A DNA stretch of 64,000 nucleotides, taken from assembly GCA_965215275.1 (NCBI GenBank), contig OZ244044.1, positions 1,344,001 to 1,408,000 on the forward strand, in the 5' to 3' direction. The notes beneath the pieces were generated by a model. It did not search any database. It had not been told where the DNA came from and saw only the letters and a list, made by a program, of their open reading frames with translations. This stretch comes from Thermodesulfobacteriota bacterium. Lineage in GTDB: Bacteria; Desulfobacterota_D; UBA1144; Nemesobacterales; JAJCZQ01. Both the position numbers and the translations under genes were made by a program. Shown here piece after piece: positions 1 to 64,000 of the stretch. Positions within the stretch are counted from its first letter, which is position 1; every line of letters begins with the position of its first letter.

Positions 1-1325
1 ATACAGTGTTCGATCGAGTCAAATATGGACAGGTCGTGTTCCTGGGATATAAGTTCTAAGTCGTCCATTGTTACCTTTCCGATCTTTCGTGATGGAACGT
101 TAATAATTCTCCTCATGCTCAGGTCATCTGCAGGATGTCTTATCAGCCTGAGATAAGAGATTATGTCTTTTATTTCTGCTCTCTGATAAAATCCGGTACC
201 GCTTATGATTACGTAAGGTATACCTCTTTTTATCAGTTCATCTTCTATCGTCTTTGACTGATGGTGTGTTCTGTAAAATACAGCGATGTCCTTGTAGGAA
301 ACGTTTCTGGTCTTTATCTCTTTATATATACTTTCTACCAGATTTAATGCTTCGTCCTCCCCGTCAGAAGCTCTGTAGTAACTGACGTGGTCTCCCTGAT
401 GGTTATCCGTGTACAGGTTTTTTTCTTTTCTCATCAGGTTGTTTTTTATAAGTTCGTTGGAAAGGTGTAAGATGTTTTTGGTAGTACGGTAATTTTTTTC
501 CAGTTTTACGACCTTTGTTTCCTCAAAATCGTTTTCAAAGTTCAGGATGTTGTTAATATCAGCACCTCTCCAGCCGTATATTGATTGACTGTCATCTCCG
601 ACGACGAATATATTTCTGCTTTTCTGAGCCAGCAGTTCGACCATTAAATACTGAAGATGGTTGGTGTCCTGATACTCGTCAACGAGTATGTGCTTAAATT
701 GTTTTTGATAAGACGCAAGGATTTCCGGATGTTCGGAAAAAAGTCTTACGGTCAAGTTGAGAAGGTCCGTGAAATCAAGGGCATTGTTTTTTCTCATCTC
801 GCTTTCATAAATCCTGATAATTTCCCTCACATTGTGATCGCCTACTTCTAATTCCAGATCATCCATCTTCAGCCCACGTTGTTTGAGTGAGTTGATATTT
901 CCCCTGACCATTTTTGGACTATATATTGCCTCATTGCAGTCAGCGGACTTTATGCATTCTGTTATAAGTTTTATCTGGTCATATTCATCAAAGATCGTAA
1001 AATTTGAGTAAAAGCCTTTAAGGTTTTCTATATCTTTTTTTAAGATCCTGTAGCCGATGGAATGAAAAGTGCCGATCCACATCCCTTTTGTGGATAATCC
1101 TACAAGGCTTTTTACTCGAGATCTCATCTCCTCTGCGGCTTTGTTTGTAAAGGTGACGGCAAGGATGTTGTAAGGTGAGATATTCTCTTTATCTATCAGG
1201 TACGCAATTCTGTGCGTGAGCGTTCTGGTCTTTCCGGAGCCAGCACCTGCGAGGATTAAAAGCGGTCCCCCTGGATGGGTTACTGCCTCATTTTGTTCCT
1301 TGTTTAGTTCTTTCAGAAGTTGCAT
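1..1325 (-). CDS. pcrA: UvrD/PcrA family ATP-dependent DNA helicase (5' part, runs off window)
   Basis: Manual translation from ATG at 1325: MQLLKELNKEQNEAVTHPGGPLLILAGAGSGKTRTLT (Q motif + Walker A), later VDEYQDTN and VGDDSQSIYGWRGA motifs; absent from ORF track because truncated. Confidence 0.92.
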   Translation of the reverse strand, partial: MQLLKELNKEQNEAVTHPGGPLLILAGAGSGKTRTLTHRIAYLIDKENISPYNILAVTFTNKAAEEMRSRVKSLVGLSTKGMWIGTFHSIGYRILKKDIENLKGFYSNFTIFDEYDQIKLITECIKSADCNEAIYSPKMVRGNINSLKQRGLKMDDLELEVGDHNVREIIRIYESEMRKNNALDFTDLLNLTVRLFSEHPEILASYQKQFKHILVDEYQDTNHLQYLMVELLAQKSRNIFVVGDDSQSIYGWRGADINNILNFENDFEETKVVKLEKNYRTTKNILHLSNELIKNNLMRKEKNLYTDNHQGDHVSYYRASDGEDEALNLVESIYKEIKTRNVSYKDIAVFYRTHHQSKTIEDELIKRGIPYVIISGTGFYQRAEIKDIISYLRLIRHPADDLSMRRIINVPSRKIGKVTMDDLELISQEHDLSIFDSIEHC

Positions 1326-1369
1326 GTTATCGTCTCCCATAGAATTAGGTGCATTCGTTCGTATTATAA

Positions 1370-1443
1370 TGGCTGGGCCGGAAGGATTCGAACCCTCACT
1401 TACGGGACCAAAACCCGCTGTCCTGCCATTAGACGACGGCCCA
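1370..1443 (-). tRNA. tRNA-Gln(TTG)
   Basis: Reverse complement TGGGCCGTCGTCTAATGGCAGGACAGCGGG-TT-TTG-GT-CCCGT...GGTTCGAATCC...GGCCCAGCCA: cloverleaf, T-loop, CCA end. Confidence 0.95.
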
Positions 1444-1532
1444 GTTCAGACAGTAAATATACTTACAGCAGTGGTAATCTATCAAGGGTTTTTGTTATAA
1501 GTAATAGATTACTTCAATTTTTTATTTAAAAA

Positions 1533-2996
1533 CTAGCGGACAGGTGGTCTTTTGAGATGCCACTGTTCAGACTGTTCGTAGTTGTTTGCCACTTTCAATA
1601 TGGTTTCTTCGTCAAATGCTTTTCCAATTAACTGAAGTCCTATTGGCAGATTGTCACGGCTTGATCCGCAAGGGATCGATATGCCAGGCAGTCCTGCAAT
1701 GTTGCATGGTATTGTCAGCAGGTCAGACAGGTACATTTTTACCGGGTCTTCCGTTTTCTCCCCTATCTTGAATGCCGTTTCGTGGGAGGTGGGTGTGGCT
1801 ATTACGTCCACTTTTTTCCATGCTTTGTCAAAGTCCTGCTTTATAAGGGTTCTTACTTTCTGAGCCTTTATATAGTAAGCGTCATAGTATCCGGAAGACA
1901 GAGCGTAAGTTCCGAGCATGATCCTTCTTTTGACTTCATCTCCAAACCCTTCGGACCTGCTTTTAAAAAGCAGGTCTCTAAGCGTCTCCGAATCTTTAGT
2001 TCTGTAGCCGTACTTGACGCCGTCGTATCTTGCCAGATTGGAGCTGGCTTCGGAAGGAGCTATGATATAGTAGGTGGAAACGGCGTATTTGGTATGAGGC
2101 AGCGAGATCTCCACTATGTCTGCACCCAGTCCTTCAAGTTTTTTTATTGCCAGATCAACTCCGGACCTGACGTCTTCATTCATTCCCTGTATAAAATATT
2201 CTTTTGGAATCCCGATTTTAATCCCCTTTATATCTTCTTTAAGGTGAGTGGTGAAGTCCGGAACGTCTATATCTACGGAGGTTGAATCGTGACTGTCCGT
2301 GCCTGAAACAGCGTTTAAGATGATCGAAGCATCTTCAACGGTTCGTGCTATCGGTCCCGCCTGATCAAGAGATGAGGCAAACGCTATCATTCCATAGCGG
2401 CTGACCCTTCCATAGGTAGGTTTTAGTCCCACTACTCCGCAAAGTGCACTGGGCTGCCTTATCGACCCTCCCGTGTCAGTACCGACGGAACCAAGGCATA
2501 AGCCGGAAGCAGTCGCTGCGCATGACCCTCCGCTTGATCCACCCGGCACTCTTTCAACGTTCCAGGGATTTCTGACCGGTCCGAAAAAAGATGTTTCATT
2601 GGATGAACCCATTGCGAATTCGTCCATGTTGTTCTTTCCGATAATTACAGCTCCGGAGCTTTTCAGCTTCGCTGCTACCGTTGAATCATACGGCGAGATA
2701 AAATTTTCCAGCATTTTTGACCCACAGGTAGATGGAGCATCTCTCATTACGAATATATCTTTAAGGCTTAAGGGTATTCCATGAAGAGGTCCCAGGTACT
2801 TGCCGGCGATAATGTCTTTTTCGGCCTTCTCTGCCGTTTTCATGGCGGAGTCCCTTAGAAGGGCAATATAGGAGTTCAGTTTTTTATCTATTTTATCAAC
2901 GCGGTCTAAAATTGCAGACGTGATCTCAACCGGGGAGATCTCCTTTGTTCTGATCAGACGTGAAGCTTTGCTAATGCTCAGATAGTGTAGTTCCAT
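1533..2996 (-). CDS. gatA: Asp-tRNA(Asn)/Glu-tRNA(Gln) amidotransferase subunit A
   Basis: Amidase signature GGSSGGS, GTDTGGSIRQP, SSNLARYDG. Confidence 0.97.
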   Translation of the reverse strand: MELHYLSISKASRLIRTKEISPVEITSAILDRVDKIDKKLNSYIALLRDSAMKTAEKAEKDIIAGKYLGPLHGIPLSLKDIFVMRDAPSTCGSKMLENFISPYDSTVAAKLKSSGAVIIGKNNMDEFAMGSSNETSFFGPVRNPWNVERVPGGSSGGSCAATASGLCLGSVGTDTGGSIRQPSALCGVVGLKPTYGRVSRYGMIAFASSLDQAGPIARTVEDASIILNAVSGTDSHDSTSVDIDVPDFTTHLKEDIKGIKIGIPKEYFIQGMNEDVRSGVDLAIKKLEGLGADIVEISLPHTKYAVSTYYIIAPSEASSNLARYDGVKYGYRTKDSETLRDLLFKSRSEGFGDEVKRRIMLGTYALSSGYYDAYYIKAQKVRTLIKQDFDKAWKKVDVIATPTSHETAFKIGEKTEDPVKMYLSDLLTIPCNIAGLPGISIPCGSSRDNLPIGLQLIGKAFDEETILKVANNYEQSEQWHLKRPPVR

Positions 2997-3010
2997 AAAG
3001 TAACGACGAC

Positions 3011-3301
3011 CTACCCTTCTATGACTTTCGGCACTACAAAAAATCCACTGCTTGTTTCGGGAGCGTTCACCAGTGCGTCTTCTTTTGTAATCGACTGATG
3101 GATCTCATCGTCCCTCAGTGGTGCTGATATTGCCAGAACGTGCGAGGAATCTTCCGTTCTTTCCGTGTTCAGTTCGTTCAGGTCCTCAATGTGTTTTAAT
3201 ATCTCACCGAGCTGTCCGGTGAATTTTTCCAGCTCAGGACCTGTAAATTCCAGCCTGGCAAGTTCTGCCGTTGTTCTTACTTCCTCTTTGGATATTTTCA
3301 T
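3011..3301 (-). CDS. gatC: Amidotransferase subunit C
   Basis: MKISKEEVRTTAELARL...NAPE...FFVVPKVI; directly upstream of gatA; start trimmed to ATG 3301. Confidence 0.93.
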   Translation of the reverse strand: MKISKEEVRTTAELARLEFTGPELEKFTGQLGEILKHIEDLNELNTERTEDSSHVLAISAPLRDDEIHQSITKEDALVNAPETSSGFFVVPKVIEG

Positions 3302-3360
3302 TGGACGTGCTTTGAAAAAGACTGGGGTAATTGTTATCCGATCTGGCGGTTTTATCAAAT

Positions 3361-4305
3361 TTACGCGGCGCAGAGATTTTCGGCAAAGTCCACGATCGGT
3401 CCCTCCAGTTTCGTGTTGCTGAAATGGTTTATTTCCCGGACGCACGTGGGACTTGTGGTGTTGATCTCGGTCAGATATCCCCCGACGACGTCAATGCCCG
3501 CAAGGTAAAGTCCATCCTGCTTCAGTCTTGAAGAGACGGCTTTGCATATATTAACGTCCCTTTCGTTGAGCTGGGTTTTTTCTGCATGACCGCCGGAGTG
3601 AAAATTACTTCTGAAATCCCCTTTTGCGGCGACCCTGAGCACTGCACCGATCGGCTCTCCGTTCAGCATGATTATTCTTTTATCTCCCTCGTGAAACTTT
3701 TCAATGAACTTTTGTGCCATTATATAAACCGATCCGTAGTCCGTAATGTTTTCAAGGATGGACGATGAGTTAAATTCCCCTTCCTGTACGTAAAAAATTC
3801 CTTCACCACCATAGCCGTCAAGAGGTTTTACCACTATTTTCCCTCCTGCCTGAACCATAAAGTCCTTTATCTGATCGATGTTTTTTGACACCAGTGTTTG
3901 AGGTATGAACTGCTCAAAATTCAGGCTGTATATTTTCTCATTGGCCTCTCTTATCCCTTTTGGGCTGTTTATCACTTTGGTACGGTTTTTATCTACCATA
4001 TCCAGTATGTAGGTGGCGTAGACGTAGTTCATATTAAAAGGCGGGTCTTTTCTCATCCATATAACGTCAAAATCATCAAGAGGCGTTGTAAAGCACTTTC
4101 CCAGACTGTAATGATCATCGGACGTTTGCAGCTTGATCTGGACTGCACGTGCACAGCCTTGTGCGTTCTCTATAAAAAGGTCCTTTAATTCGCAGTAACA
4201 GACCTTGTGGCCCCGCACCTGGGACTCGATCATAATTGCGAGAGTCGTGTCTTTTTCAACGTTGATGGAGTCAATAGGGTCCATCACAAAAAGCATTTTT
4301 AGCAT
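3361..4305 (-). CDS. gshB: Glutathione synthase
   Basis: VMDPI..I...KDTT, MRKDPPF, KPLDGYGG, EINTTSPT motifs. Confidence 0.95.
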   Translation of the reverse strand: MLKMLFVMDPIDSINVEKDTTLAIMIESQVRGHKVCYCELKDLFIENAQGCARAVQIKLQTSDDHYSLGKCFTTPLDDFDVIWMRKDPPFNMNYVYATYILDMVDKNRTKVINSPKGIREANEKIYSLNFEQFIPQTLVSKNIDQIKDFMVQAGGKIVVKPLDGYGGEGIFYVQEGEFNSSSILENITDYGSVYIMAQKFIEKFHEGDKRIIMLNGEPIGAVLRVAAKGDFRSNFHSGGHAEKTQLNERDVNICKAVSSRLKQDGLYLAGIDVVGGYLTEINTTSPTCVREINHFSNTKLEGPIVDFAENLCAA

Positions 4306-4429
4306 TGTATTTTGTACATAAGACCTGTTTGTTTTTATAAAAACCGATGTTACATATTATACATCAGATAAATTGATTATAAATTCTGCAAAGGTATATA
4401 TTATAAACTTTGCAGTTGATCTGAACGTT

Positions 4430-5065
4430 ATGAAATTAGAAGATCTGATAAAAGAGCGGGAAAGGAAAGGAACGGAGGAATTAACTGCCTCCTTGAAGAT
4501 CGCAGAGAGGGAGTGGAACAACGTCAGGACCTCACTTGAACTGTGTGGCGATATAGGTGATTTCCGCAAGGAAGATTTTATGGTCGGTATAATCGAGGAG
4601 GACGTTATCGTCAGGCAGCCCCTAGGCAGTCCGACAAAATCGGTGTCCGGATATTCCCCGACTTATTATCCAATGTATCTTTTGAGAAATTTACTGGTGA
4701 TGGACGACAAAATGTCCGACCTTGGTTACCGGTCAGTTGAGGCAATGTACGTTTTTGTTGAACTGGCTGTCAGTGCAGTTTCAAGACTTGGTATAGATGG
4801 CAACTTCGCAATGGGTTTTGGCAACGGTTATGCGTACGTCCGCACTGGATGGGTCGCCGAGAAAGGATGGGCAGTGGAAAGAGATATTTTTTACAGAGAG
4901 TTTTTCAGGGGAAGGAAAGTAAATTACGACTGGGATTTCTTCTGGCACTCAATTAAAAAAAGATTCTTCAGAAATTTTAATATGTTCGAAAGCTGGCAGG
5001 GTAATCCCTCCCTCTACCTGAAGGAGACCAGATCCAGGGCGAAAGTTAAACCTCTTCTTGTTTAG
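4430..5065 (+). CDS. Hypothetical protein
   Basis: Long ORF divergent from gshB, likely start MKLEDL at 4430; no family recognised. Confidence 0.7.
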   Translation: MKLEDLIKERERKGTEELTASLKIAEREWNNVRTSLELCGDIGDFRKEDFMVGIIEEDVIVRQPLGSPTKSVSGYSPTYYPMYLLRNLLVMDDKMSDLGYRSVEAMYVFVELAVSAVSRLGIDGNFAMGFGNGYAYVRTGWVAEKGWAVERDIFYREFFRGRKVNYDWDFFWHSIKKRFFRNFNMFESWQGNPSLYLKETRSRAKVKPLLV

Positions 5066-5091
5066 CCATCTTCATCCTCGGGGTTTTTATA

Positions 5092-6438
5092 CTACTCGTA
5101 GGCAAGATTTTCGAAGCTCGGAACGCCCTGACTTTCAAGGAAAGCGAGTTTCACGGACCCCACAGGGCCGTTTCTTTGCTTGGCAACTATGATCTCAGCC
5201 TCTCCATCTTTTTCCTTAGGGCCTTTCCTGTAGGCATCCATCCTGTGTATAAACATCACAACGTCTGCATCTTGCTCAATGGCCCCACTTTCCCTGAGGT
5301 CTGCAAGCTGAGGCCTTCTGTCAGCTCTCGTTTCAGCCTGCCGGTTGAGCTGAGAAATGCCAATAACGGGTAAGTCTAACTCTTTAGCAAGTGCTTTAAG
5401 GGAACCGGATATCATGGCGATCTCCCTTTCACGGGATTCTGCTCTGCTGTGTCCTCGCATCAGCTGTAAGTAATCCACTATGAGCAGATCAAGTCCCTTA
5501 TCTCTTTTTTGTCTCCTTGCTTTTGCTCTTATTTCCATGACCGTCAGAGCTGGCGTATCATCAATAAACAGGTCTGTTTTGCTGTAAGCTTCAGCAGAAT
5601 TGTGTAGAGGTTTCATATCCTGGTCGTTAATAAATCCTCTTCGTATGTTTGAGAAGTCAACCTTGGATTTCATAGATAAAAGCCTGAGCATTAACTGTAC
5701 CCTGGACATTTCAAGTGAGAAAAATCCAACTTTGAGACCACCGTTAAGAACGGCATGTGAGGCAATGTTCAGACAAAATGACGTTTTTCCAAGGCCAGGT
5801 CTTGCGGCAATAATTATCAGGTCTGACTTCATAAGTCCGGAAGTTAAAAGATCAAGGTCTATAAACCCGGTTGATACACCAGCAACGAGGTTCTCTTTTG
5901 AACGTGCGGATTCAATCCACTTAAAAGCATCTGAAGCAAGGTCTTTGGCACTGTAAAAGCCCTGCTTTATCTGATCTTGAGCTATGTCAAGTATCTTTTT
6001 TTCTGCAGCGTCCAGCAGATCTGAAGTTTCCACGCTGTCGCTCCGTGCATCGCGGTTAATCTGCAAGGCAGTAAGTAACAGGCTTCTCAGAATGGACTTA
6101 TCTTTTACTATCTTTGCGTAATGGACAACGTTCGCCGTTGAGGGAACCAGACTGGTCAGGTGAGCAAGATAAGCGGCAGGACCACCATCCTCCTTGAAAA
6201 TGTTGTCCTTGTCCTTTAAATGTTCCAGCAGGGTAACCACGTCAATAGGTTTGCCGTTCTCAACAAGTTCGATCATTGAACTGAACAGTTTCCTGTGAGA
6301 TGGCTGGTGAAAATCCTCGTATAACAAGATATCCATGACCTCGTCTACAGAGTTGTTGTTAATAAGTATGGCACCAAGAACAGCTTTTTCGGCTTCTTCG
6401 CTGTAGGGGAGTGACTGGTCTGTGTTTTTCATAACCAT
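5092..6438 (-). CDS. dnaB: Replicative DNA helicase
   Basis: AARPGLGKT, FSLEMS, IVDYLQL, SQLNR, DLRESGAIEQDAD, KQRNGP. Confidence 0.97.
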   Translation of the reverse strand: MVMKNTDQSLPYSEEAEKAVLGAILINNNSVDEVMDILLYEDFHQPSHRKLFSSMIELVENGKPIDVVTLLEHLKDKDNIFKEDGGPAAYLAHLTSLVPSTANVVHYAKIVKDKSILRSLLLTALQINRDARSDSVETSDLLDAAEKKILDIAQDQIKQGFYSAKDLASDAFKWIESARSKENLVAGVSTGFIDLDLLTSGLMKSDLIIIAARPGLGKTSFCLNIASHAVLNGGLKVGFFSLEMSRVQLMLRLLSMKSKVDFSNIRRGFINDQDMKPLHNSAEAYSKTDLFIDDTPALTVMEIRAKARRQKRDKGLDLLIVDYLQLMRGHSRAESREREIAMISGSLKALAKELDLPVIGISQLNRQAETRADRRPQLADLRESGAIEQDADVVMFIHRMDAYRKGPKEKDGEAEIIVAKQRNGPVGSVKLAFLESQGVPSFENLAYE

Positions 6439-6458
6439 CGTAATTTAACCATCATATT

Positions 6459-7790
6459 TTAGTTTTCAATCAGGATAATTCCAATATCCATAACGTTCGT
6501 GCCCGTGGGTCCTGTCTTTATAAGGTCGTCCAGTTTTTTGAAAAAATTATATGAGTTATTATCCGCAAGGTGATCCCTTGCACTGCAGTTGAACGTTCTT
6601 GCCACAAGTCTTGAATTTCCGTCACAGATAGCTCCTGCTGCGTCCGTGGGACCGTCTATACCATCGGTGCTTGCGAACAGTCCAACGATATTTTTATGAC
6701 CTACTATTTCCATACAGAACGCGATCGCGGTTTCCATGTTCCTTCCGCCCTTACCGCTGCCTATTACGTTTACGGTCGTTTCACCTCCGTAGATAACGCA
6801 AGCCGGCTTTTTAATTGGCATGCCAAGTCTTTCGATCTCAAAAGCTATTCCTGCTACTACCTTTGCTACCTCTCTTGCCTCACCGCTTATCTGTGATGAA
6901 AGCAGCAGCGTGTTATAACCAAGCTGTTTTGCTTTTTTTTCTGCCATTGCCAGAGATTTGAAATTGTTGCCGACTATTACCGTCTGCTGTCTGTCAAAGT
7001 TTAGTTCTTTTTTACTTAACAGGTTAGGTATTAAACCTTTTCTGCCTTTATCTAAGTGTAAAAGCACCTTGGGCGGGATAACGTGTTCCAGTTTAAGTGC
7101 TTCTATAACCCTCCATGCCTCTTCGAAAGTCGTGGTATCGGCCACTGTCGGACCTGAGGCTATTACCTCAAGTTTATCACCTACCACGTCTGATAATATC
7201 AGAGTGATGATCTGTGCCGGAATGGCCTTTTTAAGCAGTCCGCCCCCTTTGATCTGTGAAAGTTTCTTTCTCACCGTGTTGAATCCATTGGCATCTACGC
7301 CGGACAGGAGGAGTTCTGAGGTTACTTTTTGTTTTTCTTCAATACTGATCTTTTCCCTTGGCATTGCCAGAAGGGAACTGCCGCCACCGGATATTAGAAA
7401 TATTACAAGGTCGTCTTCTCCTGCTTTATCCAAAATGCTTGTGACCTTAATGGCCGCCTGCAGGCTCTTGTCGTCGGGTATGGGGTGGCTTGAAAGATAA
7501 AAGTTCATACGGTCGAACGAGTGGTCGGGTTTGGAGTTAGAAATAATAATTCCATCCGTGACACTGTCTCCGAGCAGCGTTTCCATTGAACTGGCCATTG
7601 ATGAGGCCGCTTTACCAAAGGCAACTATGTATATTGCTCTGTAGTCAGCGATTTTGTATTTTTGAGAATCTACTCTTAATACACCTCTGTTAAGGGAGAC
7701 GTGCTCTAATATGCACCTTCTGGGATTTGCGGCATTCAGTGCCTCGTTAAATATTTCTCTGGCGTCACTGCGGAGTTTTTCTGTGGACAT
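6459..7790 (-). CDS. Glycerate kinase (DUF4147/MOFRL, GckA/TtuD type)
   Basis: FGKAA, LISGGGSSL, SDVVGD..IASGPT, GGETTV, TDGIDG, TGTNVMD. Confidence 0.92.
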   Translation of the reverse strand: MSTEKLRSDAREIFNEALNAANPRRCILEHVSLNRGVLRVDSQKYKIADYRAIYIVAFGKAASSMASSMETLLGDSVTDGIIISNSKPDHSFDRMNFYLSSHPIPDDKSLQAAIKVTSILDKAGEDDLVIFLISGGGSSLLAMPREKISIEEKQKVTSELLLSGVDANGFNTVRKKLSQIKGGGLLKKAIPAQIITLILSDVVGDKLEVIASGPTVADTTTFEEAWRVIEALKLEHVIPPKVLLHLDKGRKGLIPNLLSKKELNFDRQQTVIVGNNFKSLAMAEKKAKQLGYNTLLLSSQISGEAREVAKVVAGIAFEIERLGMPIKKPACVIYGGETTVNVIGSGKGGRNMETAIAFCMEIVGHKNIVGLFASTDGIDGPTDAAGAICDGNSRLVARTFNCSARDHLADNNSYNFFKKLDDLIKTGPTGTNVMDIGIILIEN

Positions 7791-7887
7791 AGGTACTCAA
7801 TATTACCTAAAAAACGGCAGATGGTCATCCCCGATGACCGCAATAGTTTAAGTTTGCAGGACCTGATGAAAAGGTTACTATTTATCT

Positions 7888-8931
7888 GTGATCAAGAAAC
7901 TATGTAATTCCATGGTCTTTATGGCGGTAACCTTTGCGGTCTTAATGGTTTTTCTCTCCTTTTTTTCCTGTATAAAGCAAACGGAAAGTCTGTTGTACGA
8001 GCGCTCTTTTTATAATATGGGTTCTAAATTCAGCTATAAGCTTTATTGTAAAAACAGATATATATGCAGTGATGCCGTGACCGAGTCTCAGAAGAGATTG
8101 AGAGATATAGACTATATTTTCAGCAACTACAGGGACGACAGCGTGCTCAGCAGGGTTAACTCCAAAGCCGGAATTAAACCGGTAAAGGTGCCGCAGGAGT
8201 TTATTGATCTGACAAGTTCGTCAGTTAAATATTCAAAGCTGACCGATGGAGCCTTTGATATTTCAGTTGGCTATTTATTTGATATCTGGAAAGCGAAGAA
8301 AGACGGTCTTCCCACTTATAAGCAGATATCAGATGCTTTACGCTGCACGGGCTACGAAAAAATAGAAATTAACAAGGCGGAAAGCACTGTTTTTTTCAAA
8401 TCCGACTGTTTAAAGCTTGACTACGGAGCTATAGGAAAGGGTTATGCAGTTGATCAGGTTGCGGAAATATTAAAAGCGTATGGGATTAAGGATTTTCTCC
8501 TGAACTTTGGAGGAAATATACTGGCCCTTGGAAACAGGAAAGACGCTAAAGGCTGGGACGTTGGTATTCAGGACCCTTTTCATAAGGATAAAGTATTAAC
8601 TGAGGTTAACGTAAGCGGGGTCGGGATAGCCACCTCTGGAGATTACGAGAAATATTTTGTGATCGGCGGGAGGAAATATTCACATATTATAGACCCTGTC
8701 GAGGGTTTCCCCGTGGAGGGTCTTTCCTCTGTCGTGGTTCTTGCCGGCTCTGCCGAAGCAGCAGACGTTTTATCAACTGCATTCAGTGTTATGGGTGTGG
8801 AAAGAACAAAGAACTATATTAAAAATAATAATGAGATAGCCGTTATTATGGTTGAAGGGGATATATCAAACAAAAATATTTACAGATCTCAGAGATTCAG
8901 GACATTGGAAAAATCCCTTAAGCTAAAATAA
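7888..8931 (+). CDS. apbE: FAD:protein FMN transferase (ApbE), lipoprotein-like signal
   Basis: MGS, TDGAFDISVG, LDYGAIGKGYAVD, IATSGDYE, YSHIIDP, ADVLSTA. Confidence 0.95.
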   Translation: MIKKLCNSMVFMAVTFAVLMVFLSFFSCIKQTESLLYERSFYNMGSKFSYKLYCKNRYICSDAVTESQKRLRDIDYIFSNYRDDSVLSRVNSKAGIKPVKVPQEFIDLTSSSVKYSKLTDGAFDISVGYLFDIWKAKKDGLPTYKQISDALRCTGYEKIEINKAESTVFFKSDCLKLDYGAIGKGYAVDQVAEILKAYGIKDFLLNFGGNILALGNRKDAKGWDVGIQDPFHKDKVLTEVNVSGVGIATSGDYEKYFVIGGRKYSHIIDPVEGFPVEGLSSVVVLAGSAEAADVLSTAFSVMGVERTKNYIKNNNEIAVIMVEGDISNKNIYRSQRFRTLEKSLKLK

Positions 8932-9033
8932 ATAGGTGGTCATGGGTCCAAAAGAATTTGGAATTTATTTTCAGGGAATATTCCCTCCATCCTGAAGACC
9001 TTTATCATTGTAAAAAAGAAAAGAAGTTCGTAC

Positions 9034-9063
9034 TTGACATTCGGTCAGTATACAAAGTAAAAT
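9034..9063 (+). promoter_or_regulatory. Putative sigma70 promoter of S8 paralog 1
   Basis: TTGACA (9034-9039), 18 nt, TAAAAT (9058-9063); a homologous upstream region precedes paralog 3. Confidence 0.55.
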
Positions 9064-9072
9064 GAAAAGGTC

Positions 9073-11585
9073 ATGAACATCCTGTTTAGAGTAATACCCC
9101 CCCCCATAAGTTATTAATCCCTTTTTTCTTTCTTCTGTGTTTTGTAAACGTTGGTGCATATGGTCAGACCAGCATTAATAACTGTGACTCCAGTGCAACG
9201 ACCGAAGCTACGTTGAGAGTTCAAGGAGCGGCACACAATGGAAGTTTAGCTGCCGGTGCTGATCCGCATTACTTTCAGACAAACATAAATGAACCTCTTA
9301 TTGTAGATATAGAGGTAAACTTCTCCTTCTCCAGTGATCAGGAATACAGTTTACAGTTGTGTGACAGCAATGATGGTCTGATAGCAAGTACTACTGAAGC
9401 ACATCCAAATGATGACAGGGTAGTAAGGACGGCCACTCTACAAACTCGCTTAAGACAGGGAACGTACTATATAGTTGTGGGAAGCAGTGGTGCTACATCC
9501 TACAATGTTAAAGCTCAATTAGCTGATTCTAATGGACTCTTACAGGCCTGTCTAGATATTACTACCAATTTTCCAAATGATCCCTTGTACGGGTGTCAGT
9601 GGTATCTGAAAGGTCCAGTGGTTGATGTGCTAATAAGTAACAATCGGATATTCCAAACCTCTGGAGAAGATATAGATATAAACATAGAAGAGGTCTGGGA
9701 TGATAGTGTATTTGGAGCTGGAATTAACGTAGCGGTGGTAGATCATGGTATGGACACAGATCATGAGGACCTTGCTGACAATGTGGATACCACACTTTCT
9801 CATGATTACTCTGGAAATGGTGATCTGTACAGTCCTTCAAGTGGTCGCGGCACACGTGTAGCTGGCATTATAGCAGCAGTGGGTGATAACAGCCTTGGAG
9901 TAAGAGGTGTAGCACCTGAGGCAAACATCTACAGTTATAATTTAGCTGATAACTTCAGTGATGCTAATGCAAAGGACGCCATGGTCCGTAATAAGGATAT
10001 AACTGCTGTATCGGTCAACAACTGGGGACCGAAGGACCTGCCGGTTCTTACAGAGGCTTCATCAGAGTGGGAAGAAGGAGTGGAAACTGGTATAAGAGAA
10101 GGGTTTGGTGGTAAAGGAGTGTTTTACGTATGGGCGGCAGGGGACGGAGGTGAAGGATCAGATCAGGCTAATTTTAATGAGTATTCCAGCTACTACGCTG
10201 TAACTACCGTATGTTCAGCAGAGATCAGTAAGATTGCAGTAGGGGAGATCTCTAATGTAGGGGAGGTTGTTAAGAGTTCTTTTTCAGAAGAGGGATACAA
10301 TCTATGGGTATGTGCACCGGGTTCTGATATTGTAACTACCGACAATAACGACGGTTATAGTTTTGAGTTCCCTGGAACGTCAAATTCAGTTGCTGTCGTT
10401 TCAGGAGTAGCAGCACTGATACGGGAGGTAAACAGCGATATTAGCTGGCGGGACCTGAAACTTATCCTGGCAGGTTCAGCCAGCCAGGCAGGCGAGGTAG
10501 CTGGTGGCCGCCTAGGCTGGAAGAGAGGAGAACTTCAATACGGTTCTGATTCAGAGTATTATTTTTACAGTCCAAAGTTTGGTTTTGGCATGGTAGATGC
10601 TGCTGCGGCAGTGGAACTTGCAGGAAGCTGGACCAACGTTCCACCGCAAATGAGACCCGTGACGGTTTCCTCTGGTAATATCAATACGGTTATCCCGGAC
10701 TTCACAACGGGAGGAAACGCGGAAGACGTTTCCGCTGTCTTCACACTGAACGTACCTGATATTGATATACCAGGTACTGAGGTCTTTACGGAATTTATAG
10801 AGATAGGTATCAATTTCACTCACCCTTTCTTTCCTTTTTTAGATATAGAAATAACCTCCCCTGACGGTACTACCGTGTCGAAACTCACTGAGGCATATCC
10901 AGCAGATGCAATATCACATTTATCTGACGGGTCTCTTACTGTAAACGACTTTAAGTACACAGGCAGAGAGCACCGTTTTGGTTTAGCCAATCACCTGGGA
11001 ACAGACCCTGCCGGAGAGTGGACTTTGAAAATAACTAATAATTCACCTGCAGGTACGGGGACCTTACACTCATGGAACATTAAGGTCTATGGTCATATGT
11101 CTGGTGATAAACCGACGTTTAACAGCTGGACGATACCAAGTAAGAATTACGTGCCGGGAACTGCAGTAAAGGAAACACTGCCTGAGGCAACAGCAGGGAA
11201 TGGAGAATTAACCTACAGCCTTTCCCCTCTTTCTTTACCTGTTGGACTTACTTTTAGTGAAACTGACCGAGTGATCAGCGGAACACCAACTGCTGTATCT
11301 TCCGGCAGTTATACATATACGGTAACGGATGAAGATGGAGATACGGACGAGCTCATCTTTACCATCAGGGTAACAACCACGCCACCAGGACCGACAGACC
11401 CACCAACAACAAGACCACCGACACGAAGACCGACACCATCAGGTAGTGATGCAGGTGGAGGAGGATGTGCGGTCTCCGAGCAGAACGAAGCTGCTTCTGA
11501 TCTGCTCACAGCATTGGCATCTCTGATGCTTATACCTGTATCCGTTGTGATAAGAAGGAAGATAAGGTCTCGGATAAAGGCTTAG
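9073..11585 (+). CDS. Kexin-like S8 family surface protein 1 (PPC-like, S8, P domain, one Ig repeat, GGGGC-TM tail); frameshifted at C9 tract; catalytic His replaced by Arg
   Basis: ORF 9213-11585 stays open upstream to 9090 and encodes signal peptide LLIPFFFLLCFVNVGAYGQ, homologous to the paralog 2 N-terminus; nearest usable ATG (9073) is out of frame across C9. Confidence 0.85.
9097..9105 (+). repeat. Poly-C tract (C9)
   Basis: GTAATA-C9-ATAAG. Confidence 0.95.
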
Positions 11586-11715
11586 TAATGCGGTCCTTTC
11601 CAAGCATTTATGAGAGAGGATTACTTCTTTTATATCAGTTATAAGTTCGTTGAGGAGAATGGATGTATTACCGTGTATTGGGCTATAGTATATAATTTCC
11701 TAAAAATTCAGTAGG

Positions 11716-12192
11716 TCATTTATATTTTTTGAACAAGTATATCACTATAATTACCATCATTACAAGCAGTGTTAGCTGCATTATGTAAAAAGAGCTCAGC
11801 TTAAGATATGCAAAGAGCGGACTCACGTACCTTATCAGCCATCCACTGATGATCTCTGTGAACGTTGAAATAAACGACAGCAGTATCAGCACCAGTTTCA
11901 TGTGTGACCTGATAGATGTAAACAGTACAAGGTGAGTAAGGGTTACCAGTAATATAGCCATTGAGAAAAAGTGAAAATGGGCTTCTTCAAGTAGACCTAT
12001 ATAACTTTTTGGAGGTCTGAAAGTCTCCTCGTTGCCTAAGTAAAATTCAACGACCGAGTTGTAGCTGAAACCGATCTGCATGTATAAAAGTATGTTCGTT
12101 ATCCACAGGAACAGGAAAAACAGTATGGTAAAGAAGATTATAATCTTGAGAAAGTCGTTCTTTCTGAGTTCGGAGGATATAAAAAATCTCAT
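11716..12192 (-). CDS. Four-TM inner-membrane protein with HxH motif
   Basis: Hydrophobic helices, LLEEAHFHFFSM..LTHL; last gene of the porin/FMN operon. Confidence 0.75.
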   Translation of the reverse strand: MRFFISSELRKNDFLKIIIFFTILFFLFLWITNILLYMQIGFSYNSVVEFYLGNEETFRPPKSYIGLLEEAHFHFFSMAILLVTLTHLVLFTSIRSHMKLVLILLSFISTFTEIISGWLIRYVSPLFAYLKLSSFYIMQLTLLVMMVIIVIYLFKKYK

Positions 12193-12197
12193 GAATG

Positions 12198-12749
12198 TTA
12201 AGTATGATCACTAAATACGACTTTGTATATAGCGAGGATCTTTCTGGTATTTCTTGAAAACTCGTGAGAAGTAATGGTTGCTCCAGTAATATTGGGGATT
12301 TTTTTTCCCGTTCTCAACTCGTCATTGATACCTTTTCCGTCAAACAGGTCGAGCCATTTGGTTGAAGGCATGTATTCAGGTGGTTCAAAAAAAGCCAGGA
12401 TTTCAGCATTGATCAAATTACCGCCTTTATCGATTAAATACAGTACTGTTTCGGACCTTGTTCTTAAAATGTGCGAGTCGACCACCCCGTAGCCTAGAAC
12501 GTTTGCTTTGCTTCTGAACTCATAAAATATGTGTATTTTTGAGTCCGGAACAGTCCCGGACAGCTTCTTGATTGTCTGCACCTGTTTTTCGGTAAGAAAT
12601 ATGGTTATTTTTTCAATCGAAGTTGCTTTGGGAAATGCAGAGTTCAGCGACTGTTTTAACTGGACGAGCGTCTTGCTTTTTGCGGGTACAGTGAAGAAGA
12701 TGAAAGCCAGTATAAAAACCACCAATGTACAGTTTGTTATTTTATTCAT
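12198..12749 (-). CDS. Secreted FMN-binding domain protein (flavinylation substrate)
   Basis: Signal peptide; C-terminal NITGATITS fits the [S/T]GA[S/T] ApbE flavinylation motif. Confidence 0.85.
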   Translation of the reverse strand: MNKITNCTLVVFILAFIFFTVPAKSKTLVQLKQSLNSAFPKATSIEKITIFLTEKQVQTIKKLSGTVPDSKIHIFYEFRSKANVLGYGVVDSHILRTRSETVLYLIDKGGNLINAEILAFFEPPEYMPSTKWLDLFDGKGINDELRTGKKIPNITGATITSHEFSRNTRKILAIYKVVFSDHT

Positions 12750-12762
12750 CTCTAATATAAGA

Positions 12763-12802
12763 TAAAGAAGGGTTCAAATAATAAGGTCTGAACCCTTCTT
12801 TA
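12763..12802 (-). terminator. Strong hairpin between porin and FMN-binding gene
   Basis: TAAAGAAGGGTTCA (12763-12776) / TGAACCCTTCTTTA (12789-12802), 14-bp perfect stem followed by a T-rich run on the minus strand. Confidence 0.7.
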
Positions 12803-12834
12803 AGAGAGGATAAGGATAAGGTCTGACAGTTTAA

Positions 12835-14271
12835 CTAAAAAACATAGCCCATACCGAAGTTAAATTGGTTGTTATCGGAATTTGCTTCATTGTTCAGCCA
12901 CTGATAATCGGCTTTTACAACCATGTTTGGTATCGGCTTATAATTTACCCCGATCGTATATTCCGTCCTGTCATTTTTAAGATTTCTTTCAAATCCTGTA
13001 GGAACGGATTTTTGAGTGTCATAGGTTTCAAATCTGAAGAATGGAGTAATATCCTTCAGGTATTTGCTCCTTGTTTCCACCTCGGTTAAAACGTTGTAGG
13101 CGATCGTTACATAGTATCCGAACTGTTCTTCTCCAACGGACGCATTGCCTTTGTATTCATTTATCATGTTTATCAGATCTGCATCATCAAGAGAGGTCCA
13201 GACGGCTAAGGTCCTGAGATGAAATCCTCTGTACTTGAAGTTGGCGTCCAGTTCGTACATCGTGAACTTTCCATTAATTTCCTCAGGTACCGGTGCGGTG
13301 TCCGTTCCGGTATTAACTGTCTGGTCCTGTCCCGTGTTACCAAAAAAAACTGAACCACCAATTGTAATACCGGGATAAGGGTCATATTCCAGTCTGCCTA
13401 CAAAGGCGACATCGTTGAAACGTGACCTGTCCCCTCTTGTACGGAGGTCACGGTTGTCCTTTGCCCTGAAACCTCGTGAATCGGTGCTGTTCATGATAAA
13501 CGCCCTGTAAGAAATGTCACCAATGGACTGCAGGTTAAATTCACCGTGAAGACCCAGTCCATTTTCTCTCCACGTGGTCGGTATTATTTTACTTTCGACC
13601 GATGGACGAAATACTCCATAAAAACCCGTTGGTTCATGGATTTCATTAATCAAACCAAAAGGCACAAGTAGCAGACCGCCGCGCACGTTAAAGTAGTCGT
13701 TTATCAAAAAGTCGAGATATGCGAACTCGACCGAGGCTGAACCATCTCCCGGTTCGGGACTGGCTGAATTTCCACCTGTTGAACCGTGTTCAAATTCTAT
13801 CTCTGAGTTGAAAAAGATGTTCTCGGTAAACTTATACCCAGCGTATAATATAACCCTTTGTGCGTCGACAACATTGTCTCCCTCATCAGGTATTTTACTG
13901 ACGACCAACTCTCCATAGCCCCCGATCGACAGACCCTTCCCAGGCTTCAGATATATTTTAGATGCTCCCGGAGCACCACCAAAAACTTCTTTTAATTCAA
14001 TGTCAACGCTGCCACCGGCAGTTTCAGCTTTTACTTTTTTAAACTCTTCCGCCAATATAGATAGATTACGTTCGATCTCACCTAATCTATTATTTTCGGA
14101 CATATTTTTTACTTGCCGAAGTTCCCGCTTTACCTTCTTTAACTGGTACTCCAAGTTTTTTATTCTTTTTTCGCTGTTTCCTGCAAATGCGGGACTTGTA
14201 TCTACAAGCAGAAATGATAAAAGAATAAGTAAACTAAACAACTTAAAAAATTTAGTGTATCTAAAAAACAT
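12835..14271 (-). CDS. Outer-membrane porin (OprO/P-like beta-barrel) with N-terminal coiled coil
   Basis: Signal peptide, coiled coil, IGGYGE, FNSEIEFEHG, VEFAYLD, GLINEIHEPT, terminal GYVF. Confidence 0.8.
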   Translation of the reverse strand: MFFRYTKFFKLFSLLILLSFLLVDTSPAFAGNSEKRIKNLEYQLKKVKRELRQVKNMSENNRLGEIERNLSILAEEFKKVKAETAGGSVDIELKEVFGGAPGASKIYLKPGKGLSIGGYGELVVSKIPDEGDNVVDAQRVILYAGYKFTENIFFNSEIEFEHGSTGGNSASPEPGDGSASVEFAYLDFLINDYFNVRGGLLLVPFGLINEIHEPTGFYGVFRPSVESKIIPTTWRENGLGLHGEFNLQSIGDISYRAFIMNSTDSRGFRAKDNRDLRTRGDRSRFNDVAFVGRLEYDPYPGITIGGSVFFGNTGQDQTVNTGTDTAPVPEEINGKFTMYELDANFKYRGFHLRTLAVWTSLDDADLINMINEYKGNASVGEEQFGYYVTIAYNVLTEVETRSKYLKDITPFFRFETYDTQKSVPTGFERNLKNDRTEYTIGVNYKPIPNMVVKADYQWLNNEANSDNNQFNFGMGYVF

Positions 14272-14303
14272 TTTTAACCTCCAGTAACTTGATTTTTACT
14301 TAT

Positions 14304-14326
14304 ATCTGGATAATATGCATCCAGAT
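14304..14326. promoter_or_regulatory. Palindromic operator candidate upstream of porin operon
   Basis: ATCTGGAT-AATATGC-ATCCAGAT, perfect 8-7-8 inverted repeat 33-55 nt upstream of the start. Confidence 0.5.
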
Positions 14327-14607
14327 TTATGTGCACGGAAATTAACTTTACTAATATAGACCTATAATATCAAGAATTATTTTTATAAAATTAAAAAAAA
14401 TAAAAATGGTTCGAGATCAATAAAAAAGAAGTACAGAGATTATCAGAAGTTCTTATGGTTTTTATAGTTCAAGTTTGTATCTGAAGTCCTGAAAAATATA
14501 GGGGAATAATGTATGGTCTCGTTTATCATAAAGCATCTGACACAATATTATACGAGCATTATCTGAAACTAGTTTGTAAGTTTATTTAGTTTTTAAGTTA
14601 GAAATTT

Positions 14608-15705
14608 ATGAATAAATTTGAAATAGATTATAATAGAATGACAGCGTTTAATCCTGTTGAAACAGATAAAACGGGAGATGGCGATGTTGCAGATATTAAG
14701 ACAACTCCTGATTCTGTTAAGAAATACGAAACAAAAGAAGCTGACGTTTATATCCCTCCCGTTAAGAAGAATAAAGCAAGCAAGGTTGACAGACCTGTTA
14801 AAAGCCAACCAGAAATAGCATTAGATGTTCCTTCTGATGTTTTGGTAGGACAAGCAATTACTTTAGTGCCTGACGATGATTCACTGTCTGTTACTAATGA
14901 CAAATTTGATCTTCCATCTGTAATGGTATTTGGAGTTGTTTTATTATTTGTATTTTTAATATGGTATTTAATTAAAAGTAAATCGGAACATAGTAAATTA
15001 GGTAAGGAAGCAGCTTATTCTGAATCTTATGATTCAAGATATTCTTCCTTCCCTGAAACAAAGCCTGAGCCTAAACGAGACATAATAGACAATGTAAGAG
15101 AAAGACCTACATATGATTTTCAGGATCAGATAAAAATTGAATCATGTCCTATAAGGGAGAAAGGTAAACAAGGAGAACTTAAAACTAAGAGTCTAATTAC
15201 TTCAACTTTACCTGAAGAAAAATATTACTTAATTAATGATGTTACATTTCCAAGAACTTTAGGTACTACTCAAATTGATCATATTTTAGTAAGTCCTTAT
15301 GGTGTGTTTGTTATCGAAACTAAAAACATGTCTGGTTGGATATTTGGTAAAGAAGAAGATAGGAAGTGGACACAGACTTTTAAAAACAAAAAAAGATATT
15401 CTTTCAACAATCCTTTAAGACAAGTGAATTATCATGCCAATTCAGTGGCGTCTTTAATAAACATATATCGTGATAAGATATTTCCTATAGTAGTATTTGC
15501 TGGAGAATCAGAGTTTAAAACTGATATACCTGATAATGTAAAACATACTTATGATTTTATTAGTTACATAAGATCAAAACAATCTATAATTTTAAGTGAG
15601 CGTGATATCAAAAGGATTATAAAAGAAATAGATGAGTTAAGATTACCTTTAGGTATAGAAACGGACATTAAACATATAAAATATGTAAAAGAAATACACT
15701 ACTGA
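14608..15705 (+). CDS. Membrane-anchored NERD nuclease-related domain protein
   Basis: One TM helix, then GKQGE...TTQIDHILVSPYGVFVIETKNMSGWIFG...NPLRQ; AT-rich. Confidence 0.85.
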   Translation: MNKFEIDYNRMTAFNPVETDKTGDGDVADIKTTPDSVKKYETKEADVYIPPVKKNKASKVDRPVKSQPEIALDVPSDVLVGQAITLVPDDDSLSVTNDKFDLPSVMVFGVVLLFVFLIWYLIKSKSEHSKLGKEAAYSESYDSRYSSFPETKPEPKRDIIDNVRERPTYDFQDQIKIESCPIREKGKQGELKTKSLITSTLPEEKYYLINDVTFPRTLGTTQIDHILVSPYGVFVIETKNMSGWIFGKEEDRKWTQTFKNKKRYSFNNPLRQVNYHANSVASLINIYRDKIFPIVVFAGESEFKTDIPDNVKHTYDFISYIRSKQSIILSERDIKRIIKEIDELRLPLGIETDIKHIKYVKEIHY

Positions 15706-16637
15706 CTTAAAAACTCAACCGAGTCGGGCAAGGGAAAACTTGTGTATTCCTCTTTGGTCTGTAGTTCTTCGATCTTTTTAGCTCCAAATTCTTTAAGTTT
15801 GTCTATTACTTCACTGACTACGAACTCCGGAGTTGAGGCTCCTGAACTTAGACCGACTATGGAATGACCGGAGAGCATTTTTTCCTCAATACTGTCAGAA
15901 CCTTCGATCAGATAAGAATTTGGCACTCCATGGGATTTAGCAACTTCGACCAGTCTGTTTGAATTGGAACTTTCAGGTGATCCCATTATAAGAATTACTT
16001 CTGCCTGTTTTGCAAGTTCCTTTACGGCATCCTGTCTGTTTTGTGTTGCGTAGCATATATCCAGTTTGGAAGGACTAACGATGGAAGGGAATCTTTTCTT
16101 CAGTGCTTTGACCATCTCCTTTGTATCGTCAACGCTCAGGGTCGTCTGCGTTACATAGGCGACCTTATCGGGATTTTCAATTTCAAGGTTTTGAACTTCT
16201 TTGACCGTTTCCACGACCACGACCCTGTCTGGAGCTTCACCACTTGTGCCTATGACCTCCACGTGGTTCCTGTGACCTATCAGTACTATTGTATAACCCA
16301 TATCGGCGTAGCTTCTAACCTCATTATGAACCTTCGTAACAAGAGGACAAACGGCATCCACGACCCGGAGCCCTCTAATCTTGGATTCTTCAAATACGGC
16401 TGGACTGACGCCATGTGCACTGAAAATAACACGAGCATTTTCATCTTCTATCTCGTCTATTTTCTCTACGAAAACCACCCCTTTGTCCTTTAGCGAATCA
16501 ACGACCCTCTTGTTATGTACTATGGCGTGCCTTACGTAGATCGGCGGACCGTACTGCTCCAGTGCCTTTTCCACTATATCTATTGCTCTGTCAACTCCGG
16601 CACAAAAACCCCTAGGTTTGGCTATTATTACCCTCAT
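15699..16637 (-). CDS. ispH: 4-hydroxy-3-methylbut-2-enyl diphosphate reductase
   Basis: PRGFCAGVDRA, IVHN, DAVCPLVTKVH, ICYATQNRQ, SSNSNRL; start trimmed to ATG 16637. Confidence 0.97.
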   Translation of the reverse strand: MRVIIAKPRGFCAGVDRAIDIVEKALEQYGPPIYVRHAIVHNKRVVDSLKDKGVVFVEKIDEIEDENARVIFSAHGVSPAVFEESKIRGLRVVDAVCPLVTKVHNEVRSYADMGYTIVLIGHRNHVEVIGTSGEAPDRVVVVETVKEVQNLEIENPDKVAYVTQTTLSVDDTKEMVKALKKRFPSIVSPSKLDICYATQNRQDAVKELAKQAEVILIMGSPESSNSNRLVEVAKSHGVPNSYLIEGSDSIEEKMLSGHSIVGLSSGASTPEFVVSEVIDKLKEFGAKKIEELQTKEEYTSFPLPDSVEFLSQ

Positions 16638-16696
16638 GTATTCTCCATTGAGGGATTGTAACAAAAAGCGAACTAACTTCAAGTAACCTTAAAATT

Positions 16697-16812
16697 GGGA
16701 GCTGCATACATAACTTTAGGACATGAGAAAATTTTTTGTGACGTTCAGTCAGGATAAAGGTATTAATACCAAGTTAATTCAAGGTGTTACTTCCTCAATC
16801 CCGTAGAAGACA
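16697..16812 (+). repeat. Left copy of diverged ~115-bp inverted repeat flanking S8 paralog 2
   Basis: Aligns by eye (~75-80% identity) with the reverse complement of 19451-19565; contains palindrome GGTATTAATACC. Confidence 0.85.
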
Positions 16813-17104
16813 TGATACTCCTGACCTGAGGAACGGAATTTTATTTCAGGGGGAGAGTGAGTAGATAAAATCCCCTATGACTTTCCTGCTGTATCAGGTT
16901 ATGTTGTAATCCCTGTACCGATGTTTTGGTTTCAAGGTAGTTTTCAGTTTCCTCTTTTCCAGTACCGCTTTGTTTAAACTCTCCGTATGAGGTCTTAGGA
17001 ATAATCCACCGTAAGTGTTTACCCGTAAATACTCAGCTTTTAAAAGAAAACCAGGCTATGACACGTTTTTTTAGTTCGTTCAAAACCTTGAAGAAACCGC
17101 ATTG

Positions 17105-19435
17105 CTATGTTTTTATCTGAGACCTTATTTTCCTTCTGATCACTGCCGACACGGGTATAAGTATCAGAGACGCCACTGCTCCGAGCAGATCAGAAAAAAT
17201 GTCGTTCTGATCGGAGATCGTACATCCTCCTCCACCGCCAGCTTCAGGATCTGGTGGGGGATTCACCACCCTGATCATGAAGTTCAGTTCAGCCATATCT
17301 CCATCTTCGTCTGTTACCGTATACGTGTAAGTACCAGACGATGCACTCGCAGGTGTCCCACTTATCTCTCGGGTGGCTGCGTCAAAATTCAATCCATCTG
17401 GTAAATCAGGTGTTAAACTATAAGTTAATGTTCCATTCCCTCTCGTCGCCGCAGGCAGTGTTTCTGTTACTGATATACCCTTCAGATACTTCTTATCATC
17501 TATCGTCTCACTGCTAAAGCTTGGCACTGTATCGCCCCTCATATGCCCATAAACTTTAATGCTCCATGAGTGTAAGGTCCCTGTATCTCCAGGATCAGTG
17601 TCAGATATCTTCAAAATCCATTCTCCAGCAGGGTCTTCTCCAAGGTGCTTGGCTGAACCAAAACGATGGGTTTGGTCCGTGTAACCAAGATCATTCTTAG
17701 TGAGTAAAGTGCCGGATATATATGATAACGCTCCTGTTACATGTTCCTCAGTAAACTCCGACACAGTACCATCAGGGGACGTTATTTGTATATTTAACTC
17801 TGGAAAAAAACCGTGAGTGAAATTGAGACTGACCTCAATGAATTTCGTAAAAAGATCATCAGTATCGGGTATGGTCAGGATGAAAGTAATTGTTCCGTCT
17901 ACTTCACCTACAGCGTCGGGGATCGCTGTATTAATATGACCCGAGGAAGCAGTCAGGGTTCTCATCTGTGCAACTCTGTTCCAACTTCCGGCAAGTTCTA
18001 CTGCAGCCTCGGCATCCACTACGCCAAAACCGTACTTTGGATTGTAATTATAACTGTCTGTATCAGAACCGTATTTAAGTGCTACTGTCTCCCAGCCCGG
18101 ATCGGTCGGGTCGTTCCTGCGGGCTGAAGCTGCCAGTATCAGCTTCAGGTCCCGCCAGCTCAGATCACCGTTTACCTCTCTCATCAGTGCTGCTACCCCT
18201 GAAACGATCGGAGCAGAAAATGACGTTCCGCTAAATCTGAAATTATAACGGTCTTTATTATCTGTCGTTGTAATAAGTGAACCTGGAGCACATACCCATA
18301 GATTTACTCCTTCTTCCGAAAAAGAACTCTTCTTTCCAAATCCATCCGTTGAACATACGGTAGTTACAGCGTAGTAGTTGGAAAGTTCTCCAAAATTAGC
18401 CTGAACGAAATCATCATGTCCGTTTCCAGCTGACCAGCTGTAAAAAATTCCTTTACCACCAAAACCTTCTCTGATACCTGTTTCCACTGCCATTTCCCAG
18501 GTTCTCTCAGCAGAGTGAAGACGAAGGTCTCTTGCTCCCCAGCTGTTGCTGGATACTGCAGTTATAGCTCGATTACGTGTCATAGCGTCTGCCCGGTTAG
18601 CGGAACTGTAATTATTTTGCTTTATCAAGTTATAATTATAGATACTTGCCTGAGGTGCTACTCCTCTTATGCCAATTCCATTATCACCCACTGCTGCTAT
18701 AACGCCCGCTACAAGTGTACCGTGATCACTTGAAGGATTAAATACATTACTGTTTCCGGAGTAATCATGATTCAGGCTGGGATTTACATTGGCGACCAGG
18801 TCCTCATGCAAGGGGTCCATACCACTGTCTACCACCGCCACGTTAATTCCTCTGCCGGATATTCCATCGTTCCACACTCCCTCTATGTTTATATCTTCTC
18901 CTTCTGTTATTCTCTGCCCTTTGACCTCCAACTGCCCTGTGTTTTTCAGATGCCACTGACAGCCGTATAAGGGATCATTAAAATTGGTAGTAACTTTCCC
19001 ACAATCGGATAACAGATCGTTGTAATCAGTATCTGTTGCAACTGAAAGCTGGTAACTGACAGCACCACTGCTTCCCACAACTATATAGTAAGTTCCAGGT
19101 CTGAGGCGAGCTGGGATATTATTAATACTATCTGCTATCTTAGTACTGCTTGCTATCAGATCATCGTTACCGTCACAAAGCTGTAAACTGTATACGAAGT
19201 TATCATTGGTGAAGGTTGTCTCTATGTTTACGTTAACTTCGGATGCTGTGTCTATCTGAAAATAATTCAGTCCACCGGCACTTTCAAAACTTCCATCGTG
19301 TGCCGCTCCGTCCACTGTCAGCGTGGCTTCAATCGTTGCACTGGGGTCACAATTATTATCACTGATCTGACCATATGCATTTATGGACATACAACATAGA
19401 AACAAGAAAAAGGGAATTATATACAGGAAGTTCAT
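17105..19435 (-). CDS. Kexin-like S8 serine protease 2 (signal, PPC-like, S8, P domain, Ig repeat, GGGGC-TM tail); intact triad
   Basis: VAVVDSG, DHGT, SAGNG, SGTSFSAP, LSWRDLK, P domain GEWILKI..GTLHSWSI. Confidence 0.92.
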   Translation of the reverse strand: MNFLYIIPFFLFLCCMSINAYGQISDNNCDPSATIEATLTVDGAAHDGSFESAGGLNYFQIDTASEVNVNIETTFTNDNFVYSLQLCDGNDDLIASSTKIADSINNIPARLRPGTYYIVVGSSGAVSYQLSVATDTDYNDLLSDCGKVTTNFNDPLYGCQWHLKNTGQLEVKGQRITEGEDINIEGVWNDGISGRGINVAVVDSGMDPLHEDLVANVNPSLNHDYSGNSNVFNPSSDHGTLVAGVIAAVGDNGIGIRGVAPQASIYNYNLIKQNNYSSANRADAMTRNRAITAVSSNSWGARDLRLHSAERTWEMAVETGIREGFGGKGIFYSWSAGNGHDDFVQANFGELSNYYAVTTVCSTDGFGKKSSFSEEGVNLWVCAPGSLITTTDNKDRYNFRFSGTSFSAPIVSGVAALMREVNGDLSWRDLKLILAASARRNDPTDPGWETVALKYGSDTDSYNYNPKYGFGVVDAEAAVELAGSWNRVAQMRTLTASSGHINTAIPDAVGEVDGTITFILTIPDTDDLFTKFIEVSLNFTHGFFPELNIQITSPDGTVSEFTEEHVTGALSYISGTLLTKNDLGYTDQTHRFGSAKHLGEDPAGEWILKISDTDPGDTGTLHSWSIKVYGHMRGDTVPSFSSETIDDKKYLKGISVTETLPAATRGNGTLTYSLTPDLPDGLNFDAATREISGTPASASSGTYTYTVTDEDGDMAELNFMIRVVNPPPDPEAGGGGGCTISDQNDIFSDLLGAVASLILIPVSAVIRRKIRSQIKT

Positions 19436-19450
19436 CAGTGATCTTAATGG

Positions 19451-19565
19451 TGTTTTCTACGTGATCGGGGAAGTAAAACCTTGGATTAACGCGGTATTAA
19501 TACTTTTTATATTAGCTGAACGTCGCAAATGATTCTTTCACGTCCTGGTTATGTATGTAACTCCC
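19451..19565 (-). repeat. Right copy of inverted repeat (upstream region of S8 paralog 2)
   Basis: Reverse complement matches 16697-16812; ends ~15 nt before the ATG at 19435. Confidence 0.85.
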
Positions 19566-19668
19566 TGAAATTTTATTGGAACTTAAATCTCTGCTGCAAG
19601 TTCACTGTTATAATTCATGTTTTGTGACCTGATCTGAATGGATGAAAGTTCCAGAATTTACAGAGTAA

Positions 19669-20787
19669 TTATACTGGGCTTCTTTTCAGTTTCTTCTCTT
19701 TTTCAAATTTTTCAAAAGCTAATTCTATAAGTCTTTTTATAAGTTCTGGATATTTTATGCCCGAGGCTTCCCATAGCTTGGGATACATGCTTATGCTTGT
19801 AAAACCCGGGATGGTATTGATCTCACTGACGAATATTTCATTGATCGTTTCGTCCATAAGAAAATCAACTCTCCCCATTCCACTGCAGTTCAGCACTTTA
19901 AAAGCGTCAACTGCATATCTTCTCGTCTTATCGGCTAATTTCTGATGAATCTCGGCTGGGATTATCAGATCCGTGGTCGCGTCTTCATATTTTGCCGTAT
20001 AATCATAGAATTCCCTCTTTGAAATGATCTCTCCCGGACAGGAAGCGACGGGTTCGTCGTTGCCCAACACGCTGACCTCGAGTTCTCTGCAGTTGCCGAC
20101 GGCTTTCTCCACTATAATGCGGTTTGAAAATTTTCCTGAAAATTCAACTGCACGCTCTATATCTTTTGCGTCTTCACTGGAAACTTTAGTGATACCGATA
20201 CTTGAACCCAGGTCAGCCGACTTTACAAAGCAGGGTATTTTTATATCTCTTAGTATTTTGTCAATAATATTTTTTTTCTCGCTGCTCCTCCACTGGTTCA
20301 TGGTAAATCCCAGAAAATCAACTACCGGCAGACCATAGTCTCTCAGCAGCAGTTTCATCACTATCTTGTCCATACCGACCGATGATCCTATAACCGATGC
20401 TCCAACGTATGGTGCTCCCATTAACTCAAACAGTCCCTGAACCACACCGTCTTCGCCATAACTGCCGTGGAGAACGGGAAAGATCAGATCAACGCGGTGG
20501 GAGTTTACTATTCGGTTATCTTCGACCTCATAAAACGCTGGAGGTTGATCAACGGAAAGAGAAGGTACTAAACGTTTGTGAAAAATTTCTTCAGTGTCTT
20601 TGAGTTTATTTAAGTTGTTCAGATTTCCTCTGCACCATATCCCGGACCTGGTTATGTATATTGGAAAAATATCAAATTCCGATGGGTCGATATTAGCTAT
20701 AACGGATTCTGCGGACATCAGGGATATTTCGTGCTCAACGGAATTTCCGCCATATACGACCGCTACTATTTTTATTTCTTTATTCAA
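19669..20787 (-). CDS. ddl: D-alanine--D-alanine ligase
   Basis: GGNSVEHEISLMSA, PVLHGSYGEDG, GSSIGI, FYDYTAKY, EINTIPGFT. Confidence 0.96.
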   Translation of the reverse strand: MNKEIKIVAVVYGGNSVEHEISLMSAESVIANIDPSEFDIFPIYITRSGIWCRGNLNNLNKLKDTEEIFHKRLVPSLSVDQPPAFYEVEDNRIVNSHRVDLIFPVLHGSYGEDGVVQGLFELMGAPYVGASVIGSSVGMDKIVMKLLLRDYGLPVVDFLGFTMNQWRSSEKKNIIDKILRDIKIPCFVKSADLGSSIGITKVSSEDAKDIERAVEFSGKFSNRIIVEKAVGNCRELEVSVLGNDEPVASCPGEIISKREFYDYTAKYEDATTDLIIPAEIHQKLADKTRRYAVDAFKVLNCSGMGRVDFLMDETINEIFVSEINTIPGFTSISMYPKLWEASGIKYPELIKRLIELAFEKFEKEKKLKRSPV

Positions 20788-21188
20788 CTTTATACCCCTG
20801 TTCCTGAAAACGGATTAAAACTCAATTTTTCCGATCAGTTATATATAACTATACACTTTACTTGACGAATTCTTAATTTATGGTCCAAAAATGGGTTACT
20901 TCTCCATTATCGTGAAACGTCAGCCAAGTGCGTTTACATAGTATGAGGTCTTTATTACCCTTTGCATACTACGCTGTATAATAGAAAAACTTTAATATTA
21001 CTATTGTTATTGTTATTAAACTTGTGTAAAATGCCTTGAAAAAGTTAAAGTGGATAGTGGCTTTAAACAAAAGACAAAAAATATTGCTTTCTTCAGGGAG
21101 GGTTAATAAGGCATTTCCTTTTGTTAATCAGTAGTTGTTAATATTGTCACTCGACAGTTTTCCAGAAGTGTTTTAGATAGTTTGTCTG

Positions 21189-22925
21189 ATGGGCTACTTT
21201 CAAAATAATTTCAATTTTCACCGAGGCAACGTGCAGATGTTCGCAGTTATATCATTTTTAACTGTGGCGTTATGTGTTTTTGCCGGGTGCGTTAAAAACC
21301 CCGAAGTTGTCACGGCAGATGAATGGAATAGAGCTATAGATCAGGAACAGGAGACCGGAGTACTGCTCCCTGAAGTTCCGTTAATGATACCTGGACCACC
21401 GGATGAAGATCAGTATTCGGATTTCCAGCTTATATCGCTCTTCTATCCAGATGAGAACGCTTCCGCTCCTGACTATCTGGCACTGAACGGACTATTTGCT
21501 GAAGACGACCTGTATGCCGATAATGAAGCAGTTGCACGCTACCTGGACGTTTTTCAGACGAAACACAGAAGAAGTTTCGTGCAATGGCTGGACAGGTCCA
21601 AGTACTATATACCTGAAATAAAAAGGTTGCTGTCGGAGGAAGACGTACCGGAACTTCTTGCCTACCTGCCGCTGGTTGAGAGCGGTTTTGACCCGAACGC
21701 GGTTTCACATAAGCAGGCAGTTGGTCTCTGGCAGTTTATAAGGTCCACCGGAAAGATCTATGATCTTAAGGTTAATTTTTGGGTAGACGATAGAAGGAAT
21801 TATGAAAAAGCCACCATAGCCGCGGCAAGGTATCTGAAAAAACTTTATAAGGAATTCGATTCATGGGAACTTGCACTTGCTGCTTACAACTGTGGAGAGC
21901 GCAGGATCAGAAAGGGAATAAAGAAAACCAAGTCCAATGATTTCTGGGTTGTTTCAAAAACCCTTCCCAAGGAAACTAAAAATTACGTTCCGAAGTTCAT
22001 TGCGTCTCTCATAATAATCACCAATCTGGAAAAATACGGTTTTCAGGAAGTAATGTCTGATAACGACAGCCAGCTTGTAAAGGTTTCCGTGCCCCCGCAG
22101 AGAAACCTGAAGGATATAGCAAGGGCAGTTGGTTACAGTTATAAGAAGATCATATCGCACAATCCCTTTCTGACGAAAAAGGCGACACCTCCTGGCAGCC
22201 ATTCCTATATTTACGTTGAGCCTGCTCACGTGGACAAGTTTACAGAGAACGTTCAGAAAATAGCGAACCTGAGAAGAACTAACGTCAGAAGATCGGTCCA
22301 TGCAACGTATCACGTTAGAAAGGGTGATAATCTGTGGGAGATCGCAAAGAGATTTGGCGTGAGAGTTAACTCAATTAAAAGGACCAACAGACTTAAGTCC
22401 GATCTTCTGAGACCTGGTCAAAAACTGAGGATAGGAACCTCGCCCCATACGGTATATAAAGTAAGGAAAGGTGATAATCTGTGGGAGATCGCAAGGGAAT
22501 TTGGCGTGAGAGTTAACTCGATCAAGAGGACCAACAGGCTTAGATCTGACCTCTTAAAACCCGGACAGAGGCTGACTATAAAAAGATCAGCACCAAAACC
22601 CACTTATGCGTCTGCAAGAAGGCGGGACTATACTTTATACGTGGTCAAAAGAGGCGATACTATAGGAGAAATAGCACAGCAGTATGGCATCAGAGCGTCA
22701 CTTCTGAAGCGTTATAACGGACTGAGTTCCTCCATGATCAAAGTCAGACAGGTGCTGAAAATACCTAACAGGGGCCGTGGTGCTTTAAGCCATAATATTA
22801 AATACGGCGATACTCTTTCGGAAATCGCGGTCAAGTACAGAGTGTCAGTTAATGATATAAAGAAGTGGAACGGTCTGAGGACCAGTATACTGACCGCCGG
22901 AAAAAAACTCAGGATATACAGGTAA
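21189..22925 (+). CDS. MltD-type lytic transglycosylase with four LysM domains
   Basis: VESGF, AVGLWQF, LAAYNCG, ETKNYVPK; four LysM-type repeats; lipobox FAGC; start may lie a few codons later. Confidence 0.92.
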   Translation: MGYFQNNFNFHRGNVQMFAVISFLTVALCVFAGCVKNPEVVTADEWNRAIDQEQETGVLLPEVPLMIPGPPDEDQYSDFQLISLFYPDENASAPDYLALNGLFAEDDLYADNEAVARYLDVFQTKHRRSFVQWLDRSKYYIPEIKRLLSEEDVPELLAYLPLVESGFDPNAVSHKQAVGLWQFIRSTGKIYDLKVNFWVDDRRNYEKATIAAARYLKKLYKEFDSWELALAAYNCGERRIRKGIKKTKSNDFWVVSKTLPKETKNYVPKFIASLIIITNLEKYGFQEVMSDNDSQLVKVSVPPQRNLKDIARAVGYSYKKIISHNPFLTKKATPPGSHSYIYVEPAHVDKFTENVQKIANLRRTNVRRSVHATYHVRKGDNLWEIAKRFGVRVNSIKRTNRLKSDLLRPGQKLRIGTSPHTVYKVRKGDNLWEIAREFGVRVNSIKRTNRLRSDLLKPGQRLTIKRSAPKPTYASARRRDYTLYVVKRGDTIGEIAQQYGIRASLLKRYNGLSSSMIKVRQVLKIPNRGRGALSHNIKYGDTLSEIAVKYRVSVNDIKKWNGLRTSILTAGKKLRIYR

Positions 22926-22954
22926 TTCCCTTTTCGTAAAATTTCAGCTTATTA

Positions 22955-23596
22955 ATGATCAGCACCCAGTCTCTTAAGTCGGCTTATCAATATAAGAAAG
23001 ACCCGATAAGAGAAAGAATAGCCGAGTTTGAAGATCTCCGCGACGTAACGGATAACAGGGTGATATTCCGGGAACTCGTTTTCTGCATCTTGACCGCCGG
23101 AACGAGCGCTGAGATGGGAATTAAGGTAGTTGAAGAAGTCGGGGAAGTGATATTTACCGGAAGTACATCAGAGATTAGGGATAAACTCAAGGGCATATAC
23201 CGATTTTACAATATCAGGTCTGACTACATAGTTCATACAAGGGAATACCTGACCTCCAATTACGACTTTAATATCAAAGAACTGCTGGATTCTTTTGCAA
23301 GCGTCGAGAGAAGGGACTTTTTTGCTTTAAACCGGAATATCAGGGGTATAGGGTTCAAGGAGGCAAGCCATTTTTTGAGAAATATAGGCTATAAGGGATA
23401 TGCGATATTGGATAAACACGTTGTTAATGCACTCTGTGACCTTGGGGTGATCGATCAGAAGAGGCCTCCATCAAACAGGAAAGGCTATCTTGAGATGGAA
23501 AGGAAATACAAAAGGTACGCGGAAGAAAACGGGTTTGATATAGATGAACTTGACCTGCTGATATGGAGTGAAAGGACCGGGAAAATACTGAAGTGA
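22955..23596 (+). CDS. ogg: 8-oxoguanine DNA glycosylase/AP lyase (archaeal/Thermotoga Ogg2 type)
   Basis: ELVFCILTA, IRGIGFKEASHFLRNIG, AILDKH, C-terminal TGKILK. Confidence 0.9.
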   Translation: MISTQSLKSAYQYKKDPIRERIAEFEDLRDVTDNRVIFRELVFCILTAGTSAEMGIKVVEEVGEVIFTGSTSEIRDKLKGIYRFYNIRSDYIVHTREYLTSNYDFNIKELLDSFASVERRDFFALNRNIRGIGFKEASHFLRNIGYKGYAILDKHVVNALCDLGVIDQKRPPSNRKGYLEMERKYKRYAEENGFDIDELDLLIWSERTGKILK

Positions 23597-23602
23597 AGCC
23601 GC

Positions 23603-24256
23603 ATGAAAATCGACCCTGATATCATTAAGGAACTGAGGTCTTTATACAGAACGGTTAAGAGCGATATCGACGGCAGGCTTGATCAGTTCAGTTATATACA
23701 TCTGAGAGAGGACGATGAGGAGATATTCAGAGAACTTTGTTTCTGTATCCTCAGTTCCGGTGTCGGTCCGAAAATGGCGGAGAGATCGGTTGCTGCTTTA
23801 GGAGATAAGCTGTTAAGTGGTTCGGAAAGTGAATTAAAGGACCTGCTGGTCGGTACGCATAAATATCCGGATAAAGCATCGTATATCTACAGCACCAGGG
23901 AGTATCTGAAAGATAGTCTGGACCTCCGCCTGATCGCAAAGCTCAAATCTGCCGAAGACCCTGACCAGAGAAGGGATTTTATAGCAGATAACAAAAATAT
24001 CCGGGGCATGGGATACGTTCAGGCAAGCCATTTTTTAAGGAACGTAGGATTTTGCGGTTACGCCATCCTGGACAAGAACGTTCTTAGGTCACTGTATGAA
24101 CTTGGAGTAACGCAGGATATAAAACCACCTGCCTCCAGGGGGAGATATATGGAGAAGGAAAGCAGATTCAGAGAGTTTTCCAGCAAGGTTCAGATCAGTA
24201 TTGATAAGCTGGACCTGCTTCTGTGGTACCGCAGGACCAACAGGGTCCCGCGTTGA
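23603..24256 (+). CDS. Ogg2-like paralog lacking the HhH catalytic Lys
   Basis: ELCFCILSS, IRGMGYVQASHFLRNVG, AILDKN, ends TNRVPR. Confidence 0.85.
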   Translation: MKIDPDIIKELRSLYRTVKSDIDGRLDQFSYIHLREDDEEIFRELCFCILSSGVGPKMAERSVAALGDKLLSGSESELKDLLVGTHKYPDKASYIYSTREYLKDSLDLRLIAKLKSAEDPDQRRDFIADNKNIRGMGYVQASHFLRNVGFCGYAILDKNVLRSLYELGVTQDIKPPASRGRYMEKESRFREFSSKVQISIDKLDLLLWYRRTNRVPR

Positions 24257-24322
24257 TCCGTTCCTTGACAATAAACCCTGATAGTTCACCATTATCAGAT
24301 CTGTCTTTAAGAGATATCCATT

Positions 24323-25756
24323 ATGGAATATGAAGCAGTGATCGGATTGGAAATTCACGCCCAGCTTAAAACCAGATCCAAAATCTTTTCCTCTTCTTCG
24401 GCTGAATTCGGTTCACCTCCAAATTCACAGGTAAATCCCCTGTGTCTTGGAATGCCTGGAGTTCTGCCGGTCCTTAATGCCAAAGCCCTTGAACTTGCAG
24501 TTAAAGCCGCTTTGGCAACTAACTGTGAAATTCAGCTGACCTCGAGATTTGCAAGAAAGAACTATTTTTATCCGGACCTGCCCAAGGGATACCAGATATC
24601 CCAGTACGAAGAACCGTTTTCAGTAAACGGATTTCTGGACGTGGAGGTCGAAGGTGAAACAAAAAGAGTCCGCATAAGAAGAATTCATCTTGAAGAGGAC
24701 GCGGGAAAACTGATCCATGAGGATTCGCCCGTCAACAGCTTTCTGGACCTGAACAGAGCCGGTACACCTTTGATAGAGATAGTTACTGAACCCGATATCA
24801 GAAGTTCTGAGGAGGCCGTTTCCTATGTAAGACAGGTCAGGTCCATTATGAGATATATCGATGTGTGCGATGGGAACATGGAGCAGGGAAGTATGAGATG
24901 CGACGCCAACATCTCCGTAAAGCAGAAAGGTTCAGATAAGCTTGGAACAAAAACTGAGATCAAAAACCTTAACTCGTTCAGGTTTATTCAAAAAGCCATT
25001 GATTATGAGGCAAAGAGGCAGACTGAACTGATTGAAAGCGGGGAAGATATAATACAGGAAACAAGGCTTTTTGATCCTGATAAGGGAAAGACCTTTTCAA
25101 TGAGGACAAAAGAAGACGCTCATGACTACAGATACTTTCCAGACCCCGATTTGCCTCCCGTGGTGCTTGAAAAGAGCTGGGTTGAAAATTTAAGGAGATC
25201 TCTGCCGGAACTCCCGTCCCACAGACTGAAAAGATTTTTGTCTGATTATAAGCTTTCACTTAACGATGCAAAACTTCTTACCTCGAGCAAAGGACTTGCT
25301 GATTACTTTGAAAAGTGCCTTGAGAGTTTTGACGGACCAAAAGAGATAAGCCACTGGATAGTCACGGAAATGCTGAGGGAGATAGACCCTGAAGGCAGTA
25401 TTGATAAATACCCCGTTACTCCTGAAATGCTCGGAGAGCTTTTAAGCCTTGTTCAGGATGGGACGATCAACAGAAAGATAGCTAAAGAGATATTTCCTGA
25501 GATGATCGCCGGGAAAAAACGTGCAAAGGACCTGATAGAGCAGAAGGGAATTAAACAGATGTCCGATACATCTGAGATCGAAGCCGTTGTTCAGAAAGTA
25601 CTGGACGGCAGTCCTAAAGAGGTTGAGAGATACAGGTCCGGTGACGGTAAGCTTATGGGATTCTTTGTAGGTCAGGTTATGAAACTGACAAAAGGCAAGG
25701 CAAATCCCAGGCTGGTAAATGATGCTATAAGGAAGTTAATTCAGGATGATGCTTAA
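24323..25756 (+). CDS. gatB: Amidotransferase subunit B
   Basis: IGLEIHAQL, RKNYFYPDLPKGYQISQ, HLEEDAGK, YRYFPDPDLP. Confidence 0.97.
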   Translation: MEYEAVIGLEIHAQLKTRSKIFSSSSAEFGSPPNSQVNPLCLGMPGVLPVLNAKALELAVKAALATNCEIQLTSRFARKNYFYPDLPKGYQISQYEEPFSVNGFLDVEVEGETKRVRIRRIHLEEDAGKLIHEDSPVNSFLDLNRAGTPLIEIVTEPDIRSSEEAVSYVRQVRSIMRYIDVCDGNMEQGSMRCDANISVKQKGSDKLGTKTEIKNLNSFRFIQKAIDYEAKRQTELIESGEDIIQETRLFDPDKGKTFSMRTKEDAHDYRYFPDPDLPPVVLEKSWVENLRRSLPELPSHRLKRFLSDYKLSLNDAKLLTSSKGLADYFEKCLESFDGPKEISHWIVTEMLREIDPEGSIDKYPVTPEMLGELLSLVQDGTINRKIAKEIFPEMIAGKKRAKDLIEQKGIKQMSDTSEIEAVVQKVLDGSPKEVERYRSGDGKLMGFFVGQVMKLTKGKANPRLVNDAIRKLIQDDA

Positions 25757-25838
25757 AAGGAGTTTGCAGCGTTTAAGTCAGAACTGTAACTTCAGTTCCT
25801 GCTTTGACACACAGGTGCTGCTTGTGTAATTTCCGCCT

Positions 25839-26966
25839 ATGAAGAAAAGAGCAGTTTTAGCCATGGAAGACGGGGAGATCTTTGAAGGGTTCAGTTTTGG
25901 TTCTGAAGATGAGTCATCAGGTGAAGTGGTATTTAATACTTCCATGACCGGATATCAGGAAATAATCACCGACCCGTCCTATAATGGTCAGGTCGTGGTC
26001 ATGACCTATCCTGAAATTGGTAATTACGGGATCAATTCTGAAGACATGGAGTCGGCACGGCCGTTTATAAAAGGACTTGTGGTAAAGGAGTACTGGCCCG
26101 TACCGAGCAACTGGCGGTCCGAGGGATCGCTGAGCAGTTATATGAAAAAGCACAACGTGAGCGGGATTTACGGTATTGATACAAGAAAACTGACCAGAAG
26201 GATCAGAACAGAGGGAGCACAGAAAAGCATTATTTCCACAAAGGACTTCGATAAGGAAAGCCTGCTGAAAAAGGTCAGAAATTCACCAGATATCGTCGGA
26301 CAGGACCTGGTTACGGAAGTCAGCTGTAAAAGACCTTACGTGTGGACCGGTGATAAAAGTTCAGAACCCGTAGAAGGTGGAAGTGATGAAGTTCAAGCCA
26401 GGTACAAAGTGGCAGCTTATGATTTCGGTATAAAGACGAACATTGCAAGACAGCTGACCGCTCTTGGGTGTGAGCTTATGATCGTTCCTTCAAGGACCAG
26501 ACCTGAAGAAGTACTGGCAATGGACCCAGATGGAATATTTTTGTCAAATGGACCTGGTGACCCGCAAGGCGTGGAATACGCCGTGGAAAACGTTAAGGCT
26601 CTGATCGGAAGAAAACCCATGTTCGGAATATGTTTAGGCCATCAGATAATCGGGCTTGCGCTGGGTGGAAGGACTTATAAATTAAAGTTCGGACACAGAG
26701 GTGGAAATCAGCCCGTTAAAAATCTTGAGAACGGAAGGGTCGAAGTAACGGCTCAGAATCACAGCTTTGCAGTTGATCCCGACTCTCTGGATCAGAACGT
26801 TAAGATAACTCACATTAATCTCAATGATCAGACGGTAGAGGGATTAAAGGATAAAAACCTGTCGCTTATGTCCGTTCAGTATCATCCTGAATCCTCTCCC
26901 GGACCACATGACTCGTCCTACCTTTTTGATGACTTCGTGGATCTGATGAAAGCATCAAAACTCTGA
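25839..26966 (+). CDS. carA: Carbamoyl-phosphate synthase small subunit
   Basis: [34 protein letters not shown]. Confidence 0.97.
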
Positions 26967-27043
26967 TTTGCAACTGTTTTGGTGTTTTTAAAGAAAGACC
27001 TGACCCTTTTCTGTTCTGGTTGGTCCGTAAAATTACCGACCAT

Positions 27044-27808
27044 CTACAGAGCGTCCATCTTTTTCAGCTCTGAGACGAACTTGTCAGCCTGTCTCGTGGG
27101 TTCTGGAATTCGGTAGCCTGCTGAGCAGTCAAGCGTTAACTTTACGGCGGATCCAAGGTCGATCTTATTTCCGATAGAGACAAAGACCGGTTTTACGTTG
27201 TTCTTTGTCCTTACGGCTGCTCCGATAACTTCACTGTTCTTTTGGTTTTTCAACTTGCTCCAGCTTCCTTTTGACCTTTCCGGTTCCGTGTACTGTCCAA
27301 AGAGCCTCTTCTTTGCCACTCCAACGGCTGGAACGTCTAAAAAGACACCGACATGACAGGCTATTCCGAAAGATCTGGGATGTGCCAGGCCCTGCCCGTC
27401 TATCATGATCACGTCCGGTCTGTTCCTGAGCTTCTTGAAGGTCTCAATGATCGCCGGGGCTTCTCTGAAGGCCAGAAGTCCGGGAACGTAGGGAAACATC
27501 TCGTCAACAACGGAGTATGTCTTTTCTATGGCTTTCATATCTGGGTATGAAAATACGATTATTCCACAAAGGAGTTTCTTCTGCCGTTTAAGTATTGCAA
27601 GATCGGCTCCGGCAACGGTTCTGATCCTGTCATAAGAGTTTTTTCTTACGACCCTTTTGCACATTTCCCTCTGAAGCCTGAACGCTTCTTTTATTGAAAT
27701 TGTATCTTTGCAGCGTATATCCGCCGTTTCGCTTATTTTGGTTTTATTCACGATCAAGAATAATATAAGATAGTGGTATGGTGTAAATATAGTTAATGAA
27801 TTTTTCAT
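27044..27808 (-). CDS. nfi: Endonuclease V (true start probably somewhat downstream of 27808)
   Basis: VAGADLA, FPYVPGLLAFRE, IDGQGLAHPR, GVAKK, YRIPEPTRQAD. Confidence 0.93.
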   Translation of the reverse strand: MKNSLTIFTPYHYLILFLIVNKTKISETADIRCKDTISIKEAFRLQREMCKRVVRKNSYDRIRTVAGADLAILKRQKKLLCGIIVFSYPDMKAIEKTYSVVDEMFPYVPGLLAFREAPAIIETFKKLRNRPDVIMIDGQGLAHPRSFGIACHVGVFLDVPAVGVAKKRLFGQYTEPERSKGSWSKLKNQKNSEVIGAAVRTKNNVKPVFVSIGNKIDLGSAVKLTLDCSAGYRIPEPTRQADKFVSELKKMDAL

Positions 27809-27820
27809 GGATTAAAAAAT

Positions 27821-28693
27821 ATGTTCGGTAGCGGGTTCAGGAAGGAAAGAGTTCAGGTAAACGGCGTTGAGATCAATTTTGTTCACGGGGGGCATGGCAA
27901 ACCCCTGCTTCTGCTCCATGGTTATCCTCAGACCCATGTAATGTGGAGCGAGGTCGCACCAGGTCTTGCCTCGGATTTTTACCTGGTCTGCCCGGATATG
28001 AGAGGTTACGGGGACAGCTCAAAGCCAAAAGGGTTAACGGATCACTCAAACTACTCTAAAAGGGTTATGTCACAGGATATGGTCGAACTGATGGAGCAGC
28101 TGGGCTTTAACGGTTTTTATGCCGCTGGTCACGACAGAGGGGGCAGAGTACTTCACAGAATGTGTCTGGATCATCCGTCAAAGGTCAGTAAGGTGTGCGT
28201 TATGGACATAGCACCGACCCATCACATGTTTAAAGCGGCGGATAAGGAATTTGCCACTGGTTATTATCACTGGTTTTTCTTAATTCAGCCGGATGGATTA
28301 CCCGAGAAACTGATAAGTGAGGACCCGGAGTACTATCTGAGAGAGATCTTAAAGAGATGGAGCGGCAGAAAGAAGAGATTCAACCCGCGTGCGGTAAGTG
28401 AATATATAAGATGTTTCAGCGTTCCTGACTGCATTCATAGCTCCTGCGAGGATTACAGAGCAGCTGCAACGGTCGATCTGGAGCATGATGACAAGGACAT
28501 GGATAAGAAAATACTGTGTCCTCTTCTGGTACTCTGGGGCAATGAAGGATTTGTACACAGAAAATATGACGTGCTGGACACATGGAAACAGAGGTCGGTG
28601 AACGTAACGGGAAAAGCCCTAGACAGTGGTCATTTTCTTCCTGAGGAAAACCCTGAGGACGTTTTGTATGAACTGAAGGAGTTCTTTAAGTAG
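27821..28693 (+). CDS. Haloacetate/fluoroacetate dehalogenase (alpha/beta hydrolase)
   Basis: LLHGYPQ, GHDRGGRV, YYHWFF, CEDYRA, GHFLPEE. Confidence 0.85.
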   Translation: MFGSGFRKERVQVNGVEINFVHGGHGKPLLLLHGYPQTHVMWSEVAPGLASDFYLVCPDMRGYGDSSKPKGLTDHSNYSKRVMSQDMVELMEQLGFNGFYAAGHDRGGRVLHRMCLDHPSKVSKVCVMDIAPTHHMFKAADKEFATGYYHWFFLIQPDGLPEKLISEDPEYYLREILKRWSGRKKRFNPRAVSEYIRCFSVPDCIHSSCEDYRAAATVDLEHDDKDMDKKILCPLLVLWGNEGFVHRKYDVLDTWKQRSVNVTGKALDSGHFLPEENPEDVLYELKEFFK

Positions 28694-28846
28694 CGTAGCT
28701 GCTTTCTTTCCCGATACCTGCTTTACAGACCTGGTCTGCTTTGCAAACCTTGTGTAATTTGCCCGTTCCTTGATATTGACCTCAGATCAAGGATAATAAC
28801 CCCATTGTATAAGTGAAGCAGGTCGAAACTTTTACAAAATGCCGAT

Positions 28847-28925
28847 GGTGGGTGTAGCTCAGCCCGGTTAGAGCACCTGGTTGTGGCCCAGGAGGTCGCC
28901 GGTTCAAATCCGGTCATCCACCCCA
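28847..28925 (+). tRNA. tRNA-His(GTG)
   Basis: G-GTGGGTGTAGCTCAG...CCTGG-TT-GTG-GC-CCAGG...GGTTCAAATCC...CATCCAC-C-CCA, with G-1. Confidence 0.95.
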
Positions 28926-28949
28926 TAAAAACATCGGTCTGAAAAAACC

Positions 28950-30050
28950 ATGGGATTCAAGTCAGGAATTGTTGGACTGCCTAACGTGGGTAAATCCACT
29001 CTTTTTAATGCTTTGACTGCCGCGGGTGCCGAGGCATCTAATTTTCCGTTCTGTACGATCGATCCGAACGTTGGCGTGGTAGCGGTTCCGGATGATAGGC
29101 TCAGAAGGATTTCCGATATTGTAAACCCGGGTAAGACCGTTCCGGCTTTTGTAGAGATCGTGGATATAGCAGGGCTTGTAAAAGGAGCTTCTGAAGGAAA
29201 AGGCAGAGGTAACGCGTTCCTTTCCCATATAAGGGAAGTTAACCTGATCCTTCACGTGGTAAGGTGCTTTAAAGATGATAATGTTATTCACGTGGACGGG
29301 TCGGTCGATGCAATTCGTGATATAAAAGTGATTCGGGATGAACTTGCCTTAAAGGATATTGAGACGATCGAAAAAAGAGAGGAGAAACTTCAGTCTCAGA
29401 TAAAGAGCGGAAGTAAGGAAGCTGTAAAAGAACTTGAACTGATCGGATCTCTGAGACAGTTTATTGAAAGCGGTGGAGACGCAAGAGGATTTCAGACGGA
29501 TGACGTCAAAAATGAGGTCTTGAAGGATATGTCCCTTTTAACCTCAAAGCCTGTTCTGTATGTCTGCAATGTGTCGGAAGATGAACTTCCGGATGCCACA
29601 GAGAACGAGCAGGTGGAAAGGGTCAGAGAGTTTGCAGACGGGACAGGTGATGAAGTTTTATTGATATGTGCAAGGATAGAATCCGAAATAGCTGAACTGG
29701 AAGGTGATGAGAGGAAAAAATTCGTTGCCGAGCTGGGACTTAAAGGGTCCGGGCTTGACAGATTAATACAGGCTGCTTACTCAAAGCTGGGACTGATAAC
29801 CTATTTCACCGCGGGTCCGAAAGAGGTCAGAGCCTGGACAATAACGGACGGGACTAAAGCACCTCAGTCGGCGGGTAAGATACATACTGATTTCGAAAGA
29901 GGCTTTATTCGTGCCGAGACGATAAGTTACGATGACTATATATCTTTCGGATCGGAGATGGCGGCAAAAGAGGCAGGCAGGATGAGGTCTGAAGGGAAAG
30001 ACTATGTGGTAAATGACGGAGATGTGCTTTTGTTCAGATTTAACGTTTAA
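28950..30050 (+). CDS. ychF: Ribosome-binding ATPase YchF
   Basis: GIVGLPNVGKSTLFNAL, FCTIDPN, DIAGLVKGAS, IHTDFERGFIRAE. Confidence 0.97.
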   Translation: MGFKSGIVGLPNVGKSTLFNALTAAGAEASNFPFCTIDPNVGVVAVPDDRLRRISDIVNPGKTVPAFVEIVDIAGLVKGASEGKGRGNAFLSHIREVNLILHVVRCFKDDNVIHVDGSVDAIRDIKVIRDELALKDIETIEKREEKLQSQIKSGSKEAVKELELIGSLRQFIESGGDARGFQTDDVKNEVLKDMSLLTSKPVLYVCNVSEDELPDATENEQVERVREFADGTGDEVLLICARIESEIAELEGDERKKFVAELGLKGSGLDRLIQAAYSKLGLITYFTAGPKEVRAWTITDGTKAPQSAGKIHTDFERGFIRAETISYDDYISFGSEMAAKEAGRMRSEGKDYVVNDGDVLLFRFNV

Positions 30051-30230
30051 AGAAGAAGTTGATAGGTATTTTAATGCACAAGATGTATTATTTACCTTGT
30101 TGGATGATTAATCTGTAAACGTAAAGAAGAAAGATAAAAACCCAAGAAATGATTAAAACGTCGGTACTAAAGTATATACCCAGCAAAAAATATAAGGAAC
30201 GTTATGTAAAATATAAAAAGGTGATTCGGT

Positions 30231-32162
30231 ATGAAAGATAGAGCAGAACCAAAATATAAGATGACCGTTGCGGGTCAGCTATTCAAGCATCTTGGATTGC
30301 AGATGTATTCTGGAGCAGTGCCTGCTATTGTTGAACTTATATCAAACGCCTACGATGCTATGGCAAAAAATGTGTGGATTGAGATTCCCGTCGGTCGGTC
30401 AATTAAGCCGAATGACGTGATAGAAGTGCGCGACGATGGCCACGGAATGAGTTTTGAAGAATGCAATAAATTATATTTGTCAGTTGGCAGGGACAGACGT
30501 TCAGATGAACAAGATTCGACCAGTTTTTACAAAGGCTTACCGGTTCGAAAGGTGCAAGGAAGAAAGGGAATTGGAAAACTTGCGGGATTTGGTATTGCTA
30601 ACGTTATCGAGGTTAAAACTATCAAGAGTGGCAAGGTCGCAAACTTTTCACTTGACTTTGAAGAACTGACTCGCAGTTCAAAATTTGCGGACGAGAACGG
30701 ATATTCTCCCAAAATTCTTTCGTGTGACGGTGGAGAAACAACTGAAGCTCCTGGAACTACTATTAAATTATCCGAATTAAAGATTTCAAAGGCCATAAAT
30801 GAAGATGATTTTAAGAAAAGCATCGCCCGGCGTCTGCTTGTTCTTGACGAGGATTTTACCGTCTCTGTTAATAAAACGGCAATTTCAAGGCAGGAAATTC
30901 CGTTTCAAGTCCGATTCCCGGAAACAAAGGGCGGATGGGAAACTTCCTCGTTAGAAAACGGAAAGGAAGTTCAATGGTGGGCAGGTTTCTGCGAAAAAAC
31001 AATTCCAAACGAAGAACAGCGGGGTTTTGTGGTTTACGTTAGAGGAAAATTAGCACAAACTCCTTGGTTTTTTGATCTAAGTGGTGGTGTTTGGGGACAG
31101 CATGGAATGCAATATCTTACGGGAGAAGTTAAAGCAGATTTTCTAGATGAAGACATAGATTTAATTGCCACGGATAGAGGGTCCGTTCGTTGGGAAGACC
31201 CCGTTGCCGTTTCCTTGAAAAAATGGGGACAGAAAAAAATTAAAGAACTGCTGGAATCTTGGACTGACAAGAGACGAGAGGAAAAAACTAAAAGTCAGAA
31301 AATATCAGCTTATTTGGAAAAAGCTGACAAACTACCAGATAGAGAGAGAAAAATTTTTAAGAAGGTCGTCGACCGAATTTGTGACATTCCTCAAATTGAT
31401 AAAGATAAAGAAGGTAAAGACATTGCAGATGACCTTGTTGAGTTTGTCTATAATGCACTGACTAACCGGAGTTTTCTTGAAACGATAAGAAAATTAAACG
31501 CAACCTCCACGGAAGACATCCAAGAATTAAATAAAGCTCTTTCTGAATGGGATATTTTAGAGTTGGTACATACTGCTAATCTTGTTGTAGGCAGGGTAGA
31601 GGTTATTCGTACATTTAAACAATTGATTAAAAGTAAGGCTAGAGAAAAGCCGGACATGCAAGACTATATTTGTAAATACCCATGGCTAATTGATCCGAAA
31701 TGGACTCTCCTTACACATGAACAACAGCTTGATACTATACTAAAGGAAGAATTTAATATAATGGAAACTAGTGGCGATGCAGGACGACAAAGACCTGATT
31801 TTTTTTGCATGGGCGATGGACTGAACACTGCTTACGTGGTGGAAGTTAAACGACCAGGCACATTAGTAGGGAAAGAGGAATTTAATCAACTCCAAGAGTA
31901 TGTTTTCTTTTTGCGAAGGCAACTTATTGATGAGGCAGATAGTAATAATAGAAGGACGACAGTTAAGGGATTGTTAATTGCGGATAGAATTAAACCAGAT
32001 GAAAAAATGCATGCAAAAGCAGCCCAAGACGCGAATACTTTTAATATCCGCACTTGGAATAATTTACTAACCTCAGCAGAAACGTTACATAAAGAGTTTC
32101 TCAAGGTTATTAAAAAACGGGCCCCTGTTGATGATCCTAGAATTGTCCATCTAGAAGAGTGA
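30231..32162 (+). CDS. GHKL (MORC/Hsp90-like) ATPase fused to PD-(D/E)xK nuclease
   Basis: ELISNAYDA, DDGHGM, GRKGIGKLA, GTTI; C-terminal RPDF..VVEVKRP..QLQEY. Confidence 0.85.
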   Translation: MKDRAEPKYKMTVAGQLFKHLGLQMYSGAVPAIVELISNAYDAMAKNVWIEIPVGRSIKPNDVIEVRDDGHGMSFEECNKLYLSVGRDRRSDEQDSTSFYKGLPVRKVQGRKGIGKLAGFGIANVIEVKTIKSGKVANFSLDFEELTRSSKFADENGYSPKILSCDGGETTEAPGTTIKLSELKISKAINEDDFKKSIARRLLVLDEDFTVSVNKTAISRQEIPFQVRFPETKGGWETSSLENGKEVQWWAGFCEKTIPNEEQRGFVVYVRGKLAQTPWFFDLSGGVWGQHGMQYLTGEVKADFLDEDIDLIATDRGSVRWEDPVAVSLKKWGQKKIKELLESWTDKRREEKTKSQKISAYLEKADKLPDRERKIFKKVVDRICDIPQIDKDKEGKDIADDLVEFVYNALTNRSFLETIRKLNATSTEDIQELNKALSEWDILELVHTANLVVGRVEVIRTFKQLIKSKAREKPDMQDYICKYPWLIDPKWTLLTHEQQLDTILKEEFNIMETSGDAGRQRPDFFCMGDGLNTAYVVEVKRPGTLVGKEEFNQLQEYVFFLRRQLIDEADSNNRRTTVKGLLIADRIKPDEKMHAKAAQDANTFNIRTWNNLLTSAETLHKEFLKVIKKRAPVDDPRIVHLEE

Positions 32163-32183
32163 CCTTCAAGGAGGTGATTTAAG

Positions 32184-33314
32184 TTGCAGCATTCGCGGAT
32201 TAAGTCCACGGACGTAAAAAAACCAATTGCTATAGATCTTTTTGCTGGATGTGGTGGATTGACCCAAGGTATGAGGGATGCTGGTTTCAACGTTGAAGCA
32301 GCAGTGGAAATAGACGCCGAGTCCGCATGTACGTATAGACGTAATCACCGCGAAACTCATTTGATAGAAAAGGACATTAGGGACGTATCGGTTAGGGAAT
32401 TAAACGGTTTGGTGGACAGCCGGCAAATTTCTCTCTTGGCAGGTTGTGCCCCTTGTCAAGGTTTTTCCTCTTTGACAAACAAGTATAATAAAACGGACCC
32501 TCGCAACGGTCTTCTTCTTGTAATGGCTGCACTCATTAAAGATATTCGTCCCCTCTCCGTGATTATGGAAAACGTTCCAGGCATGGACAGGAAAGGTGAG
32601 AAGATTTTAGATCAATTCATTCATTTTATATCAAATCTTGGATATAAATGTTTATGGGACATTGTGCAGATGGCTGATTTTGGAGTTCCGCAGTCTCGTC
32701 GCAGGTTGGTATTGCTTGCCGGTCTTGGATTTGAGATTGCCTTGCCTAAACCAACTCATGCAAAGCGTCCGAAATGTGGGACGAGTCTGCGTCCCTGGGT
32801 TACGGTCAGGAAAGCTATTGGAGGTATGAAAACGCCAATTACGTTAAGGGAAGCTCTGACCAATGGTGATCCACAAGAGTATAATTGGCACGTCGTCCGA
32901 AACGTTCAGCCTCAAGTAAAAAAACGTTTGGATGCTGCTGAACCGGGACAAACATGGCGAGCCATTGACGAGGTGATCCGTCCTAAGTGTCATCAAAATA
33001 ACTACAACGGATTTACGAACACGTACGGAAGAATGTCATGGGATCAGGTTTCTCCGACCATCACCAGTGGATGCACCACGGCGTCCATGGGGAGATTCGG
33101 GCATCCCGATAAATCTAGATACACGATTTCGGTCCGTGAAGCAGCACTGCTTCAAACTTTTCCAGACAACTATAAATTCGCAACTCAAAAAATAGGAACC
33201 GTTTGTAAACTTATTGGCAACGCGGTTCCGCCTCTCTATGCAAAGATAATTGCCGAAAGAGTCTTGGCTACACTTAAAGATGCTTCTTGTCAAAAAGTAA
33301 AAGTGGAGCAATGA
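32184..33314 (+). CDS. dcm: DNA (cytosine-5)-methyltransferase
   Basis: [55 protein letters not shown] before TTG. Confidence 0.95.
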
Positions 33315-33763
33315 GTCGGTGGCCTGGGGACGCCCAGCAGGAACGCACGTCTTTTGGAAATTTGACTCGAGGTGAACTCATGTCCCGGGTGCGTAGCACG
33401 GGCAACCAAACTACGGAAAAGAAACTTGCCCGGTTGCTACGCGAGGCGAGATTGAAAGGGTGGCGTCGGCATCAACCACTTCTTGGGCGACCCGATTTTG
33501 TTTGGCGAGACAGGAAAGTTGCCGTTTTTGTTGATGGATGTTTTTGGCACGGTCACACTTGTAGGAACCTCACTCCAAAAAAGAATACGAGAGCGTGGCA
33601 AGATAAGATTTTAAGAAACAAGACTAGGGATAGGCACAATAACCGTGTTCTTCGTCAACAGGGATGGAAAGTGATACGTATTTGGGAATGTCAATTAACT
33701 AAGGTTCCTGATCAATGTCTGAAGCGGATACGGCGCAAACTTGAGGAAACTCAAAAATTTTAA
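33311..33763 (+). CDS. vsr: Very short patch repair endonuclease
   Basis: [39 protein letters not shown] overlaps the methylase stop. Confidence 0.93.
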
Positions 33764-33806
33764 CGGTCAAAATAGATTTCTGTTTCTGGTAAAATATAAA
33801 AGTTAA

Positions 33807-34892
33807 ATGTATAAAACCTTAATTCGCCCTATCCTGGACAAGCTTGATTCCGAACTGTGGCACGGAATTGTTCGGGAACTTTGCCATATTGCAGAGGGAA
33901 CTGATTTTACACTGAAACTGCTTGAACTTGCCTCCTGCAGTGGAGGCAGGTTTACCGACGAGAGGCTTAACGTCAATTTTGCCGGGATAGAGCTTGAGAA
34001 CCCTCTTCTTGTAGGAGCTGGTTGGGACAAGTCAGCCAGAGCAGTAAAGGCACTTAATACGATTGGTTTTGCAGGTGTGGAGATCGGTTCTGTTGTTGAG
34101 CACCGACAGCCGGGAAATCCCAAGCCGAGACAGTTCATGCTCAGCTCAGGGGTCTGTCTTAACTGGCTTGGATTTAACAGCCCGGGCATGAAAAAGGTGG
34201 GATATAACCTGAAAAAGTACAGAGGTTCCAGGATCCCGATCGGTGTCAGTCTCGGTATTAATAAGTTCACTGGGCCAGAAGATGCTCCTAGGGCAAATGC
34301 CGCAGTGGCTGATTACCTGAACGACGATGCATACTATTTTGCAATAAACGTCAGTTCTCCTAATACTCCGGGGCTCAGAAAACTGCAGAACAAGACGCAG
34401 CTGACCGATATAATCCAGGCGGTCAGGGAAGTTACCGATAAACCCATTTTTGTTAAGATCTCACCGGACCTTACAAATCATGCCATAGATGACGTTATAG
34501 ACGTTGTTCTTGACCAAGACATCGCAGGGATCATTGCCACAAATACTACTTCCAATCCCAAGATCAAATCCAAATATGGGAGCAGATGGAAAGACAGTGA
34601 AGGAGGGATAAGCGGAGACGATAGCGATTACAGGATGATCTCAACTATCAAGATCGAGCATATATACGGTCAGGTGGGCAGCAGGTTTGAGATCATTGGC
34701 GTTGGAGGGATAAATGACACACGGTCGGCAATTGAAAAGATAAGTGCGGGAGCGAAGGTCCTGCAGATCGTAACCGGGCTCAGGGGCGAGGGACCCTCAA
34801 TTGCAAATAATATTAACTCTGGTCTCGTGAGATATATGGAAAAGGAAGGTATAAGGAATATATCAGAACTTGTAGGTGCACGTTTTACATAA
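33807..34892 (+). CDS. pyrD: Quinone-dependent dihydroorotate dehydrogenase
   Basis: NPLLVGAGWDK, QPGNPKPR, INVSSPNTPGLR, KISPD, IATNTT. Confidence 0.95.
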   Translation: MYKTLIRPILDKLDSELWHGIVRELCHIAEGTDFTLKLLELASCSGGRFTDERLNVNFAGIELENPLLVGAGWDKSARAVKALNTIGFAGVEIGSVVEHRQPGNPKPRQFMLSSGVCLNWLGFNSPGMKKVGYNLKKYRGSRIPIGVSLGINKFTGPEDAPRANAAVADYLNDDAYYFAINVSSPNTPGLRKLQNKTQLTDIIQAVREVTDKPIFVKISPDLTNHAIDDVIDVVLDQDIAGIIATNTTSNPKIKSKYGSRWKDSEGGISGDDSDYRMISTIKIEHIYGQVGSRFEIIGVGGINDTRSAIEKISAGAKVLQIVTGLRGEGPSIANNINSGLVRYMEKEGIRNISELVGARFT

Positions 34893-34962
34893 ATGTAATT
34901 TTCGTGATAGTATTATTACAAGAGGTTTAAGAGTTAAAAATTTTGGAGTTTGAGGTGAGAAA

Positions 34963-35463
34963 ATGATCTCTGATGATCTTCAATCAGCTATTAATACGCA
35001 AATAAGGAACGAGTATTACTCTTCCTACCTTTATCTTTCCATGTCGGCTTACTGCGAATCGATGAACTTCTCGGGTTTTGCAGGCTGGTTAAGGAAGCAA
35101 AGCGAGGAAGAACTTACACATGCGATGCGCCTGTTTGATTTTTTAACAGACAGGGACGGCAGGGTTGTTTTGGAAGCAATTGACCAGCCTCCTTCCGAAT
35201 TCGGATCATTGCAGGAAATATTCCAGGAAGTTCTTGATCATGAGAAAGAGGTTACTACCATGATCAACAGACTGTATGAACTTGCTTTGTCCGAGAACGA
35301 CCATGCAGCATCGGTGGAGCTTCACTGGTTTATACAGGAACAGGTTGAAGAGGAAAAAAGTGCAAGCGATATCGTTGAGAAGTTAAAACTGGCAGGTAAC
35401 AACAGTGCTGCTCTCCTTATTCTTGATCAGAGTATAAGCGGTGGAGCAGAAGATAGCGCGTAA
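34963..35463 (+). CDS. ftnA: Ferritin
   Basis: E.YSSYLYL, EELTHA, HEKEVT, WFIQEQVEEE. Confidence 0.93.
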   Translation: MISDDLQSAINTQIRNEYYSSYLYLSMSAYCESMNFSGFAGWLRKQSEEELTHAMRLFDFLTDRDGRVVLEAIDQPPSEFGSLQEIFQEVLDHEKEVTTMINRLYELALSENDHAASVELHWFIQEQVEEEKSASDIVEKLKLAGNNSAALLILDQSISGGAEDSA

Positions 35464-35562
35464 CGAACTCGTTCGCTTAAATTGGTATTGTTTTTTATAA
35501 CTGCCTATAATAGTAGCTGTTCAGTATAGTTATAAAGTTAATTATTACGTCAGGAGGCATAA

Positions 35563-35886
35563 ATGTTTTCCGTTACTGAAAAAGCCGTAGGTGAGATAAA
35601 AAAGCTTTTGAGAGAAGACGATATTAAAAATGCTTTTCTCAGGGTAAGGATAGTGCCTGGAGGTTGTTCCGGGTTTTCCTATGAAATGGGATTTGACGAC
35701 CAGACGAATGATCGGGACAGGATCATTGAGGAAGATGGAGTAAAGGTCGCCATTGATGAATTAAGTTACCCTTATTTGGATGGTTCCACTCTGGATTTCA
35801 AAGATGGACTGCAGGGGAAGGGTTTTTCAATAGAGAATCCTAATGCGACCGGTTCATGCGGCTGTGGGGAGTCTTTTACAGTTTGA
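35563..35886 (+). CDS. A-type Fe-S cluster carrier (IscA/ErpA/HesB)
   Basis: GGCSGFSY, NPNA..SCGCGESF. Confidence 0.95.
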   Translation: MFSVTEKAVGEIKKLLREDDIKNAFLRVRIVPGGCSGFSYEMGFDDQTNDRDRIIEEDGVKVAIDELSYPYLDGSTLDFKDGLQGKGFSIENPNATGSCGCGESFTV

Positions 35887-36133
35887 CATATTATATCTTT
35901 GGTTGTTGTACGGTCCCTTCAGTTTTATGAGATCAGAAATTCGTTCCGTTATGGAGTTATCCTGTTCTGTGGTCTGTTTTTAGTTTCTGTTCTTGGATGA
36001 CCATTTAAGTTTATTATACAAGTTCCGCTATTTATTATCCCCTTGTTTACTGCTTGCGATTTCGGTAATTACATCTCAAATAGTGTAGTATTTATATCTG
36101 TGGCAGTTTTCAAAATGATTAATGGAGTAATTA

Positions 36134-37966
36134 ATGCCGAAGAAAAACCATAAAGCCCTTATTGCTCATGAAGAGGCTAAGTCTTACAAAAGGATAAAGT
36201 CAAAACACGTAATCGAAGACCTGTTTACCGACTTTGTACCATGGAACAAACTGCCTTATTTTAAACGCAGCGTCACTGCTCCGAACGGGTCTAAAATAAA
36301 TCTGCAGGACGACCCTGCCGTTATCGTTGGTGTTGGAACGTTAAAAAGCACAGATAAGCAATTTGCGATTATCGCCCAGCAAACGCCTTCGAACGAGGAA
36401 GAAAGGGCAAAATTTAACTATGGCCTTGTAAAGTCCGACGGTTACGGACTTTCGTATAATATGATGGCGTATGCAGAGGAAAACGATATTATGCTTTGCA
36501 CGTTCGTTGATACGGTTGGAGGAGACCCTTATGAATATTCAGCTCAGAACCTTCAGTCATGGCTGATCTCTTACTGCCAGTCAAAGATGATATCACTTAA
36601 GGTCAGGTCCATCTCCGTTGTTCTAGGTCTTGGCGGAAGCGGGGGAGCAATTGCGATACAGCTTGCTCATAAGAGACTGATGATGTCAAGAGCTGAATAT
36701 TCGGTAATTACTGCTGAAGGTTGCTCTGCGATCCTCTTCAGAAGTGCCGACAAGGTGCTTGATGCCCTGCAGGTACTTCAGCCGACGGCAACCCATATGA
36801 AAAAATACGGGATCGTTGATGACATTATCAATGAACCGTCCCTGGACAGGCTTAATTATTTTGAAGTTACTCTGGAAAGGCTCAAAAAATCCTTAATAGA
36901 TTCATATCAGGAACTTGAACACTTTGATTTGAACTATCTGAAGAAGAACTTGCAGGATAAGATAGATTACGTTGGGAGTCTGGAAAAAAACCCCAGAAGT
37001 TACCGGGGTATAGCTAAGCAAATTAAAGCCTCGATACAATCTTATTTTTCCAGAACGACAATCCCTGACATCTCGGAAATGCAAATAGCCCTTTACGGTG
37101 CCGAGCCTTACTTTTGCAACGATGAAAAAGATGGTGAGGGAAAAATAATACGGTACGGGTGCAGAAAACAGTTCAAGCGAGAGGAACTTCAGAATAACTT
37201 CTCGGCATGTCCCGAATGCTATAAACCCGAAACCCTGAATTCCGACGATTATCTCAACTTACTGGTAGACGACGGTACTTTCAAGGAGATAAGAGGAGAT
37301 CTGAAGACCGATGATATTTCCACGAAGTTCAGTTTTTATGACTATTCTTCCTCCAGGGAAAAAGCCTCAAAAAGAACCGATTCCAAGGACTCACTTGTTA
37401 TAGGTTACGGACTCGTTAATAACTATAAAGTGGCAGTGGCGGTCTGTGATTTCAGATTTATGGGTGGATCGATGAGTGCGGTGTTCGGGGAAAAGATGAA
37501 ATTGATCGTTGACCATGCGATACGAACGGGACTTCCTTTAATAACCGTTACTGCAAGTGGTGGAGCGAGGATGCAGGAAGGGACCGTTGCACTTTACCAG
37601 ATGGCAAAAACCATATCAGCTATACTGAAATTAAAGGAAGCCAGCCTTCCCCATATTTCAATACTTGGACATCCCACGACCGGAGGGGCACTTGCCAGCT
37701 ACGCTGTACAGGGTGACTTCATATTGTCTGAGCGAAAAGCCACGATAGCGTTCGCGGGTGACAGGGTTGTCAAGCTCACCAGCGGAGGTAGAGGCGTTGA
37801 TCCGGAGATAATGACCTCGGAGTTTTATACGAAGCACGGTGGAATACACCTTACAACTGAGAGGAACCAGCTTAAGTCCGTAATTGCGGGGATTTTACAG
37901 GTGAAAGGTTTTCAGACCGTTAAAGTGCAGAGTCCGGAAAGAGAGTTTAAAGAAGATTGGTATTGA
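36134..37966 (+). CDS. Acetyl-CoA carboxylase carboxyltransferase, alpha-beta fusion (AccA then AccD)
   Basis: N half GGSGGAIA, YSVITAEGCSAIL; C half Zn finger, DFRFMGGSM, SGGARMQEG, PTTGG. Confidence 0.88.
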   Translation: MPKKNHKALIAHEEAKSYKRIKSKHVIEDLFTDFVPWNKLPYFKRSVTAPNGSKINLQDDPAVIVGVGTLKSTDKQFAIIAQQTPSNEEERAKFNYGLVKSDGYGLSYNMMAYAEENDIMLCTFVDTVGGDPYEYSAQNLQSWLISYCQSKMISLKVRSISVVLGLGGSGGAIAIQLAHKRLMMSRAEYSVITAEGCSAILFRSADKVLDALQVLQPTATHMKKYGIVDDIINEPSLDRLNYFEVTLERLKKSLIDSYQELEHFDLNYLKKNLQDKIDYVGSLEKNPRSYRGIAKQIKASIQSYFSRTTIPDISEMQIALYGAEPYFCNDEKDGEGKIIRYGCRKQFKREELQNNFSACPECYKPETLNSDDYLNLLVDDGTFKEIRGDLKTDDISTKFSFYDYSSSREKASKRTDSKDSLVIGYGLVNNYKVAVAVCDFRFMGGSMSAVFGEKMKLIVDHAIRTGLPLITVTASGGARMQEGTVALYQMAKTISAILKLKEASLPHISILGHPTTGGALASYAVQGDFILSERKATIAFAGDRVVKLTSGGRGVDPEIMTSEFYTKHGGIHLTTERNQLKSVIAGILQVKGFQTVKVQSPEREFKEDWY

Positions 37967-38040
37967 TGTTTAATTGATTTTCTGTGGGTGAACGTAACCT
38001 TTGGTAATACAGTTAAAGTCGTTGTTCCTGTCAACAAATT

Positions 38041-38439
38041 TTACTTCTCATGCAGATCTTCAATTTTTTTGATGGCTTTATTAATAACTTCTTCGTGCCT
38101 CCGTATAGTTTCCTCATGTCTCCGTATGGTTTCTTCATGTCTCCGTTGCATAACCTCTTCATTCCTTCGTATAGCTTCTTCCGTTTGTTTCTGATACCGT
38201 TGAAAATTTGCGTCTGACTTGTCTGAAATTTTTTGAATAAGATCAGCAAAATATCTGCTCATATTTGTCTCCGTAATATTTATTTCACTCTTGATATAAG
38301 TTCTTATAATGAAGAAACTCCCAGCAACAATGGAAGTAGATACAATGATGAACTGCAACGAATGCTCCTTAACAAATTTAATACCACCATCGCTTATTAA
38401 TACCTCCAGAAAAACGATAATTCCTACTATTAAAAACAA
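38041..38439 (-). CDS. Hypothetical two-TM protein with heptad-repeat coiled coil
   Basis: Two hydrophobic segments, then RRNEEVM/QRRHEETI/RRHEETI/RRHEEVI; start uncertain. Confidence 0.6.
   Translation of the reverse strand: MFLIVGIIVFLEVLISDGGIKFVKEHSLQFIIVSTSIVAGSFFIIRTYIKSEINITETNMSRYFADLIQKISDKSDANFQRYQKQTEEAIRRNEEVMQRRHEETIRRHEETIRRHEEVINKAIKKIEDLHEK
38084..38181. repeat. Imperfect ~21-nt tandem repeat
   Basis: Units like GTTTCCTCATGTCTCCGTAT(A/G) encoding RRHEETI on the minus strand. Confidence 0.75.
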
Positions 38440-38680
38440 CGCGAACAGTATATCTACTGCCTTCTCTGGTAAGTTTTGATCATTATTAGAACGTTCGCTG
38501 ATAATTCGTACCTCTCCTCTTTTATGATATCACTTCAATAATTAAGATGTCAAATGTAATAAACAGCGTGTTTTTAACCTTCTCCAGCTGAATCATAGCA
38601 GATAATAGGCATATTTATTATAACCTCTCCTTAATGTATTACCAGTATGTCAGGTTACCCGTGCAAGTCCCTTGCTTTTT

Positions 38681-41428
38681 TCAGTTCAGGTATTTATCCA
38701 GATACTTTGCGGTGTGGGACCTTTTAGATCTGGCTACTTCTTCAGGGGTTCCTTCAGCAACTATATAACCTCCATCTTTTCCCCCGCCGGGACCGAGGTC
38801 GATTATGTGGTCAGCTGAGATTATCACGTCCATGTTGTGCTCAATTACGAGCACGGTGTTGCCGTTGTCTACCAGTTTATTCAATACTTTGAGAAGTTTT
38901 GATACATCCTCGCTGTGGAGACCAACTGTTGGTTCATCAAGTATATACAGGATGTCCCTGCCTGATTTTTGCACGAGTTCTTTTGCAATCTTGATCCTCT
39001 GTGCCTCTCCTCCGGACAGGGTGGATGCAGGTTGTCCAAGCCTCAGGTAGCCTAGTCCCACCTGCCGAAGAACGTTCAGCATGTAGGTTATTTTAGAGAA
39101 CTCGGCAAATAACATTATTGATCCGTCGACGGTCAGATCTAATATCTCATCAATGCTTTTACCTTTGTATTTATATTCCAGTACGCTCTTCTCAAATCTT
39201 TTTCCGCTGCATTCCTCACATGTTACGACAACGTCGGCAAGAAATAACATATCTATTCTCTGAGTTCCCTCTCCCGAGCACTTTTTACATCTTCCGCTTT
39301 CGGAATTAAAGGAGAAGTGCGAGGCGGTAAAGTTTTTGACTTTTGCAAGTGGAGTGTTCGCAAGCACTTTCCTTATTTCGTCATAGACTTTGATATAGGT
39401 CACGGGAGTTGATCTTGCAGACCTGCCTATGGGGGATTGATCGATCATTATTATGTCGGAGATACCGTCTGTACCCAGTATTCTGTTGACCTTGCCAGCG
39501 GTCTCCTTTTTATTTTTAAATTCTCTTGCCAGGTTTGAATATATAATGTTGTTAACAAGAGAGCTTTTTCCAGACCCGGATACACCCGTTACGCAGGTAA
39601 ACGTCCGAAGCGGGATCTTCACGTCAAAGTTCTTTAAATTGTTTTCCTGCGCACCGATGACGCTTAAATGAGCGTTGTTACGACCTCTTCTTTCAGATGG
39701 TGGTTTGATAAGGCACTTACCAAGAAGATATTTCCTTGTGTGAGACCTCACGTCGGACCTCAGGAATTTTTTAACTGTACCTTGATAAACTACCCGTCCT
39801 CCGTGCTCGCCGGATTCAGGACCCAGTTCGATAATACTGTCTGCCGCCTTTATCATTGAATGGTCATGTTCAATAACTATTATAGTGTTATTCCTGCTTT
39901 TTAACTCTTCTATGATGTTTATAAGCCGTCCAATATCTTTCGAATGAAGACCGATGGACGGTTCGTCCATAACGTAAAGCGTTTCGGTGAGCTTTGACCC
40001 AAGCTGACAGGCTAAACTTACCCTTTGTGCTTCTCCTCCAGACAGGGACCTGGTGATCCTTGAGAGCGTAAGGTACTGCAGCCCCACTTTAAGCAGGAAA
40101 TCCGACCTGCTCGTTATCTCTTTTAAAAGATCATCAGATATATTCCGTTCCTCTTTGCTGAACCTGGTCTTTTTAAAGAATTTGTGAAATTCATCGATCG
40201 TCATTAACGTCAGGTCGTGGATGCTTTTACCGTTGATCTTTATCCAGAGGGCGTTTTCCTTTAACCTGCTGCCCCCACAGGTGCCACACTTAAACGCCGT
40301 CCTGTACTTGCTTATAAATACCCTTACGTGCATTTTATAGTTTTTCTCCTCAAGTTTTTTAAAAAAACCCAAAACTCCGGAGAAGTTTCCTTTTCCACTG
40401 AAGATCAGCTGCTTCTGCTCCCCGCTGAGCCGTGAGTAAGGCACGTTAACGTTTATATCGTTATTTTTTGCAAATTCGCACAGCTGTCTTTGCTTGAACC
40501 TGTATGCAGGTTTTGTAAAAGGTTCTATGGCTCCTTGCAAGATGCTGATCTCCTGGTTAGGAATTACCAGTTCAGGAGAAATATCCAGCTTGTTCCCAAA
40601 TCCGTTACATTCCGTACAGGCTCCGTAAGGGCTGTTGAACGAGAACAGCGCAGGGGCTGGTTCCTGAAAGTCTGTACCGCATCTGCCACATTTAAGTTCC
40701 TGCGTGTACATCAGTGGGTCCGACCCGTCTATCTTGATAAATATCCTGTCAGATTCCTTAAAAGCCGCTTCAAGGGATTCTGTGAGACGGGACAGCGATC
40801 TTTTTTCGATCTTCAGTTTATCTATAACGATCTTGCAGTCTTCGGGGAACTGCGTTATTTCCTCAATGTAACGAATTTCATTTTGTGAATAAAACCTTGT
40901 AAAACCTCTGGTCAGGTACGCGTCAGGCGCAGAGGAGGACCCGCTTATGGGTACCGTGACGATACAGGTTGAACCATGATGAGATCTTGCGACCTCGTTC
41001 TTTATGGACTCCGGGGACCTGACCGTGACTTCATCACCGCATGACGGGCAGTATATCCTTCCGATCTTTGCATACAGCAGTCTCAGAAAATCATATATTT
41101 CCGTCGTGGTGCCAACCGTGGACCTTGAGTTCCTTATACTGTTCCTGCTCTCAATAGCAATTGCGGTCGGGAGCATGGAAATATCCTCAACGTCCGGTTT
41201 TTCTATCCTTTCCAGGAACTGTCTTGCATAGGTGGAAAGACATTCGATGTATCTTCTGATCCCTTCCGAGTAGATCGTATTGATCGCAAGGGATGATTTT
41301 CCCGACCCGCTTAGGCCGGTTATTACCGTGTAGCTGCCCTTTGGTATTTTTACGTCGATGTTCTTAAGGTTGTTCTCCCTTGCACCGAGAACGGTGATAA
41401 ATTCATTTTTGTTCGGTCTGGATGGCAT
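38681..41428 (-). CDS. uvrA: Excinuclease ABC subunit A
   Basis: Two ABC modules GLSGSGKSS/GVSGSGKSS, LSGGEAQR twice, FSFNS, Zn fingers. Confidence 0.95.
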   Translation of the reverse strand: MPSRPNKNEFITVLGARENNLKNIDVKIPKGSYTVITGLSGSGKSSLAINTIYSEGIRRYIECLSTYARQFLERIEKPDVEDISMLPTAIAIESRNSIRNSRSTVGTTTEIYDFLRLLYAKIGRIYCPSCGDEVTVRSPESIKNEVARSHHGSTCIVTVPISGSSSAPDAYLTRGFTRFYSQNEIRYIEEITQFPEDCKIVIDKLKIEKRSLSRLTESLEAAFKESDRIFIKIDGSDPLMYTQELKCGRCGTDFQEPAPALFSFNSPYGACTECNGFGNKLDISPELVIPNQEISILQGAIEPFTKPAYRFKQRQLCEFAKNNDINVNVPYSRLSGEQKQLIFSGKGNFSGVLGFFKKLEEKNYKMHVRVFISKYRTAFKCGTCGGSRLKENALWIKINGKSIHDLTLMTIDEFHKFFKKTRFSKEERNISDDLLKEITSRSDFLLKVGLQYLTLSRITRSLSGGEAQRVSLACQLGSKLTETLYVMDEPSIGLHSKDIGRLINIIEELKSRNNTIIVIEHDHSMIKAADSIIELGPESGEHGGRVVYQGTVKKFLRSDVRSHTRKYLLGKCLIKPPSERRGRNNAHLSVIGAQENNLKNFDVKIPLRTFTCVTGVSGSGKSSLVNNIIYSNLAREFKNKKETAGKVNRILGTDGISDIIMIDQSPIGRSARSTPVTYIKVYDEIRKVLANTPLAKVKNFTASHFSFNSESGRCKKCSGEGTQRIDMLFLADVVVTCEECSGKRFEKSVLEYKYKGKSIDEILDLTVDGSIMLFAEFSKITYMLNVLRQVGLGYLRLGQPASTLSGGEAQRIKIAKELVQKSGRDILYILDEPTVGLHSEDVSKLLKVLNKLVDNGNTVLVIEHNMDVIISADHIIDLGPGGGKDGGYIVAEGTPEEVARSKRSHTAKYLDKYLN

Positions 41429-41450
41429 AATGGACGGTCCGCTTCTTCGG

Positions 41451-42152
41451 TTAAAGTTCTTCCAGGACCTCTTTAAATCCGGAGAACTCCCTTACGTTAG
41501 TTCCTTCATAGTTCTTGCATTTTCTGCGATTGATCCATATAACGTCCAGACCGGAACTGATCCCTCCAAGTATATCAGCACCGTACAGGTCTCCGATATG
41601 GACCGATCTGTCCGTTCCCACGTTTAATTTGCGCAGAGTATGCATGTAAATATTTCTGTCGGGTTTTACCATTCCGACGTTGGTTGAATCAACGATGGTT
41701 TCAAAGTAGCCGTTAATTCCCAGCTCGCAACATTTTTCAAAAGTGTATCCATCGTTATTAGATATTATTGCCAGTGCAAATCCCTTTGACTTCAGCACAT
41801 CAAGAAGGTCCCCTGCAAATTCGGTCAGTTCCCTTCTGTACCCTATTTTATCCATCTGCTCCCAAGTCGATCTTTTCAGGTGACCTGGGGATACTTCGAT
41901 CTTTAATCTGTCCCTCAGGACCTCGAACAGAAGGTCCCGACTTTCCGCGGCATTAATGCTTCCTGCCGATATGTAACGCCTGTATATCTGATAATCTGCA
42001 AAGTGGTACGCGTCGATGAATTCTTTATCTGTAAATTCAAAACCCAGGTCTGTCATCGCCATTCTCATTCTGTCCGGGTACGTGGGGACAGTTGAAGCCA
42101 GCGTGTCGCCAAAGTCAAAGGTTATGGTTTTTTTCCTGCCTATATCTAACAT
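41451..42152 (-). CDS. HAD-family hydrolase
   Basis: TFDFGDTL, IISN, KPD, HIGD..GAD; start trimmed to ATG 42152. Confidence 0.88.
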   Translation of the reverse strand: MLDIGRKKTITFDFGDTLASTVPTYPDRMRMAMTDLGFEFTDKEFIDAYHFADYQIYRRYISAGSINAAESRDLLFEVLRDRLKIEVSPGHLKRSTWEQMDKIGYRRELTEFAGDLLDVLKSKGFALAIISNNDGYTFEKCCELGINGYFETIVDSTNVGMVKPDRNIYMHTLRKLNVGTDRSVHIGDLYGADILGGISSGLDVIWINRRKCKNYEGTNVREFSGFKEVLEEL

Positions 42153-42246
42153 CCTGATAACAATACCTGTCATTGACCAACAATTGTAAGTAAGGTGCTT
42201 TCTTGCTAACTGGTATAAATTAGGGATACTTTTAGAGTTTGGAGGT

Positions 42247-43500
42247 ATGGACATGTCGGTACTGAACAAGGTTGACCCTGAGGTCGCGGCAGCTATAAGG
42301 TCGGAAGTAGAAAGACAGGAATGGAAACTTGAACTCATTGCATCTGAGAACTACGTAAGCGAGGCTGTACTTGAGGCGCTCGGGACGGTCCTTACGAACA
42401 AATACGCCGAGGGACTGCCTGGAAAGCGTTATTACGGTGGATGTGAGTTTGTTGACGTTGCCGAGGACCTTGCAAGAGAAAGAGCATTGAAACTGTTCGG
42501 TGCTGATGCCGTGAACGTGCAGCCTCATTCAGGCGCACAGGCGAACATGTCCGTGTTCTTTGCAGCCGTTAAACCGGGAGACACGGTAATGGGAATGGAC
42601 CTTGCTCATGGAGGCCATCTTACACACGGAAGTTCGGTGAACTTTTCGGGAAGACTTTACAATATCGTTTCCTACGGAGTTACGGAAGATACCAACTTAA
42701 TAGATTATGATGAGGTCAGAAAGACGGCGTTAAAAAACAGCCCGAAGCTTATCATAGTGGGCTGGAGCGCCTATCCCAGAGACATTGACTTTTTGAAATT
42801 TCGCGAGATCGCGGACGAGTGTGGAGCTCTTCTCATGGCAGACGTTGCGCATCCTGCGGGCTTGATCGTGGCAGGTCTGTATTCTGATCCGGTCCCGCAC
42901 TGTGATTTTGTTACAACCACGACCCATAAAACCCTTCGCGGTCCTCGTGGTGGCATGGTGATGATGAAAAGCGAACACGCGAAACTGATAAACAGCAGGG
43001 TTTTTCCCGGTACGCAGGGTGGACCGCTCATGCACGTTATCGCGGCAAAGGCAGTGGCTTTTCATGAGGCAATGCAGCCTGAGTTCAACGACTATCAGGA
43101 ACGGGTCGTAAAAAACGCAAGACGATTGGGAGAGAAACTGACCGCCTGCGGATTCAGGCTGGTTTCCGGCGGAACCGATAACCATCTCGTTCTGGTTGAT
43201 TTGAGAGAGACGGACATTACAGGCAAACTTGCTGAGGAATCCCTGGAAAAAGCAGGAATAACGGTAAATAAAAATGCCATACCGTTTGATCCGAGACCAC
43301 CGGCCATCGCCAGTGGAATAAGGATCGGGACGGCTGCTGTGACGACCCGTGGAATGGGTGAGATGGAAATGGAACAGATCGCCGCGTGGATCGCTGAAGC
43401 GTTTGAGAACAATGACAATGAAACCGTTCTGAACAGGATAAAAGACGAGGTGAAACAGCTGTGCAGCCAATTTCCGATTTACAGACATAAACTGACTTAG
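42247..43500 (+). CDS. glyA: Serine hydroxymethyltransferase
   Basis: [33 protein letters not shown]. Confidence 0.98.
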
Positions 43501-43502
43501 TT

Positions 43503-43961
43503 ATGAAATGTCCACACTGCATGTCCGATATCAGGGTAGTAGACTCAAGGAACAGCAAGGATGGGACTTCCGTTCGCAGACGGCGTAAATGTCTGAGCTG
43601 TAACAAAAGGTTTACAACTTACGAAAGAATAGAAGACCTTAACTTCGTGATCGTGAAAAAAGACGGCAGACGTGAACCCTTTGACAGAAAAAAGGTAATA
43701 GACGGACTTAAGAAGGCCTGTGAAAAAAGACCGATAAGCGTGGACAGCATTGAGAATTTAGTTGCGGACGTAGAAAGAGAACTTCAGGTGCGGGGAGAAA
43801 AAGAGGTGAAAAGCCAGGAGATCGGAGAGAAAATGATCGCCAAGCTCTATGAACTCGATGAAGTTGCCTACGTCAGATTTGCCTCGGTCTACAGATCTTT
43901 TAAAGACGTGAACCAGTTTATGGACGAACTTAAGGATCTGCTCAAGGAAAAAGAAGGTTAA
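43503..43961 (+). CDS. nrdR: Transcriptional repressor NrdR
   Basis: MKCPHC, RRRRKC..C..RFTTYE, VAYVRFASVY. Confidence 0.97.
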   Translation: MKCPHCMSDIRVVDSRNSKDGTSVRRRRKCLSCNKRFTTYERIEDLNFVIVKKDGRREPFDRKKVIDGLKKACEKRPISVDSIENLVADVERELQVRGEKEVKSQEIGEKMIAKLYELDEVAYVRFASVYRSFKDVNQFMDELKDLLKEKEG

Positions 43962-43978
43962 TTCGTCCCTGTCGTGAA

Positions 43979-44746
43979 ATGCTGATAGACACCCACGCTC
44001 ATTTAGTTTCACTTGAAGACGTTGAAAGTGCCGTGAACAGGGCGTATGAAGCCGGAGTAGCAAAGATCATATCAGTTTCCACTGGTCTTGATTCAAGTTA
44101 TGCAACTATTGAAATAGCGGACACGTACGAATCCGTTTTTGCCGCAGTTGGTATCCATCCCCACTCTGCTTCTCAGTATACCGAAGAAACTTTTTCAAAG
44201 ATTGAAGATACCGTATCGCATAAAAAAGTTGTGGCAGTTGGTGAAACGGGGCTGGATTATCATTACATGAATTCTCCAAAGGAGATACAGATTGAATCGT
44301 TTCGGGCTCATATAGACATGGCAACCAGGTTTACCCTGCCTTTCGTGGTTCACGTGAGAGAAGCGGATGAGGATATGCTGAGTATTTTAAGAGAAAGCGA
44401 CCTGAATGAAAATCCAGGGGTTATTCACTGTTTTTCTGGAAATTACGAGACGGCCAAACAGTATCTTGAACTGGGTTTTTTCATATCTTTTTCAGGTATC
44501 GTTACCTTTAATCGTGCCGCGGAGGTCAGAGAAGCGGCGAAAAATATCCCGTTTGACAGGGTACTGATCGAAACGGATTCCCCGTACCTTGCTCCGGTTC
44601 CGCTCCGGGGGAAGAAAAATGAACCAGCCAATGTTAAGTACGTTGCACAGGTGGTTGCAGAGGTCAGGGGCGTTGATATACAGACCCTTCAGGAGCAGCT
44701 TTTAAAAAATACCTTGGAGCTCTTCCCCGGGATTGAGCGGTGTTAA
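43979..44746 (+). CDS. tatD: TatD family hydrolase
   Basis: DTHAHL, GIHPH, GETGLDY, VIHCFSG, ETDSPYL. Confidence 0.95.
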   Translation: MLIDTHAHLVSLEDVESAVNRAYEAGVAKIISVSTGLDSSYATIEIADTYESVFAAVGIHPHSASQYTEETFSKIEDTVSHKKVVAVGETGLDYHYMNSPKEIQIESFRAHIDMATRFTLPFVVHVREADEDMLSILRESDLNENPGVIHCFSGNYETAKQYLELGFFISFSGIVTFNRAAEVREAAKNIPFDRVLIETDSPYLAPVPLRGKKNEPANVKYVAQVVAEVRGVDIQTLQEQLLKNTLELFPGIERC

Positions 44747-44758
44747 CAGTTTTCTGAA

Positions 44759-45703
44759 ATGTCTCGAAAACCCAGGATCGGTATAACAACAGGAGACCCT
44801 AACGGGATCGGTCCCGAAGTTGTACTTAAGTCGGTCAATGATCCCAGAATAGAAAGTCTGTGTGAACCCGTGATCTACGGGACTGAAAAAGTTTTAAGAA
44901 AAGCCACGCTTAGCACGGGACTCTGTATTGGATCTGAAATAGCTTATAAAGACGATTTCAGGGATTTTGAAATAAGTCCAGGATCAAGTTGTGCAGAAGC
45001 TGGCAAGGTAAGTTTATTTTACATTGAGCAGGCGGTTAAAGATGTTTTAAACAAAAAGACAGACGCGATCGTTACTGCACCTATAAGCAAGGAATCAATA
45101 CGTCTTGCAGGTTCAAAGTATTCCGGTCACACGGATATGCTTAAAGAACTGACGGGGGCAAAAGACGCGGTGATGCTTTTTGACGGTGGACCTTTTAGAG
45201 TTGCCCTGGTGACCATTCACGTTGCACTGTCCGAAGTCCCTTCTCTTATAACTAAAGAGAACGTGTTAAACGTCATAAAGGTATGCAGTCGGGAGCTGAA
45301 ACGGAAGTTTCACGTTCCAGATCCGAGGATCGTTGTCTGTGGACTCAATCCTCATGCAGGTGAGGCAGGAGCTTTTGGCAGGGAAGATATAGAGGAAATA
45401 GAACCGGCGGTAGGAGCAGCAGAAAAAGAAGGTATTAAGGTTGAGGGGCCACTGCCAGCAGACACTGTTTTTTATTATGCAAGTAGAGGTGTTTGTGACC
45501 TTGTTATTGCAATGTATCACGATCAGGGACTTGCTCCGTTTAAAATGTTAGCCTTTGATTCAGGTGTGAATGTTACTTTGGGCCTGCCTGTTGTACGAAC
45601 GTCTCCAGATCATGGAACTGCTTTTGACATTGCGTGGAAAGGTATTGCCAAACCCGAAAGCATGATTAACTCCATAAGACTCGCAGTTGAACTGTTGAGA
45701 TGA
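44759..45703 (+). CDS. pdxA: 4-hydroxythreonine-4-phosphate dehydrogenase
   Basis: GDPNGIGPE, GHTD, GLNPHAGE, MYHDQG, RTSPDHGTAFDIA. Confidence 0.96.
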   Translation: MSRKPRIGITTGDPNGIGPEVVLKSVNDPRIESLCEPVIYGTEKVLRKATLSTGLCIGSEIAYKDDFRDFEISPGSSCAEAGKVSLFYIEQAVKDVLNKKTDAIVTAPISKESIRLAGSKYSGHTDMLKELTGAKDAVMLFDGGPFRVALVTIHVALSEVPSLITKENVLNVIKVCSRELKRKFHVPDPRIVVCGLNPHAGEAGAFGREDIEEIEPAVGAAEKEGIKVEGPLPADTVFYYASRGVCDLVIAMYHDQGLAPFKMLAFDSGVNVTLGLPVVRTSPDHGTAFDIAWKGIAKPESMINSIRLAVELLR

Positions 45704-45767
45704 AGAGAATAATCCGGACAGCCTGACGTGGCACTTATCATTAAACAAAAGACGCTGTTCGTTATAC

Positions 45768-45796
45768 TTGACATTGCAGTAGAACAGAAGTAAAGT
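45768..45796 (+). promoter_or_regulatory. Putative sigma70 promoter of S8 paralog 3
   Basis: TTGACA (45768-45773), 17 nt, TAAAGT (45791-45796); homologous to region 9001-9075. Confidence 0.55.
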
Positions 45797-48700
45797 ATGA
45801 AAAACATGATGAATTCTAATCCCCCCCCCCCATCAATGTCGTAGTCCAGTAAGCGGTTCCTGCTGGAACAACGGACAGTTCATACTTTCCCTTATCTTTT
45901 TTCTTCTGTGCATAATGGTCATAGCTGCAAAAGGACAGAGCGGCCTGGAAGAAACATTATCTGAATGCAGAAGCATCAGTGCAGACACGGAAGATCCGCT
46001 ATACGGATGTCAGTGGCATCTGAAAAATACAGGACAGCTTGGGGCTGTAACTGCCTCCGGAGAAGATATAAACATAGAAGGGGTCTGGGATGATAATGTG
46101 TTCGGTGCTGGAATAAACGTAGCGGTGGTAAGTGATGGTATGCAGACGGGTCATGAGGACCTTGCTGATAATGTAAATACCAGACTGAACCATGATTATT
46201 CAGGAAGCGGTAACGTATACGACCCTTCAAAAGCTCATGGTACACGTGTATCGGGAGTTATAGCAGCAGTGGGTGATAACAGCCTTGGAGTAAGAGGTGC
46301 AGCACCAAAGGCAGGCATCTATGGTTATAATTTAGCTGGCAACTTCAGTAATGCTAACGCAAAAGATGCAATGGCCCGTAATAAGGAAATAACAGCTGTA
46401 TCCGTTAATGGCTGGGGACCGGATGACGGATATTCTCTTCATCAGGCTTCAGCTTCCTGGGAAGAAGGAGTGGAAGAGGGTATAAGGGAAGGGTTTTATG
46501 GTAAAGGAGTGTTTTACGTCTGGGGAGCAGGGGACGGGCATGAGAATAACGATCAGGCCAATTTTTCTGAATATTCAAATTACTACGGCGTAACTGCCGT
46601 GTGTTCAACGGACGGTTCTGGAAAGAAGAGCTTATTTTCAGAAGAGGGAGTAAATCTTTGGGTATGTGCTCCAGGAGAACATATTACAACCACTGACAAT
46701 AACGATGGATATGTTTTTGATGCGAGTGGAACGGCATATTCAGCAGCACAGGTTTCAGGGGTAGCAGCACTGATGAGAGAAGTGAACGGAGATCTGAGCT
46801 GGAGGGATATAAAGCTTATATTTGCGGGTTCAGCACGGCAGAACGACGTTTCTGACCTGAGCTGGAGGACTGGAGCAGTAAAATACGGTTCTGATACGGA
46901 AAGATATAATTATAATCCTAAGTATGGTTTTGGAGTAGTTGACGCAGAAGAAGCAGCAGAACTTGCCAGAAGCTGGAAAAGTGTGGGTGAAATGAGGACC
47001 GTTACCACCTTTTCTGATAAAGAGATAACAATTCCTGATGGAGAAGGAGAGGCAGACGGGGTCCTTGTTTCCAGACTTATGATACCGGACCTTGAAGAGG
47101 TAACATTTACGGAGTTCACAGAAGTGGAACTTGTTCTTTCGTGTGATTGCTTACAGAACCTAAATATACAGATAACCTCTCCTTCTGGGACAACGTCGGA
47201 ACTTGTGCGGGAGGTTGCCGGGGAGTCTGTAAGGGGATCTTCAGCTGAAGAAGAAAACTGCGTCAGTTACCTGAGAAGAACACATCGTTTCGGGTCGGCT
47301 AAGCACCTCGGAGAAGACCCTTCCGGAGAATGGATCCTTAAAATATCCGATACTGCTTCCGGAGATGCAGAAGATGGAGAAAATACTTTTACCTTACACT
47401 CCTGGAGCATTAAGGTATATGGGCATAAGAAGGGTGATACTGTACAGGACTTGACTAAGGAGATAACTCCTAAACTTCCTCCAGGCGGTTTTGGCACCTC
47501 TCAGATCGATAGAGTTTATACAGTAGAGGAAGCAATAACACCATTAACGCTGCCTGAGGCATCGGTAGGTACTCCGCCAATTACTTATAGTTTTGATTCA
47601 TTACCTGATGGATTGGCATTTGATCCTGACACCCGAGTGTTAAGCGGAACACCAACTACTGTAAAGGATAGGACCGCTTATATATATAGGGCTACTAATA
47701 GTGAGGCAACGAACTTTATCTTTGTTCAGATTACAGTAAAAGACCTGCCGCCAACCTTTAATGATACGATAGGTAATAAGGAGTACATAAAAGGGGTTCC
47801 GATAACACCAGTAACACTGCCTAAGGCAACAAGAGGGAATGGAGACTTAACATACAGTTTAGCCCCTGATCCATCTGCTGCTGGATTGACATTTGATCCT
47901 GTTACACGAGTGTTAAGCGGAACACCAACTACTGCAACGAGCAGTACTACTTATACATATACGGTAACAGACGGAGATAACGTTACTGATGATTTGACGT
48001 TCAATATCACAATACATAATGACACTTCTCCAACCTTCTGGGAGACGATAGATGGTCAGGAATACATAGCAGGAAGTCAGATAACACCAGTAACGCTGCC
48101 TGTGGCACAATCAGGGAATACTCCATTAACTTACAGTATAACTCCTCGTTTACCTGATGGATTGAGTTTTAACAGGAACACTCGAACGATAAGTGGAACA
48201 CCAACTACTGCAATGTCTCAGGCTACTTATACATATACAGCAACAGACGTAGATGACGATCCGGCTGAGTTAACGTTTGATATTACTATATCAGCAGACA
48301 CAGATCCGACCTTCGGCAGTGAAATGATAGATAATAAGGTGTACGTTAACGGCATTACAGCAGTAATGGAAACACTGCCTGAAGCAACGGGAGGGAATGC
48401 TCCTTTAACTTACAGCTTAAGCAGTGGTTTACCTGCTGGACTGGACTTTGATACAACCACCCGAGTGTTAAGTGGAACACCCAATGTTGTTGATCCAAGT
48501 GTACTTCCTGTAACTGTTACTCATACGTATACGGTAGAAGACGCAAATGGAGATACTGACAATCTGACGTTCAGTATCACTACAGAAGCAGACAGCGATC
48601 CGGACTTCAGCAGTGTGACAATACCTGATCGGGTGTACACGGGGAGATCAATAACGCTACCCGAGGCAACGGGAGGGAATCCACCAGTCATGTACAGTAT

Positions 48701-49046
48701 AACTACATTACCAGCTGGATTGAGGTTTGACCCTGCTACCAGAGTTATAAGTGGCACACCAACCCGTGCATCATCTGCTGCTTCTTACACGTATACGGCA
48801 ACGGACAGCAATGGAGATACGGCTAATGTGAATTTTATGCTCAGTGTAGAGGTTTCTTCTACTACTCCGCCAACAACACAAGGACCAAGAACATCAGGTA
48901 CTGATTCAGGCGGAGGTGGAGGAGGATGTGCTGTCTCCGATCAGAGCAGCACTGCTTCTGATATTCTCGGAGCAGTGGCATGTCTGATACTTATACCCGT
49001 GTCAGTAGTTATCAGAAGGAAGAGAAGAGCTCAGATAAAGACTTAG
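45797..49046 (+). CDS. Kexin-like S8 family surface protein 3 (S8, P domain, five Ig repeats, GGGGC-TM tail); frameshifted at C11 tract; catalytic Ser replaced by Ala
   Basis: ORF 45915-49046 stays open upstream to 45813 and encodes FILSLIFFLLCIMVIAAKGQ; ATGs 45797/45806/45809 are out of frame across C11. Confidence 0.85.
45821..45831 (+). repeat. Poly-C tract (C11)
   Basis: TCTAAT-C11-ATCAA. Confidence 0.95.
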
Positions 49047-49154
49047 CAATGCGGTCCTTTCAAAGGCATTTATGAGAGAGAATTGAAGTCTGCTGCTAAT
49101 AAATATGTTTATCTTTAATGAGTATATTATTTCCTTTATATAACTTTACTGAAC

Positions 49155-49847
49155 CTAAACCATTCCTATAAAACTGAAGATCCTTCCTGTATTTTTTCCG
49201 TCCCGTCTGTACGAAGGTAAACTCATATCACAGAACGTGCATTTTTCCATGATGCTGATATTACCGATACCGACGCTGTGGATCTGGCAGATGTTTGCCT
49301 CTTTAAGGTCAAGGTAGTATTTATCTTTACTTTTTTTGGTTAAGAATGTATCACAACGATCAAATTCTTTCATAAACCGACTGGCAACTTCCTCCCCTAC
49401 TTCGTAGCACTTTGCTTCGATACACGGACCAATGGCAATGTATGTTTTGGAACTGTCATAGTTTGATCTCTTCTGAAGATGGATAAAGGTTTTAGAGGTA
49501 ATTCTATTCAGTGTACCTCTCCATCCTGCGTGAATTACACCTACGATACCTTTTTGCTCTTCAAAATAAATTATGGGAAGACAGTCAGCTGTGTATACCC
49601 CTACTCCTAACCCCTTGGTATCGGTATACAAAGAGTCCCCTTCTGTTTCAACTGGTCCTTCTTTTGATATTTTCAGGATCTTATTCCCGTGAACCTGCTT
49701 TGCAGTTCGTATCGTTGTCAAGCTGCAATCCGTCAATAATGGAGATATATCCTGCGACTTGAAGTTTGAGATAAACCCGTGCCTTACGTTTGAAAAAGAG
49801 GACAGCAGTTCTGACTTATAAAAATCCATATCAGTTTGATCGTTCAA
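49155..49847 (-). CDS. pgeF: Peptidoglycan editing factor / purine nucleoside phosphorylase YfiH
   Basis: QVHG, TADCLPI, HAGWRG, IGPCI..CYEVG, SYRRDG. Confidence 0.93.
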   Translation of the reverse strand: MNDQTDMDFYKSELLSSFSNVRHGFISNFKSQDISPLLTDCSLTTIRTAKQVHGNKILKISKEGPVETEGDSLYTDTKGLGVGVYTADCLPIIYFEEQKGIVGVIHAGWRGTLNRITSKTFIHLQKRSNYDSSKTYIAIGPCIEAKCYEVGEEVASRFMKEFDRCDTFLTKKSKDKYYLDLKEANICQIHSVGIGNISIMEKCTFCDMSLPSYRRDGKNTGRIFSFIGMV

Positions 49848-50769
49848 GGAAATTCAGCGTGTCCGAAAAGTCGGTCGGTACCGAAGCCGTAAATTCAACT
49901 GTTTTACCGCTTCTCGGTTCAAGGAACTTTATCTTCTCCGCGTGAAGTGTATGTCTGTTGATTTTTTTATTAAAGTCCTTCAGGAGCAGTTTATCCTTTT
50001 TTGAGTCCCCGTATAGTTTATCCGCCAGTACAGGATGTCCGCTTTCTGAAAAATGAACGCGTATTTGATGAGTTCGTCCCGTCTGCGGCATTACCTGAAC
50101 CAGGGCAGAACTTCTGAACCTTTTCAGCAACGTCCAGCAGGTTGTGGAATCCCTGCCGTAATTAGTATTTACCGACATCTTTACACGGTTTTTTTTATGC
50201 CTTCCTATTTTAGAAACGTATCTGCCCTGATCGGTTTTGATGATTCCGTGTATGATCGCCAGATATACTTTTGAAACTTCTCTGCGTTTGAACTGTTCAG
50301 CGATCCTTGAATGTGTAAAATCGTTCTTGGCAACTACCATTACGCCGGAGGTTTCCTTGTCAAGTCTGTGTACAATGCCGGGTCGTATCTTCCCTCCGAT
50401 CCCTGACAGGTCTTTGCAGTGATACAGCAGGGCGTTAACCAGGGTTCCGTGCGTGTTCCCGGCACCGGCGTGCACTACCATACCCGCGGGTTTGTTCACG
50501 ACTGCAAAATCGGGATTTTCATATATTATTTCCACGTCTATTTTTTCAGCGGAGTACTCTGTTGGTTTCGGCTTTGGAAAGTTAACTGAAACGGATTCTC
50601 CACCAGTCAGGATCTTAGATGGCTTTACCGTCTTGCCATCAATAAGCACATGTCCGTTCCTGAGGTATCTTCCTATTTGCGAGCGGCTGTGCTGAGCGTA
50701 GATCTTTGAGAAAACAACGTCCGCTCTGCCGGGACAATAACGCTGAGGTAATAAAAAACTGTCCTTCAT
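49831..50769 (-). CDS. rluD: RluA/RluD family pseudouridine synthase
   Basis: VNKPAGMVVH, GIVHRLDKETSG, TGRTHQIRVH. Confidence 0.93.
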   Translation of the reverse strand: MKDSFLLPQRYCPGRADVVFSKIYAQHSRSQIGRYLRNGHVLIDGKTVKPSKILTGGESVSVNFPKPKPTEYSAEKIDVEIIYENPDFAVVNKPAGMVVHAGAGNTHGTLVNALLYHCKDLSGIGGKIRPGIVHRLDKETSGVMVVAKNDFTHSRIAEQFKRREVSKVYLAIIHGIIKTDQGRYVSKIGRHKKNRVKMSVNTNYGRDSTTCWTLLKRFRSSALVQVMPQTGRTHQIRVHFSESGHPVLADKLYGDSKKDKLLLKDFNKKINRHTLHAEKIKFLEPRSGKTVEFTASVPTDFSDTLNFLERSN

Positions 50770-51014
50770 GGATTATTGAAATATGGGGACCATAATCTTG
50801 ATCCTTGGATTTTCAGCAGTTTGAAAAACAGCACCGTGGGTATTTCTGTAACTTCCGCCATAGTTTCTCTTTCAACCCTCTGGTCGTTCATTTTTTCACA
50901 CGAGTTGTTTACAGGTCCTATTCTATATACTATTTTAAGCAAGATAAACACACAAAGATAAACTTTCAGAAAGATCGGACGAAGTAGCAGCGGAGACGTC
51001 GTACTGTTTTAAAG

Positions 51015-52568
51015 ATGAAGATCGCAACCAGAGAAACCATAAAGGAAATTGACCGTATAACGATCGGGAAATACGGAGTACCGGGGATCGTTTTAATGGA
51101 AAATGCCGGCAGGGCGGTAGCAAGCGTTATACGGAGAGAGTTTCCAGATAAGGATAACATTTCTGTTTTCTGCGGTGGGGGAAACAATGGAGGAGATGGT
51201 TTTGTAGCTGCAAGACACCTCATTAACACGGGAAAAAAGGTAACTACTTACCTGCTGCAGAACAGAAATGAATACAGTGGTGATGCAAGGACAAATCTGA
51301 ATTCCCTTTCTAAAATATCAAAAGACATTAAAAGATTAAAAAGCAGTTTTTCAAACTATCAGGAAAGTGACCTCGTGGTTGACTCGATATTCGGCACCGG
51401 TCTTGACAGGGAGATCAAAGGGCCTTACAGAAAAATAATAGAGACGATCAACTCACTTAAAGTTCCAAAGGTCGCTGTTGACCTTCCTTCGGGGATTGAT
51501 GCCGATAAAGGTACTCCCCTGGGCAGTTCAATTATCGCGGACGTTACCGTGACTTTTGTGGTCCCGAAGCTCGGGATGTCCGTCTACCCCGGGCTTGATC
51601 ACTGTGGAAAGATATACGTTGCAGGTATAACAACGCCGAAAATACTCGAAGATAAGATTCTCTGTGAGCTGGTGACGTTTAAAAAATGCAGGTCGATCAT
51701 AAAAGAAAGACCCCATGATACTCATAAAGGAAGCTATGGACATACTCTGATCGTTGCAGGTTCGTCGGGCAAGACGGGTGCTGCGGCCCTGTGTGCACAT
51801 GCATCGGTGCGTTCAGGTTCAGGACTGGTGACCGTTGGTGTGCCTCGATCAGTTCTAAGCTCCGTGGATGAAAAGATCATTGAGGCTATGTCATTAGGGT
51901 TACAGGACGGTGGCAGCGGTTTCCTGTCTGAGATATCACTGGATCAGGTCATTTCGGAGCTGGGTTCAAAAACGTCCCTTGCGATCGGTCCCGGTATATC
52001 GGTAAACCAGGGCACTAAAGATCTTTTATTTAAAGTACTGACGGGGTCGCAGGTACCGGTCGTTGCGGACGCGGATGCAGTTAACATCATTGCAGAGAAT
52101 AAGGACCTGCTTAAAAAGCTGAAAGTACCCGTTATACTTACCCCTCACCCCGGCGAAATGGCAAGACTTACGGGAACAACCACGAGAGAAGTTCAGCTGA
52201 ACAGGGTAAAACACGCTGAAGAGTTTGCCGTCTCTCACAAGTGCTATGTTGTTCTGAAAGGTGCAAGGTCAGTGATCGCCACGCCAGATGGCTGTGTTTT
52301 TATAAATCCGACGGGAAATCCCGCAATGTCTTCAGGCGGTATGGGAGACGTTCTTACCGGCGTCATATCAGGACTTATATCTCAAAAGTACAGCCCGTTG
52401 GAAGCCTGTATTCTCGGCACTTTCGTCCATGGACTTTCCGGAGACATCGAGGCTGAAGAAAAGGGACCTTCAGGAATAACTGCAACTGACGTGGCTGACT
52501 CAATACCCAGGGCACTGAAACAGGTTCAGGTTCAGGATGGAGAACCGTTCTTTGAAACTATCTGCTGA
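51015..52568 (+). CDS. nnr: Bifunctional NAD(P)H-hydrate epimerase/dehydratase
   Basis: LMENAG, GNNGGDG, HKGSYG, TPHPGE, GGMGDVLTG. Confidence 0.95.
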   Translation: MKIATRETIKEIDRITIGKYGVPGIVLMENAGRAVASVIRREFPDKDNISVFCGGGNNGGDGFVAARHLINTGKKVTTYLLQNRNEYSGDARTNLNSLSKISKDIKRLKSSFSNYQESDLVVDSIFGTGLDREIKGPYRKIIETINSLKVPKVAVDLPSGIDADKGTPLGSSIIADVTVTFVVPKLGMSVYPGLDHCGKIYVAGITTPKILEDKILCELVTFKKCRSIIKERPHDTHKGSYGHTLIVAGSSGKTGAAALCAHASVRSGSGLVTVGVPRSVLSSVDEKIIEAMSLGLQDGGSGFLSEISLDQVISELGSKTSLAIGPGISVNQGTKDLLFKVLTGSQVPVVADADAVNIIAENKDLLKKLKVPVILTPHPGEMARLTGTTTREVQLNRVKHAEEFAVSHKCYVVLKGARSVIATPDGCVFINPTGNPAMSSGGMGDVLTGVISGLISQKYSPLEACILGTFVHGLSGDIEAEEKGPSGITATDVADSIPRALKQVQVQDGEPFFETIC

Positions 52569-52577
52569 AAAATATAC

Positions 52578-53078
52578 TTGGCTATGAAAGAGTACGTCCT
52601 TTTATCCGAAAACCCCGACAGGACCTTTGAGATAGGCAGGATTATAGGTGAAACCGCTCAGAGCGGTGACGTGTTTGCCCTGACGGGTGAACTGGGAACT
52701 GGAAAGACCGTACTGGTCAAGGGAATTGCAAAAGGACTGCAGATAGAGGAAGAACCCAACAGTCCGACGTTTGTTTTTATGAACGCCTATGAGGGTGGGA
52801 AAGCCACCCTGTATCACTTTGATCTGTACAGAATATCGGGCGTTGATGACCTGGATTCCATAGCGTATAAAGACTATGTGTTCTCCGATGGGGTCTGTGC
52901 AATCGAGTGGGCGGATAAAATCCCTGATGAATTACCTGATAATGCAGTTATAATAGAACTCTCAAATCACGGGTGTATGGAAAAAGACGGCTTAAACAAG
53001 CGAATACTGAAGTTTACAGGTAGTGAAAAATGGGTCTCGTTATTCAAAAGTACGGTGGAACCAGTGTTGCGAACTTAG
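52578..53078 (+). CDS. tsaE: tRNA threonylcarbamoyladenosine ATPase
   Basis: GELGTGKT, SPTF, HFDLYR, IEWA. Confidence 0.95.
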   Translation: MAMKEYVLLSENPDRTFEIGRIIGETAQSGDVFALTGELGTGKTVLVKGIAKGLQIEEEPNSPTFVFMNAYEGGKATLYHFDLYRISGVDDLDSIAYKDYVFSDGVCAIEWADKIPDELPDNAVIIELSNHGCMEKDGLNKRILKFTGSEKWVSLFKSTVEPVLRT

Positions 53079-54256
53079 ATAAGATACAGCGGGTTGCAGA
53101 TATAATAATCAGTACTAAAAAGAAGGATAATAACGTTGTTGCAGTGGTTTCCGCCATGTCCGGAGAAACTGACCGTCTGGTTAAGCTCGCTTCGTCCGTA
53201 ATGGACCCGCCCGATGAAAGGGAACTTGACGTAATAGCTTCAAGTGGCGAGCAGGTAACTTCGGGACTTCTCGCGATGGCACTGAAGTCCAGGGGTTATG
53301 AAGCGATCTCCTATCAGGGACATCAGGTGAAGATCCTTACCGATAACGCCTATTCCAGGGCAAAGATCAGGAATATAGACGCCGCGAACGTTAAAAAAGC
53401 CTTATCAGATGGTAAGGTGGTCGTGGTTTCGGGTTTTCAGGGGGTTGATGATGAAGGTAACGTTACAACGCTTGGAAGGGGTGGTTCGGACCTGACCGCG
53501 GTCGCGCTTTCTTCAATTCTTGACGCGGACTCCTGCGAACTTTACAAAGATGACGTAGAAGGGGTATTTACTGCCGATCCTTCAGTTTGTAAAAGCTCCA
53601 GAAAGATAAACAGGATCTCTTATGAAGAGATGCTTGAAATGGCAAGTCTGGGGTCAAAGGTGCTTCAGGCACGTGCCGTGGAGTTTGCAAAGAAATACGC
53701 AGTTAAACTGCACGTAAGACCGACCACGGATCCCGGCAGAGAGGGCACCTGGGTGGTTAAGGAGGAAGAAGCAATGGATTCAATGGAAAATATAGTCGTA
53801 TCGGGAGTAACCTACGATAAAAACCAGGCGAAAATAACCGTCGTTCAGGTGCCTGACCAGCCTGGGATCGCCTCACGGCTTTTTTCGCCGTTAGCGGAGA
53901 AGGGGATCAGCGTTGATATGATCGTTCAGAATATAAGCAGCAATAATCTTACGGATATGACGTTTACCGTCCCGACCACTGATTTTAAAAGATCGATAAA
54001 GGTTACAAAGGAGACTGCAAAAGAACTTAAAGCCAAGGACGTTACTTATGAGGATAAAATATCCAAGGTCTCGATAGTTGGCGTCGGTATGAAAACTCAC
54101 TCGGGCATAGCTCAGCAGATGTTCAATACTTTTGCCAAAGAAGGTATTAATATAATGATGATAAGCACTTCCGAGATCAAAATATCATGTGTGATAGAAG
54201 AAAAATACACTGAACTGGCGGTAAGGGCCCTTCATGAATCTTTTAAACTTGGATGA
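53030..54256 (+). CDS. lysC: Aspartate kinase
   Basis: QKYGGTSV, VSAM, TLGRGGSD, ACT domains, STSEIKIS. Confidence 0.96.
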   Translation: MGLVIQKYGGTSVANLDKIQRVADIIISTKKKDNNVVAVVSAMSGETDRLVKLASSVMDPPDERELDVIASSGEQVTSGLLAMALKSRGYEAISYQGHQVKILTDNAYSRAKIRNIDAANVKKALSDGKVVVVSGFQGVDDEGNVTTLGRGGSDLTAVALSSILDADSCELYKDDVEGVFTADPSVCKSSRKINRISYEEMLEMASLGSKVLQARAVEFAKKYAVKLHVRPTTDPGREGTWVVKEEEAMDSMENIVVSGVTYDKNQAKITVVQVPDQPGIASRLFSPLAEKGISVDMIVQNISSNNLTDMTFTVPTTDFKRSIKVTKETAKELKAKDVTYEDKISKVSIVGVGMKTHSGIAQQMFNTFAKEGINIMMISTSEIKISCVIEEKYTELAVRALHESFKLG

Positions 54257-54260
54257 TAAT

Positions 54261-55844
54261 ATGAGTAGCAGGACCGTAGAGATATACGACGTTACCTTAC
54301 GTGATGGAACCCAGGGCGAGGACATATCCTTCTCAATTCATGACAAGCTCCGCATCTCGGAAAAGCTGGACGATATGGGGGTTCACTATATCGAGGGTGG
54401 CTGGCCAGGATCGAACGAAAGGGACGAGGGGTATTTTAAAAGAGCAAAGAAGCTCAGGTTGAAAAATTCAAAGATAGCGGCATTTGGAAGCACGAGAAGA
54501 GCGAAGAGGTCTTGTGAAGATGATGAAAATATAAACGCGCTCCTGCAGTCTGAAACACCCGTTGTGACTATCGTCGGCAAGAGCTGGGATTTTCAGGTTA
54601 CCGAGGCACTGAAGATCAGCCTGGAAAAAAATCTGGAACTGGTTTACGACTCCATTGAATACCTGAAGCAAAGAGTTGATAAAGTTTTCTTTGACGCGGA
54701 GCATTTCTTTGACGGTTACAAAACGAACAGAGAATATTCCCTCTCGGTCTTGAAAACTGCATGTGATGCGGGGGTGGATACTTTAGTTCTGTGTGATACG
54801 AACGGGGGCTGTTTGCCGTGGGAGATAGAAGAAACTATCAGAGATATAAATAAAAAACTTGATAACCCCGTTATTGGGATACATACGCACAACGACAGCG
54901 AGGTGGGAGTTGCCAATTCCCTGTATGCCGTGCGGGAAGGTGCTTCACAGGTCCAGGGTACCATGAACGGTTATGGAGAAAGGTGCGGTAATGCCAATCT
55001 TTGTTCAATTATTCCCGACCTGCAGATAAAGATGGGATTTAGATGCTTATCCGACGACAATTTAAAAAAACTTTATGATGTTTCTCATTTTATCCATGAG
55101 TTAACCAATCTCACTCCACTTAAAAAGCTTGCATTTGTCGGGGCGAGTGCATTTGCTCATAAGGGAGGTATTCATGTAAGTGCGATCATGAAAAACTCTG
55201 AAACTTACGAACACGTAAGTCCTGGGTCCGTTGGAAACCACAGGCGGGTGCTGGTCTCTGATCTGTCGGGAAGAAGCAATATAATCTACAAGGCAAAAGA
55301 ACTTGGAATTGACCTTGATCCCAAAGATGAGAAGATCAACATAATACTGCAGGAACTTAAAAAGCTGGAAAATACCGGCTACGAGTTTGAGGGAGCAGAT
55401 GCCTCATTTGAACTTTTAGTCAGAAAATCCCTTGGCCTCTATAAAAAGCAGTTCTATGTCAAAGGTGCCAGAACGATCGTTGAGAAAAGAAAAGAAGATG
55501 AGGATCCTATATCAGAGGCGACCGTACAGGTGCAAGTGGACGGTGTTAATGAGCTGACCGCTGCCACTGGGAACGGTCCCGTAAACGCTCTTGATGGGGC
55601 ACTGCGAAAAGCTCTTGAGAAGTTCTTTCCGTCTCTCAAGGACATCAAGTTGCTTGACTACAGGGTCAGGGTTGTCTCAAATGAGAAAGGTACGGACTCC
55701 GTTGTTAGGGTCCTTGTGGAATCCACTGATGGGAAAGACAGTTGGAGTACGGTAGGACTGTCCGAAAACATAGTTGAAGCAAGCTGGAAGGCGTTGGTGG
55801 ATAGTATTGATTATAAGTTGCTGAAAGATGGTAGTAAGGTTTAA
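54261..55844 (+). CDS. cimA: Citramalate synthase (LeuA/CimA family)
   Basis: DVTLRDGTQGE, IEGGWPGSN, HTHND, GERCGNANL, SAFAHKGGIH; start trimmed to MSSRT. Confidence 0.9.
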   Translation: MSSRTVEIYDVTLRDGTQGEDISFSIHDKLRISEKLDDMGVHYIEGGWPGSNERDEGYFKRAKKLRLKNSKIAAFGSTRRAKRSCEDDENINALLQSETPVVTIVGKSWDFQVTEALKISLEKNLELVYDSIEYLKQRVDKVFFDAEHFFDGYKTNREYSLSVLKTACDAGVDTLVLCDTNGGCLPWEIEETIRDINKKLDNPVIGIHTHNDSEVGVANSLYAVREGASQVQGTMNGYGERCGNANLCSIIPDLQIKMGFRCLSDDNLKKLYDVSHFIHELTNLTPLKKLAFVGASAFAHKGGIHVSAIMKNSETYEHVSPGSVGNHRRVLVSDLSGRSNIIYKAKELGIDLDPKDEKINIILQELKKLENTGYEFEGADASFELLVRKSLGLYKKQFYVKGARTIVEKRKEDEDPISEATVQVQVDGVNELTAATGNGPVNALDGALRKALEKFFPSLKDIKLLDYRVRVVSNEKGTDSVVRVLVESTDGKDSWSTVGLSENIVEASWKALVDSIDYKLLKDGSKV

Positions 55845-56034
55845 TAGATAACTATGTAAGATTGTACATACTACACATAGTAATCTCTAACTATAAATTA
55901 CACGCAACTGAGTGTAAATCTTCGGCTGGTCAAAGACCTTGATTGTTTTTAAACATGTCTGGAAATAAAATCCAAAATTGATACAAGCTGATAATATTTG
56001 AACTAACGATTAAAAACAAGGAGGTTAAATTTCA

Positions 56035-56499
56035 ATGGAATATGAAGGAGGTAAATTTTCAAGTATAGCAGAAAGTCTATCCAAACGTTTACATGGGAGA
56101 ACTAAAGAAGGTTTAGGTATCACCGTAGGAGATATTCTTGAAGTCTGCGTAGACGCTGAAGTTTTAGGAAGCAGAGGTATAAATATGGTTAATTGTTACC
56201 CTGGGGATTTTCGTACAAACATATGTTGTCCTGTTGCTTTTTTTATTTCTATAAATGGAGTTGCGGCACAAGGACAGGGACACTTTAGTTTTAGTAAAAT
56301 AATGGAAAAGTTTCATAGACACATGTATACCCAATGCTTTATGAGGACCCGTGAGGCGGCGATTATTAGCAATGACTGGGTGACAAAAGAATATGAAAAA
56401 TATGAGGATTATATTAGACGGCTTAGAGGAGCAGGTGTTAGGATTGAGGCTTACTTTATTGGCGGTCGGATGGAAAATTCATTATTAGTAGATATTTAA
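56035..56499 (+). CDS. Hypothetical protein A1 (paralog of 60364-60798)
   Basis: RBS AAGGAGGT; shares NCY..CCPVAFFISINGVAAQG.GH..FHRHMY..CFM.TR.A.IISNDWVTKEYEKY with the second copy. Confidence 0.8.
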   Translation: MEYEGGKFSSIAESLSKRLHGRTKEGLGITVGDILEVCVDAEVLGSRGINMVNCYPGDFRTNICCPVAFFISINGVAAQGQGHFSFSKIMEKFHRHMYTQCFMRTREAAIISNDWVTKEYEKYEDYIRRLRGAGVRIEAYFIGGRMENSLLVDI

Positions 56500-56528
56500 C
56501 GAGTTATTCTATTAGCTATGGTAAAGAG

Positions 56529-56694
56529 TTTAAATGAACTTCCAATAAGACAGAAAATAGCTACATTGATGAGCAGTGGTGTGTTATCTCAAGAGAATAA
56601 TTCCATTGCAATTTCGTGTAAGGTGGTTTCTTAACGCTCTCGACAATAATGGATAACAAACTAAAGATGTTTGTGCTTCCAATTTAATTTTCAA
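56529..56694 (+). pseudogene. Decayed fragment of the UDG-like gene
   Basis: Matches ~61186-61355 (AATAAGACAGA.AATAGCTACAT.GATGA, GACAATAATGGAT, AAAGATGTTTGTGC.TC.AATTTAATTTTC) with an indel and a TAA. Confidence 0.8.
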
Positions 56695-56743
56695 ATTAGG
56701 AACCCAAAACAACTAGTTTTACTGTTTTACGATCAGGTCTCTT

Positions 56744-57256
56744 CTATACCCAAAATCTTGATGGGTCCGTTTCAAATAAATCTTTTATAAAATCATCTCT
56801 AACTTCTTTTTTTATTTCACAAACCTGTAAATATATCTTAATTGATAACTCCGTATCATAATTGTTACGATGCACTTTCTTTAAGTTAAAATAGAAATAT
56901 ATCAAATACACAAGACCCGACAAACATCCTTTCTTCTCAAATGATTTATATATAGCTGGAAAATTTTTTATATATTTTAAGAAGTCATTTTTACTATGCC
57001 TATCAGAATCATAATATTCATCAAAAAAACGTGCAGTTTGTATATTTATATTATGATTCTTAAAATAATTTTCTAAAGAATAATGTTCTAACTTTCTGTT
57101 CCATCCTATATCAACAGACTTATGTCTTGTTCTTGCTACAAACCCTACATATTTGTTATATTTTGGGATTGACATACAAACATAAAGAAGGGATTTTAAA
57201 ATATCATCATATTCAGAATTAGGATAACCTTTTCTCATATTCACACACAAAACCAA
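56744..57256 (-). CDS. Hypothetical protein (very AT-rich)
   Basis: 170-aa ORF, no family recognised. Confidence 0.55.
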   Translation of the reverse strand: MVLCVNMRKGYPNSEYDDILKSLLYVCMSIPKYNKYVGFVARTRHKSVDIGWNRKLEHYSLENYFKNHNINIQTARFFDEYYDSDRHSKNDFLKYIKNFPAIYKSFEKKGCLSGLVYLIYFYFNLKKVHRNNYDTELSIKIYLQVCEIKKEVRDDFIKDLFETDPSRFWV

Positions 57257-57434
57257 AAAACATTAAAAAACTTTTTAGAATTGCCACTTCAGAATATTTG
57301 TAATGCAGTTGTATAGCAATTTTACTCTTGACAACATTTATATGATAACCATTTAAACATATGTTTATACTAATAAACTATCTACTTGCTTGTTTTAGGC
57401 AACATTGTATATAATCCCCAAACTTTAAGCAGTA

Positions 57435-57556
57435 ATAAAATAAGTTCCACACCGCGTTTTGAATATTCATCTATAAGTGTAAACTGCATTAAACTCCGTT
57501 TAGTCAGATATTTGCTGCTACATTCAATAATGCCTTTATCTTCTGGTTTCTTGCCA
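57435..57556 (-). pseudogene. Decayed copy of the 3' end of the GNAT-aminotransferase gene
   Basis: GKKPEDKG..SKYLTKRSLMQFTLIDEYSKRGVE vs GKKLENQG..SRYLTERNLMQFALMGEYSKHGVE; DNA matches ~61768-61891. Confidence 0.85.
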
Positions 57557-57686
57557 ATTAAAAGAGGCATACTCTCTGTTTAAAACTAACAACCCTGTAT
57601 GATAATTTAGGAAATTACATATATAAATTGACATAAAGAAAATTATTATTGACACTTAGTTGGGATAAAGATAGTATATTATAATA

Positions 57687-57953
57687 ATGCGAATCCCCCC
57701 CCCCCCCCCCCCCCCCCCCCATCTACCCCATAACAACACGGATACTACTGGCTGGGATAATTTAGAGTCTTCACGAGCAATAAATAGTTTAATAGCAGTA
57801 TACCCACCGTTTAATAACACCAAGGGTTTTATTCTACTCCGAGCAGCACAGCGTATTGTCGAGCATTGCTCTATCGACTGGTATAGGTGTGTTTTTATAT
57901 ACTTGAATGTAACTCATAGAATCAAATTAATATATGGGAGGTATATTGTATGA
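57687..57953 (+). CDS. Possible leader ORF containing the C26 tract
   Basis: TTGACA(57649)-17-TAGTAT promoter, ATG 57687, MRIPPPPPPPPH..., stop overlaps the next ATG (ATGA). Confidence 0.4.
   Translation: MRIPPPPPPPPHLPHNNTDTTGWDNLESSRAINSLIAVYPPFNNTKGFILLRAAQRIVEHCSIDWYRCVFIYLNVTHRIKLIYGRYIV
57695..57720 (+). repeat. Poly-C tract (C26)
   Basis: GCGAAT-C26-ATCTA. Confidence 0.95.
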
Positions 57954-59269
57954 AATTATGTGCATATATTGTCACGTATGATGGAGGAAGTGCTCCAAAT
58001 CCCTTCTGGAGGTACTGCACCTTAGCATTTTGTACTCCTCATCGTAAGAGGGCAAAATTAGAAGTAGGTGATTGGATAGTAGGTCTTTTAGATAAAAGCA
58101 GAGGTAATAAACTGCTATACGCAATGGAAATTTCTGAAGTATTGGATTTTGATGAGTACTTTAACGATAAACGTTTTGCGAAAAAAAAGTTCAAAGTAAA
58201 GGGTAATTGGCAAGAAGAATGTGGAGATAATATATATAGAAGAAATAGTGAAGGTGAATTAGAACCATACCCGCATAGTTATAACCATCCTCGTAACAAA
58301 AATCAACAAGATCTAGATATGAAATATCCTAATGTGTTTATTTCAGAGAAGGATAATTTTTATTACTTTGGAAGAAACGCAAAAGATATACCCTCAAAAT
58401 ACAATATTTTTGCCGGATACAATATTACACAAAATATTAAATACTTTGATCCGCCTATTATAAATGATTTTATACTTTGGTTAAAAAACAATCATAAACC
58501 CGGAATACATGGAGATCCAAATAATAAGAGGAAAGCTATATTAGTCCGAGTAGGTATTGATGGAACTAAGGATTCGGGTCGTTGGAACGCTCCCTGTAAT
58601 CCGGACACAAAAAATTTTGTATATGTGCCGATACAACAAACTGAAAAATCCAATGCTCCTGGCATGGAAAGATACTATTCCAAACTTATAGTTCCGGCAT
58701 TGGATAGTTTTTCAAAATGTAATAACCGCAGCATTTCATTGCCCAAACATTTAATGGAAAAGCGTATGCACTTGGACCCAGACTTTGAAAACCTTACATA
58801 TGGCGATACCAGTTCTCGAGGTAAGAAGCTGCTGGATTTTAAAGAAGATGATCTGGTTGTATTCTATGCCAGTTTGAAACCTATAAAAAAGACAAAAGAC
58901 AATTTTGTTTATGCACTTATAGGTATGTTAGTAGTGAAAGAGATTTTGAGGGTAAAAGATGTAGACCCTAAACGGTTTGATGAAAATGCCCATACTCGTA
59001 ATGCTGAATGTGACCCGACGGACATAGTGGTTATAGGCAAAGAGGGTGTATCCGGTCGATTTGAGAAATGTATTCCAATCGGCGAGCGGCGAAATAATGC
59101 CTACCGTGTGGAAGAACGCATACTAGGTGAGTGGGGAGAGAAAGGATTGGAAGTCAAAGATGGATACATACAACGGAGTGCAAATCCTCCGCTGTTTGAA
59201 AAACCTGAGCGTTTTTATGAATGGCTTAAAAAGAAAAATCCAAAATTGATACAAACTAATAATCCTTAA
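57950..59269 (+). CDS. Nmad2-Nmad3 fusion (nucleotide-modification-associated domains)
   Basis: N part YIVTYDGGSAPNPF..CTLAFC..GDWIVG..GDNIY (Nmad2-like); C part LVRVGID...FVYVPI...HLDPDFE.LTYGD...VFYASL (Nmad3-like). Confidence 0.78.
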   Translation: MKLCAYIVTYDGGSAPNPFWRYCTLAFCTPHRKRAKLEVGDWIVGLLDKSRGNKLLYAMEISEVLDFDEYFNDKRFAKKKFKVKGNWQEECGDNIYRRNSEGELEPYPHSYNHPRNKNQQDLDMKYPNVFISEKDNFYYFGRNAKDIPSKYNIFAGYNITQNIKYFDPPIINDFILWLKNNHKPGIHGDPNNKRKAILVRVGIDGTKDSGRWNAPCNPDTKNFVYVPIQQTEKSNAPGMERYYSKLIVPALDSFSKCNNRSISLPKHLMEKRMHLDPDFENLTYGDTSSRGKKLLDFKEDDLVVFYASLKPIKKTKDNFVYALIGMLVVKEILRVKDVDPKRFDENAHTRNAECDPTDIVVIGKEGVSGRFEKCIPIGERRNNAYRVEERILGEWGEKGLEVKDGYIQRSANPPLFEKPERFYEWLKKKNPKLIQTNNP

Positions 59270-59331
59270 GCCAACTCAAGAGTTCTAATTGCTAATAAAA
59301 ACTAAATCAATTAAATAAGGAGGATAATTAT

Positions 59332-59988
59332 ATGACACAATCTAATTCACAACCTGATATTTTCATTTATAAGATGACAGCGGATACTGGTGGAGCACCA
59401 TGCATTCATGATGGGCTTATCTCACTGTGTATCTGTAAACCAGATATAAGAACTAGCCCATCCGCGAATAAAGGAGATTGGATTATTGGTATGGGTGGTA
59501 AAAGAGTTCCTGAATTAAAAGATAGATTAATTTATATAATGCAGGTGAAAGAGTGTATTAAAGGCAGTGTATACTACGCACCGGAAAGTAAATATGCGGA
59601 CCGTCCAGACTGTATTTATGAGTGGGATGGGAACGATTATATCTGGAAATCAGGAGCAAAGTATCATCTAGATGGGACAGGGTTAACAACAGATTTAGGT
59701 GAAGCACCAGAATACGACAAAGCAATTTGTCTTGTAGGAGATAAATTTGCATATTTTGGAGATGGCAAAAAAACAGATCCGAGTATTGCAGAAATTAAGA
59801 CTATTTATGAAGCACTGCCTAGGAATTATAAAAAAAATCATCCCACTGCAGACTATAAGCAGTTGATTGACTACATTAATCAGATCATAACAAAATATGA
59901 AGGAATGAATAGTACACCAACTCATTCAGATAAGAGCAAAAAGAGTAATGAAGTGGAAGATGATATGTATAAAGTTACTTGTGGGTAA
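59332..59988 (+). CDS. Nmad2-like protein
   Basis: YKMTADTGGAPC...SLCICKPDIR...GDWIIG...LIYIMQV...RPDCIY; RBS AGGAGG. Confidence 0.75.
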   Translation: MTQSNSQPDIFIYKMTADTGGAPCIHDGLISLCICKPDIRTSPSANKGDWIIGMGGKRVPELKDRLIYIMQVKECIKGSVYYAPESKYADRPDCIYEWDGNDYIWKSGAKYHLDGTGLTTDLGEAPEYDKAICLVGDKFAYFGDGKKTDPSIAEIKTIYEALPRNYKKNHPTADYKQLIDYINQIITKYEGMNSTPTHSDKSKKSNEVEDDMYKVTCG

Positions 59989-60013
59989 TTTAAGATATAA
60001 ATAAATACTCAAA

Positions 60014-60334
60014 ACTATACTGGTTCGAGTAGGTATTGACGGAACTGATGTTTCAGGACATTGGAACGCTCTCTGGAATCTGGACTCCGAACGGTTTGAT
60101 GAAAATGCCCATACTCGTAATGCTGAATAGGACCTGACGGATATGGTAGTCAGAGGCAAAAAGGGTGTATCCGGGCGGTTTGAGATCGGTGAGTGGGGAG
60201 GGGAAGGGTTGAAAGTCAAAGATGGCTACATACAACGGAGTGCAAATCCTCCGCTGTTTGAAAAACCTGAGTGTTTTTACGCATGGCTTAAAAAGAAAAA
60301 TCCAAAATTGATACAAACTAATAATCCTTAAGCC
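60014..60334 (+). pseudogene. Internally deleted Nmad3 copy
   Basis: Three blocks matching ~58535-58606, ~58968-59066 and ~59126-59272; internal TAG; identical end KKKNPKLIQTNNP. Confidence 0.88.
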
Positions 60335-60363
60335 GATACGCAAAAATAAGGAACTAAATTCTG

Positions 60364-60798
60364 ATGAGAGATAGAAGAGGTGAATTTTCACATATAGCAG
60401 AGCGTATATCTGGACTTTTAAATGAAAGGTCGCAAGAAAATTCAGGTATCTCCATAGAAGATATTCATATACTAAGTGGAAAAGCAGGTATGATTAATTG
60501 CTACCTTGGATTTCCTACGAACGAGTGTTGTCCTGTTGCTTTTTTTATTTCTATAAATGGAGTTGCTGCACAAGGACGAGGACACCTTAATTTTAAAAAA
60601 ATGATGGTAGAGTTTCATAGACACATGTATATGCGATGCTTTATGAAGACCCGACATGCAGTAATTATTAGCAATGACTGGGTGACGAAAGAGTATGAAA
60701 AATATCACGAAGATATTGAACACCTTAGAAGGAGGGGTAAGACGGTTGAGGCTTACTTTGTCAGCCGGGGTGGTAGTCTGGTATTAATAGATATTTAA
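60364..60798 (+). CDS. Hypothetical protein A2 (paralog of 56035-56499)
   Basis: Near-identical core blocks with A1. Confidence 0.8.
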   Translation: MRDRRGEFSHIAERISGLLNERSQENSGISIEDIHILSGKAGMINCYLGFPTNECCPVAFFISINGVAAQGRGHLNFKKMMVEFHRHMYMRCFMKTRHAVIISNDWVTKEYEKYHEDIEHLRRRGKTVEAYFVSRGGSLVLIDI

Positions 60799-60965
60799 TA
60801 AGTTGTTGCTGTATTCAATGTTGAAAGAACACATGCTCGTTGAGAGATCTCCGTGAATATAAACCCCGATAGGAAAATGAACGGAATGTCTGAAGATTCC
60901 TTTTGATATTGGGCAAAAGTTCGTATATAATGTGCATGAGTTAAAAAATAATTAGGAGGCTATTT

Positions 60966-61672
60966 ATGAGTAACCTGAAAGATTTTGTTTCATTTGCCGA
61001 ATCTGAACTCGGTGGTGATGGGGGGGGGGGGGGATTCTTAACGAGAGTGGCAATATTCTTTACAGTAGTGCATCAACTCTTCGACGTAGTAATACATCAA
61101 CCCTTCAACGCGGTCCTGTATACCTCTTAGGAACAAATCCGGGTGGAGACCCAAAAGAATATAAATATAACACCATACAAGATACTTTAGATGCACTTCC
61201 CAATAAGACAGAGAATAGCTACATCGATGAAAAGTGGGGGCGTCGCCCGGGGAAACAGAAACACCCGTTGCAACGTCGTGTAATATGGCTTCTTAATGAC
61301 CTTGACAATAATGGATTAAAAACCAAAGATGTTTGTGCGTCTAATTTAATTTTCCAACGAAGCAGAAATACAAAAAGAAAAAATATAGATTTTAAGAAGT
61401 GTGCTGATATTTGTTGGCCCGTCCATGAAAGAATATTGCAAGTGGTTTCACCTAGTTTAATTATTGCGTTCGGTATTGAAACGTACAGTTATTTAAGAAA
61501 TAAATTAGGAAATGGGAATGAAATCACATTTCCATCAGGTCACGGAACCTGGGAATGCAGATCATTTAGATCTGATTCAGATATTTTGGTAGTAGGTTTA
61601 CCTCATTTAAGCCGTTACGCAGTAGATCGCCATGATAACGTAAAAATATGGATACAACGCCAAAAATGGTAA
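60966..61672 (+). CDS. Uracil-DNA-glycosylase-superfamily-like protein, frameshifted at G14 tract
   Basis: RBS AGGAGG + ATG 60966; frame after the tract reads VYLLGTNPGG...ASNLIF...PSLIIAFG...GLPHLS. Confidence 0.68.
61020..61033 (+). repeat. Poly-G tract (G14)
   Basis: GAT-G14-ATT (reverse complement AAT-C14-ATC). Confidence 0.95.
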
Positions 61673-61738
61673 AGCAGTAAAATGACAAATCACGGAATTT
61701 TGTAGACTGCAGCAATTTATTACATTTTAATTTTCTGC

Positions 61739-63319
61739 CTACTTTGCTGTCAAAAATGTAAGCCGTGATAAAGCAAATTCCACTCCGTGTTTTGAATACT
61801 CACCCATAAGTGCGAACTGCATTAAATTCCGTTCGGTCAGATATCTGCTGCGGTAGCTAATATAAATACCTTGATTTTCCAGTTTCTTGCCCAGCTTTAA
61901 TGGATCGATCCCCTCCGGGATTTTAAAGGTAACGATAGCGGGAGAGCAGTCGGTGTTTTTCCCAACTACTTCCAATCCCATATCCTTCAGCTTGTTCCTT
62001 ATTATAACGGAACACTCTTGAGACCTTTCTGAATTGGCTTCAACGTCCGTCAGTTCCAGTGCTTTACTTACCGCGTAAAGCAGATTGGAAGACAGTGTGT
62101 ATGGAACACCTTTTGCGGTAACGTAACTGTTCAGATCCAGATATCTGGGAAGGTTTTTTCTTTTCGGCAGGATAAGATGGTTGTAAAAAACAAAGGAAAG
62201 TCCCGGGTAAGAGGCAAGTCCTTTTCCGCTGACACCCGTGGCCATATAAGCTTTTTTTAAATCAACCGGCACCGTTCCCAGAGAACTTATACAGTCAACG
62301 AGTGATTTGACCGAATTATCAGCACATATATCTGTAATACCTTTTAGATTATTAAGCACGCCAGTTGAAGTCTCGCAATGAACAAACCATAACCATTCAA
62401 AACCGTTTTTTAAAAGGTCTGATATCTTTTCATTTTGTAACGGGTCTCCCCACGCCACTGAATAAGTTGCAAAGTCCAGGTCAGATCTCTCGGCGTGATC
62501 TATCAACCTGTCACCAAATTCACCGTTTGAAAGTATCAATCCTTTCCCTTCCAAAGTTGACAGATGAGCTGCCACAACGTCGTTTGCCAGTGTGCCGGAC
62601 CCCATTAGGGTCTGAGTAGACTTGCAATTTACCAGCTGCGATAATTTTTTCTGAACTTTTTCAAGTTCTTTCTCAAATTTCTCCGACCTGTGTGAAACGG
62701 GGGGTTTTGCAAACTCTTCCTTTACCTCTGTCTTTACATTTACCGGTCCCGGCTGGTAGAAATATTTTTGTGGAATCTCCTTATCGCTTAATATCCTGGA
62801 ACTATTCTTGAACTTTCCGTAGGAATCGCAGGTCAGGTACATGGGCTGAAAACTGGCTCCGTTTTTTCCCACAAGAGGACCGAATTTCGTAAAACCCAGT
62901 CTTTTGTACAGGCTGAGCTCTTTTATACTTGCCGATATGACGGCCAGGTCGTAGTAATTATTTTCGCAGTAACGGGCGAGGTATTTAAAAAGTCCCTTTA
63001 TTACCTTTTTCTTTCTGTATTTTTTTCTTATTGCGAGAAGCCTCAGTTCGCAGAGCGACCTTGATCCCGGCAGATGATCGTCCAGATCTTTCAGCTTGTT
63101 GTCTAGGGAAAAAGGACGTTTGTCCCTTACTGCTATCATTCCCGCCAGACCGTGTTCATTGAGACAGACTATATAGGTATTTTCATTATGGAACTTATCA
63201 ACCAGAAGTCCGGTGGAATTGCTTTCGTGTTGAGGGATCTCTTCAACAAAGGTCTCATAGTTGAGCTTATGTATTTCCTGGAATTCCCAATCCTTGTTTG
63301 CTATCTTAAAACTGACCAT
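61739..63319 (-). CDS. GNAT-like acyltransferase fused to class V PLP aminotransferase
   Basis: N part ELRLLAI...LYKRLGF; C part PGPV, SHRS, GSGTLAN, HCETSTG, VDCISS, SGKGL. Confidence 0.85.
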   Translation of the reverse strand: MVSFKIANKDWEFQEIHKLNYETFVEEIPQHESNSTGLLVDKFHNENTYIVCLNEHGLAGMIAVRDKRPFSLDNKLKDLDDHLPGSRSLCELRLLAIRKKYRKKKVIKGLFKYLARYCENNYYDLAVISASIKELSLYKRLGFTKFGPLVGKNGASFQPMYLTCDSYGKFKNSSRILSDKEIPQKYFYQPGPVNVKTEVKEEFAKPPVSHRSEKFEKELEKVQKKLSQLVNCKSTQTLMGSGTLANDVVAAHLSTLEGKGLILSNGEFGDRLIDHAERSDLDFATYSVAWGDPLQNEKISDLLKNGFEWLWFVHCETSTGVLNNLKGITDICADNSVKSLVDCISSLGTVPVDLKKAYMATGVSGKGLASYPGLSFVFYNHLILPKRKNLPRYLDLNSYVTAKGVPYTLSSNLLYAVSKALELTDVEANSERSQECSVIIRNKLKDMGLEVVGKNTDCSPAIVTFKIPEGIDPLKLGKKLENQGIYISYRSRYLTERNLMQFALMGEYSKHGVEFALSRLTFLTAK

Positions 63320-63360
63320 ACCTATCTGTACTGAGAAACATTACGCGTAAATAACTTCGG

Positions 63361-63768
63361 TCACTGCTGCTGAAGAAAACGTTTTTCCATTTCCGGAGAA
63401 GGGACCATACACTGGGACCTTCTGCCAAACCATCTGTAACGGTTTTTTGCCACAAGGTCATAAAAGAAGTTCCTGACGGGGCGTGGAACGATAATAAAAA
63501 AGTAAAAAAGGCTCCATATACCGTTAAGTTCTTTCAGTACCCTGAGAGCTGCATCTGACTTAACGTAGTATTTATTTCCGTCTATAAGGACCATGGAAGT
63601 GTATTCTGTGGTCTTTATATCAAGCTCTTCTTGAAGGCTTTTGCCGATTTCTGATTGAAGGGAGGCGAACTTGAACTTTGCCTCTGGGTCTCTTCTGATC
63701 GTGAACACGACGAACTCATTGCATAAATTACAGACGCCGTCAAAAAGTATGCTCAGCCGTTTATTCAT
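63361..63768 (-). CDS. DCC-family thiol-disulfide oxidoreductase
   Basis: FDGVCNLC, FASLQS, KSDAAL, YDLVAKNRYRWFG; start trimmed to MNKRL. Confidence 0.92.
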   Translation of the reverse strand: MNKRLSILFDGVCNLCNEFVVFTIRRDPEAKFKFASLQSEIGKSLQEELDIKTTEYTSMVLIDGNKYYVKSDAALRVLKELNGIWSLFYFFIIVPRPVRNFFYDLVAKNRYRWFGRRSQCMVPSPEMEKRFLQQQ

Positions 63769-63823
63769 AGAGGATCTAAGTATAAATATGATTAGGGAAA
63801 CTTCAAACTTGTAAAAACTGCTG

Positions 63824-64000
63824 CTATCTGGCAGGCTGTCTTTTTCTTGCTCTCTGGTTAACTCCAAGATGCTGCTGATCTCTCAGCTTTGCAAGTTTTA
63901 TCTGCCTGTTCCTTTCCTCAAGTGATCTTCTTCTTTTGACCGTGATCTTATCAAAGCATCTCGGGCATGATACTCCTTCCTCGTAGTGTTCGGACCGTTT
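63824..64000 (-). CDS. trhO: C-terminus of tRNA U34 hydroxylase TrhO/YceA (rhodanese-related), partial
   Basis: Manual translation SEHYEEGVSCPRC...EERNRQIKLAK.R.QQHLG. Confidence 0.7.
   Translation of the reverse strand, partial: KRSEHYEEGVSCPRCFDKITVKRRRSLEERNRQIKLAKLRDQQHLGVNQRARKRQPAR

Follow-up and report, generated by a model that had tools for sequence, protein, structure and literature searches.

The window (the whole stretch of 64,000 nucleotides that was analysed) contains four long C/G runs near gene starts, which raises the question of whether these are slipped-strand switches and, if so, whether they form one shared switch. The runs are C9 (9097..9105), C11 (45821..45831), C26 (57695..57720, the longest in the genome) and G14 (61020..61033), all with forward-strand coordinates, and the next in length are two G6 runs. 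Their positions and AAT(A)-Cn-AT flanks (on the minus strand for G14) were re-found exactly as given in an earlier sequence-only reading, as was their placement within about 55 nt after an ATG: C9 is 24 nt past the ATG at 9073, C11 is 15 nt past 45806, C26 is 8 nt past 57687, and G14 is 54 nt past 60966. The frame of all four ORFs is set by run length, with expression predicted from sequence. Also in agreement with that reading, a one-base shift puts three of the four genes out of frame, so that they are predicted to be off: C9 and G14 would each need one additional base and C11 one fewer, whereas C26 is in frame. An Rfam search of the whole window found two tRNAs and nothing else. Taken together, the four runs are probably slipped-strand switches, three of them copies of one methylase-derived 5′ cassette and the fourth, G14, separate.

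The closed 1.99-Mb genome contains 139 C/G runs of at least 8 nt, with none of length 7 and a mode of 9. Geometric extrapolation from runs of 4–6 nt gives a chance expectation for runs of at least 8 of only 0.9–4.4 per genome, or 0.03–0.14 per 64-kb window. Among the runs with a long ORF after them, 76 of 99 are 5′-proximal, compared with 125 of 626 C/G5–6 controls, and 23 of 99 are mid-gene. From this excess and 5′ bias, it is very likely that these are slipped-strand contingency tracts in accessory genes, as the sequence-only reading had proposed. The annotated runs outside the subtilase genes are in restriction-modification, TPR, glycosyl-, sulfo- and methyltransferase genes or in ORFs of unknown function. 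Additionally, run length differs in 49 of 84 paralog pairs (at most 2 mismatches over 50 flanking nt). Loss of mismatch repair was rejected as a cause: the mutS and mutL frames are open and both genes are intact, so that slippage rates should be lower. Similarly, an order-wide mutational bias was rejected, as most of 91 genomes have fewer than 15 runs (fragmented assemblies undercount), and the sister genera have 3 and 0 runs of such length, which argues against a lineage-wide mutation bias.

For other assemblies, run lengths were inferred from predicted proteins rather than from DNA. The G14 site would be G10 according to P0007 and P0127, and P0191 ends in a stop implying C10, and thus an off state, where this genome has C17 and is on. 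P0183 and P0263 start internally at sites that are on in this genome; annotation pipelines call such genes from internal starts and so lose the signal peptides. The inferred length differs between assemblies at two loci (three counting the internal-start case), and the state is the same in both at 1336585 and 753889 (on) and at 452130, 315447 and likely the C9 orthologue (off). Long homopolymers are prone to sequencing error, and the frameshifts could in principle be assembly errors in genes that are intact and constitutive. This is very improbable, since A/T8–9 runs within genes are intact in 117 of 122 cases, independent assemblies agree on the off state at several loci and on the on state at others, and errors cannot produce 139 runs with a 5′ bias. 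By comparison, 13 of the 23 mid-gene runs are frameshifted against 5 of the 122 A/T8–9 runs, a control that is not base- or length-matched.

Comparative analyses suggest that C9, C11 and C26 likely share by descent one cassette, consisting of a promoter, about 9 nt, an ATG and poly-C, and that its likely origin is the 5′ end of a DNA methylase gene. The layout that had been described for these three (TTGACA, spacer, −10 and a nearly leaderless ATG) was recovered at each, with predicted promoters at 9034..9063, 45768..45796 and 57649..57677 (all plus strand), spacers of 18, 17 and 17 nt, respectively, and an ATG 9 nt after the −10 element; a near-leaderless transcript is predicted from the first. 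In related genomes an N6/N4 methylase family begins with this cassette, intact methylases of a congener and of another family are preceded by the same layout, and in this genome the layout occurs at 57 tract-linked consensus sites. A profile of five methylase-type promoters gave eight subtilase cassettes as its top ranks (E<0.1), with a tract just downstream in 32 of 42 non-training matches. In this genome-wide profile search the link of C9 alone was weak (E 7.2) and the C11 promoter did not match; C11 is tied in solely through its post-run sequence, of which 14 nt match a methylase relic at 11 of 14 positions. Anchored identity after the run exceeded 20,000 of 20,000 null draws, for groups picked after inspection, and an unanchored comparison of post-run sequence was not significant after multiple tests (best 28/5000). 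Overall, a homologous promoter-start-run unit for C9, C11 and C26 is supported strongly at the family level and weakly for C9 alone. A metagenome scan with the commonest cassette word returned one unrelated chance match.

One reusable module had been proposed for all four runs, and this proposal stands for C9, C11 and C26 but not for G14. Judged from its sequence, G14 is probably an independent, convergent switch, unrelated to the cassette, in a frameshifted uracil-DNA-glycosylase-like gene (60966..61672, plus strand; assigned from a weak match, E 0.012, and the source names of homologues). This gene has its own predicted promoter (60903..60931, plus strand; 11/12 consensus), a 34-nt leader and a Shine-Dalgarno-like site at 60954. 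The run lies outside the cassette, between Asp and Ile codons, and has G on the coding strand where the other three have C; it is a singleton in flank clustering, and its anchored post-run identity has a p of 0.11.

The shared flanks could also suggest that all four runs carry a signal in their flanks, through which a dedicated factor would switch or target them jointly. The flanks are identical at all four, AAT(A)-Cn-AT is found at 34 of 139 runs against 3 of 865 C5–6 runs, and TA directly precedes the run in 15 of 35 families against an 8% background, so that some A/T flank bias outlasts clustering. However, the full pattern remains in only 3 of 35 representatives after clustering by flank homology, G14 is opposite in strand sense with another promoter and codon-derived flanks, and the TA flank of relatives, where the run sits in a promoter spacer, is the −10 box of that promoter. 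Since the flanks are inherited sequence in C9, C11 and C26 and coding codons at G14, a role as a signal is not supported; the genome-wide 5′ bias that the sequence-only reading anticipated was found, but the flank bias is not general. A shared or coordinated switch is likewise not supported, because every copy has its own run, with differing lengths and frames. A common factor is therefore scarcely credible. The Pro-His productive frame holds for C9, C11 and C26 but is not a general rule, the commonest in the family being Pro-Ser-Lys. In contrast, the suggested link between surface-protein and DNA-modification genes was borne out, with reuse of the module found across both classes.

Two of the cassettes in the window head frameshifted S8 subtilase-like surface protein genes. 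The C9 gene (9073..11585, plus strand) encodes S8, P-domain and He_PIG domains and a Gly-Cys C-terminal tail, with its run upstream of a hydrophobic signal stretch, and the C11 gene (45806..49046, plus strand) encodes five He_PIG repeats. Their catalytic triads read D-R-S and S-H-A, respectively, and both products are predicted to be inactive. In contrast, a control paralog with the same domains (17105..19435, minus strand) has an intact D-H-S triad, a long leader, no tract and an in-frame ORF. It is likely, from such sequence comparisons, that some 50 subtilase-like surface genes, most of them catalytically dead, and several small operons have the cassette at their head. The count of subtilase-like genes is 51, of which 28 have two runs in series, and in the tract-bearing surface genes the run is placed ahead of the signal stretch. 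The Asp-His-Ser triad is missing in 48 of 49 tract-bearing paralogs (one row misaligned) and kept in 6 of 6 tract-less ones. Because the tract-bearing copies form a single clade, nested beyond the tract-less intact members, this association represents one evolutionary event rather than 55. A related-locus search for the subtilases found eight loci, in distant phyla only; with the same query the S8 domain was not found in five of five relatives tried, two of which showed Ig repeats only.

Five of the 51 genes are in frame from the first start, or up to nine if double cassettes use the second start. CCC-C codon contexts close to a start, which the runs create, are +1 slippery, and 20 of the 28 second runs of double cassettes are one base too long, as would suit low, regulated expression by ribosomal frameshifting on proline codons or by transcriptional slippage at a fixed DNA length. 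However, the opposite correction would be called for in most single-run genes (13 of 23 are one base short and 6 one base over), and lengths vary among paralogs and assemblies, making such a mechanism highly unlikely.

The C26 run differs in the kind of ORF that it opens. Each run had been placed in an accessory gene, and the accessory character was confirmed, but the C26 "gene" is an 88-codon fragment (57687..57953, plus strand), the decayed 5′ end of an N6/N4 DNA methylase, and not an intact gene. Motif IV reads YPPF instead of DPPF, a full-length methylase domain is absent, and neither NCBIfam nor PADLOC gave a match for the ORF. Its stop overlaps the start (ATGA) of an Nmad2-Nmad3 fusion gene (57950..59269, plus strand), and for this reason it may act as a switchable leader for that gene; a second Nmad2 gene (59332..59988) and a 144-aa ORF that matches no known family (60364..60798) are downstream on the same strand. 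The in-frame product would be the leader only, and its frame would tune the Nmad operon by translational coupling or Rho polarity, predicted steps that are the weakest of the scheme. Rho is encoded in the genome; the fusion gene has its own Shine-Dalgarno-like site inside the leader ORF, so that the leader may be unnecessary.

Several further observations bear on whether such leaders are maintained. Four promoter-linked relics have mutual dN/dS values of 0.5–0.8 and no stops (simulation, joint P 0.004 to 2e-5), and two tract-less methylase relics carry stops and frameshifts. Relative to an intact methylase, dN/dS is 0.1–0.4, but much of this divergence is older than the truncation and weakens the no-stop argument, which was therefore redone among the relics. 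In five of six relics with a same-strand neighbour, the stop is −11 to +23 nt from the start of the neighbour. A protein search in other assemblies found no allele of the C26 leader, and Nmad2 loci in seven relatives have no run of at least 7 nt within 1.5 kb, so the Nmad2 system does not include the switch as a conserved element. The region had also been called a defence island, a label that found no support in PADLOC, which at E 0.01 matched none of its seven ORFs to catalogued defence proteins.

A degenerate end motif (57610..57622, plus strand) is located 85 nt before the C26 run, and is called IS1595-type from the place of this motif next to an IS1595 transposase; an element of this type is a candidate carrier of the cassette. 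Such motifs precede 10 of 57 tract promoters and 5 of 223 other promoters, and one methylase relic sits between near-perfect inverted ends. At C26 there is a single degenerate inward IS-type end, for which a matching partner was not found, and the island, which has IS-type ends, consists of a tandem duplication that has decayed. This last feature, along with triad loss and the in-frame last runs (9 of 51, below one third; binomial p 0.01, although the copies are not independent), would fit a dead, over-expanded family decaying to pseudogenes, with runs as mutation hot spots and methylase relics as mobile-element debris. Nevertheless, off genes remain open for 300–1,560 codons downstream and most retain the C-terminal tail, length 7 is absent and 9 is the mode, one locus that is on in this genome is off in another assembly, and sister genera have few or no runs. 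Decay is thus an unlikely explanation.

Under the more likely reading of slipped-strand switches, replication slippage would add or remove one C, and every locus would go in or out of frame at random and by itself, with nothing co-regulated. Most surface genes would be off in any single cell and double cassettes would need both runs in frame, potentially resulting in a large combinatorial coat repertoire in the population. More tentatively, a mobile, phase-variable methylase 5′ end may have been domesticated as a portable switch, a possible but doubtful reading. It would involve a single graft onto a protease gene, then loss of catalysis and expansion to a coat of about 50 members with tandem AND gates, and truncated but still-open leader ORFs that impose on/off control on unrelated operons by coupling or Rho polarity. 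The origin of these contingency loci could then be traced to reuse of a ready-made switch rather than to repeats arising one by one.

Homopolymer phase variation is textbook material for a few pathogens; Chlamydia pneumoniae has a poly-C paralog family, and in the opa genes of Neisseria gonorrhoeae the repeat lies in the signal-peptide coding region. Literature searches, in which subscription papers were thinly covered, found nothing on phase variation in Dadabacteria, on homopolymeric-tract phase variation in sponge symbionts, on Nmad2/Nmad3 in such a role, or joining homopolymeric phase variation with a leader peptide, translational coupling and Rho. SSR-mediated phase variation is defined, in section 6 of PMC11868660, as single-locus variation in which repeat length sets expression. 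Here, run length sets the frame, runs in accessory genes exceed chance, and the two loci above (G14 and C17) are polymorphic between close relatives by protein-inferred length.

The nearest counterpart is Campylobacter jejuni, which has 11–29 G/C tracts per genome, likewise with a modal length of 9 and G7 absent; they lie in surface and restriction-modification genes, which are switched on and off by frameshift (PMC3401435). The 2-Mb genome of the uncultured bacterium studied here, in which mutS and mutL are intact, has five to twelve times as many tracts (139); switching was measured in C. jejuni and is predicted here from sequence (PMC3401435). Unlike in C. jejuni, the tracts here are mostly copies of one inherited cassette, with C on the coding strand and many tandem pairs. 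The opa family (11 phase-variable genes; PMC11868660) similarly consists of dispersed surface-protein paralogs, which carry separate frameshift switches before a signal stretch, but these are beta-barrel adhesins, whereas here about 50 subtilase-fold pseudo-enzymes have a Gly-Cys tail, mononucleotide runs, a two-run AND arrangement and a cassette common to methylase genes. Several genes here resemble phasevarion methylases such as C. jejuni cj0031, with the repeat just past the methylase start (PMC11868660, PMC4889913), but in this genome unrelated genes appear to have acquired the methylase 5′ end, which also seems to persist as a truncated leader. The poly-C tract of N. meningitidis siaD, with frameshift-linked Rho termination (Lavitola 1999, cited in PMC3025981), is a precedent for the out-of-frame polarity proposed for C26, although its status as evolved phase variation is doubted (PMC11868660, section 6). 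The siaD tract lies inside a functional gene (PMC3025981) and that of C26 in a non-functional leader; a switchable leader before cargo genes would be a new and directly testable design. Finally, the promoter-spacer poly-G of N. meningitidis porA (PMC3639595) has a parallel in surface-protein families of related genomes of this order, and the layout occurs at only 1 of 133 runs in this genome. Probable homopolymer phase variation is found in at least three genera of one order by different routes, as coding poly-C here and as promoter-spacer poly-G in relatives.

Exactly four C/G runs longer than 6 nt are present in the window: C9 (position 9097), C11 (45821), C26 (57695), and G14 (61020), which begin 24, 15, 8, and 54 nt, respectively, downstream of a start codon. 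The sequence-only reading had listed the same four, with positions and flanks that were recovered exactly, and its promoter layout for three of them was confirmed: at C9, C11, and C26, TTGACA is separated from a -10 hexamer by 17-18 nt, and the ATG lies 9 nt past the hexamer. It was also correct that three of the four genes are off frame by one base (C9, C11, and G14); C26 is in frame. C9 and C11 fall within the opening codons of S8 subtilase-like genes that encode a P-domain and He_PIG repeats, before the hydrophobic signal stretch. C26 is upstream of Nmad2/Nmad3 genes, and G14 is inside a gene that weakly matches uracil-DNA glycosylase.

The chromosome holding the window is closed (1,990,023 bp) and has 787 C/G runs of length 5, 78 of length 6, none of length 7, and 139 of lengths 8-26 (mode 9), compared to 0.9-4.4 runs of at least 8 expected by extrapolation. 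According to PMC3401435, C. jejuni G5/G6/G7/G8 runs number 303/18/0/4, with a mode of 9; the length-7 gap and the mode are thus common to both organisms, whereas 11-29 tracts per genome are given there and 139 are found here. PMC5084427 gives 115 N. meningitidis genes with variable repeats (all repeat types pooled), and the count here is therefore high but has a parallel. Among the 99 long runs with an ORF of at least 100 codons directly behind, 76 sit near the 5' end, 13 interrupt a gene, and 10 lie mid-gene without breaking the frame; the corresponding counts for 626 C/G5-6 controls are 125, 11, and 490. Many of the remaining 40, which have no long ORF directly behind, are the first member of a run pair. 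As an error control, mid-gene A/T8-9 runs are in frame in 117 of 122 cases. Enrichment of repeats at the N-terminus is a known mark of phase variation (PMC3315296). Taken from sequence, it is very likely that these runs mediate phase variation of a known kind. The mutS, mutL, and rho genes were all found with open frames. Annotation of a subset of non-subtilase run hosts (33 ORFs in 20 regions) comprises Type ISP, IIG, III, and other methylase genes, TPR proteins, glycosyl-, sulfo-, and SAM-methyltransferases, a putative membrane transporter family, and ORFs of no known family. Elsewhere on this chromosome (G000:C1), positions 391500-391850 hold approximately nine head-to-tail copies of an AT-rich 40-bp unit.

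Clustering of flanking DNA places the 139 runs in 35 families, and one of 89 members takes in C9, C11, and C26 and excludes G14. The genome-wide scan that had been proposed as a check upholds a 5' bias but not the flanks as a general feature: the AAT(A)-Cn-AT pattern, previously put forward as part of a candidate shared switch, occurs in 34/139 runs yet in just 3/35 families, and is thus inherited sequence rather than a signal. Similarly, the suggestion of one reused module stands for C9, C11, and C26 but not for G14, whose gene is served by a separate predicted promoter with a 34-nt leader. Homologues of the G14 gene (P0008 and others) read continuously across the site with no glycine run; G14 is therefore an insertion between the Asp and Ile codons that constitute its apparent flanks. 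In the congener G001, a homologue has a G9 in the promoter spacer, a putative independent switch on this gene family.

All run lengths in other assemblies were inferred from predicted proteins. The N-termini of P0007 (98% identical) and of P0127 from the same cluster imply G10 at the G14 site, and the end of P0191 implies C10 and a stop where the host has an in-frame C17. P0183 and P0263 have internal starts where the host gene is in frame. Other loci keep one state across assemblies: two are on and at least three are off, the likely C9-gene orthologue (83% identical) being among the latter. No C26 leader alleles were found in other assemblies by protein search.

Consensus promoter sites with a run at most 130 nt away have an ATG or GTG 8-10 nt past the -10 box in 57/57 cases, versus 23/223 sites without a run. 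This cassette of promoter, start codon, and poly-C run is borne by 51 subtilase-family loci. A single run is present in 23 of these, of which 4 are in frame; the other 28 have a pair of runs approximately 60 nt apart, and of these 1 is in frame when read from the first start and 5 when read from the second ATG, located between the two runs. Paired runs are separated by a further, degenerate promoter-ATG unit. Double loci are therefore cassettes in tandem and, given stops in the other frames, would act as an AND gate on translation from the first start. Run length differs in 49 of 84 paralog pairs with at most two mismatches over 50 flanking bases. In a 55-domain alignment (one row misaligned), the Asp-His-Ser triad is absent from 48/49 tract-bearing S8 domains and kept in 6/6 tract-less genes, including that at 17105-19435 (- strand). 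A quick tree with six outgroups places the tract-less genes basally and all tract-bearing genes on one side of one branch, and the triad/tract association is therefore one event. Of the tract-bearing genes, which occur on both replichores, 41/49 are on the + strand (21/29 on the replichore where + is lagging); 5/6 tract-less genes are on the - strand. The C-terminus of almost every family member (window 11440-11585, 48900-49046, and 17105-17250) consists of a Gly-run followed by Cys, a hydrophobic stretch, and a basic tail, for which no sorting-signal model was matched in NCBIfam. The upstream region of the window's tract-less gene (19435-19545, -) has a ~75% identical copy beyond the 3' end, facing the gene (16720-16815, +), possibly another paralog's relic or an antisense promoter.

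In the host, N6/N4 methylase genes, as well as truncated relics of them, are headed by the same cassette layout. With a profile of five methylase-type promoters (runs masked), eight subtilase cassettes rank first (E<0.1) and 32/42 non-training matches have a run just downstream; the C9 promoter matches weakly (E 7.2) and the C11 promoter not at all. Over the 14 bases past the run, similarity between C11-type genes and methylase-type loci, groups picked after inspection, was exceeded in 0/20,000 draws from sequences behind other C runs, and C11 itself agrees at 11/14. C9 and G14 did not match in this anchored test, nor did an unanchored comparison reach significance. Promoter, 8-10 nt, ATG, and poly-C also precede intact methylases in G001 and in G011 and G029 (another family), and the subtilase expansion was not found in five relatives with the query used, which makes a methylase gene the likely donor. 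This reading is tempered by a degenerate form of the cassette promoter that lies further upstream of the tract-less subtilase. An end motif, assigned to the IS1595 type by position beside an IS1595 transposase, lies ahead of 10/57 tract promoters versus 5/223 others, and 85 nt upstream of C26, which suggests that such elements may have moved the cassette. The chromosome has ~100 copies of this short motif, with several inverted pairs 1.3-3.4 kb apart. A same-family methylase gene (G000:C1:676716-676875) has 32 pentanucleotide copies just past its start, and its G001 homologue has a similar repeat upstream; at G000:C1:899096-899122, C14 and then seven AC repeats lie in a methylase relic preceding an intact methylase gene.

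The C26 ORF is an 88-codon methylase N-terminus remnant (pairwise E 2e-7) with a degenerate motif IV, and its stop overlaps the start of the Nmad2-Nmad3 gene. Four promoter-linked relics each precede different cargo genes; over 45-58 codons their mutual dN/dS is 0.5-0.8 and every frame is open (joint probability 0.004 to 2e-5 at 10-20% divergence per branch), while two run-less relics have stops and frameshifts. Where a same-strand neighbour exists, 5/6 relics stop -11 to +23 nt from its start. This fits selection on relic ORFs as a translated leader, the least secure step; at C26, leader translation would couple to the Nmad cargo or shield it from Rho. Small numbers and the cargo genes' own ribosome-binding sites weaken this reading; precedent for polarity following a frameshift is cited in PMC3025981. 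The likely methylase origin of the cassette, its tandem use, and the candidate leader function would be new; searches of open-access literature found no published account of them. The C26 island matched no PADLOC model, and Nmad2 loci in seven relatives lack runs. The island is a decayed tandem duplication of period ~4.3 kb (55900-57555 versus 60200-61890), comprising the Nmad3 end, a 144-aa ORF, a UDG-like gene, and a GNAT-aminotransferase gene end. Elsewhere in the window are two adjacent Ogg-HhH glycosylase genes (22955-24256) and a 610-aa ORF of fused acetyl-CoA carboxylase carboxyltransferase subunits (36134-37966).

Among 91 genomes of the order, counted low where assemblies are fragmented, the host has the most runs of at least 9 (133), with 130 in G011, 113 in G025, and 75 in G072, compared to 3 and 0 in two sister genera. 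At sampled, non-random loci, poly-G lies in the promoter spacer in 19/30 runs of G025, 12/26 of G011, and 6/21 of G001, a layout seen in 1/133 host runs. These differing layouts indicate that large switch repertoires probably arose more than once, by different designs. In G025 (L094, L095, and L096), a 2.44-kb element, bounded by inverted ends and carrying a 594-aa ORF, is inserted within promoter-spacer G/C runs, leaving one run on each side; run pairs 2.45 kb apart occur at ~8 places, suggesting a putative IS that targets the tracts. G9-10 runs also lie within apparently core genes in G001 (L044 and L065) and G005 (L055), whose translations we take to be ribonucleotide-reductase-like, dnaK-like, and chorismate-synthase-like.

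Follow-up and report, generated by a model that had tools for sequence, protein, structure and literature searches.

A family of triad-defective kexin-like genes as a likely switchable surface coat in an uncultured Thermodesulfobacteriota bacterium

Introduction

What role could be served by proteins that keep the fold of kexin and furin, are encoded behind a slippage-prone homopolymer and have lost part of the catalytic triad? This question is raised by a window of 64,000 nucleotides, the whole stretch of DNA analysed here, from contig OZ244044.1 of a Thermodesulfobacteriota bacterium, in which three paralogous genes of this kind lie. The first-pass annotation had described paralogs 1 and 3 as independently inactivated pseudoproteases standing beside one constitutive protease, paralog 2. 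The reading favoured here, with moderate confidence, is that paralogs 1 and 3 are two of about 50 selected triad-defective kexin-fold genes, whose products are slippage-switched, surface-displayed binding heads that do not cut.

Three paralogs in the window

The catalytic positions in the three paralogs were set by aligning paralog 2 to furin and its catalytic residues. Paralog 2 (locus L41; 17105..19435, reverse strand) has furin and Kex2 as its top matches (phmmer E-value 1e-37) and belongs to the class D-H-N-S, with codons for Asp at 18829, His at 18724, Asn at 18424 and Ser at 18223. It alone among the three holds the Asp-His-Ser triad of an active enzyme, and its activity is putative; an intact triad is no proof of activity (PMC7200643). 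No C or G run of six or more nucleotides and no promoter-tract cassette occur in the gene and its upstream region, so that the description of this copy as tract-free and intact stands.

Paralog 1 (locus L40; 9073..11585, forward strand) was characterised by domain search, alignment and a structure model, and belongs to the class D-R-D-S. Its leader cassette (9034..9105, forward) comprises promoter-like boxes (TTGACA at 9034, TAAAAT at 9058), an ATG at 9073 and a C9 tract at 9097-9105, which separates the ATG from the signal-peptide core and leaves the gene out of frame, where C10 would be in frame. The signal peptide is followed by a PPC-like N-terminal domain, the S8 domain, a P domain, one He_PIG unit and a tail made of a Gly-Cys motif, a transmembrane (TM) helix and a basic cluster. 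Asp is kept (GAT at 9741), as is Ser (TCA at 10380), while the P2-furin alignment places an Arg codon, CGC, at the catalytic His position (9846..9848, forward); the oxyanion motif reads AGD, with GAC at 10143. The model matched kexin/furin structures in Foldseek with an E-value of 3e-34 and a TM-score of 0.85 on the target.

Paralog 3 (locus L42; 45797..49046, forward strand), identified by domain search and alignment, belongs to the class S-H-D-A. Its cassette (45768..45831, forward) has TTGACA at 45768, TAAAGT at 45791 and possible ATGs at 45797, 45806 and 45809, and the tract, C11 at 45821-45831, is again out of frame between ATG and signal-peptide core, with C10 as the in-frame length. The domain order is signal peptide, S8, P domain, five He_PIG units and the Gly-Cys/TM/basic tail, the N-terminal domain of about 120 residues found in paralogs 1 and 2 being missing. 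An AGT codon (Ser) stands at the catalytic Asp position (46131..46133, forward; motif VVSDG), CAT (His) at the catalytic His position (46236..46238, forward), GAC in the AGD motif at 46533 (forward) and GCA (Ala) at the catalytic Ser position (46734..46736, forward).

The codons thus read agree with all motifs and positions that had been quoted for the three genes. With Asp-Arg-Ser in paralog 1 and Ser-His-Ala in paralog 3, neither has the triad of an active enzyme. The AGD motif was also considered as an inactivating lesion and rejected, since PC2 works with Asp at the oxyanion position (PMC7144994). PF00082 and PF01483 matched all three proteins above cut-off, and the long open reading frames of paralogs 1 and 3 are stop-free and match S8, P_proprotein and He_PIG. 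The earlier statement that these frames are stop-free and keep the P domain holds, and its mention of Ig repeats applies to paralog 3, with five, and not to paralog 1, which has a single Ig domain.

Homopolymer tracts and the family

In paralogs 1 and 3 a homopolymer in the 5' coding region sets the frame, as in phase-variable genes. In paralog 3, tract length also varies between samples with otherwise identical flanks: contigs from public run X2 carry C11 and those from X3, X5 and X6 carry C9, with no difference in the bridging contigs apart from tract length. Both lengths are OFF states, and the ON length, C10, is absent from the contigs of the four runs, in which rare variants drop out. Control by the tract, which had been proposed from the window, is in line with these data. 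Nor are the substitutions slips of the assembly: short pieces from X3, X5 and X6 covering the paralog 3 codons showed no differences, and such pieces may derive from paralogs. For paralog 1, contig pieces from X1 and X2 over 9752-9881 were likewise identical, one of which may be the source sample; the tract at 9097 was bridged by none of the public-run contigs compared, and no C10 allele was seen there.

The kexin-like family extends to 57 loci, taking up 8.6% of the 2-Mb genome, of which 7 have intact triads and 50 are defective. A homopolymer tract is found in all 50 defective copies and in three of the seven intact ones (L13, in the leader; L19 and L22, internal). Among the dead copies, 49 have a leader C tract and the remaining one, L16, has tracts of G11 and G13; a similar promoter cassette was matched at 48 of the 57 loci. 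In this assembly, the tract puts 39 of the 50 C-tract loci out of frame and leaves 11 in frame. The expectation that a dead triad goes with a tract across the family is supported, the link having only two origins, in the main clade and in L16; as the copies are related, the p-value of 2e-7 that a 2x2 Fisher test gives for this link is set aside and is not valid evidence. The picture of one constitutive protease gives way to seven intact copies, three of them with a tract, and the expression of paralog 2 is as putative as its activity.

The tracts are not a product of chance, as 78 of the 139 C/G runs of eight or more in the genome stand at leaders of this family, and runs of exactly seven are absent against about 48 expected. 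Other tracts in the genome adjoin methyltransferase-like and TPR genes, so named from motifs. Loss of mismatch repair was ruled out as the cause of slippage, MutL and MutS being present with open frames. The flanks, as far as they were read by eye, gave no evident mobile-element boundary.

Selection on the defective copies

Over the S8 and P core, dN/dS is 0.28 in the 29 copies that lack all three triad residues (triple-dead), 0.39-0.40 in the paralog 1 clade, 0.40 in the D-R-x-A class and 0.41 in the intact copies. These ratios were taken between paralogs, not orthologs. For paralog 1 against paralog L3, dN and dS are 0.069 and 0.239, and for paralog 3 against paralog L7 they are 0.161 and 0.533 (Fisher p 1e-12 and 4e-19). 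This indicates purifying selection, so the dead copies are not decaying, as the first-pass annotation had anticipated. The data support paralogs 1 and 3 as pseudoproteases, in which a catalytic residue has been lost while fold and frame are kept under purifying selection.

It is very improbable, and largely refuted, that the defective copies have no function, whether as duplicates or as pseudogenes in decay, and that their frameshifts are homopolymer assembly errors. The 39 out-of-frame loci would fit such an origin, as would the four dead copies that stop short of the tail, the other 46 of 50 having no stop between the S8 frame and the tail. Against it stand the excess of dS over dN, the gap at seven in the run-length spectrum and the public-run contigs, which give C9 or C11 at paralog 3 and never the in-frame length, together with 11 proteins from other assemblies in which the dead classes of this genome recur. 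In a search for orthologs, the paralog 2 core had no match at 1e-20 in four same-family genomes and weak ones, with identity near 35%, in two of 40 relatives; a metagenome scan gave three loci, all distant. All 57 distant homologues keep Asp-His-Ser.

Shared or separate loss of the triad

Paralogs 1 and 3 fall in one all-dead clade (97/99 support). An Arg at the catalytic His position, encoded by CGT or CGC, occurs in 17 of the 57 copies, and the seven of these beyond the paralog 1 type have lost Ser too (D-R-x-A). Paralog 3 is a mosaic of two dead subclades; its Ser codon at the Asp position is that of most triple-dead copies and its GCA is common to the seven D-R-x-A copies and L6. The segment around its His is otherwise closest to Arg-bearing copies, differing from L26 at 8 of 147 nucleotides and from any intact copy at 31 or more.

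In the His column, the minimum of three steps is reached with the paralog 3 His as a reversion from Arg, compared with four, counted by hand on the family tree, if His was retained. A reversion is consequently the more likely history, judging from these alignments, and the claim that paralogs 1 and 3 were independently inactivated is probably wrong. The contrary history is rather unlikely; in it, all three triad residues would still have been present in their common ancestor, as they are in L13, and each lineage would have lost different ones after gaining the switch. In its favour, no triad lesion is common to paralog 1, which keeps Asp and Ser, and paralog 3, which keeps His; AU tests on the His segment (p 0.11 and 0.51) leave its placement outside the Arg-bearing D-R-x-A group, the retained-His case, unrejected at p 0.51; and L16, whose joining to the main dead clade is disfavoured with a p-AU of 0.007, illustrates that a copy can lose its triad and have a tract independently of the others. 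Set against this, besides the extra step, are the Asp and Ser lesions that paralog 3 has in common with two other dead subclades, the Arg at the His position of its nearest database protein, P0019 (87%), and the triple-dead Ser codon, AGT, which is one base from CGT and two from CAT.

A stepwise history would then begin with the oxyanion Asn-to-Asp change and the promoter-tract cassette, continue with one His-to-Arg change, and end with later loss of Ser and Asp during expansion, the copies being shuffled by gene conversion.

Surface display and candidate functions

The tail of invariant Cys, TM helix and basic cluster is present in 51 of the 57 copies. The only CPBP protease of the genome (PF02517) lies directly upstream of L23, a member of the family. 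The genome also has a GspC-D-E-F-G-K operon, in which GspD, E, F and G score above cut-off. MYXO-CTERM proteins have been shown to use such a Cys-bearing tail, a myxosortase and the type II secretion route (PMC11980579). The tail here matched Synerg-CTERM at E-values of 0.024-0.15, below the curated cut-off, and the protease scored 65 bits against the myxosortase core (cut-off 100), all named CTERM and myxosortase models remaining below cut-off. A GlyGly-CTERM/rhombosortase route was rejected, as PF01694 had no match in this 99.87% complete genome (control 14/14). LpxC and LRR_8 were also looked for in the genome and not found.

The N-terminal domain of paralog 1 (9165..9548, forward) is a predicted beta-sandwich of the PPC/collagen-binding-domain fold (model pLDDT 88). 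It matches collagenase collagen-binding domains at Z 12.8-13.6, that of ColG (5iku) at Z 13.6 with an rmsd of 1.6 over 101 aligned residues; an ESM Atlas search also gave PPC as the lead, with weak agreement among its matches. This domain is variable among paralog 1-type copies (dN/dS 0.78). It occurs in intact copies as well and is missing from paralog 3 and the triple-dead copies, and so another part would have to do the binding in some of the proteins. Taken together, the Cys-type tail, the myxosortase-like gene, the type II secretion operon and the collagen-binding-like domain support the proposed surface display and binding.

Besides the N-terminal domain, three hypervariable loops vary strongly in the paralog 1 clade: mature residues about 151-175 (9615..9689, forward; mean residue difference 0.53-0.70), near which the model has low pLDDT (residues 147-169), about 351-375 (10215..10289, forward; 0.47-0.72) and about 431-465 (10455..10559, forward; 0.37-0.76). 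Around the pseudo-active site, windows have dN of 0-0.05 and dS of 0.1-0.3, and neither Asp, Ser nor the cleft varies among the 10 paralog 1-type copies in the genome or the six from other assemblies.

This invariance bears on two further readings. One is that paralog 1-type proteins (Asp-Arg-Ser, oxyanion Asp) still have some catalytic activity, weak or changed, and that activity has been lost solely in the classes that decayed further. The ability of PC2 to function with an oxyanion Asp would also lend itself to this reading. It is improbable: seven further Arg-bearing copies lack Ser, and the 29 triple-dead copies are selected at least as strongly. The triad His, moreover, is needed as the general base in S8 enzymes.

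The other, to which we assign a rather low probability, is that the dead copies are decoys or regulators, trapping phage, immune proteins or the protease inhibitors of a host, or modulating the intact paralogs. A nearly invariant cleft would be expected when one conserved ligand is bound; the S8 pseudoproteases CspC and CspA regulate their active paralog CspB (PMC7200643), inactive SMIPP-S paralogs of scabies bind complement proteins (PMC4031079), and the tracts at methyltransferase-like and TPR genes would fit phage or host pressure. Display fits better than protease regulation, however, since dead copies differ in their stalks, which have anything from no Ig unit to about 6, the S8 domain is wholly missing from two tract-bearing relatives, and a same-genus genome (G001), in which paralogs 1 and 2 are absent at these sites, has tract-bearing He_PIG-stalk genes with LRR heads and G9-10 runs and no S8 match.

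The products of the about 50 dead genes are likely to make up a coat on the cell surface that does not cut and can be switched on and off, and paralogs 1 and 3 would be part of it and not two separately broken enzymes. Slippage to C10 would restore the frame from the ATG to the signal peptide. After Sec export, the lone myxosortase-like protease would cut the Cys tail, and the protein, passed on by type II secretion, would be anchored at the cell exterior on its Ig stalk. Exposed there, the remodelled cleft and the loops that vary, along with the PPC-like domain, may bind host matrix or mask the cell, each cell displaying a changing subset of copies. An adhesin or decoy function for paralogs 1 and 3, as first suggested, is conjectural; a shared fold shows no function. 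A sponge host is a guess, based on Dehalococcoidia homologues and the LRR proteins.

Relation to known systems

The proteins share the S8 fold and P domain with kexin/furin enzymes of subfamily S8B (furin 4omc, Kex2 2id4, Aeromonas sobria ASP 3hjr). They differ in the broken triads of paralogs 1 and 3, the Ig stalk, the Cys sorting tail, the 57 copies and the slippage tracts, and also in having a PPC-like domain or almost nothing before S8; no prodomain was detected. Scabies mite SMIPP-S proteins have a chymotrypsin-type fold. They are also eukaryotic and secreted, and no homopolymer switch is reported in the available text (PMC4031079).

CspC and CspA of Clostridioides difficile have the S8 fold and a substituted triad beside an active paralog, and are thought to bind ligands; the substitutions in CspC are under strict conservation (PMC7200643), as is the Arg in the paralog 1 clade. 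They are, however, two soluble spore proteins of subfamily S8A, with no switch or surface tail described in the accessible portion of that source. A CspC-type germinant receptor was rejected here, as NCBIfam NF040808, whose cut-off is 675 bits, gave scores of 27 and 15 and no match to paralog 3. NalP of Neisseria meningitidis is a subtilisin-like surface protein subject to slipped-strand phase variation at a coding poly-C tract (PMC5472700), but it is an active autotransporter, whereas here there are about 50 switched copies, nearly all of them dead, and their predicted export route is another one. MYXO-CTERM, JDVT-CTERM and Synerg-CTERM systems have an invariant-Cys tail, TM helix, basic end, CPBP protease and type II secretion in common with this one (PMC11980579; bioRxiv 2023.06.07.544157), and differ in that no curated model is reached by the tail or protease here.

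S8 pseudoproteases and poly-C phase variation of a subtilase are thus known separately, and in our literature search no paper was found joining the two in a 50-gene bacterial repertoire. That paralogs 1 and 3 belong to a large family, and are probably not independent events, makes the claim drawn from the window less special. A wider account is offered tentatively: a kexin-like protease, kin to those of other marine bacteria, would first have acquired a promoter-poly-C switch, then lost its triad stepwise (D-H-S, D-R-S, D-R-A, none) and expanded to 50 recombining copies with a constant pseudo-cleft and antibody-style varying loops, a sister species having converged with LRR heads and G-runs.

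The findings point to pathogen-style surface variation in an uncultured, probably host-associated bacterium. Intermediate stages of catalytic decay are held side by side in its genome, making it testable in one organism whether catalysis was lost before or after new regulation or binding was gained. If the wider account is true, a single genome would document from start to end how an enzyme became a variable coat, and switchable stalks with binding heads may be a general system in uncultured host-associated bacteria.

Three Kexin-Like Paralogs

The three kexin-like S8 paralogs of the window, P1, P2 and P3, each comprise an S8 domain, a P domain and one or more He_PIG domains. P1 (9073-11585, + strand) has one He_PIG domain and a C9 tract at 9097, P2 (19435-17105, - strand) has one He_PIG domain and no C/G tract, and P3 (45797-49046, + strand), from which the N-terminal domain is missing, has five He_PIG domains and a C11 tract at 45821. 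In P1 and P3 the tract follows the ATG and precedes the signal-peptide core, and both tracts are out of frame, the in-frame length being C10. The motif substitutions listed in the first-pass annotation were borne out by codon reading, with Arg at the His position of P1 (CGC at 9846) and Ala at the Ser position of P3 (GCA at 46734), and P3 additionally lacks the catalytic Asp, which is replaced by Ser (AGT at 46131). The oxyanion position is Asp in both, a residue that is also found in the active convertase PC2, according to one report (PMC7144994). The description of P2 as intact and tract-free was likewise upheld, since its VVD, HGT, AGN and GTS motifs were matched to furin in an alignment spanning all four (E 1e-37) and no such run was found in the gene. 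P2 (17105-19435) reads FVQANFGE at the DQANFxE motif, with Val and Gly replacing the Asp and the acidic or polar residue of most copies. As these fall at positions aligned with S1 and calcium ligands of furin, P2 may be no typical convertase.

Triad Loss and Tracts in the Family

The source genome, a single contig of 1.99 Mb (99.87% complete), contains 57 family loci, amounting to 8.6% of its bases. An intact Asp-His-Ser triad is present at seven, which does not fit the earlier picture of one constitutive protease. All three triad residues have been lost in 29 of the 50 non-intact (dead) copies. Named by the residues at the Asp, His, oxyanion and Ser positions, ten others are D-R-D-S (the P1 type), seven D-R-x-A, one N-gap-D-A and one S-H-D-A (P3), and L47 is missing the Asp and His region.

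Dead status goes with tract presence across the family (50/50 dead copies vs 3/7 intact ones). A leader C run of 8-13 occurs in 49 of the dead copies and the remaining one, L16, has G11 and G13; every dead copy thus bears a tract, whereas the intact copies are not all tract-free. Among the latter, L13 has its own ATG with a leader C9 upstream of it, L19 (source contig 609924) has an internal C9 in the Ig stalk, where slippage would remove the anchor, and L22 (670057) an internal C17 at the start of the P domain; the other four, P2 among them, have no tract. An ATG is in frame across the last tract at 11 of the 50 C-tract loci, by a rule that scores L13 as out although it has its own ATG. The leaders of 28 family loci carry two C tracts in series.

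Origin of the Inactivation

The triad is kept in all 57 distant homologues and in 20 of the 24 loci taken from genomes of other species (the remaining four are partial), and no upstream C/G run of 7 or more was found at any of these 24 loci. In a tree with 12 outgroup loci, from which L16 and L47 were omitted, all 53 dead rows formed one clade (SH-aLRT 97), requiring one change. A second tree of 53 rows, which included L16 and fewer of the triple-dead copies, supported the dead clade at 97/99 and placed L13 plus L16 (100/100) as its sister at 91/84. A position for L16 inside the main dead clade was rejected (p-AU 0.007). The combination of dead triad and tract thus arose twice in the family, with L16 as a second, separate origin and P1 and P3 sharing the other. 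L16 (~518958, - strand), the twin of intact L13, has Gly at the catalytic Asp, a frame-shifting G13 just before that position and a G11 adjoining the start codon.

The proposal that P1 and P3 were inactivated independently was not sustained, as both belong to the one all-dead clade and P3 is a mosaic of D-R-x-A-like and triple-dead-like segments. Its alignment columns ~0-160 and 300-370 show mostly 88-97% DNA identity to D-R-x-A copies, and most other columns 86-98% to triple-dead copies. The surroundings of its His codon differ at 8 of 147 bases from Arg-bearing L26 and at 31 or more from any intact copy, and at the His position the closest protein in the database, P0019 (87%), carries Arg. 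The His column takes three changes with Arg ancestral vs four with His ancestral (the latter counted by hand), counts that gene conversion blurs. On the opposing side, an AU test did not reject a P3 His segment branching outside the Arg group (p 0.51). A single inactivation common to P1 and P3 is, on these data, the probable course.

Selection on the Dead Copies

Neutral decay, with dN/dS near 1, had been named as the alternative to retention. Pairwise Nei-Gojobori estimates over the S8 and P core (ratio of means) were made between paralogs; L16, L35 and L47 were excluded, as was a single pair whose dS fell below 0.02, and L6, L13 and P3 were assigned to none of the groups. The ratio was 0.28 for triple-dead copies (28 copies, 377 pairs), 0.39 for the P1 type (10 copies, 45 pairs), 0.40 for D-R-x-A (7 copies, 21 pairs) and 0.41 for intact copies (6 copies, 15 pairs). 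Single comparisons gave dN/dS of 0.069/0.239 for P1 vs L3 (Fisher p 1e-12) and 0.161/0.533 for P3 vs L7 (p 4e-19). Frames are stop-free to the tail in 46/50 dead and 5/7 intact copies, and 11 triad-defective proteins, mostly of the same classes, occur in other assemblies. Since paralog ratios in the dead classes are 0.28-0.40, frames are kept and dead classes recur elsewhere, neutral decay is disfavoured, and P1 and P3 are best read as pseudoproteases kept by selection.

Protein Architecture and Putative Surface Display

With a mean pLDDT of 81, the model of P1 shows a furin/Kex2 fold. Across the ten P1-type copies, dN is 0-0.05 and dS 0.1-0.3 in the windows that surround the Asp, Arg, S1, oxyanion and Ser positions, and differences reach 76% of residues in three loops and the N-domain; the variable places, near-cleft ones included, are different in other classes. 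The best matches of the N-domain model (pLDDT 88) are collagen-binding/PPC domains of collagenase (Z 13.6, rmsd 1.6, 101 residues), a modelled likeness of fold that indicates no function.

In 51/57 copies the protein has a tail with a Gly-rich stretch followed by an invariant Cys, a hydrophobic helix and a cluster of basic residues. The genome's only CPBP/Rce1-like protease (680830-681114, - strand; 1477-2121 of region L076) is encoded immediately upstream of family copy L23; its best matches are myxosortase models, below cut-off. The genome also encodes a type II secretion operon. A Myxococcus study describes a myxosortase that cuts such tails and anchors proteins at the surface, type II secretion being the predicted carrier (PMC11980579). 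The protease and the 51 Gly-Cys tails may form an unnamed Cys-CTERM sorting system, and by analogy the family proteins would be displayed at the surface.

Tract Length and Other Runs

C/G runs of at least 8 number 139 in the genome, and 78 of these lie at family leaders. Runs of exactly 7 are absent, against ~48 expected from base composition. Among bridging contigs from four public sequencing runs of three studies, the P3 tract is C11 in X2, which may be the source sample, and C9 in X3, X5 and X6, the contigs being otherwise identical; at P1, no contig from four runs bridged the tract. The length of the P3 tract therefore changes between samples, which is not proof of switching, because both lengths are OFF and contig data drop rare variants.

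Many of the 61 runs outside family leaders lie at genes whose motifs suggest methyltransferase-like, TPR, glycosyltransferase-like or lipoprotein products. MutS and MutL are intact. The genome's longest run, C26 (window 57695-57720), lies upstream of Nmad2/Nmad3 genes (57950-59988) and is followed by an apparent decayed methyltransferase start. The ORF that begins at 60967 has a G14 run (61020-61033) near its start and appears to be out of frame with a 212-codon frame further downstream; it is likely a further contingency gene. ATPase-like, cytosine-methyltransferase-like and Vsr-like genes stand in a row at 30231-33763 (from translations only), likely a restriction-modification island. A low-GC NERD-domain gene (14608-15705) is missing at the matching site in the same-genus genome G001.

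Related Genes and Known Systems

One contig of G001 (80% complete) crosses the sites of P1 and P2, where it has just ~85 and ~110 bases, and the S8 domain was not found in this genome. It instead carries He_PIG-stalked, LRR-headed, lipoprotein-like genes, both domains being confirmed by Pfam in the two proteins scanned. In all four regions examined (L071:5575, L072:740, L073:627 and L074:774), chosen for having both a run and an Ig match, a G9-10 run directly follows a TTGACA box, and the genes have a He_PIG stalk and mostly an LRR head. The L071 run fills the spacer before TATAAT and is likely a promoter-spacing switch. LRR_8 had no match in the source genome. One account counts LRR proteins among the eukaryote-like proteins that sponge symbionts carry (PMC11706023).

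Judging from the respective reports, the P1/P3 family resembles NalP in its predicted switch (PMC5472700), CspC in the dead S8 fold (PMC7200643) and SMIPP-S in expansion (PMC4031079), and it is a member of none of the three. A search covering few subscription journals turned up no paper describing a pseudoprotease repertoire of this type. Two tract-bearing relatives in the source genome are devoid of any S8 domain, one (627310) having three tandem PPC-like domains and the tail, the other (1649137) one PPC-like domain, one Ig domain and the tail. A binding or masking role would suit a stalk that can be switched and that bears exchangeable heads without catalytic function.

Follow-up and report, generated by a model that had tools for sequence, protein, structure and literature searches.

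A variable site in a Thermodesulfobacteriota genome with Nmad2–Nmad3, orphan and UDG-fold glycosylase-like modules side by side

We investigated a gene cluster in a 64,000-nucleotide stretch of a Thermodesulfobacteriota genome (the whole stretch analyzed, hereafter the window). The locus is a local mosaic in which modules are stacked, with no single conserved system. We consider it probable that the site is a variable cargo place where three separately mobile modules, an Nmad2–Nmad3 module, an orphan gene and a glycosylase-like gene, lie side by side, likely directed against phages with modified bases. Because the locus is a local mosaic, its value lies in the modules.

Layout of the site

As the initial annotation described, the cluster is co-oriented and AT-rich: its genes all lie on the + strand, with a GC content of 37.0% vs 42.6% across the window. 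The features are as follows.

55899..55995, +, residual Nmad3 3′ end in an older block copy (75% to 59165–59263; frames broken)
56035..56499, +, intact orphan-gene paralogue, 154 aa (56% amino acid identity and 72% DNA identity to 60364–60798)
56529..56695, +, UDG-fold gene remnant (77% to 61186–61357; stops and frameshifts)
57420..57555, −, decayed 3′ end copy of the flanking GNAT-aminotransferase gene (77% to 61753–61891; matching peptide)
57649..57677, +, sigma70-like promoter TTGACA-17-TAGTAT belonging to a leader family found across the genome (evidence: match to consensus only)
57687..57953, +, decayed DNA methyltransferase 5′ end holding a run of 26 C (similar leaders elsewhere in the genome; weak peptide match)
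57950..59269, +, Nmad2 (57950–58531) fused to Nmad3 (58532–59266), 439 aa (Pfam)
59332..59988, +, second Nmad2 of another subfamily (23% to the first) with its own RBS (Pfam Nmad2, E 2.9e-27)
60011..60334, +, broken Nmad3 without a start, with an internal deletion and a stop (75–81% to the fused Nmad3; tblastn and alignment)
60364..60798, +, orphan gene of an unnamed family, 144 aa (169 relatives; alignment)
60903..60931, +, sigma70-like glycosylase promoter TTGATA-17-TATAAT (consensus match only)
60966..61672, +, UDG-fold gene resembling DNA glycosylases, frameshifted at a run of 14 G (301 relatives; fold)
61739..63319, −, host GNAT-aminotransferase gene, the right edge of the site (Pfam; same neighbour in the sister genome G001)

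The older block copy upstream of the cluster spans 55899–57555, and the GNAT-aminotransferase 3′ end at 57420..57555 is read from the sequence as the mark of a tandem duplication. Sequence comparison within the window gave four gene remnants at the site. The broken Nmad3 and the upstream decayed block had been overlooked in the initial annotation. None of the five proteins of the locus was matched by PADLOC 2.0 models.

The Nmad module and its predicted fold

The proposed Nmad2–Nmad3 fusion and second Nmad2 were borne out by Pfam. In the fusion ORF, Nmad2 (PF18753) covered residues 3–192 (E 6.7e-47) and Nmad3 (PF18754) residues 195–384 (E 4.6e-20), and the scores exceeded the gathering cut-offs (160 and 95.9 bits vs 26.1 for Nmad2; 72.7 vs 27 for Nmad3). 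These domains were reportedly named in a 2013 paper; our literature search for nmad2 and nmad3 returned no relevant paper by title. The fusion junction is 15 nt shorter than that of a split paralogue, the missing piece being a stop and an RBS, and we read the fusion as a local 15-nt deletion. An ancient fusion was ruled out by this split junction and by the absence of any other such fusion among the 120 best matches out of 716. The second Nmad2–Nmad3 pair of the genome is unfused and has none of the other modules nearby. A relative of the second Nmad2 in another genome (G023) is followed by an intact Nmad3, and the broken Nmad3 at 60011–60334 is, by its sequence, the apparent ex-partner of the second Nmad2. 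The dN/dS values were 0.31–0.43 for Nmad3, Nmad2 and the glycosylase-like gene, with conserved columns mostly retained. In the alignments, Asp residues were invariant in both Nmad2 and Nmad3, and the Nmad proteins showed invariant His/Asp/Arg residues. Profile comparison of Nmad2 with Nmad3 gave only 51% over 24 columns, and partner families B and C were rejected as Nmad2 homologues, the profile comparisons not being significant.

The Nmad3 model is predicted to be a barrel of the PUA superfamily (EVE/YTH/ASCH), a reader-type fold. The top 22 rows of the fold search were PUA-type domains, judged from entry titles, and the best matches were to EVE (Z 7.9), VcaM4I (7.8) and ZmASCH (5guq; Z 7.2, rmsd 4.0, 131 aligned), although these matches were middling, with every Z below 8 and all Foldseek E values above 0.001. 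Sequence searches of the PDB gave weak matches only, and in the Atlas Nmad3 fell in unnamed clusters, below 0.9. The modeled fold class is that of modification-dependent restriction readers such as the VcaM4I EVE-HNH protein and the archaeal McrB N-domain, but here Nmad3 has no nuclease domain fused to it or next to it.

The glycosylase-like gene, the orphan gene and homopolymer runs

The assignment of a UDG-superfamily protein held by fold and motifs, whereas the Pfam UDG profile gave no match. The model (pLDDT 92.9) is predicted to adopt the alpha/beta fold of UDGs, and the protein carries both a GxNPG-type and a His-containing motif: the model matched a family-4 UDG (Z 10.9, rmsd 3.1, 143 aligned), the top 13 fold-search rows were all UDG-family or UDG-bearing, and a Sulfolobus UDG was the top Foldseek match (E 8.6e-7). 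G33, N35-P36-G37, H191 and S193 were invariant in the family alignment. The protein itself had no Pfam match at E 0.1, and Pfam UDG matched three of six relatives at E 0.007–0.025, below the cut-off.

The orphan gene remained of no recognized family, as first noted, with no significant Pfam match, no match in a PDB sequence search, and Atlas values below 0.9. His87 and Cys92 are invariant and Cys55 near-invariant in its family alignment, and its dN/dS was 0.69. A vWA assignment was tried and set aside, as a lead only: weak matches occurred in 3 of 114 members, one of them CoxE-vWA at E 8e-4. The orphan travels alone, frequently in defence islands.

A homopolymer near each end of the cluster and phase-variable control had also been proposed. 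Both tracts exist (C26 at 57695–57720 and G14 at 61020–61033), but C26 lies outside the cluster as first delimited and long runs occur genome-wide: the genome contains 133 G/C runs of 9 or more vs 0.5 expected, none of length 7, and C26 is the longest. G14 cuts the gene from ATG 60966 to 54 aa, and run lengths of 9, 12 or 15 restore 233–235 aa. Proteins P0001 and P0121, 98% identical, point to a further frame, taken as 10 G; this reading comes from the proteins and may reflect an assembly error. The assembled run lengths in general may be in error. G14 sets the glycosylase reading frame, and the runs in G001 fall near promoters (3/3 glycosylase copies). Phase-variable control of the glycosylase-like gene is thus plausible from runs and frames, but C26 was rejected as a locus-specific switch, being a member of a dispersed leader family. 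At C26 the leader frame ends on the Nmad2 start, for which the chance is about one in three; the weak peptide match of this leader ORF is to a methyltransferase at genome position 1814659. Poly-G contingency loci of the Campylobacter type carry G/C runs within coding frames and around promoters. The present runs resemble them in position and in the genome-wide excess of long runs, but the host belongs to an uncultured lineage, in which reversible switching is a prediction from sequence. A literature search on the host lineage and phase variation gave nothing relevant.

The four remnants, the out-of-frame state of both glycosylase alleles seen, the uniqueness of the fusion among the best matches and the length of C26 would all suit a decaying island, in which the tracts would reflect noise of mutation or assembly and the fusion would be an accident en route to loss. 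We regard this as unlikely: the intact genes have dN/dS below 0.45 and retain conserved residues, runs stand at three independent G001 glycosylase promoters, and runs of 7 are absent while those of 9 or more abound.

Co-occurrence across genomes and possible roles

Across genomes, the conserved unit is Nmad3 with a partner, found together in 52 of 81 Nmad3 loci and in 33 of the 41 with 700 bp on each side. Nmad2, Nmad3, the partner families and the orphan were absent from all 80 glycosylase-family loci (at least 10 kb of sequence was available for 53 of these), this glycosylase and the orphan from all 81 Nmad3 loci, and Nmad and glycosylase genes from all eight orphan-gene loci. Nmad3 loci frequently adjoin RM, Schlafen, OLD and integrase genes. 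Housekeeping genes are also common among the neighbours, and the defence-type counts are raw, uncorrected for background. The viral collection contained one Nmad3 locus, and single-protein scans of genomes and viruses gave no matches.

The names of the Pfam families imply a role in biosynthesis, in which Nmad2–Nmad3 would serve the host by synthesizing or processing a modified nucleotide and the glycosylase-like gene would be unrelated cargo. The invariant His/Asp/Arg residues suggest catalysis, and DS-4 joins Nmad2 to thymidylate synthase and kinases, according to the portion of that report available (PMC13092281). However, as first noted, the ORFs and Pfam matches of the window region include no base-modifying enzyme. 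Among 76 scanned neighbours of Nmad3 loci there was no thymidylate synthase, kinase or aGPT-PPlase, and one dCTP deaminase-like gene, which counts for this role. The reader-type Nmad3 fold, as modeled, and the single viral-collection locus also speak against it, and we hold this role to be improbable. Defence rather than base synthesis, as originally suggested, is likely because the neighbours are often defence genes and rarely base-modifying enzymes, in line with the predicted Nmad3 fold and the presence of Nmad2 in DS-4.

The initial annotation had taken the cluster as a candidate novel system of four genes, but its genes largely fail to co-occur elsewhere, and a four-gene operon was rejected on the 80, 81 and 8 loci without cross-links. 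A dedicated system, in which Nmad unmasks or senses the base, the glycosylase excises it and the orphan assists, would fit the duplication of the Nmad3 end, orphan and glycosylase block as a unit, and there is a precedent in brig3-bapA as described in part of its report. The orphan and the glycosylase recur adjacent only in the sister genome G001, at the same site. G001, however, carries three glycosylase copies, two of them standing alone, and had no Nmad2 or Nmad3 match in a genome 80% complete; in addition, the glycosylase-like gene here has a separate promoter-like site. A single dedicated system therefore seems quite unlikely to us. A role for the UDG-fold gene in host repair, as an accessory glycosylase acting on damaged bases, is very improbable: its nearest solved folds are repair enzymes and some relatives lie among housekeeping genes, but the host already carries a separate canonical UDG, strong matches were confined to 2 of the 120 lineage genomes, and the neighbours change almost locus by locus.

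Within the reading of separately mobile modules, a bolder form, which we rate as less likely than not, is that Nmad3 and a swappable partner make up a common, hitherto undescribed enzyme of two PUA-barrel domains. It would strip phage hypermodifications and thereby open the DNA to attack by glycosylases or restriction enzymes already present in the cell. Here it would be joined to a Brig-like glycosylase of new specificity, and homopolymer switches would control the two, one of these switches having come from the leader of a dead methyltransferase gene. In the more probable basic form, the Nmad2–Nmad3 pair would bind a flipped-out hypermodified base and, on the analogy of BapA, would strip the added group via its invariant His/Asp residues. 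The UDG-fold enzyme would excise a modified pyrimidine, leaving abasic sites that stall phage replication, like Brig1–3, and slippage within the G run would act as its switch. The Nmad and glycosylase modules could cooperate in this host, although the link is not conserved. Set against this explanation are an Nmad module without a nuclease, the middling Nmad3 fold matches, the orphan dN/dS of 0.69, the four remnants at the site and the lack of PADLOC matches. If it is true, Nmad3 would be assigned a fold class and a function open to experiment, a family of about 300 UDG-fold proteins would join the Brig-type candidates, and anti-modified-DNA genes would prove to be kept switchable, as expected if costly. 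In the mapping of modified DNA, enzymes able to recognize or strip base modifications of phages serve as useful tools.

The closest comparison is brig3-bapA, described as an overlapping two-gene operon of a UDG-superfamily glycosylase and an ASCH/PUA-barrel protein; BapA, an anti-phage deglucosylase modeled as a pair of ASCH-type barrels and dependent on an Asp residue, strips glucose from glucosyl-5hmC (bioRxiv 10.64898/2026.02.25.707755). The Nmad3 model matches ZmASCH 5guq, with which BapA was compared, a likeness of modeled fold. By eye on the printed alignment, the GxNP motif is common to Brig3 and the window enzyme, whereas the counterparts of Brig3 E55, D127 and N225 are not evident, Asn104 standing where Brig3 appears to have Asp127. 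Unlike in brig3-bapA as reported there, the genes here form no overlapping operon: they lie roughly 1 kb apart, the intervening DNA carries a remnant, the orphan and a promoter-like site, and glycosylase and Nmad genes are unlinked in other genomes.

DS-4 is a validated anti-phage operon with Nmad2 as protein 5, and DefensePredictor also predicts NMAD/UDG/MazG systems, as given in the available part of the report (PMC13092281). The likeness is thus Nmad2 within such an operon, but the thymidylate synthase, kinase, base-hypermodification protein and TIR listed there for DS-4 are all absent here. Its ten supplementary files do not mention Nmad3. Brig1 (PMC11078745) and Brig2 (bioRxiv 10.1101/2025.10.29.685425) are, in the portions of these reports available, likewise UDG-fold genes that stand alone in mobile or defence regions rich in AT, but those portions do not mention control by homopolymer tracts. 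Only one of seven UDG-like candidates from Vibrio integrons was active, as stated in part of the latter report. The best structural match given for Brig1 in the available text is Sulfolobus UDG (PMC11078745), also the top Foldseek match here.

Gene content and history of the site

We found that the initial annotation was largely right in what it observed, and the gene positions were as it gave them. The reading frame at 57950-59269 contained both Nmad2 and Nmad3 and that at 59332-59988 contained Nmad2, all above the Pfam cut-offs, and the gene called unknown (60364-60798; hereafter, the orphan) matched no known family. A broken Nmad3 within the cluster and an older, 72-77% identical copy of the block upstream had been overlooked.

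57950-59269 (+): Nmad2-Nmad3 fusion
59332-59988 (+): second Nmad2
60011-60334: broken Nmad3
60364-60798 (+): orphan, 144 aa
60966-61672 (+): glycosylase gene with a run of 14 G (G14, 61020-61033)
61739-63319 (-): flanking host gene, a GNAT/FeeM-like acyltransferase fused to a class-V aminotransferase; kept in the sister genome, G001
Upstream of the cluster: older copy, in which an orphan paralogue is intact, alongside an Nmad3 end, remains of a glycosylase gene and a copy of the 3' end of the flanking host gene
56700-57400: very AT-rich, with a single doubtful 170-aa ORF and a weak RNase_T match (E 0.004)

The older copy points to an old tandem duplication followed by uneven decay. The host genome (1.99 Mb, single contig) carries a second Nmad2-Nmad3 pair elsewhere as two separate genes, with neither glycosylase nor orphan beside it. 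The fusion junction lacks 15 nt relative to this split pair, including the stop and the ribosome-binding site, and the best 120 of 716 matches contained no further protein with the two domains together; therefore, the fusion is local. A direct repeat of ~190 bp (88% identical; G000:C1 494404-494596 and 496657-496849, on the host contig) brackets the second pair and is possibly a trace of its insertion.

The UDG-superfamily call stood at the level of fold, as the glycosylase model (pLDDT 92.9) was a UDG fold in structure comparison (Z 10.9 against a family-4 UDG; Foldseek E 8.6e-7), whereas a Pfam search with the 212 aa downstream of G14 gave no match. A separate canonical UDG is also encoded in the host genome. 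PADLOC matched none of five proteins.

Distribution of the cluster genes

The proposal that these genes form a single novel system is unlikely, and the neighbourhood check came out largely against it: 80 glycosylase, 81 Nmad3 and 8 orphan loci had no cross-links. Local profiles of Nmad2, Nmad3, the partner families and the orphan gave no match at the glycosylase-family loci (best 80 of 171 genome loci; 53 with at least 10 kb of sequence). Conversely, the 81 Nmad3 loci were one viral locus and the best 80 from 528 metagenome matches, many of them on short contigs, and none carried the orphan or a glycosylase of the window family. The orphan loci lacked Nmad and glycosylase genes (0/8), as did one plasmid locus of the orphan, judged by annotation. 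The exception was G001, in which this same site holds three orphan copies followed by an intact glycosylase; its two further glycosylase copies each stand alone, and no Nmad2 or Nmad3 match was found in this 80% complete genome. At L198:2-1431 (G001:C108), the orphan occurs in at least three tandem copies diverging from one another. In addition, the glycosylase is preceded by its own promoter-like site. Outside the host's genus, we found no evidence for linkage.

The conserved unit is Nmad3 with a partner, which was present in 33 of the 41 Nmad3 loci having 700 bp on each side. Across all 81, the partner was Nmad2 in 15, unnamed family B in 26 (adjoining or fused), unnamed family C in 11 (often convergent) and none in 29. 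Family B was fused to Nmad3 at 5 loci, and visual inspection of 12 long matches showed the fusion in 11. Among 10 motif cases of family C, 7 lay on the opposite strand; in one genome (G019), this family sits between Nmad2 and Nmad3. Profile comparison established no homology of either family to Nmad2, and family B had no match in a Pfam search. Family B shows the motif DPFxEFGSFGCTGCH (L134:5740-6378, L172:2923-3561 and the C-terminal half of protein P0189), and family C shows YKRTHxGDP...DCMG (L167:3602-4123, L113:176-817, L201:5713-6186). Of 120 genomes from the host's class, 3 had Nmad3; its named close relatives came from Candidatus Dadabacteria and Mycalebacterium, and two genomes of the host's order had Nmad2 with Nmad3 flanked by housekeeping genes. 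Also in this order, three loci (L001-L003; G017, G021, G057) read from sequence as cassettes of TIR-like, Nmad2 and MazG-like genes.

In raw tallies, Nmad3 neighbours (76 of 102 scanned) included type I and ISP RM, DUF1016, Schlafen (3), OLD-TOPRIM, ThiF-JAB, HEPN, integrases (3), many housekeeping genes and one dCTP deaminase-like gene, with no UDG among those scanned. Glycosylase neighbours (88 of 146 scanned) included ApeA (2), another HEPN, NERD (2), WYL, HNH, a C5 methylase and transposases, and those of the orphan included ADP-ribosylglycohydrolase with a BREX-like ATPase, AbiE, Cas6/Cas10, WYL and PD-(D/E)XK genes. FtsZ-like ORFs, recognized by eye and unmatched in Pfam at 1e-4, adjoin the orphan at two unrelated loci (L216:5820-6845, L202:7540-8262).

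Homopolymer tracts and the dispersed leader

The gene starting at 60966 yields a product shortened to 54 aa with G14, and run lengths in multiples of three would give 233-235 aa; run lengths were taken from the assembly, which may itself err. Two database proteins, 98% identical, imply another frame at this run, which we read as 10 G, likewise out of frame. All three glycosylase copies of G001 have an 8-9 base run right behind a -35-like box (within the spacer in two clear cases), and the glycosylase looks like a repeated target of runs. The host genome contains 133 G/C runs of at least 9, against ~0.5 expected by extrapolation (6-base runs number 78 and 8-base runs 6, with no 7-base run), and no A/T run longer than 9; therefore, the two runs at the cluster are not special. 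Many G/C runs lie within repeated gene families, and the window has two further poly-C runs (C11, 45821-45831; C9, 9097-9105).

The leader containing the poly-C run upstream of the fusion (C26, 57695-57720) is shared with other loci and comprises a promoter, an ATG, the C run and the decayed 5' end of a methyltransferase gene. Copies lie at window 57649-57953 and at G000:C1 899203(-), 384531, 496921 and 828695, ahead of unrelated genes, one methyltransferase-like; one gene set is presumably a DUF6361-PLD type operon. We propose that these leaders may be captured promoters driving cargo genes.

Predicted folds and possible mechanism

The Nmad3 model (pLDDT 96.3) resembled EVE, YTH, ASCH and McrB-N domains (Z: PH1033 7.9, VcaM4I 7.8, ZmASCH 7.2); the scores were middling, yet the top 22 rows were concordant, and Foldseek placed the same domain class on top, with none at E < 0.001. 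Its invariant residues (H80, D82, D84, D92, N152, H154, R156) suggest catalysis. Nmad2 and Nmad3 share only a 24-column motif (51%). A literature search reaching few subscription journals found nothing on Nmad3 fold or function.

BapA is modelled as two ASCH barrels and takes glucose off glucosyl-5hmC via D101, feeding Brig3 (bioRxiv 10.64898/2026.02.25.707755); Brig1 (PMC11078745) and Brig2 (bioRxiv 10.1101/2025.10.29.685425) are stand-alone UDG-fold genes capable of defence, with just 1 of 7 integron UDG-like candidates active in the Brig2 study; and the fifth protein of the validated system DS-4 is Nmad2 (PMC13092281). We do not place the cluster within Brig1, Brig2, Brig3-BapA or DS-4, with BapA and Brig2 compared by description only.

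The established part of our account comprises gene content, separability, predicted folds and the frameshift. By analogy with BapA, the Nmad pair would bind a flipped-out hypermodified base and may remove its added group; the glycosylase would cut out a modified pyrimidine and thereby stall phage replication, and slippage at the run would switch it. The cluster would then resemble the defences against modified DNA that use Brig-type enzymes or PUA readers, a direction that we consider reasonably likely. The main yield of the locus is the Nmad3 module and a putatively switchable glycosylase family. Rough dN/dS values were 0.31 for Nmad3, 0.43 for Nmad2, 0.38-0.41 for the glycosylase and 0.69 for the orphan.
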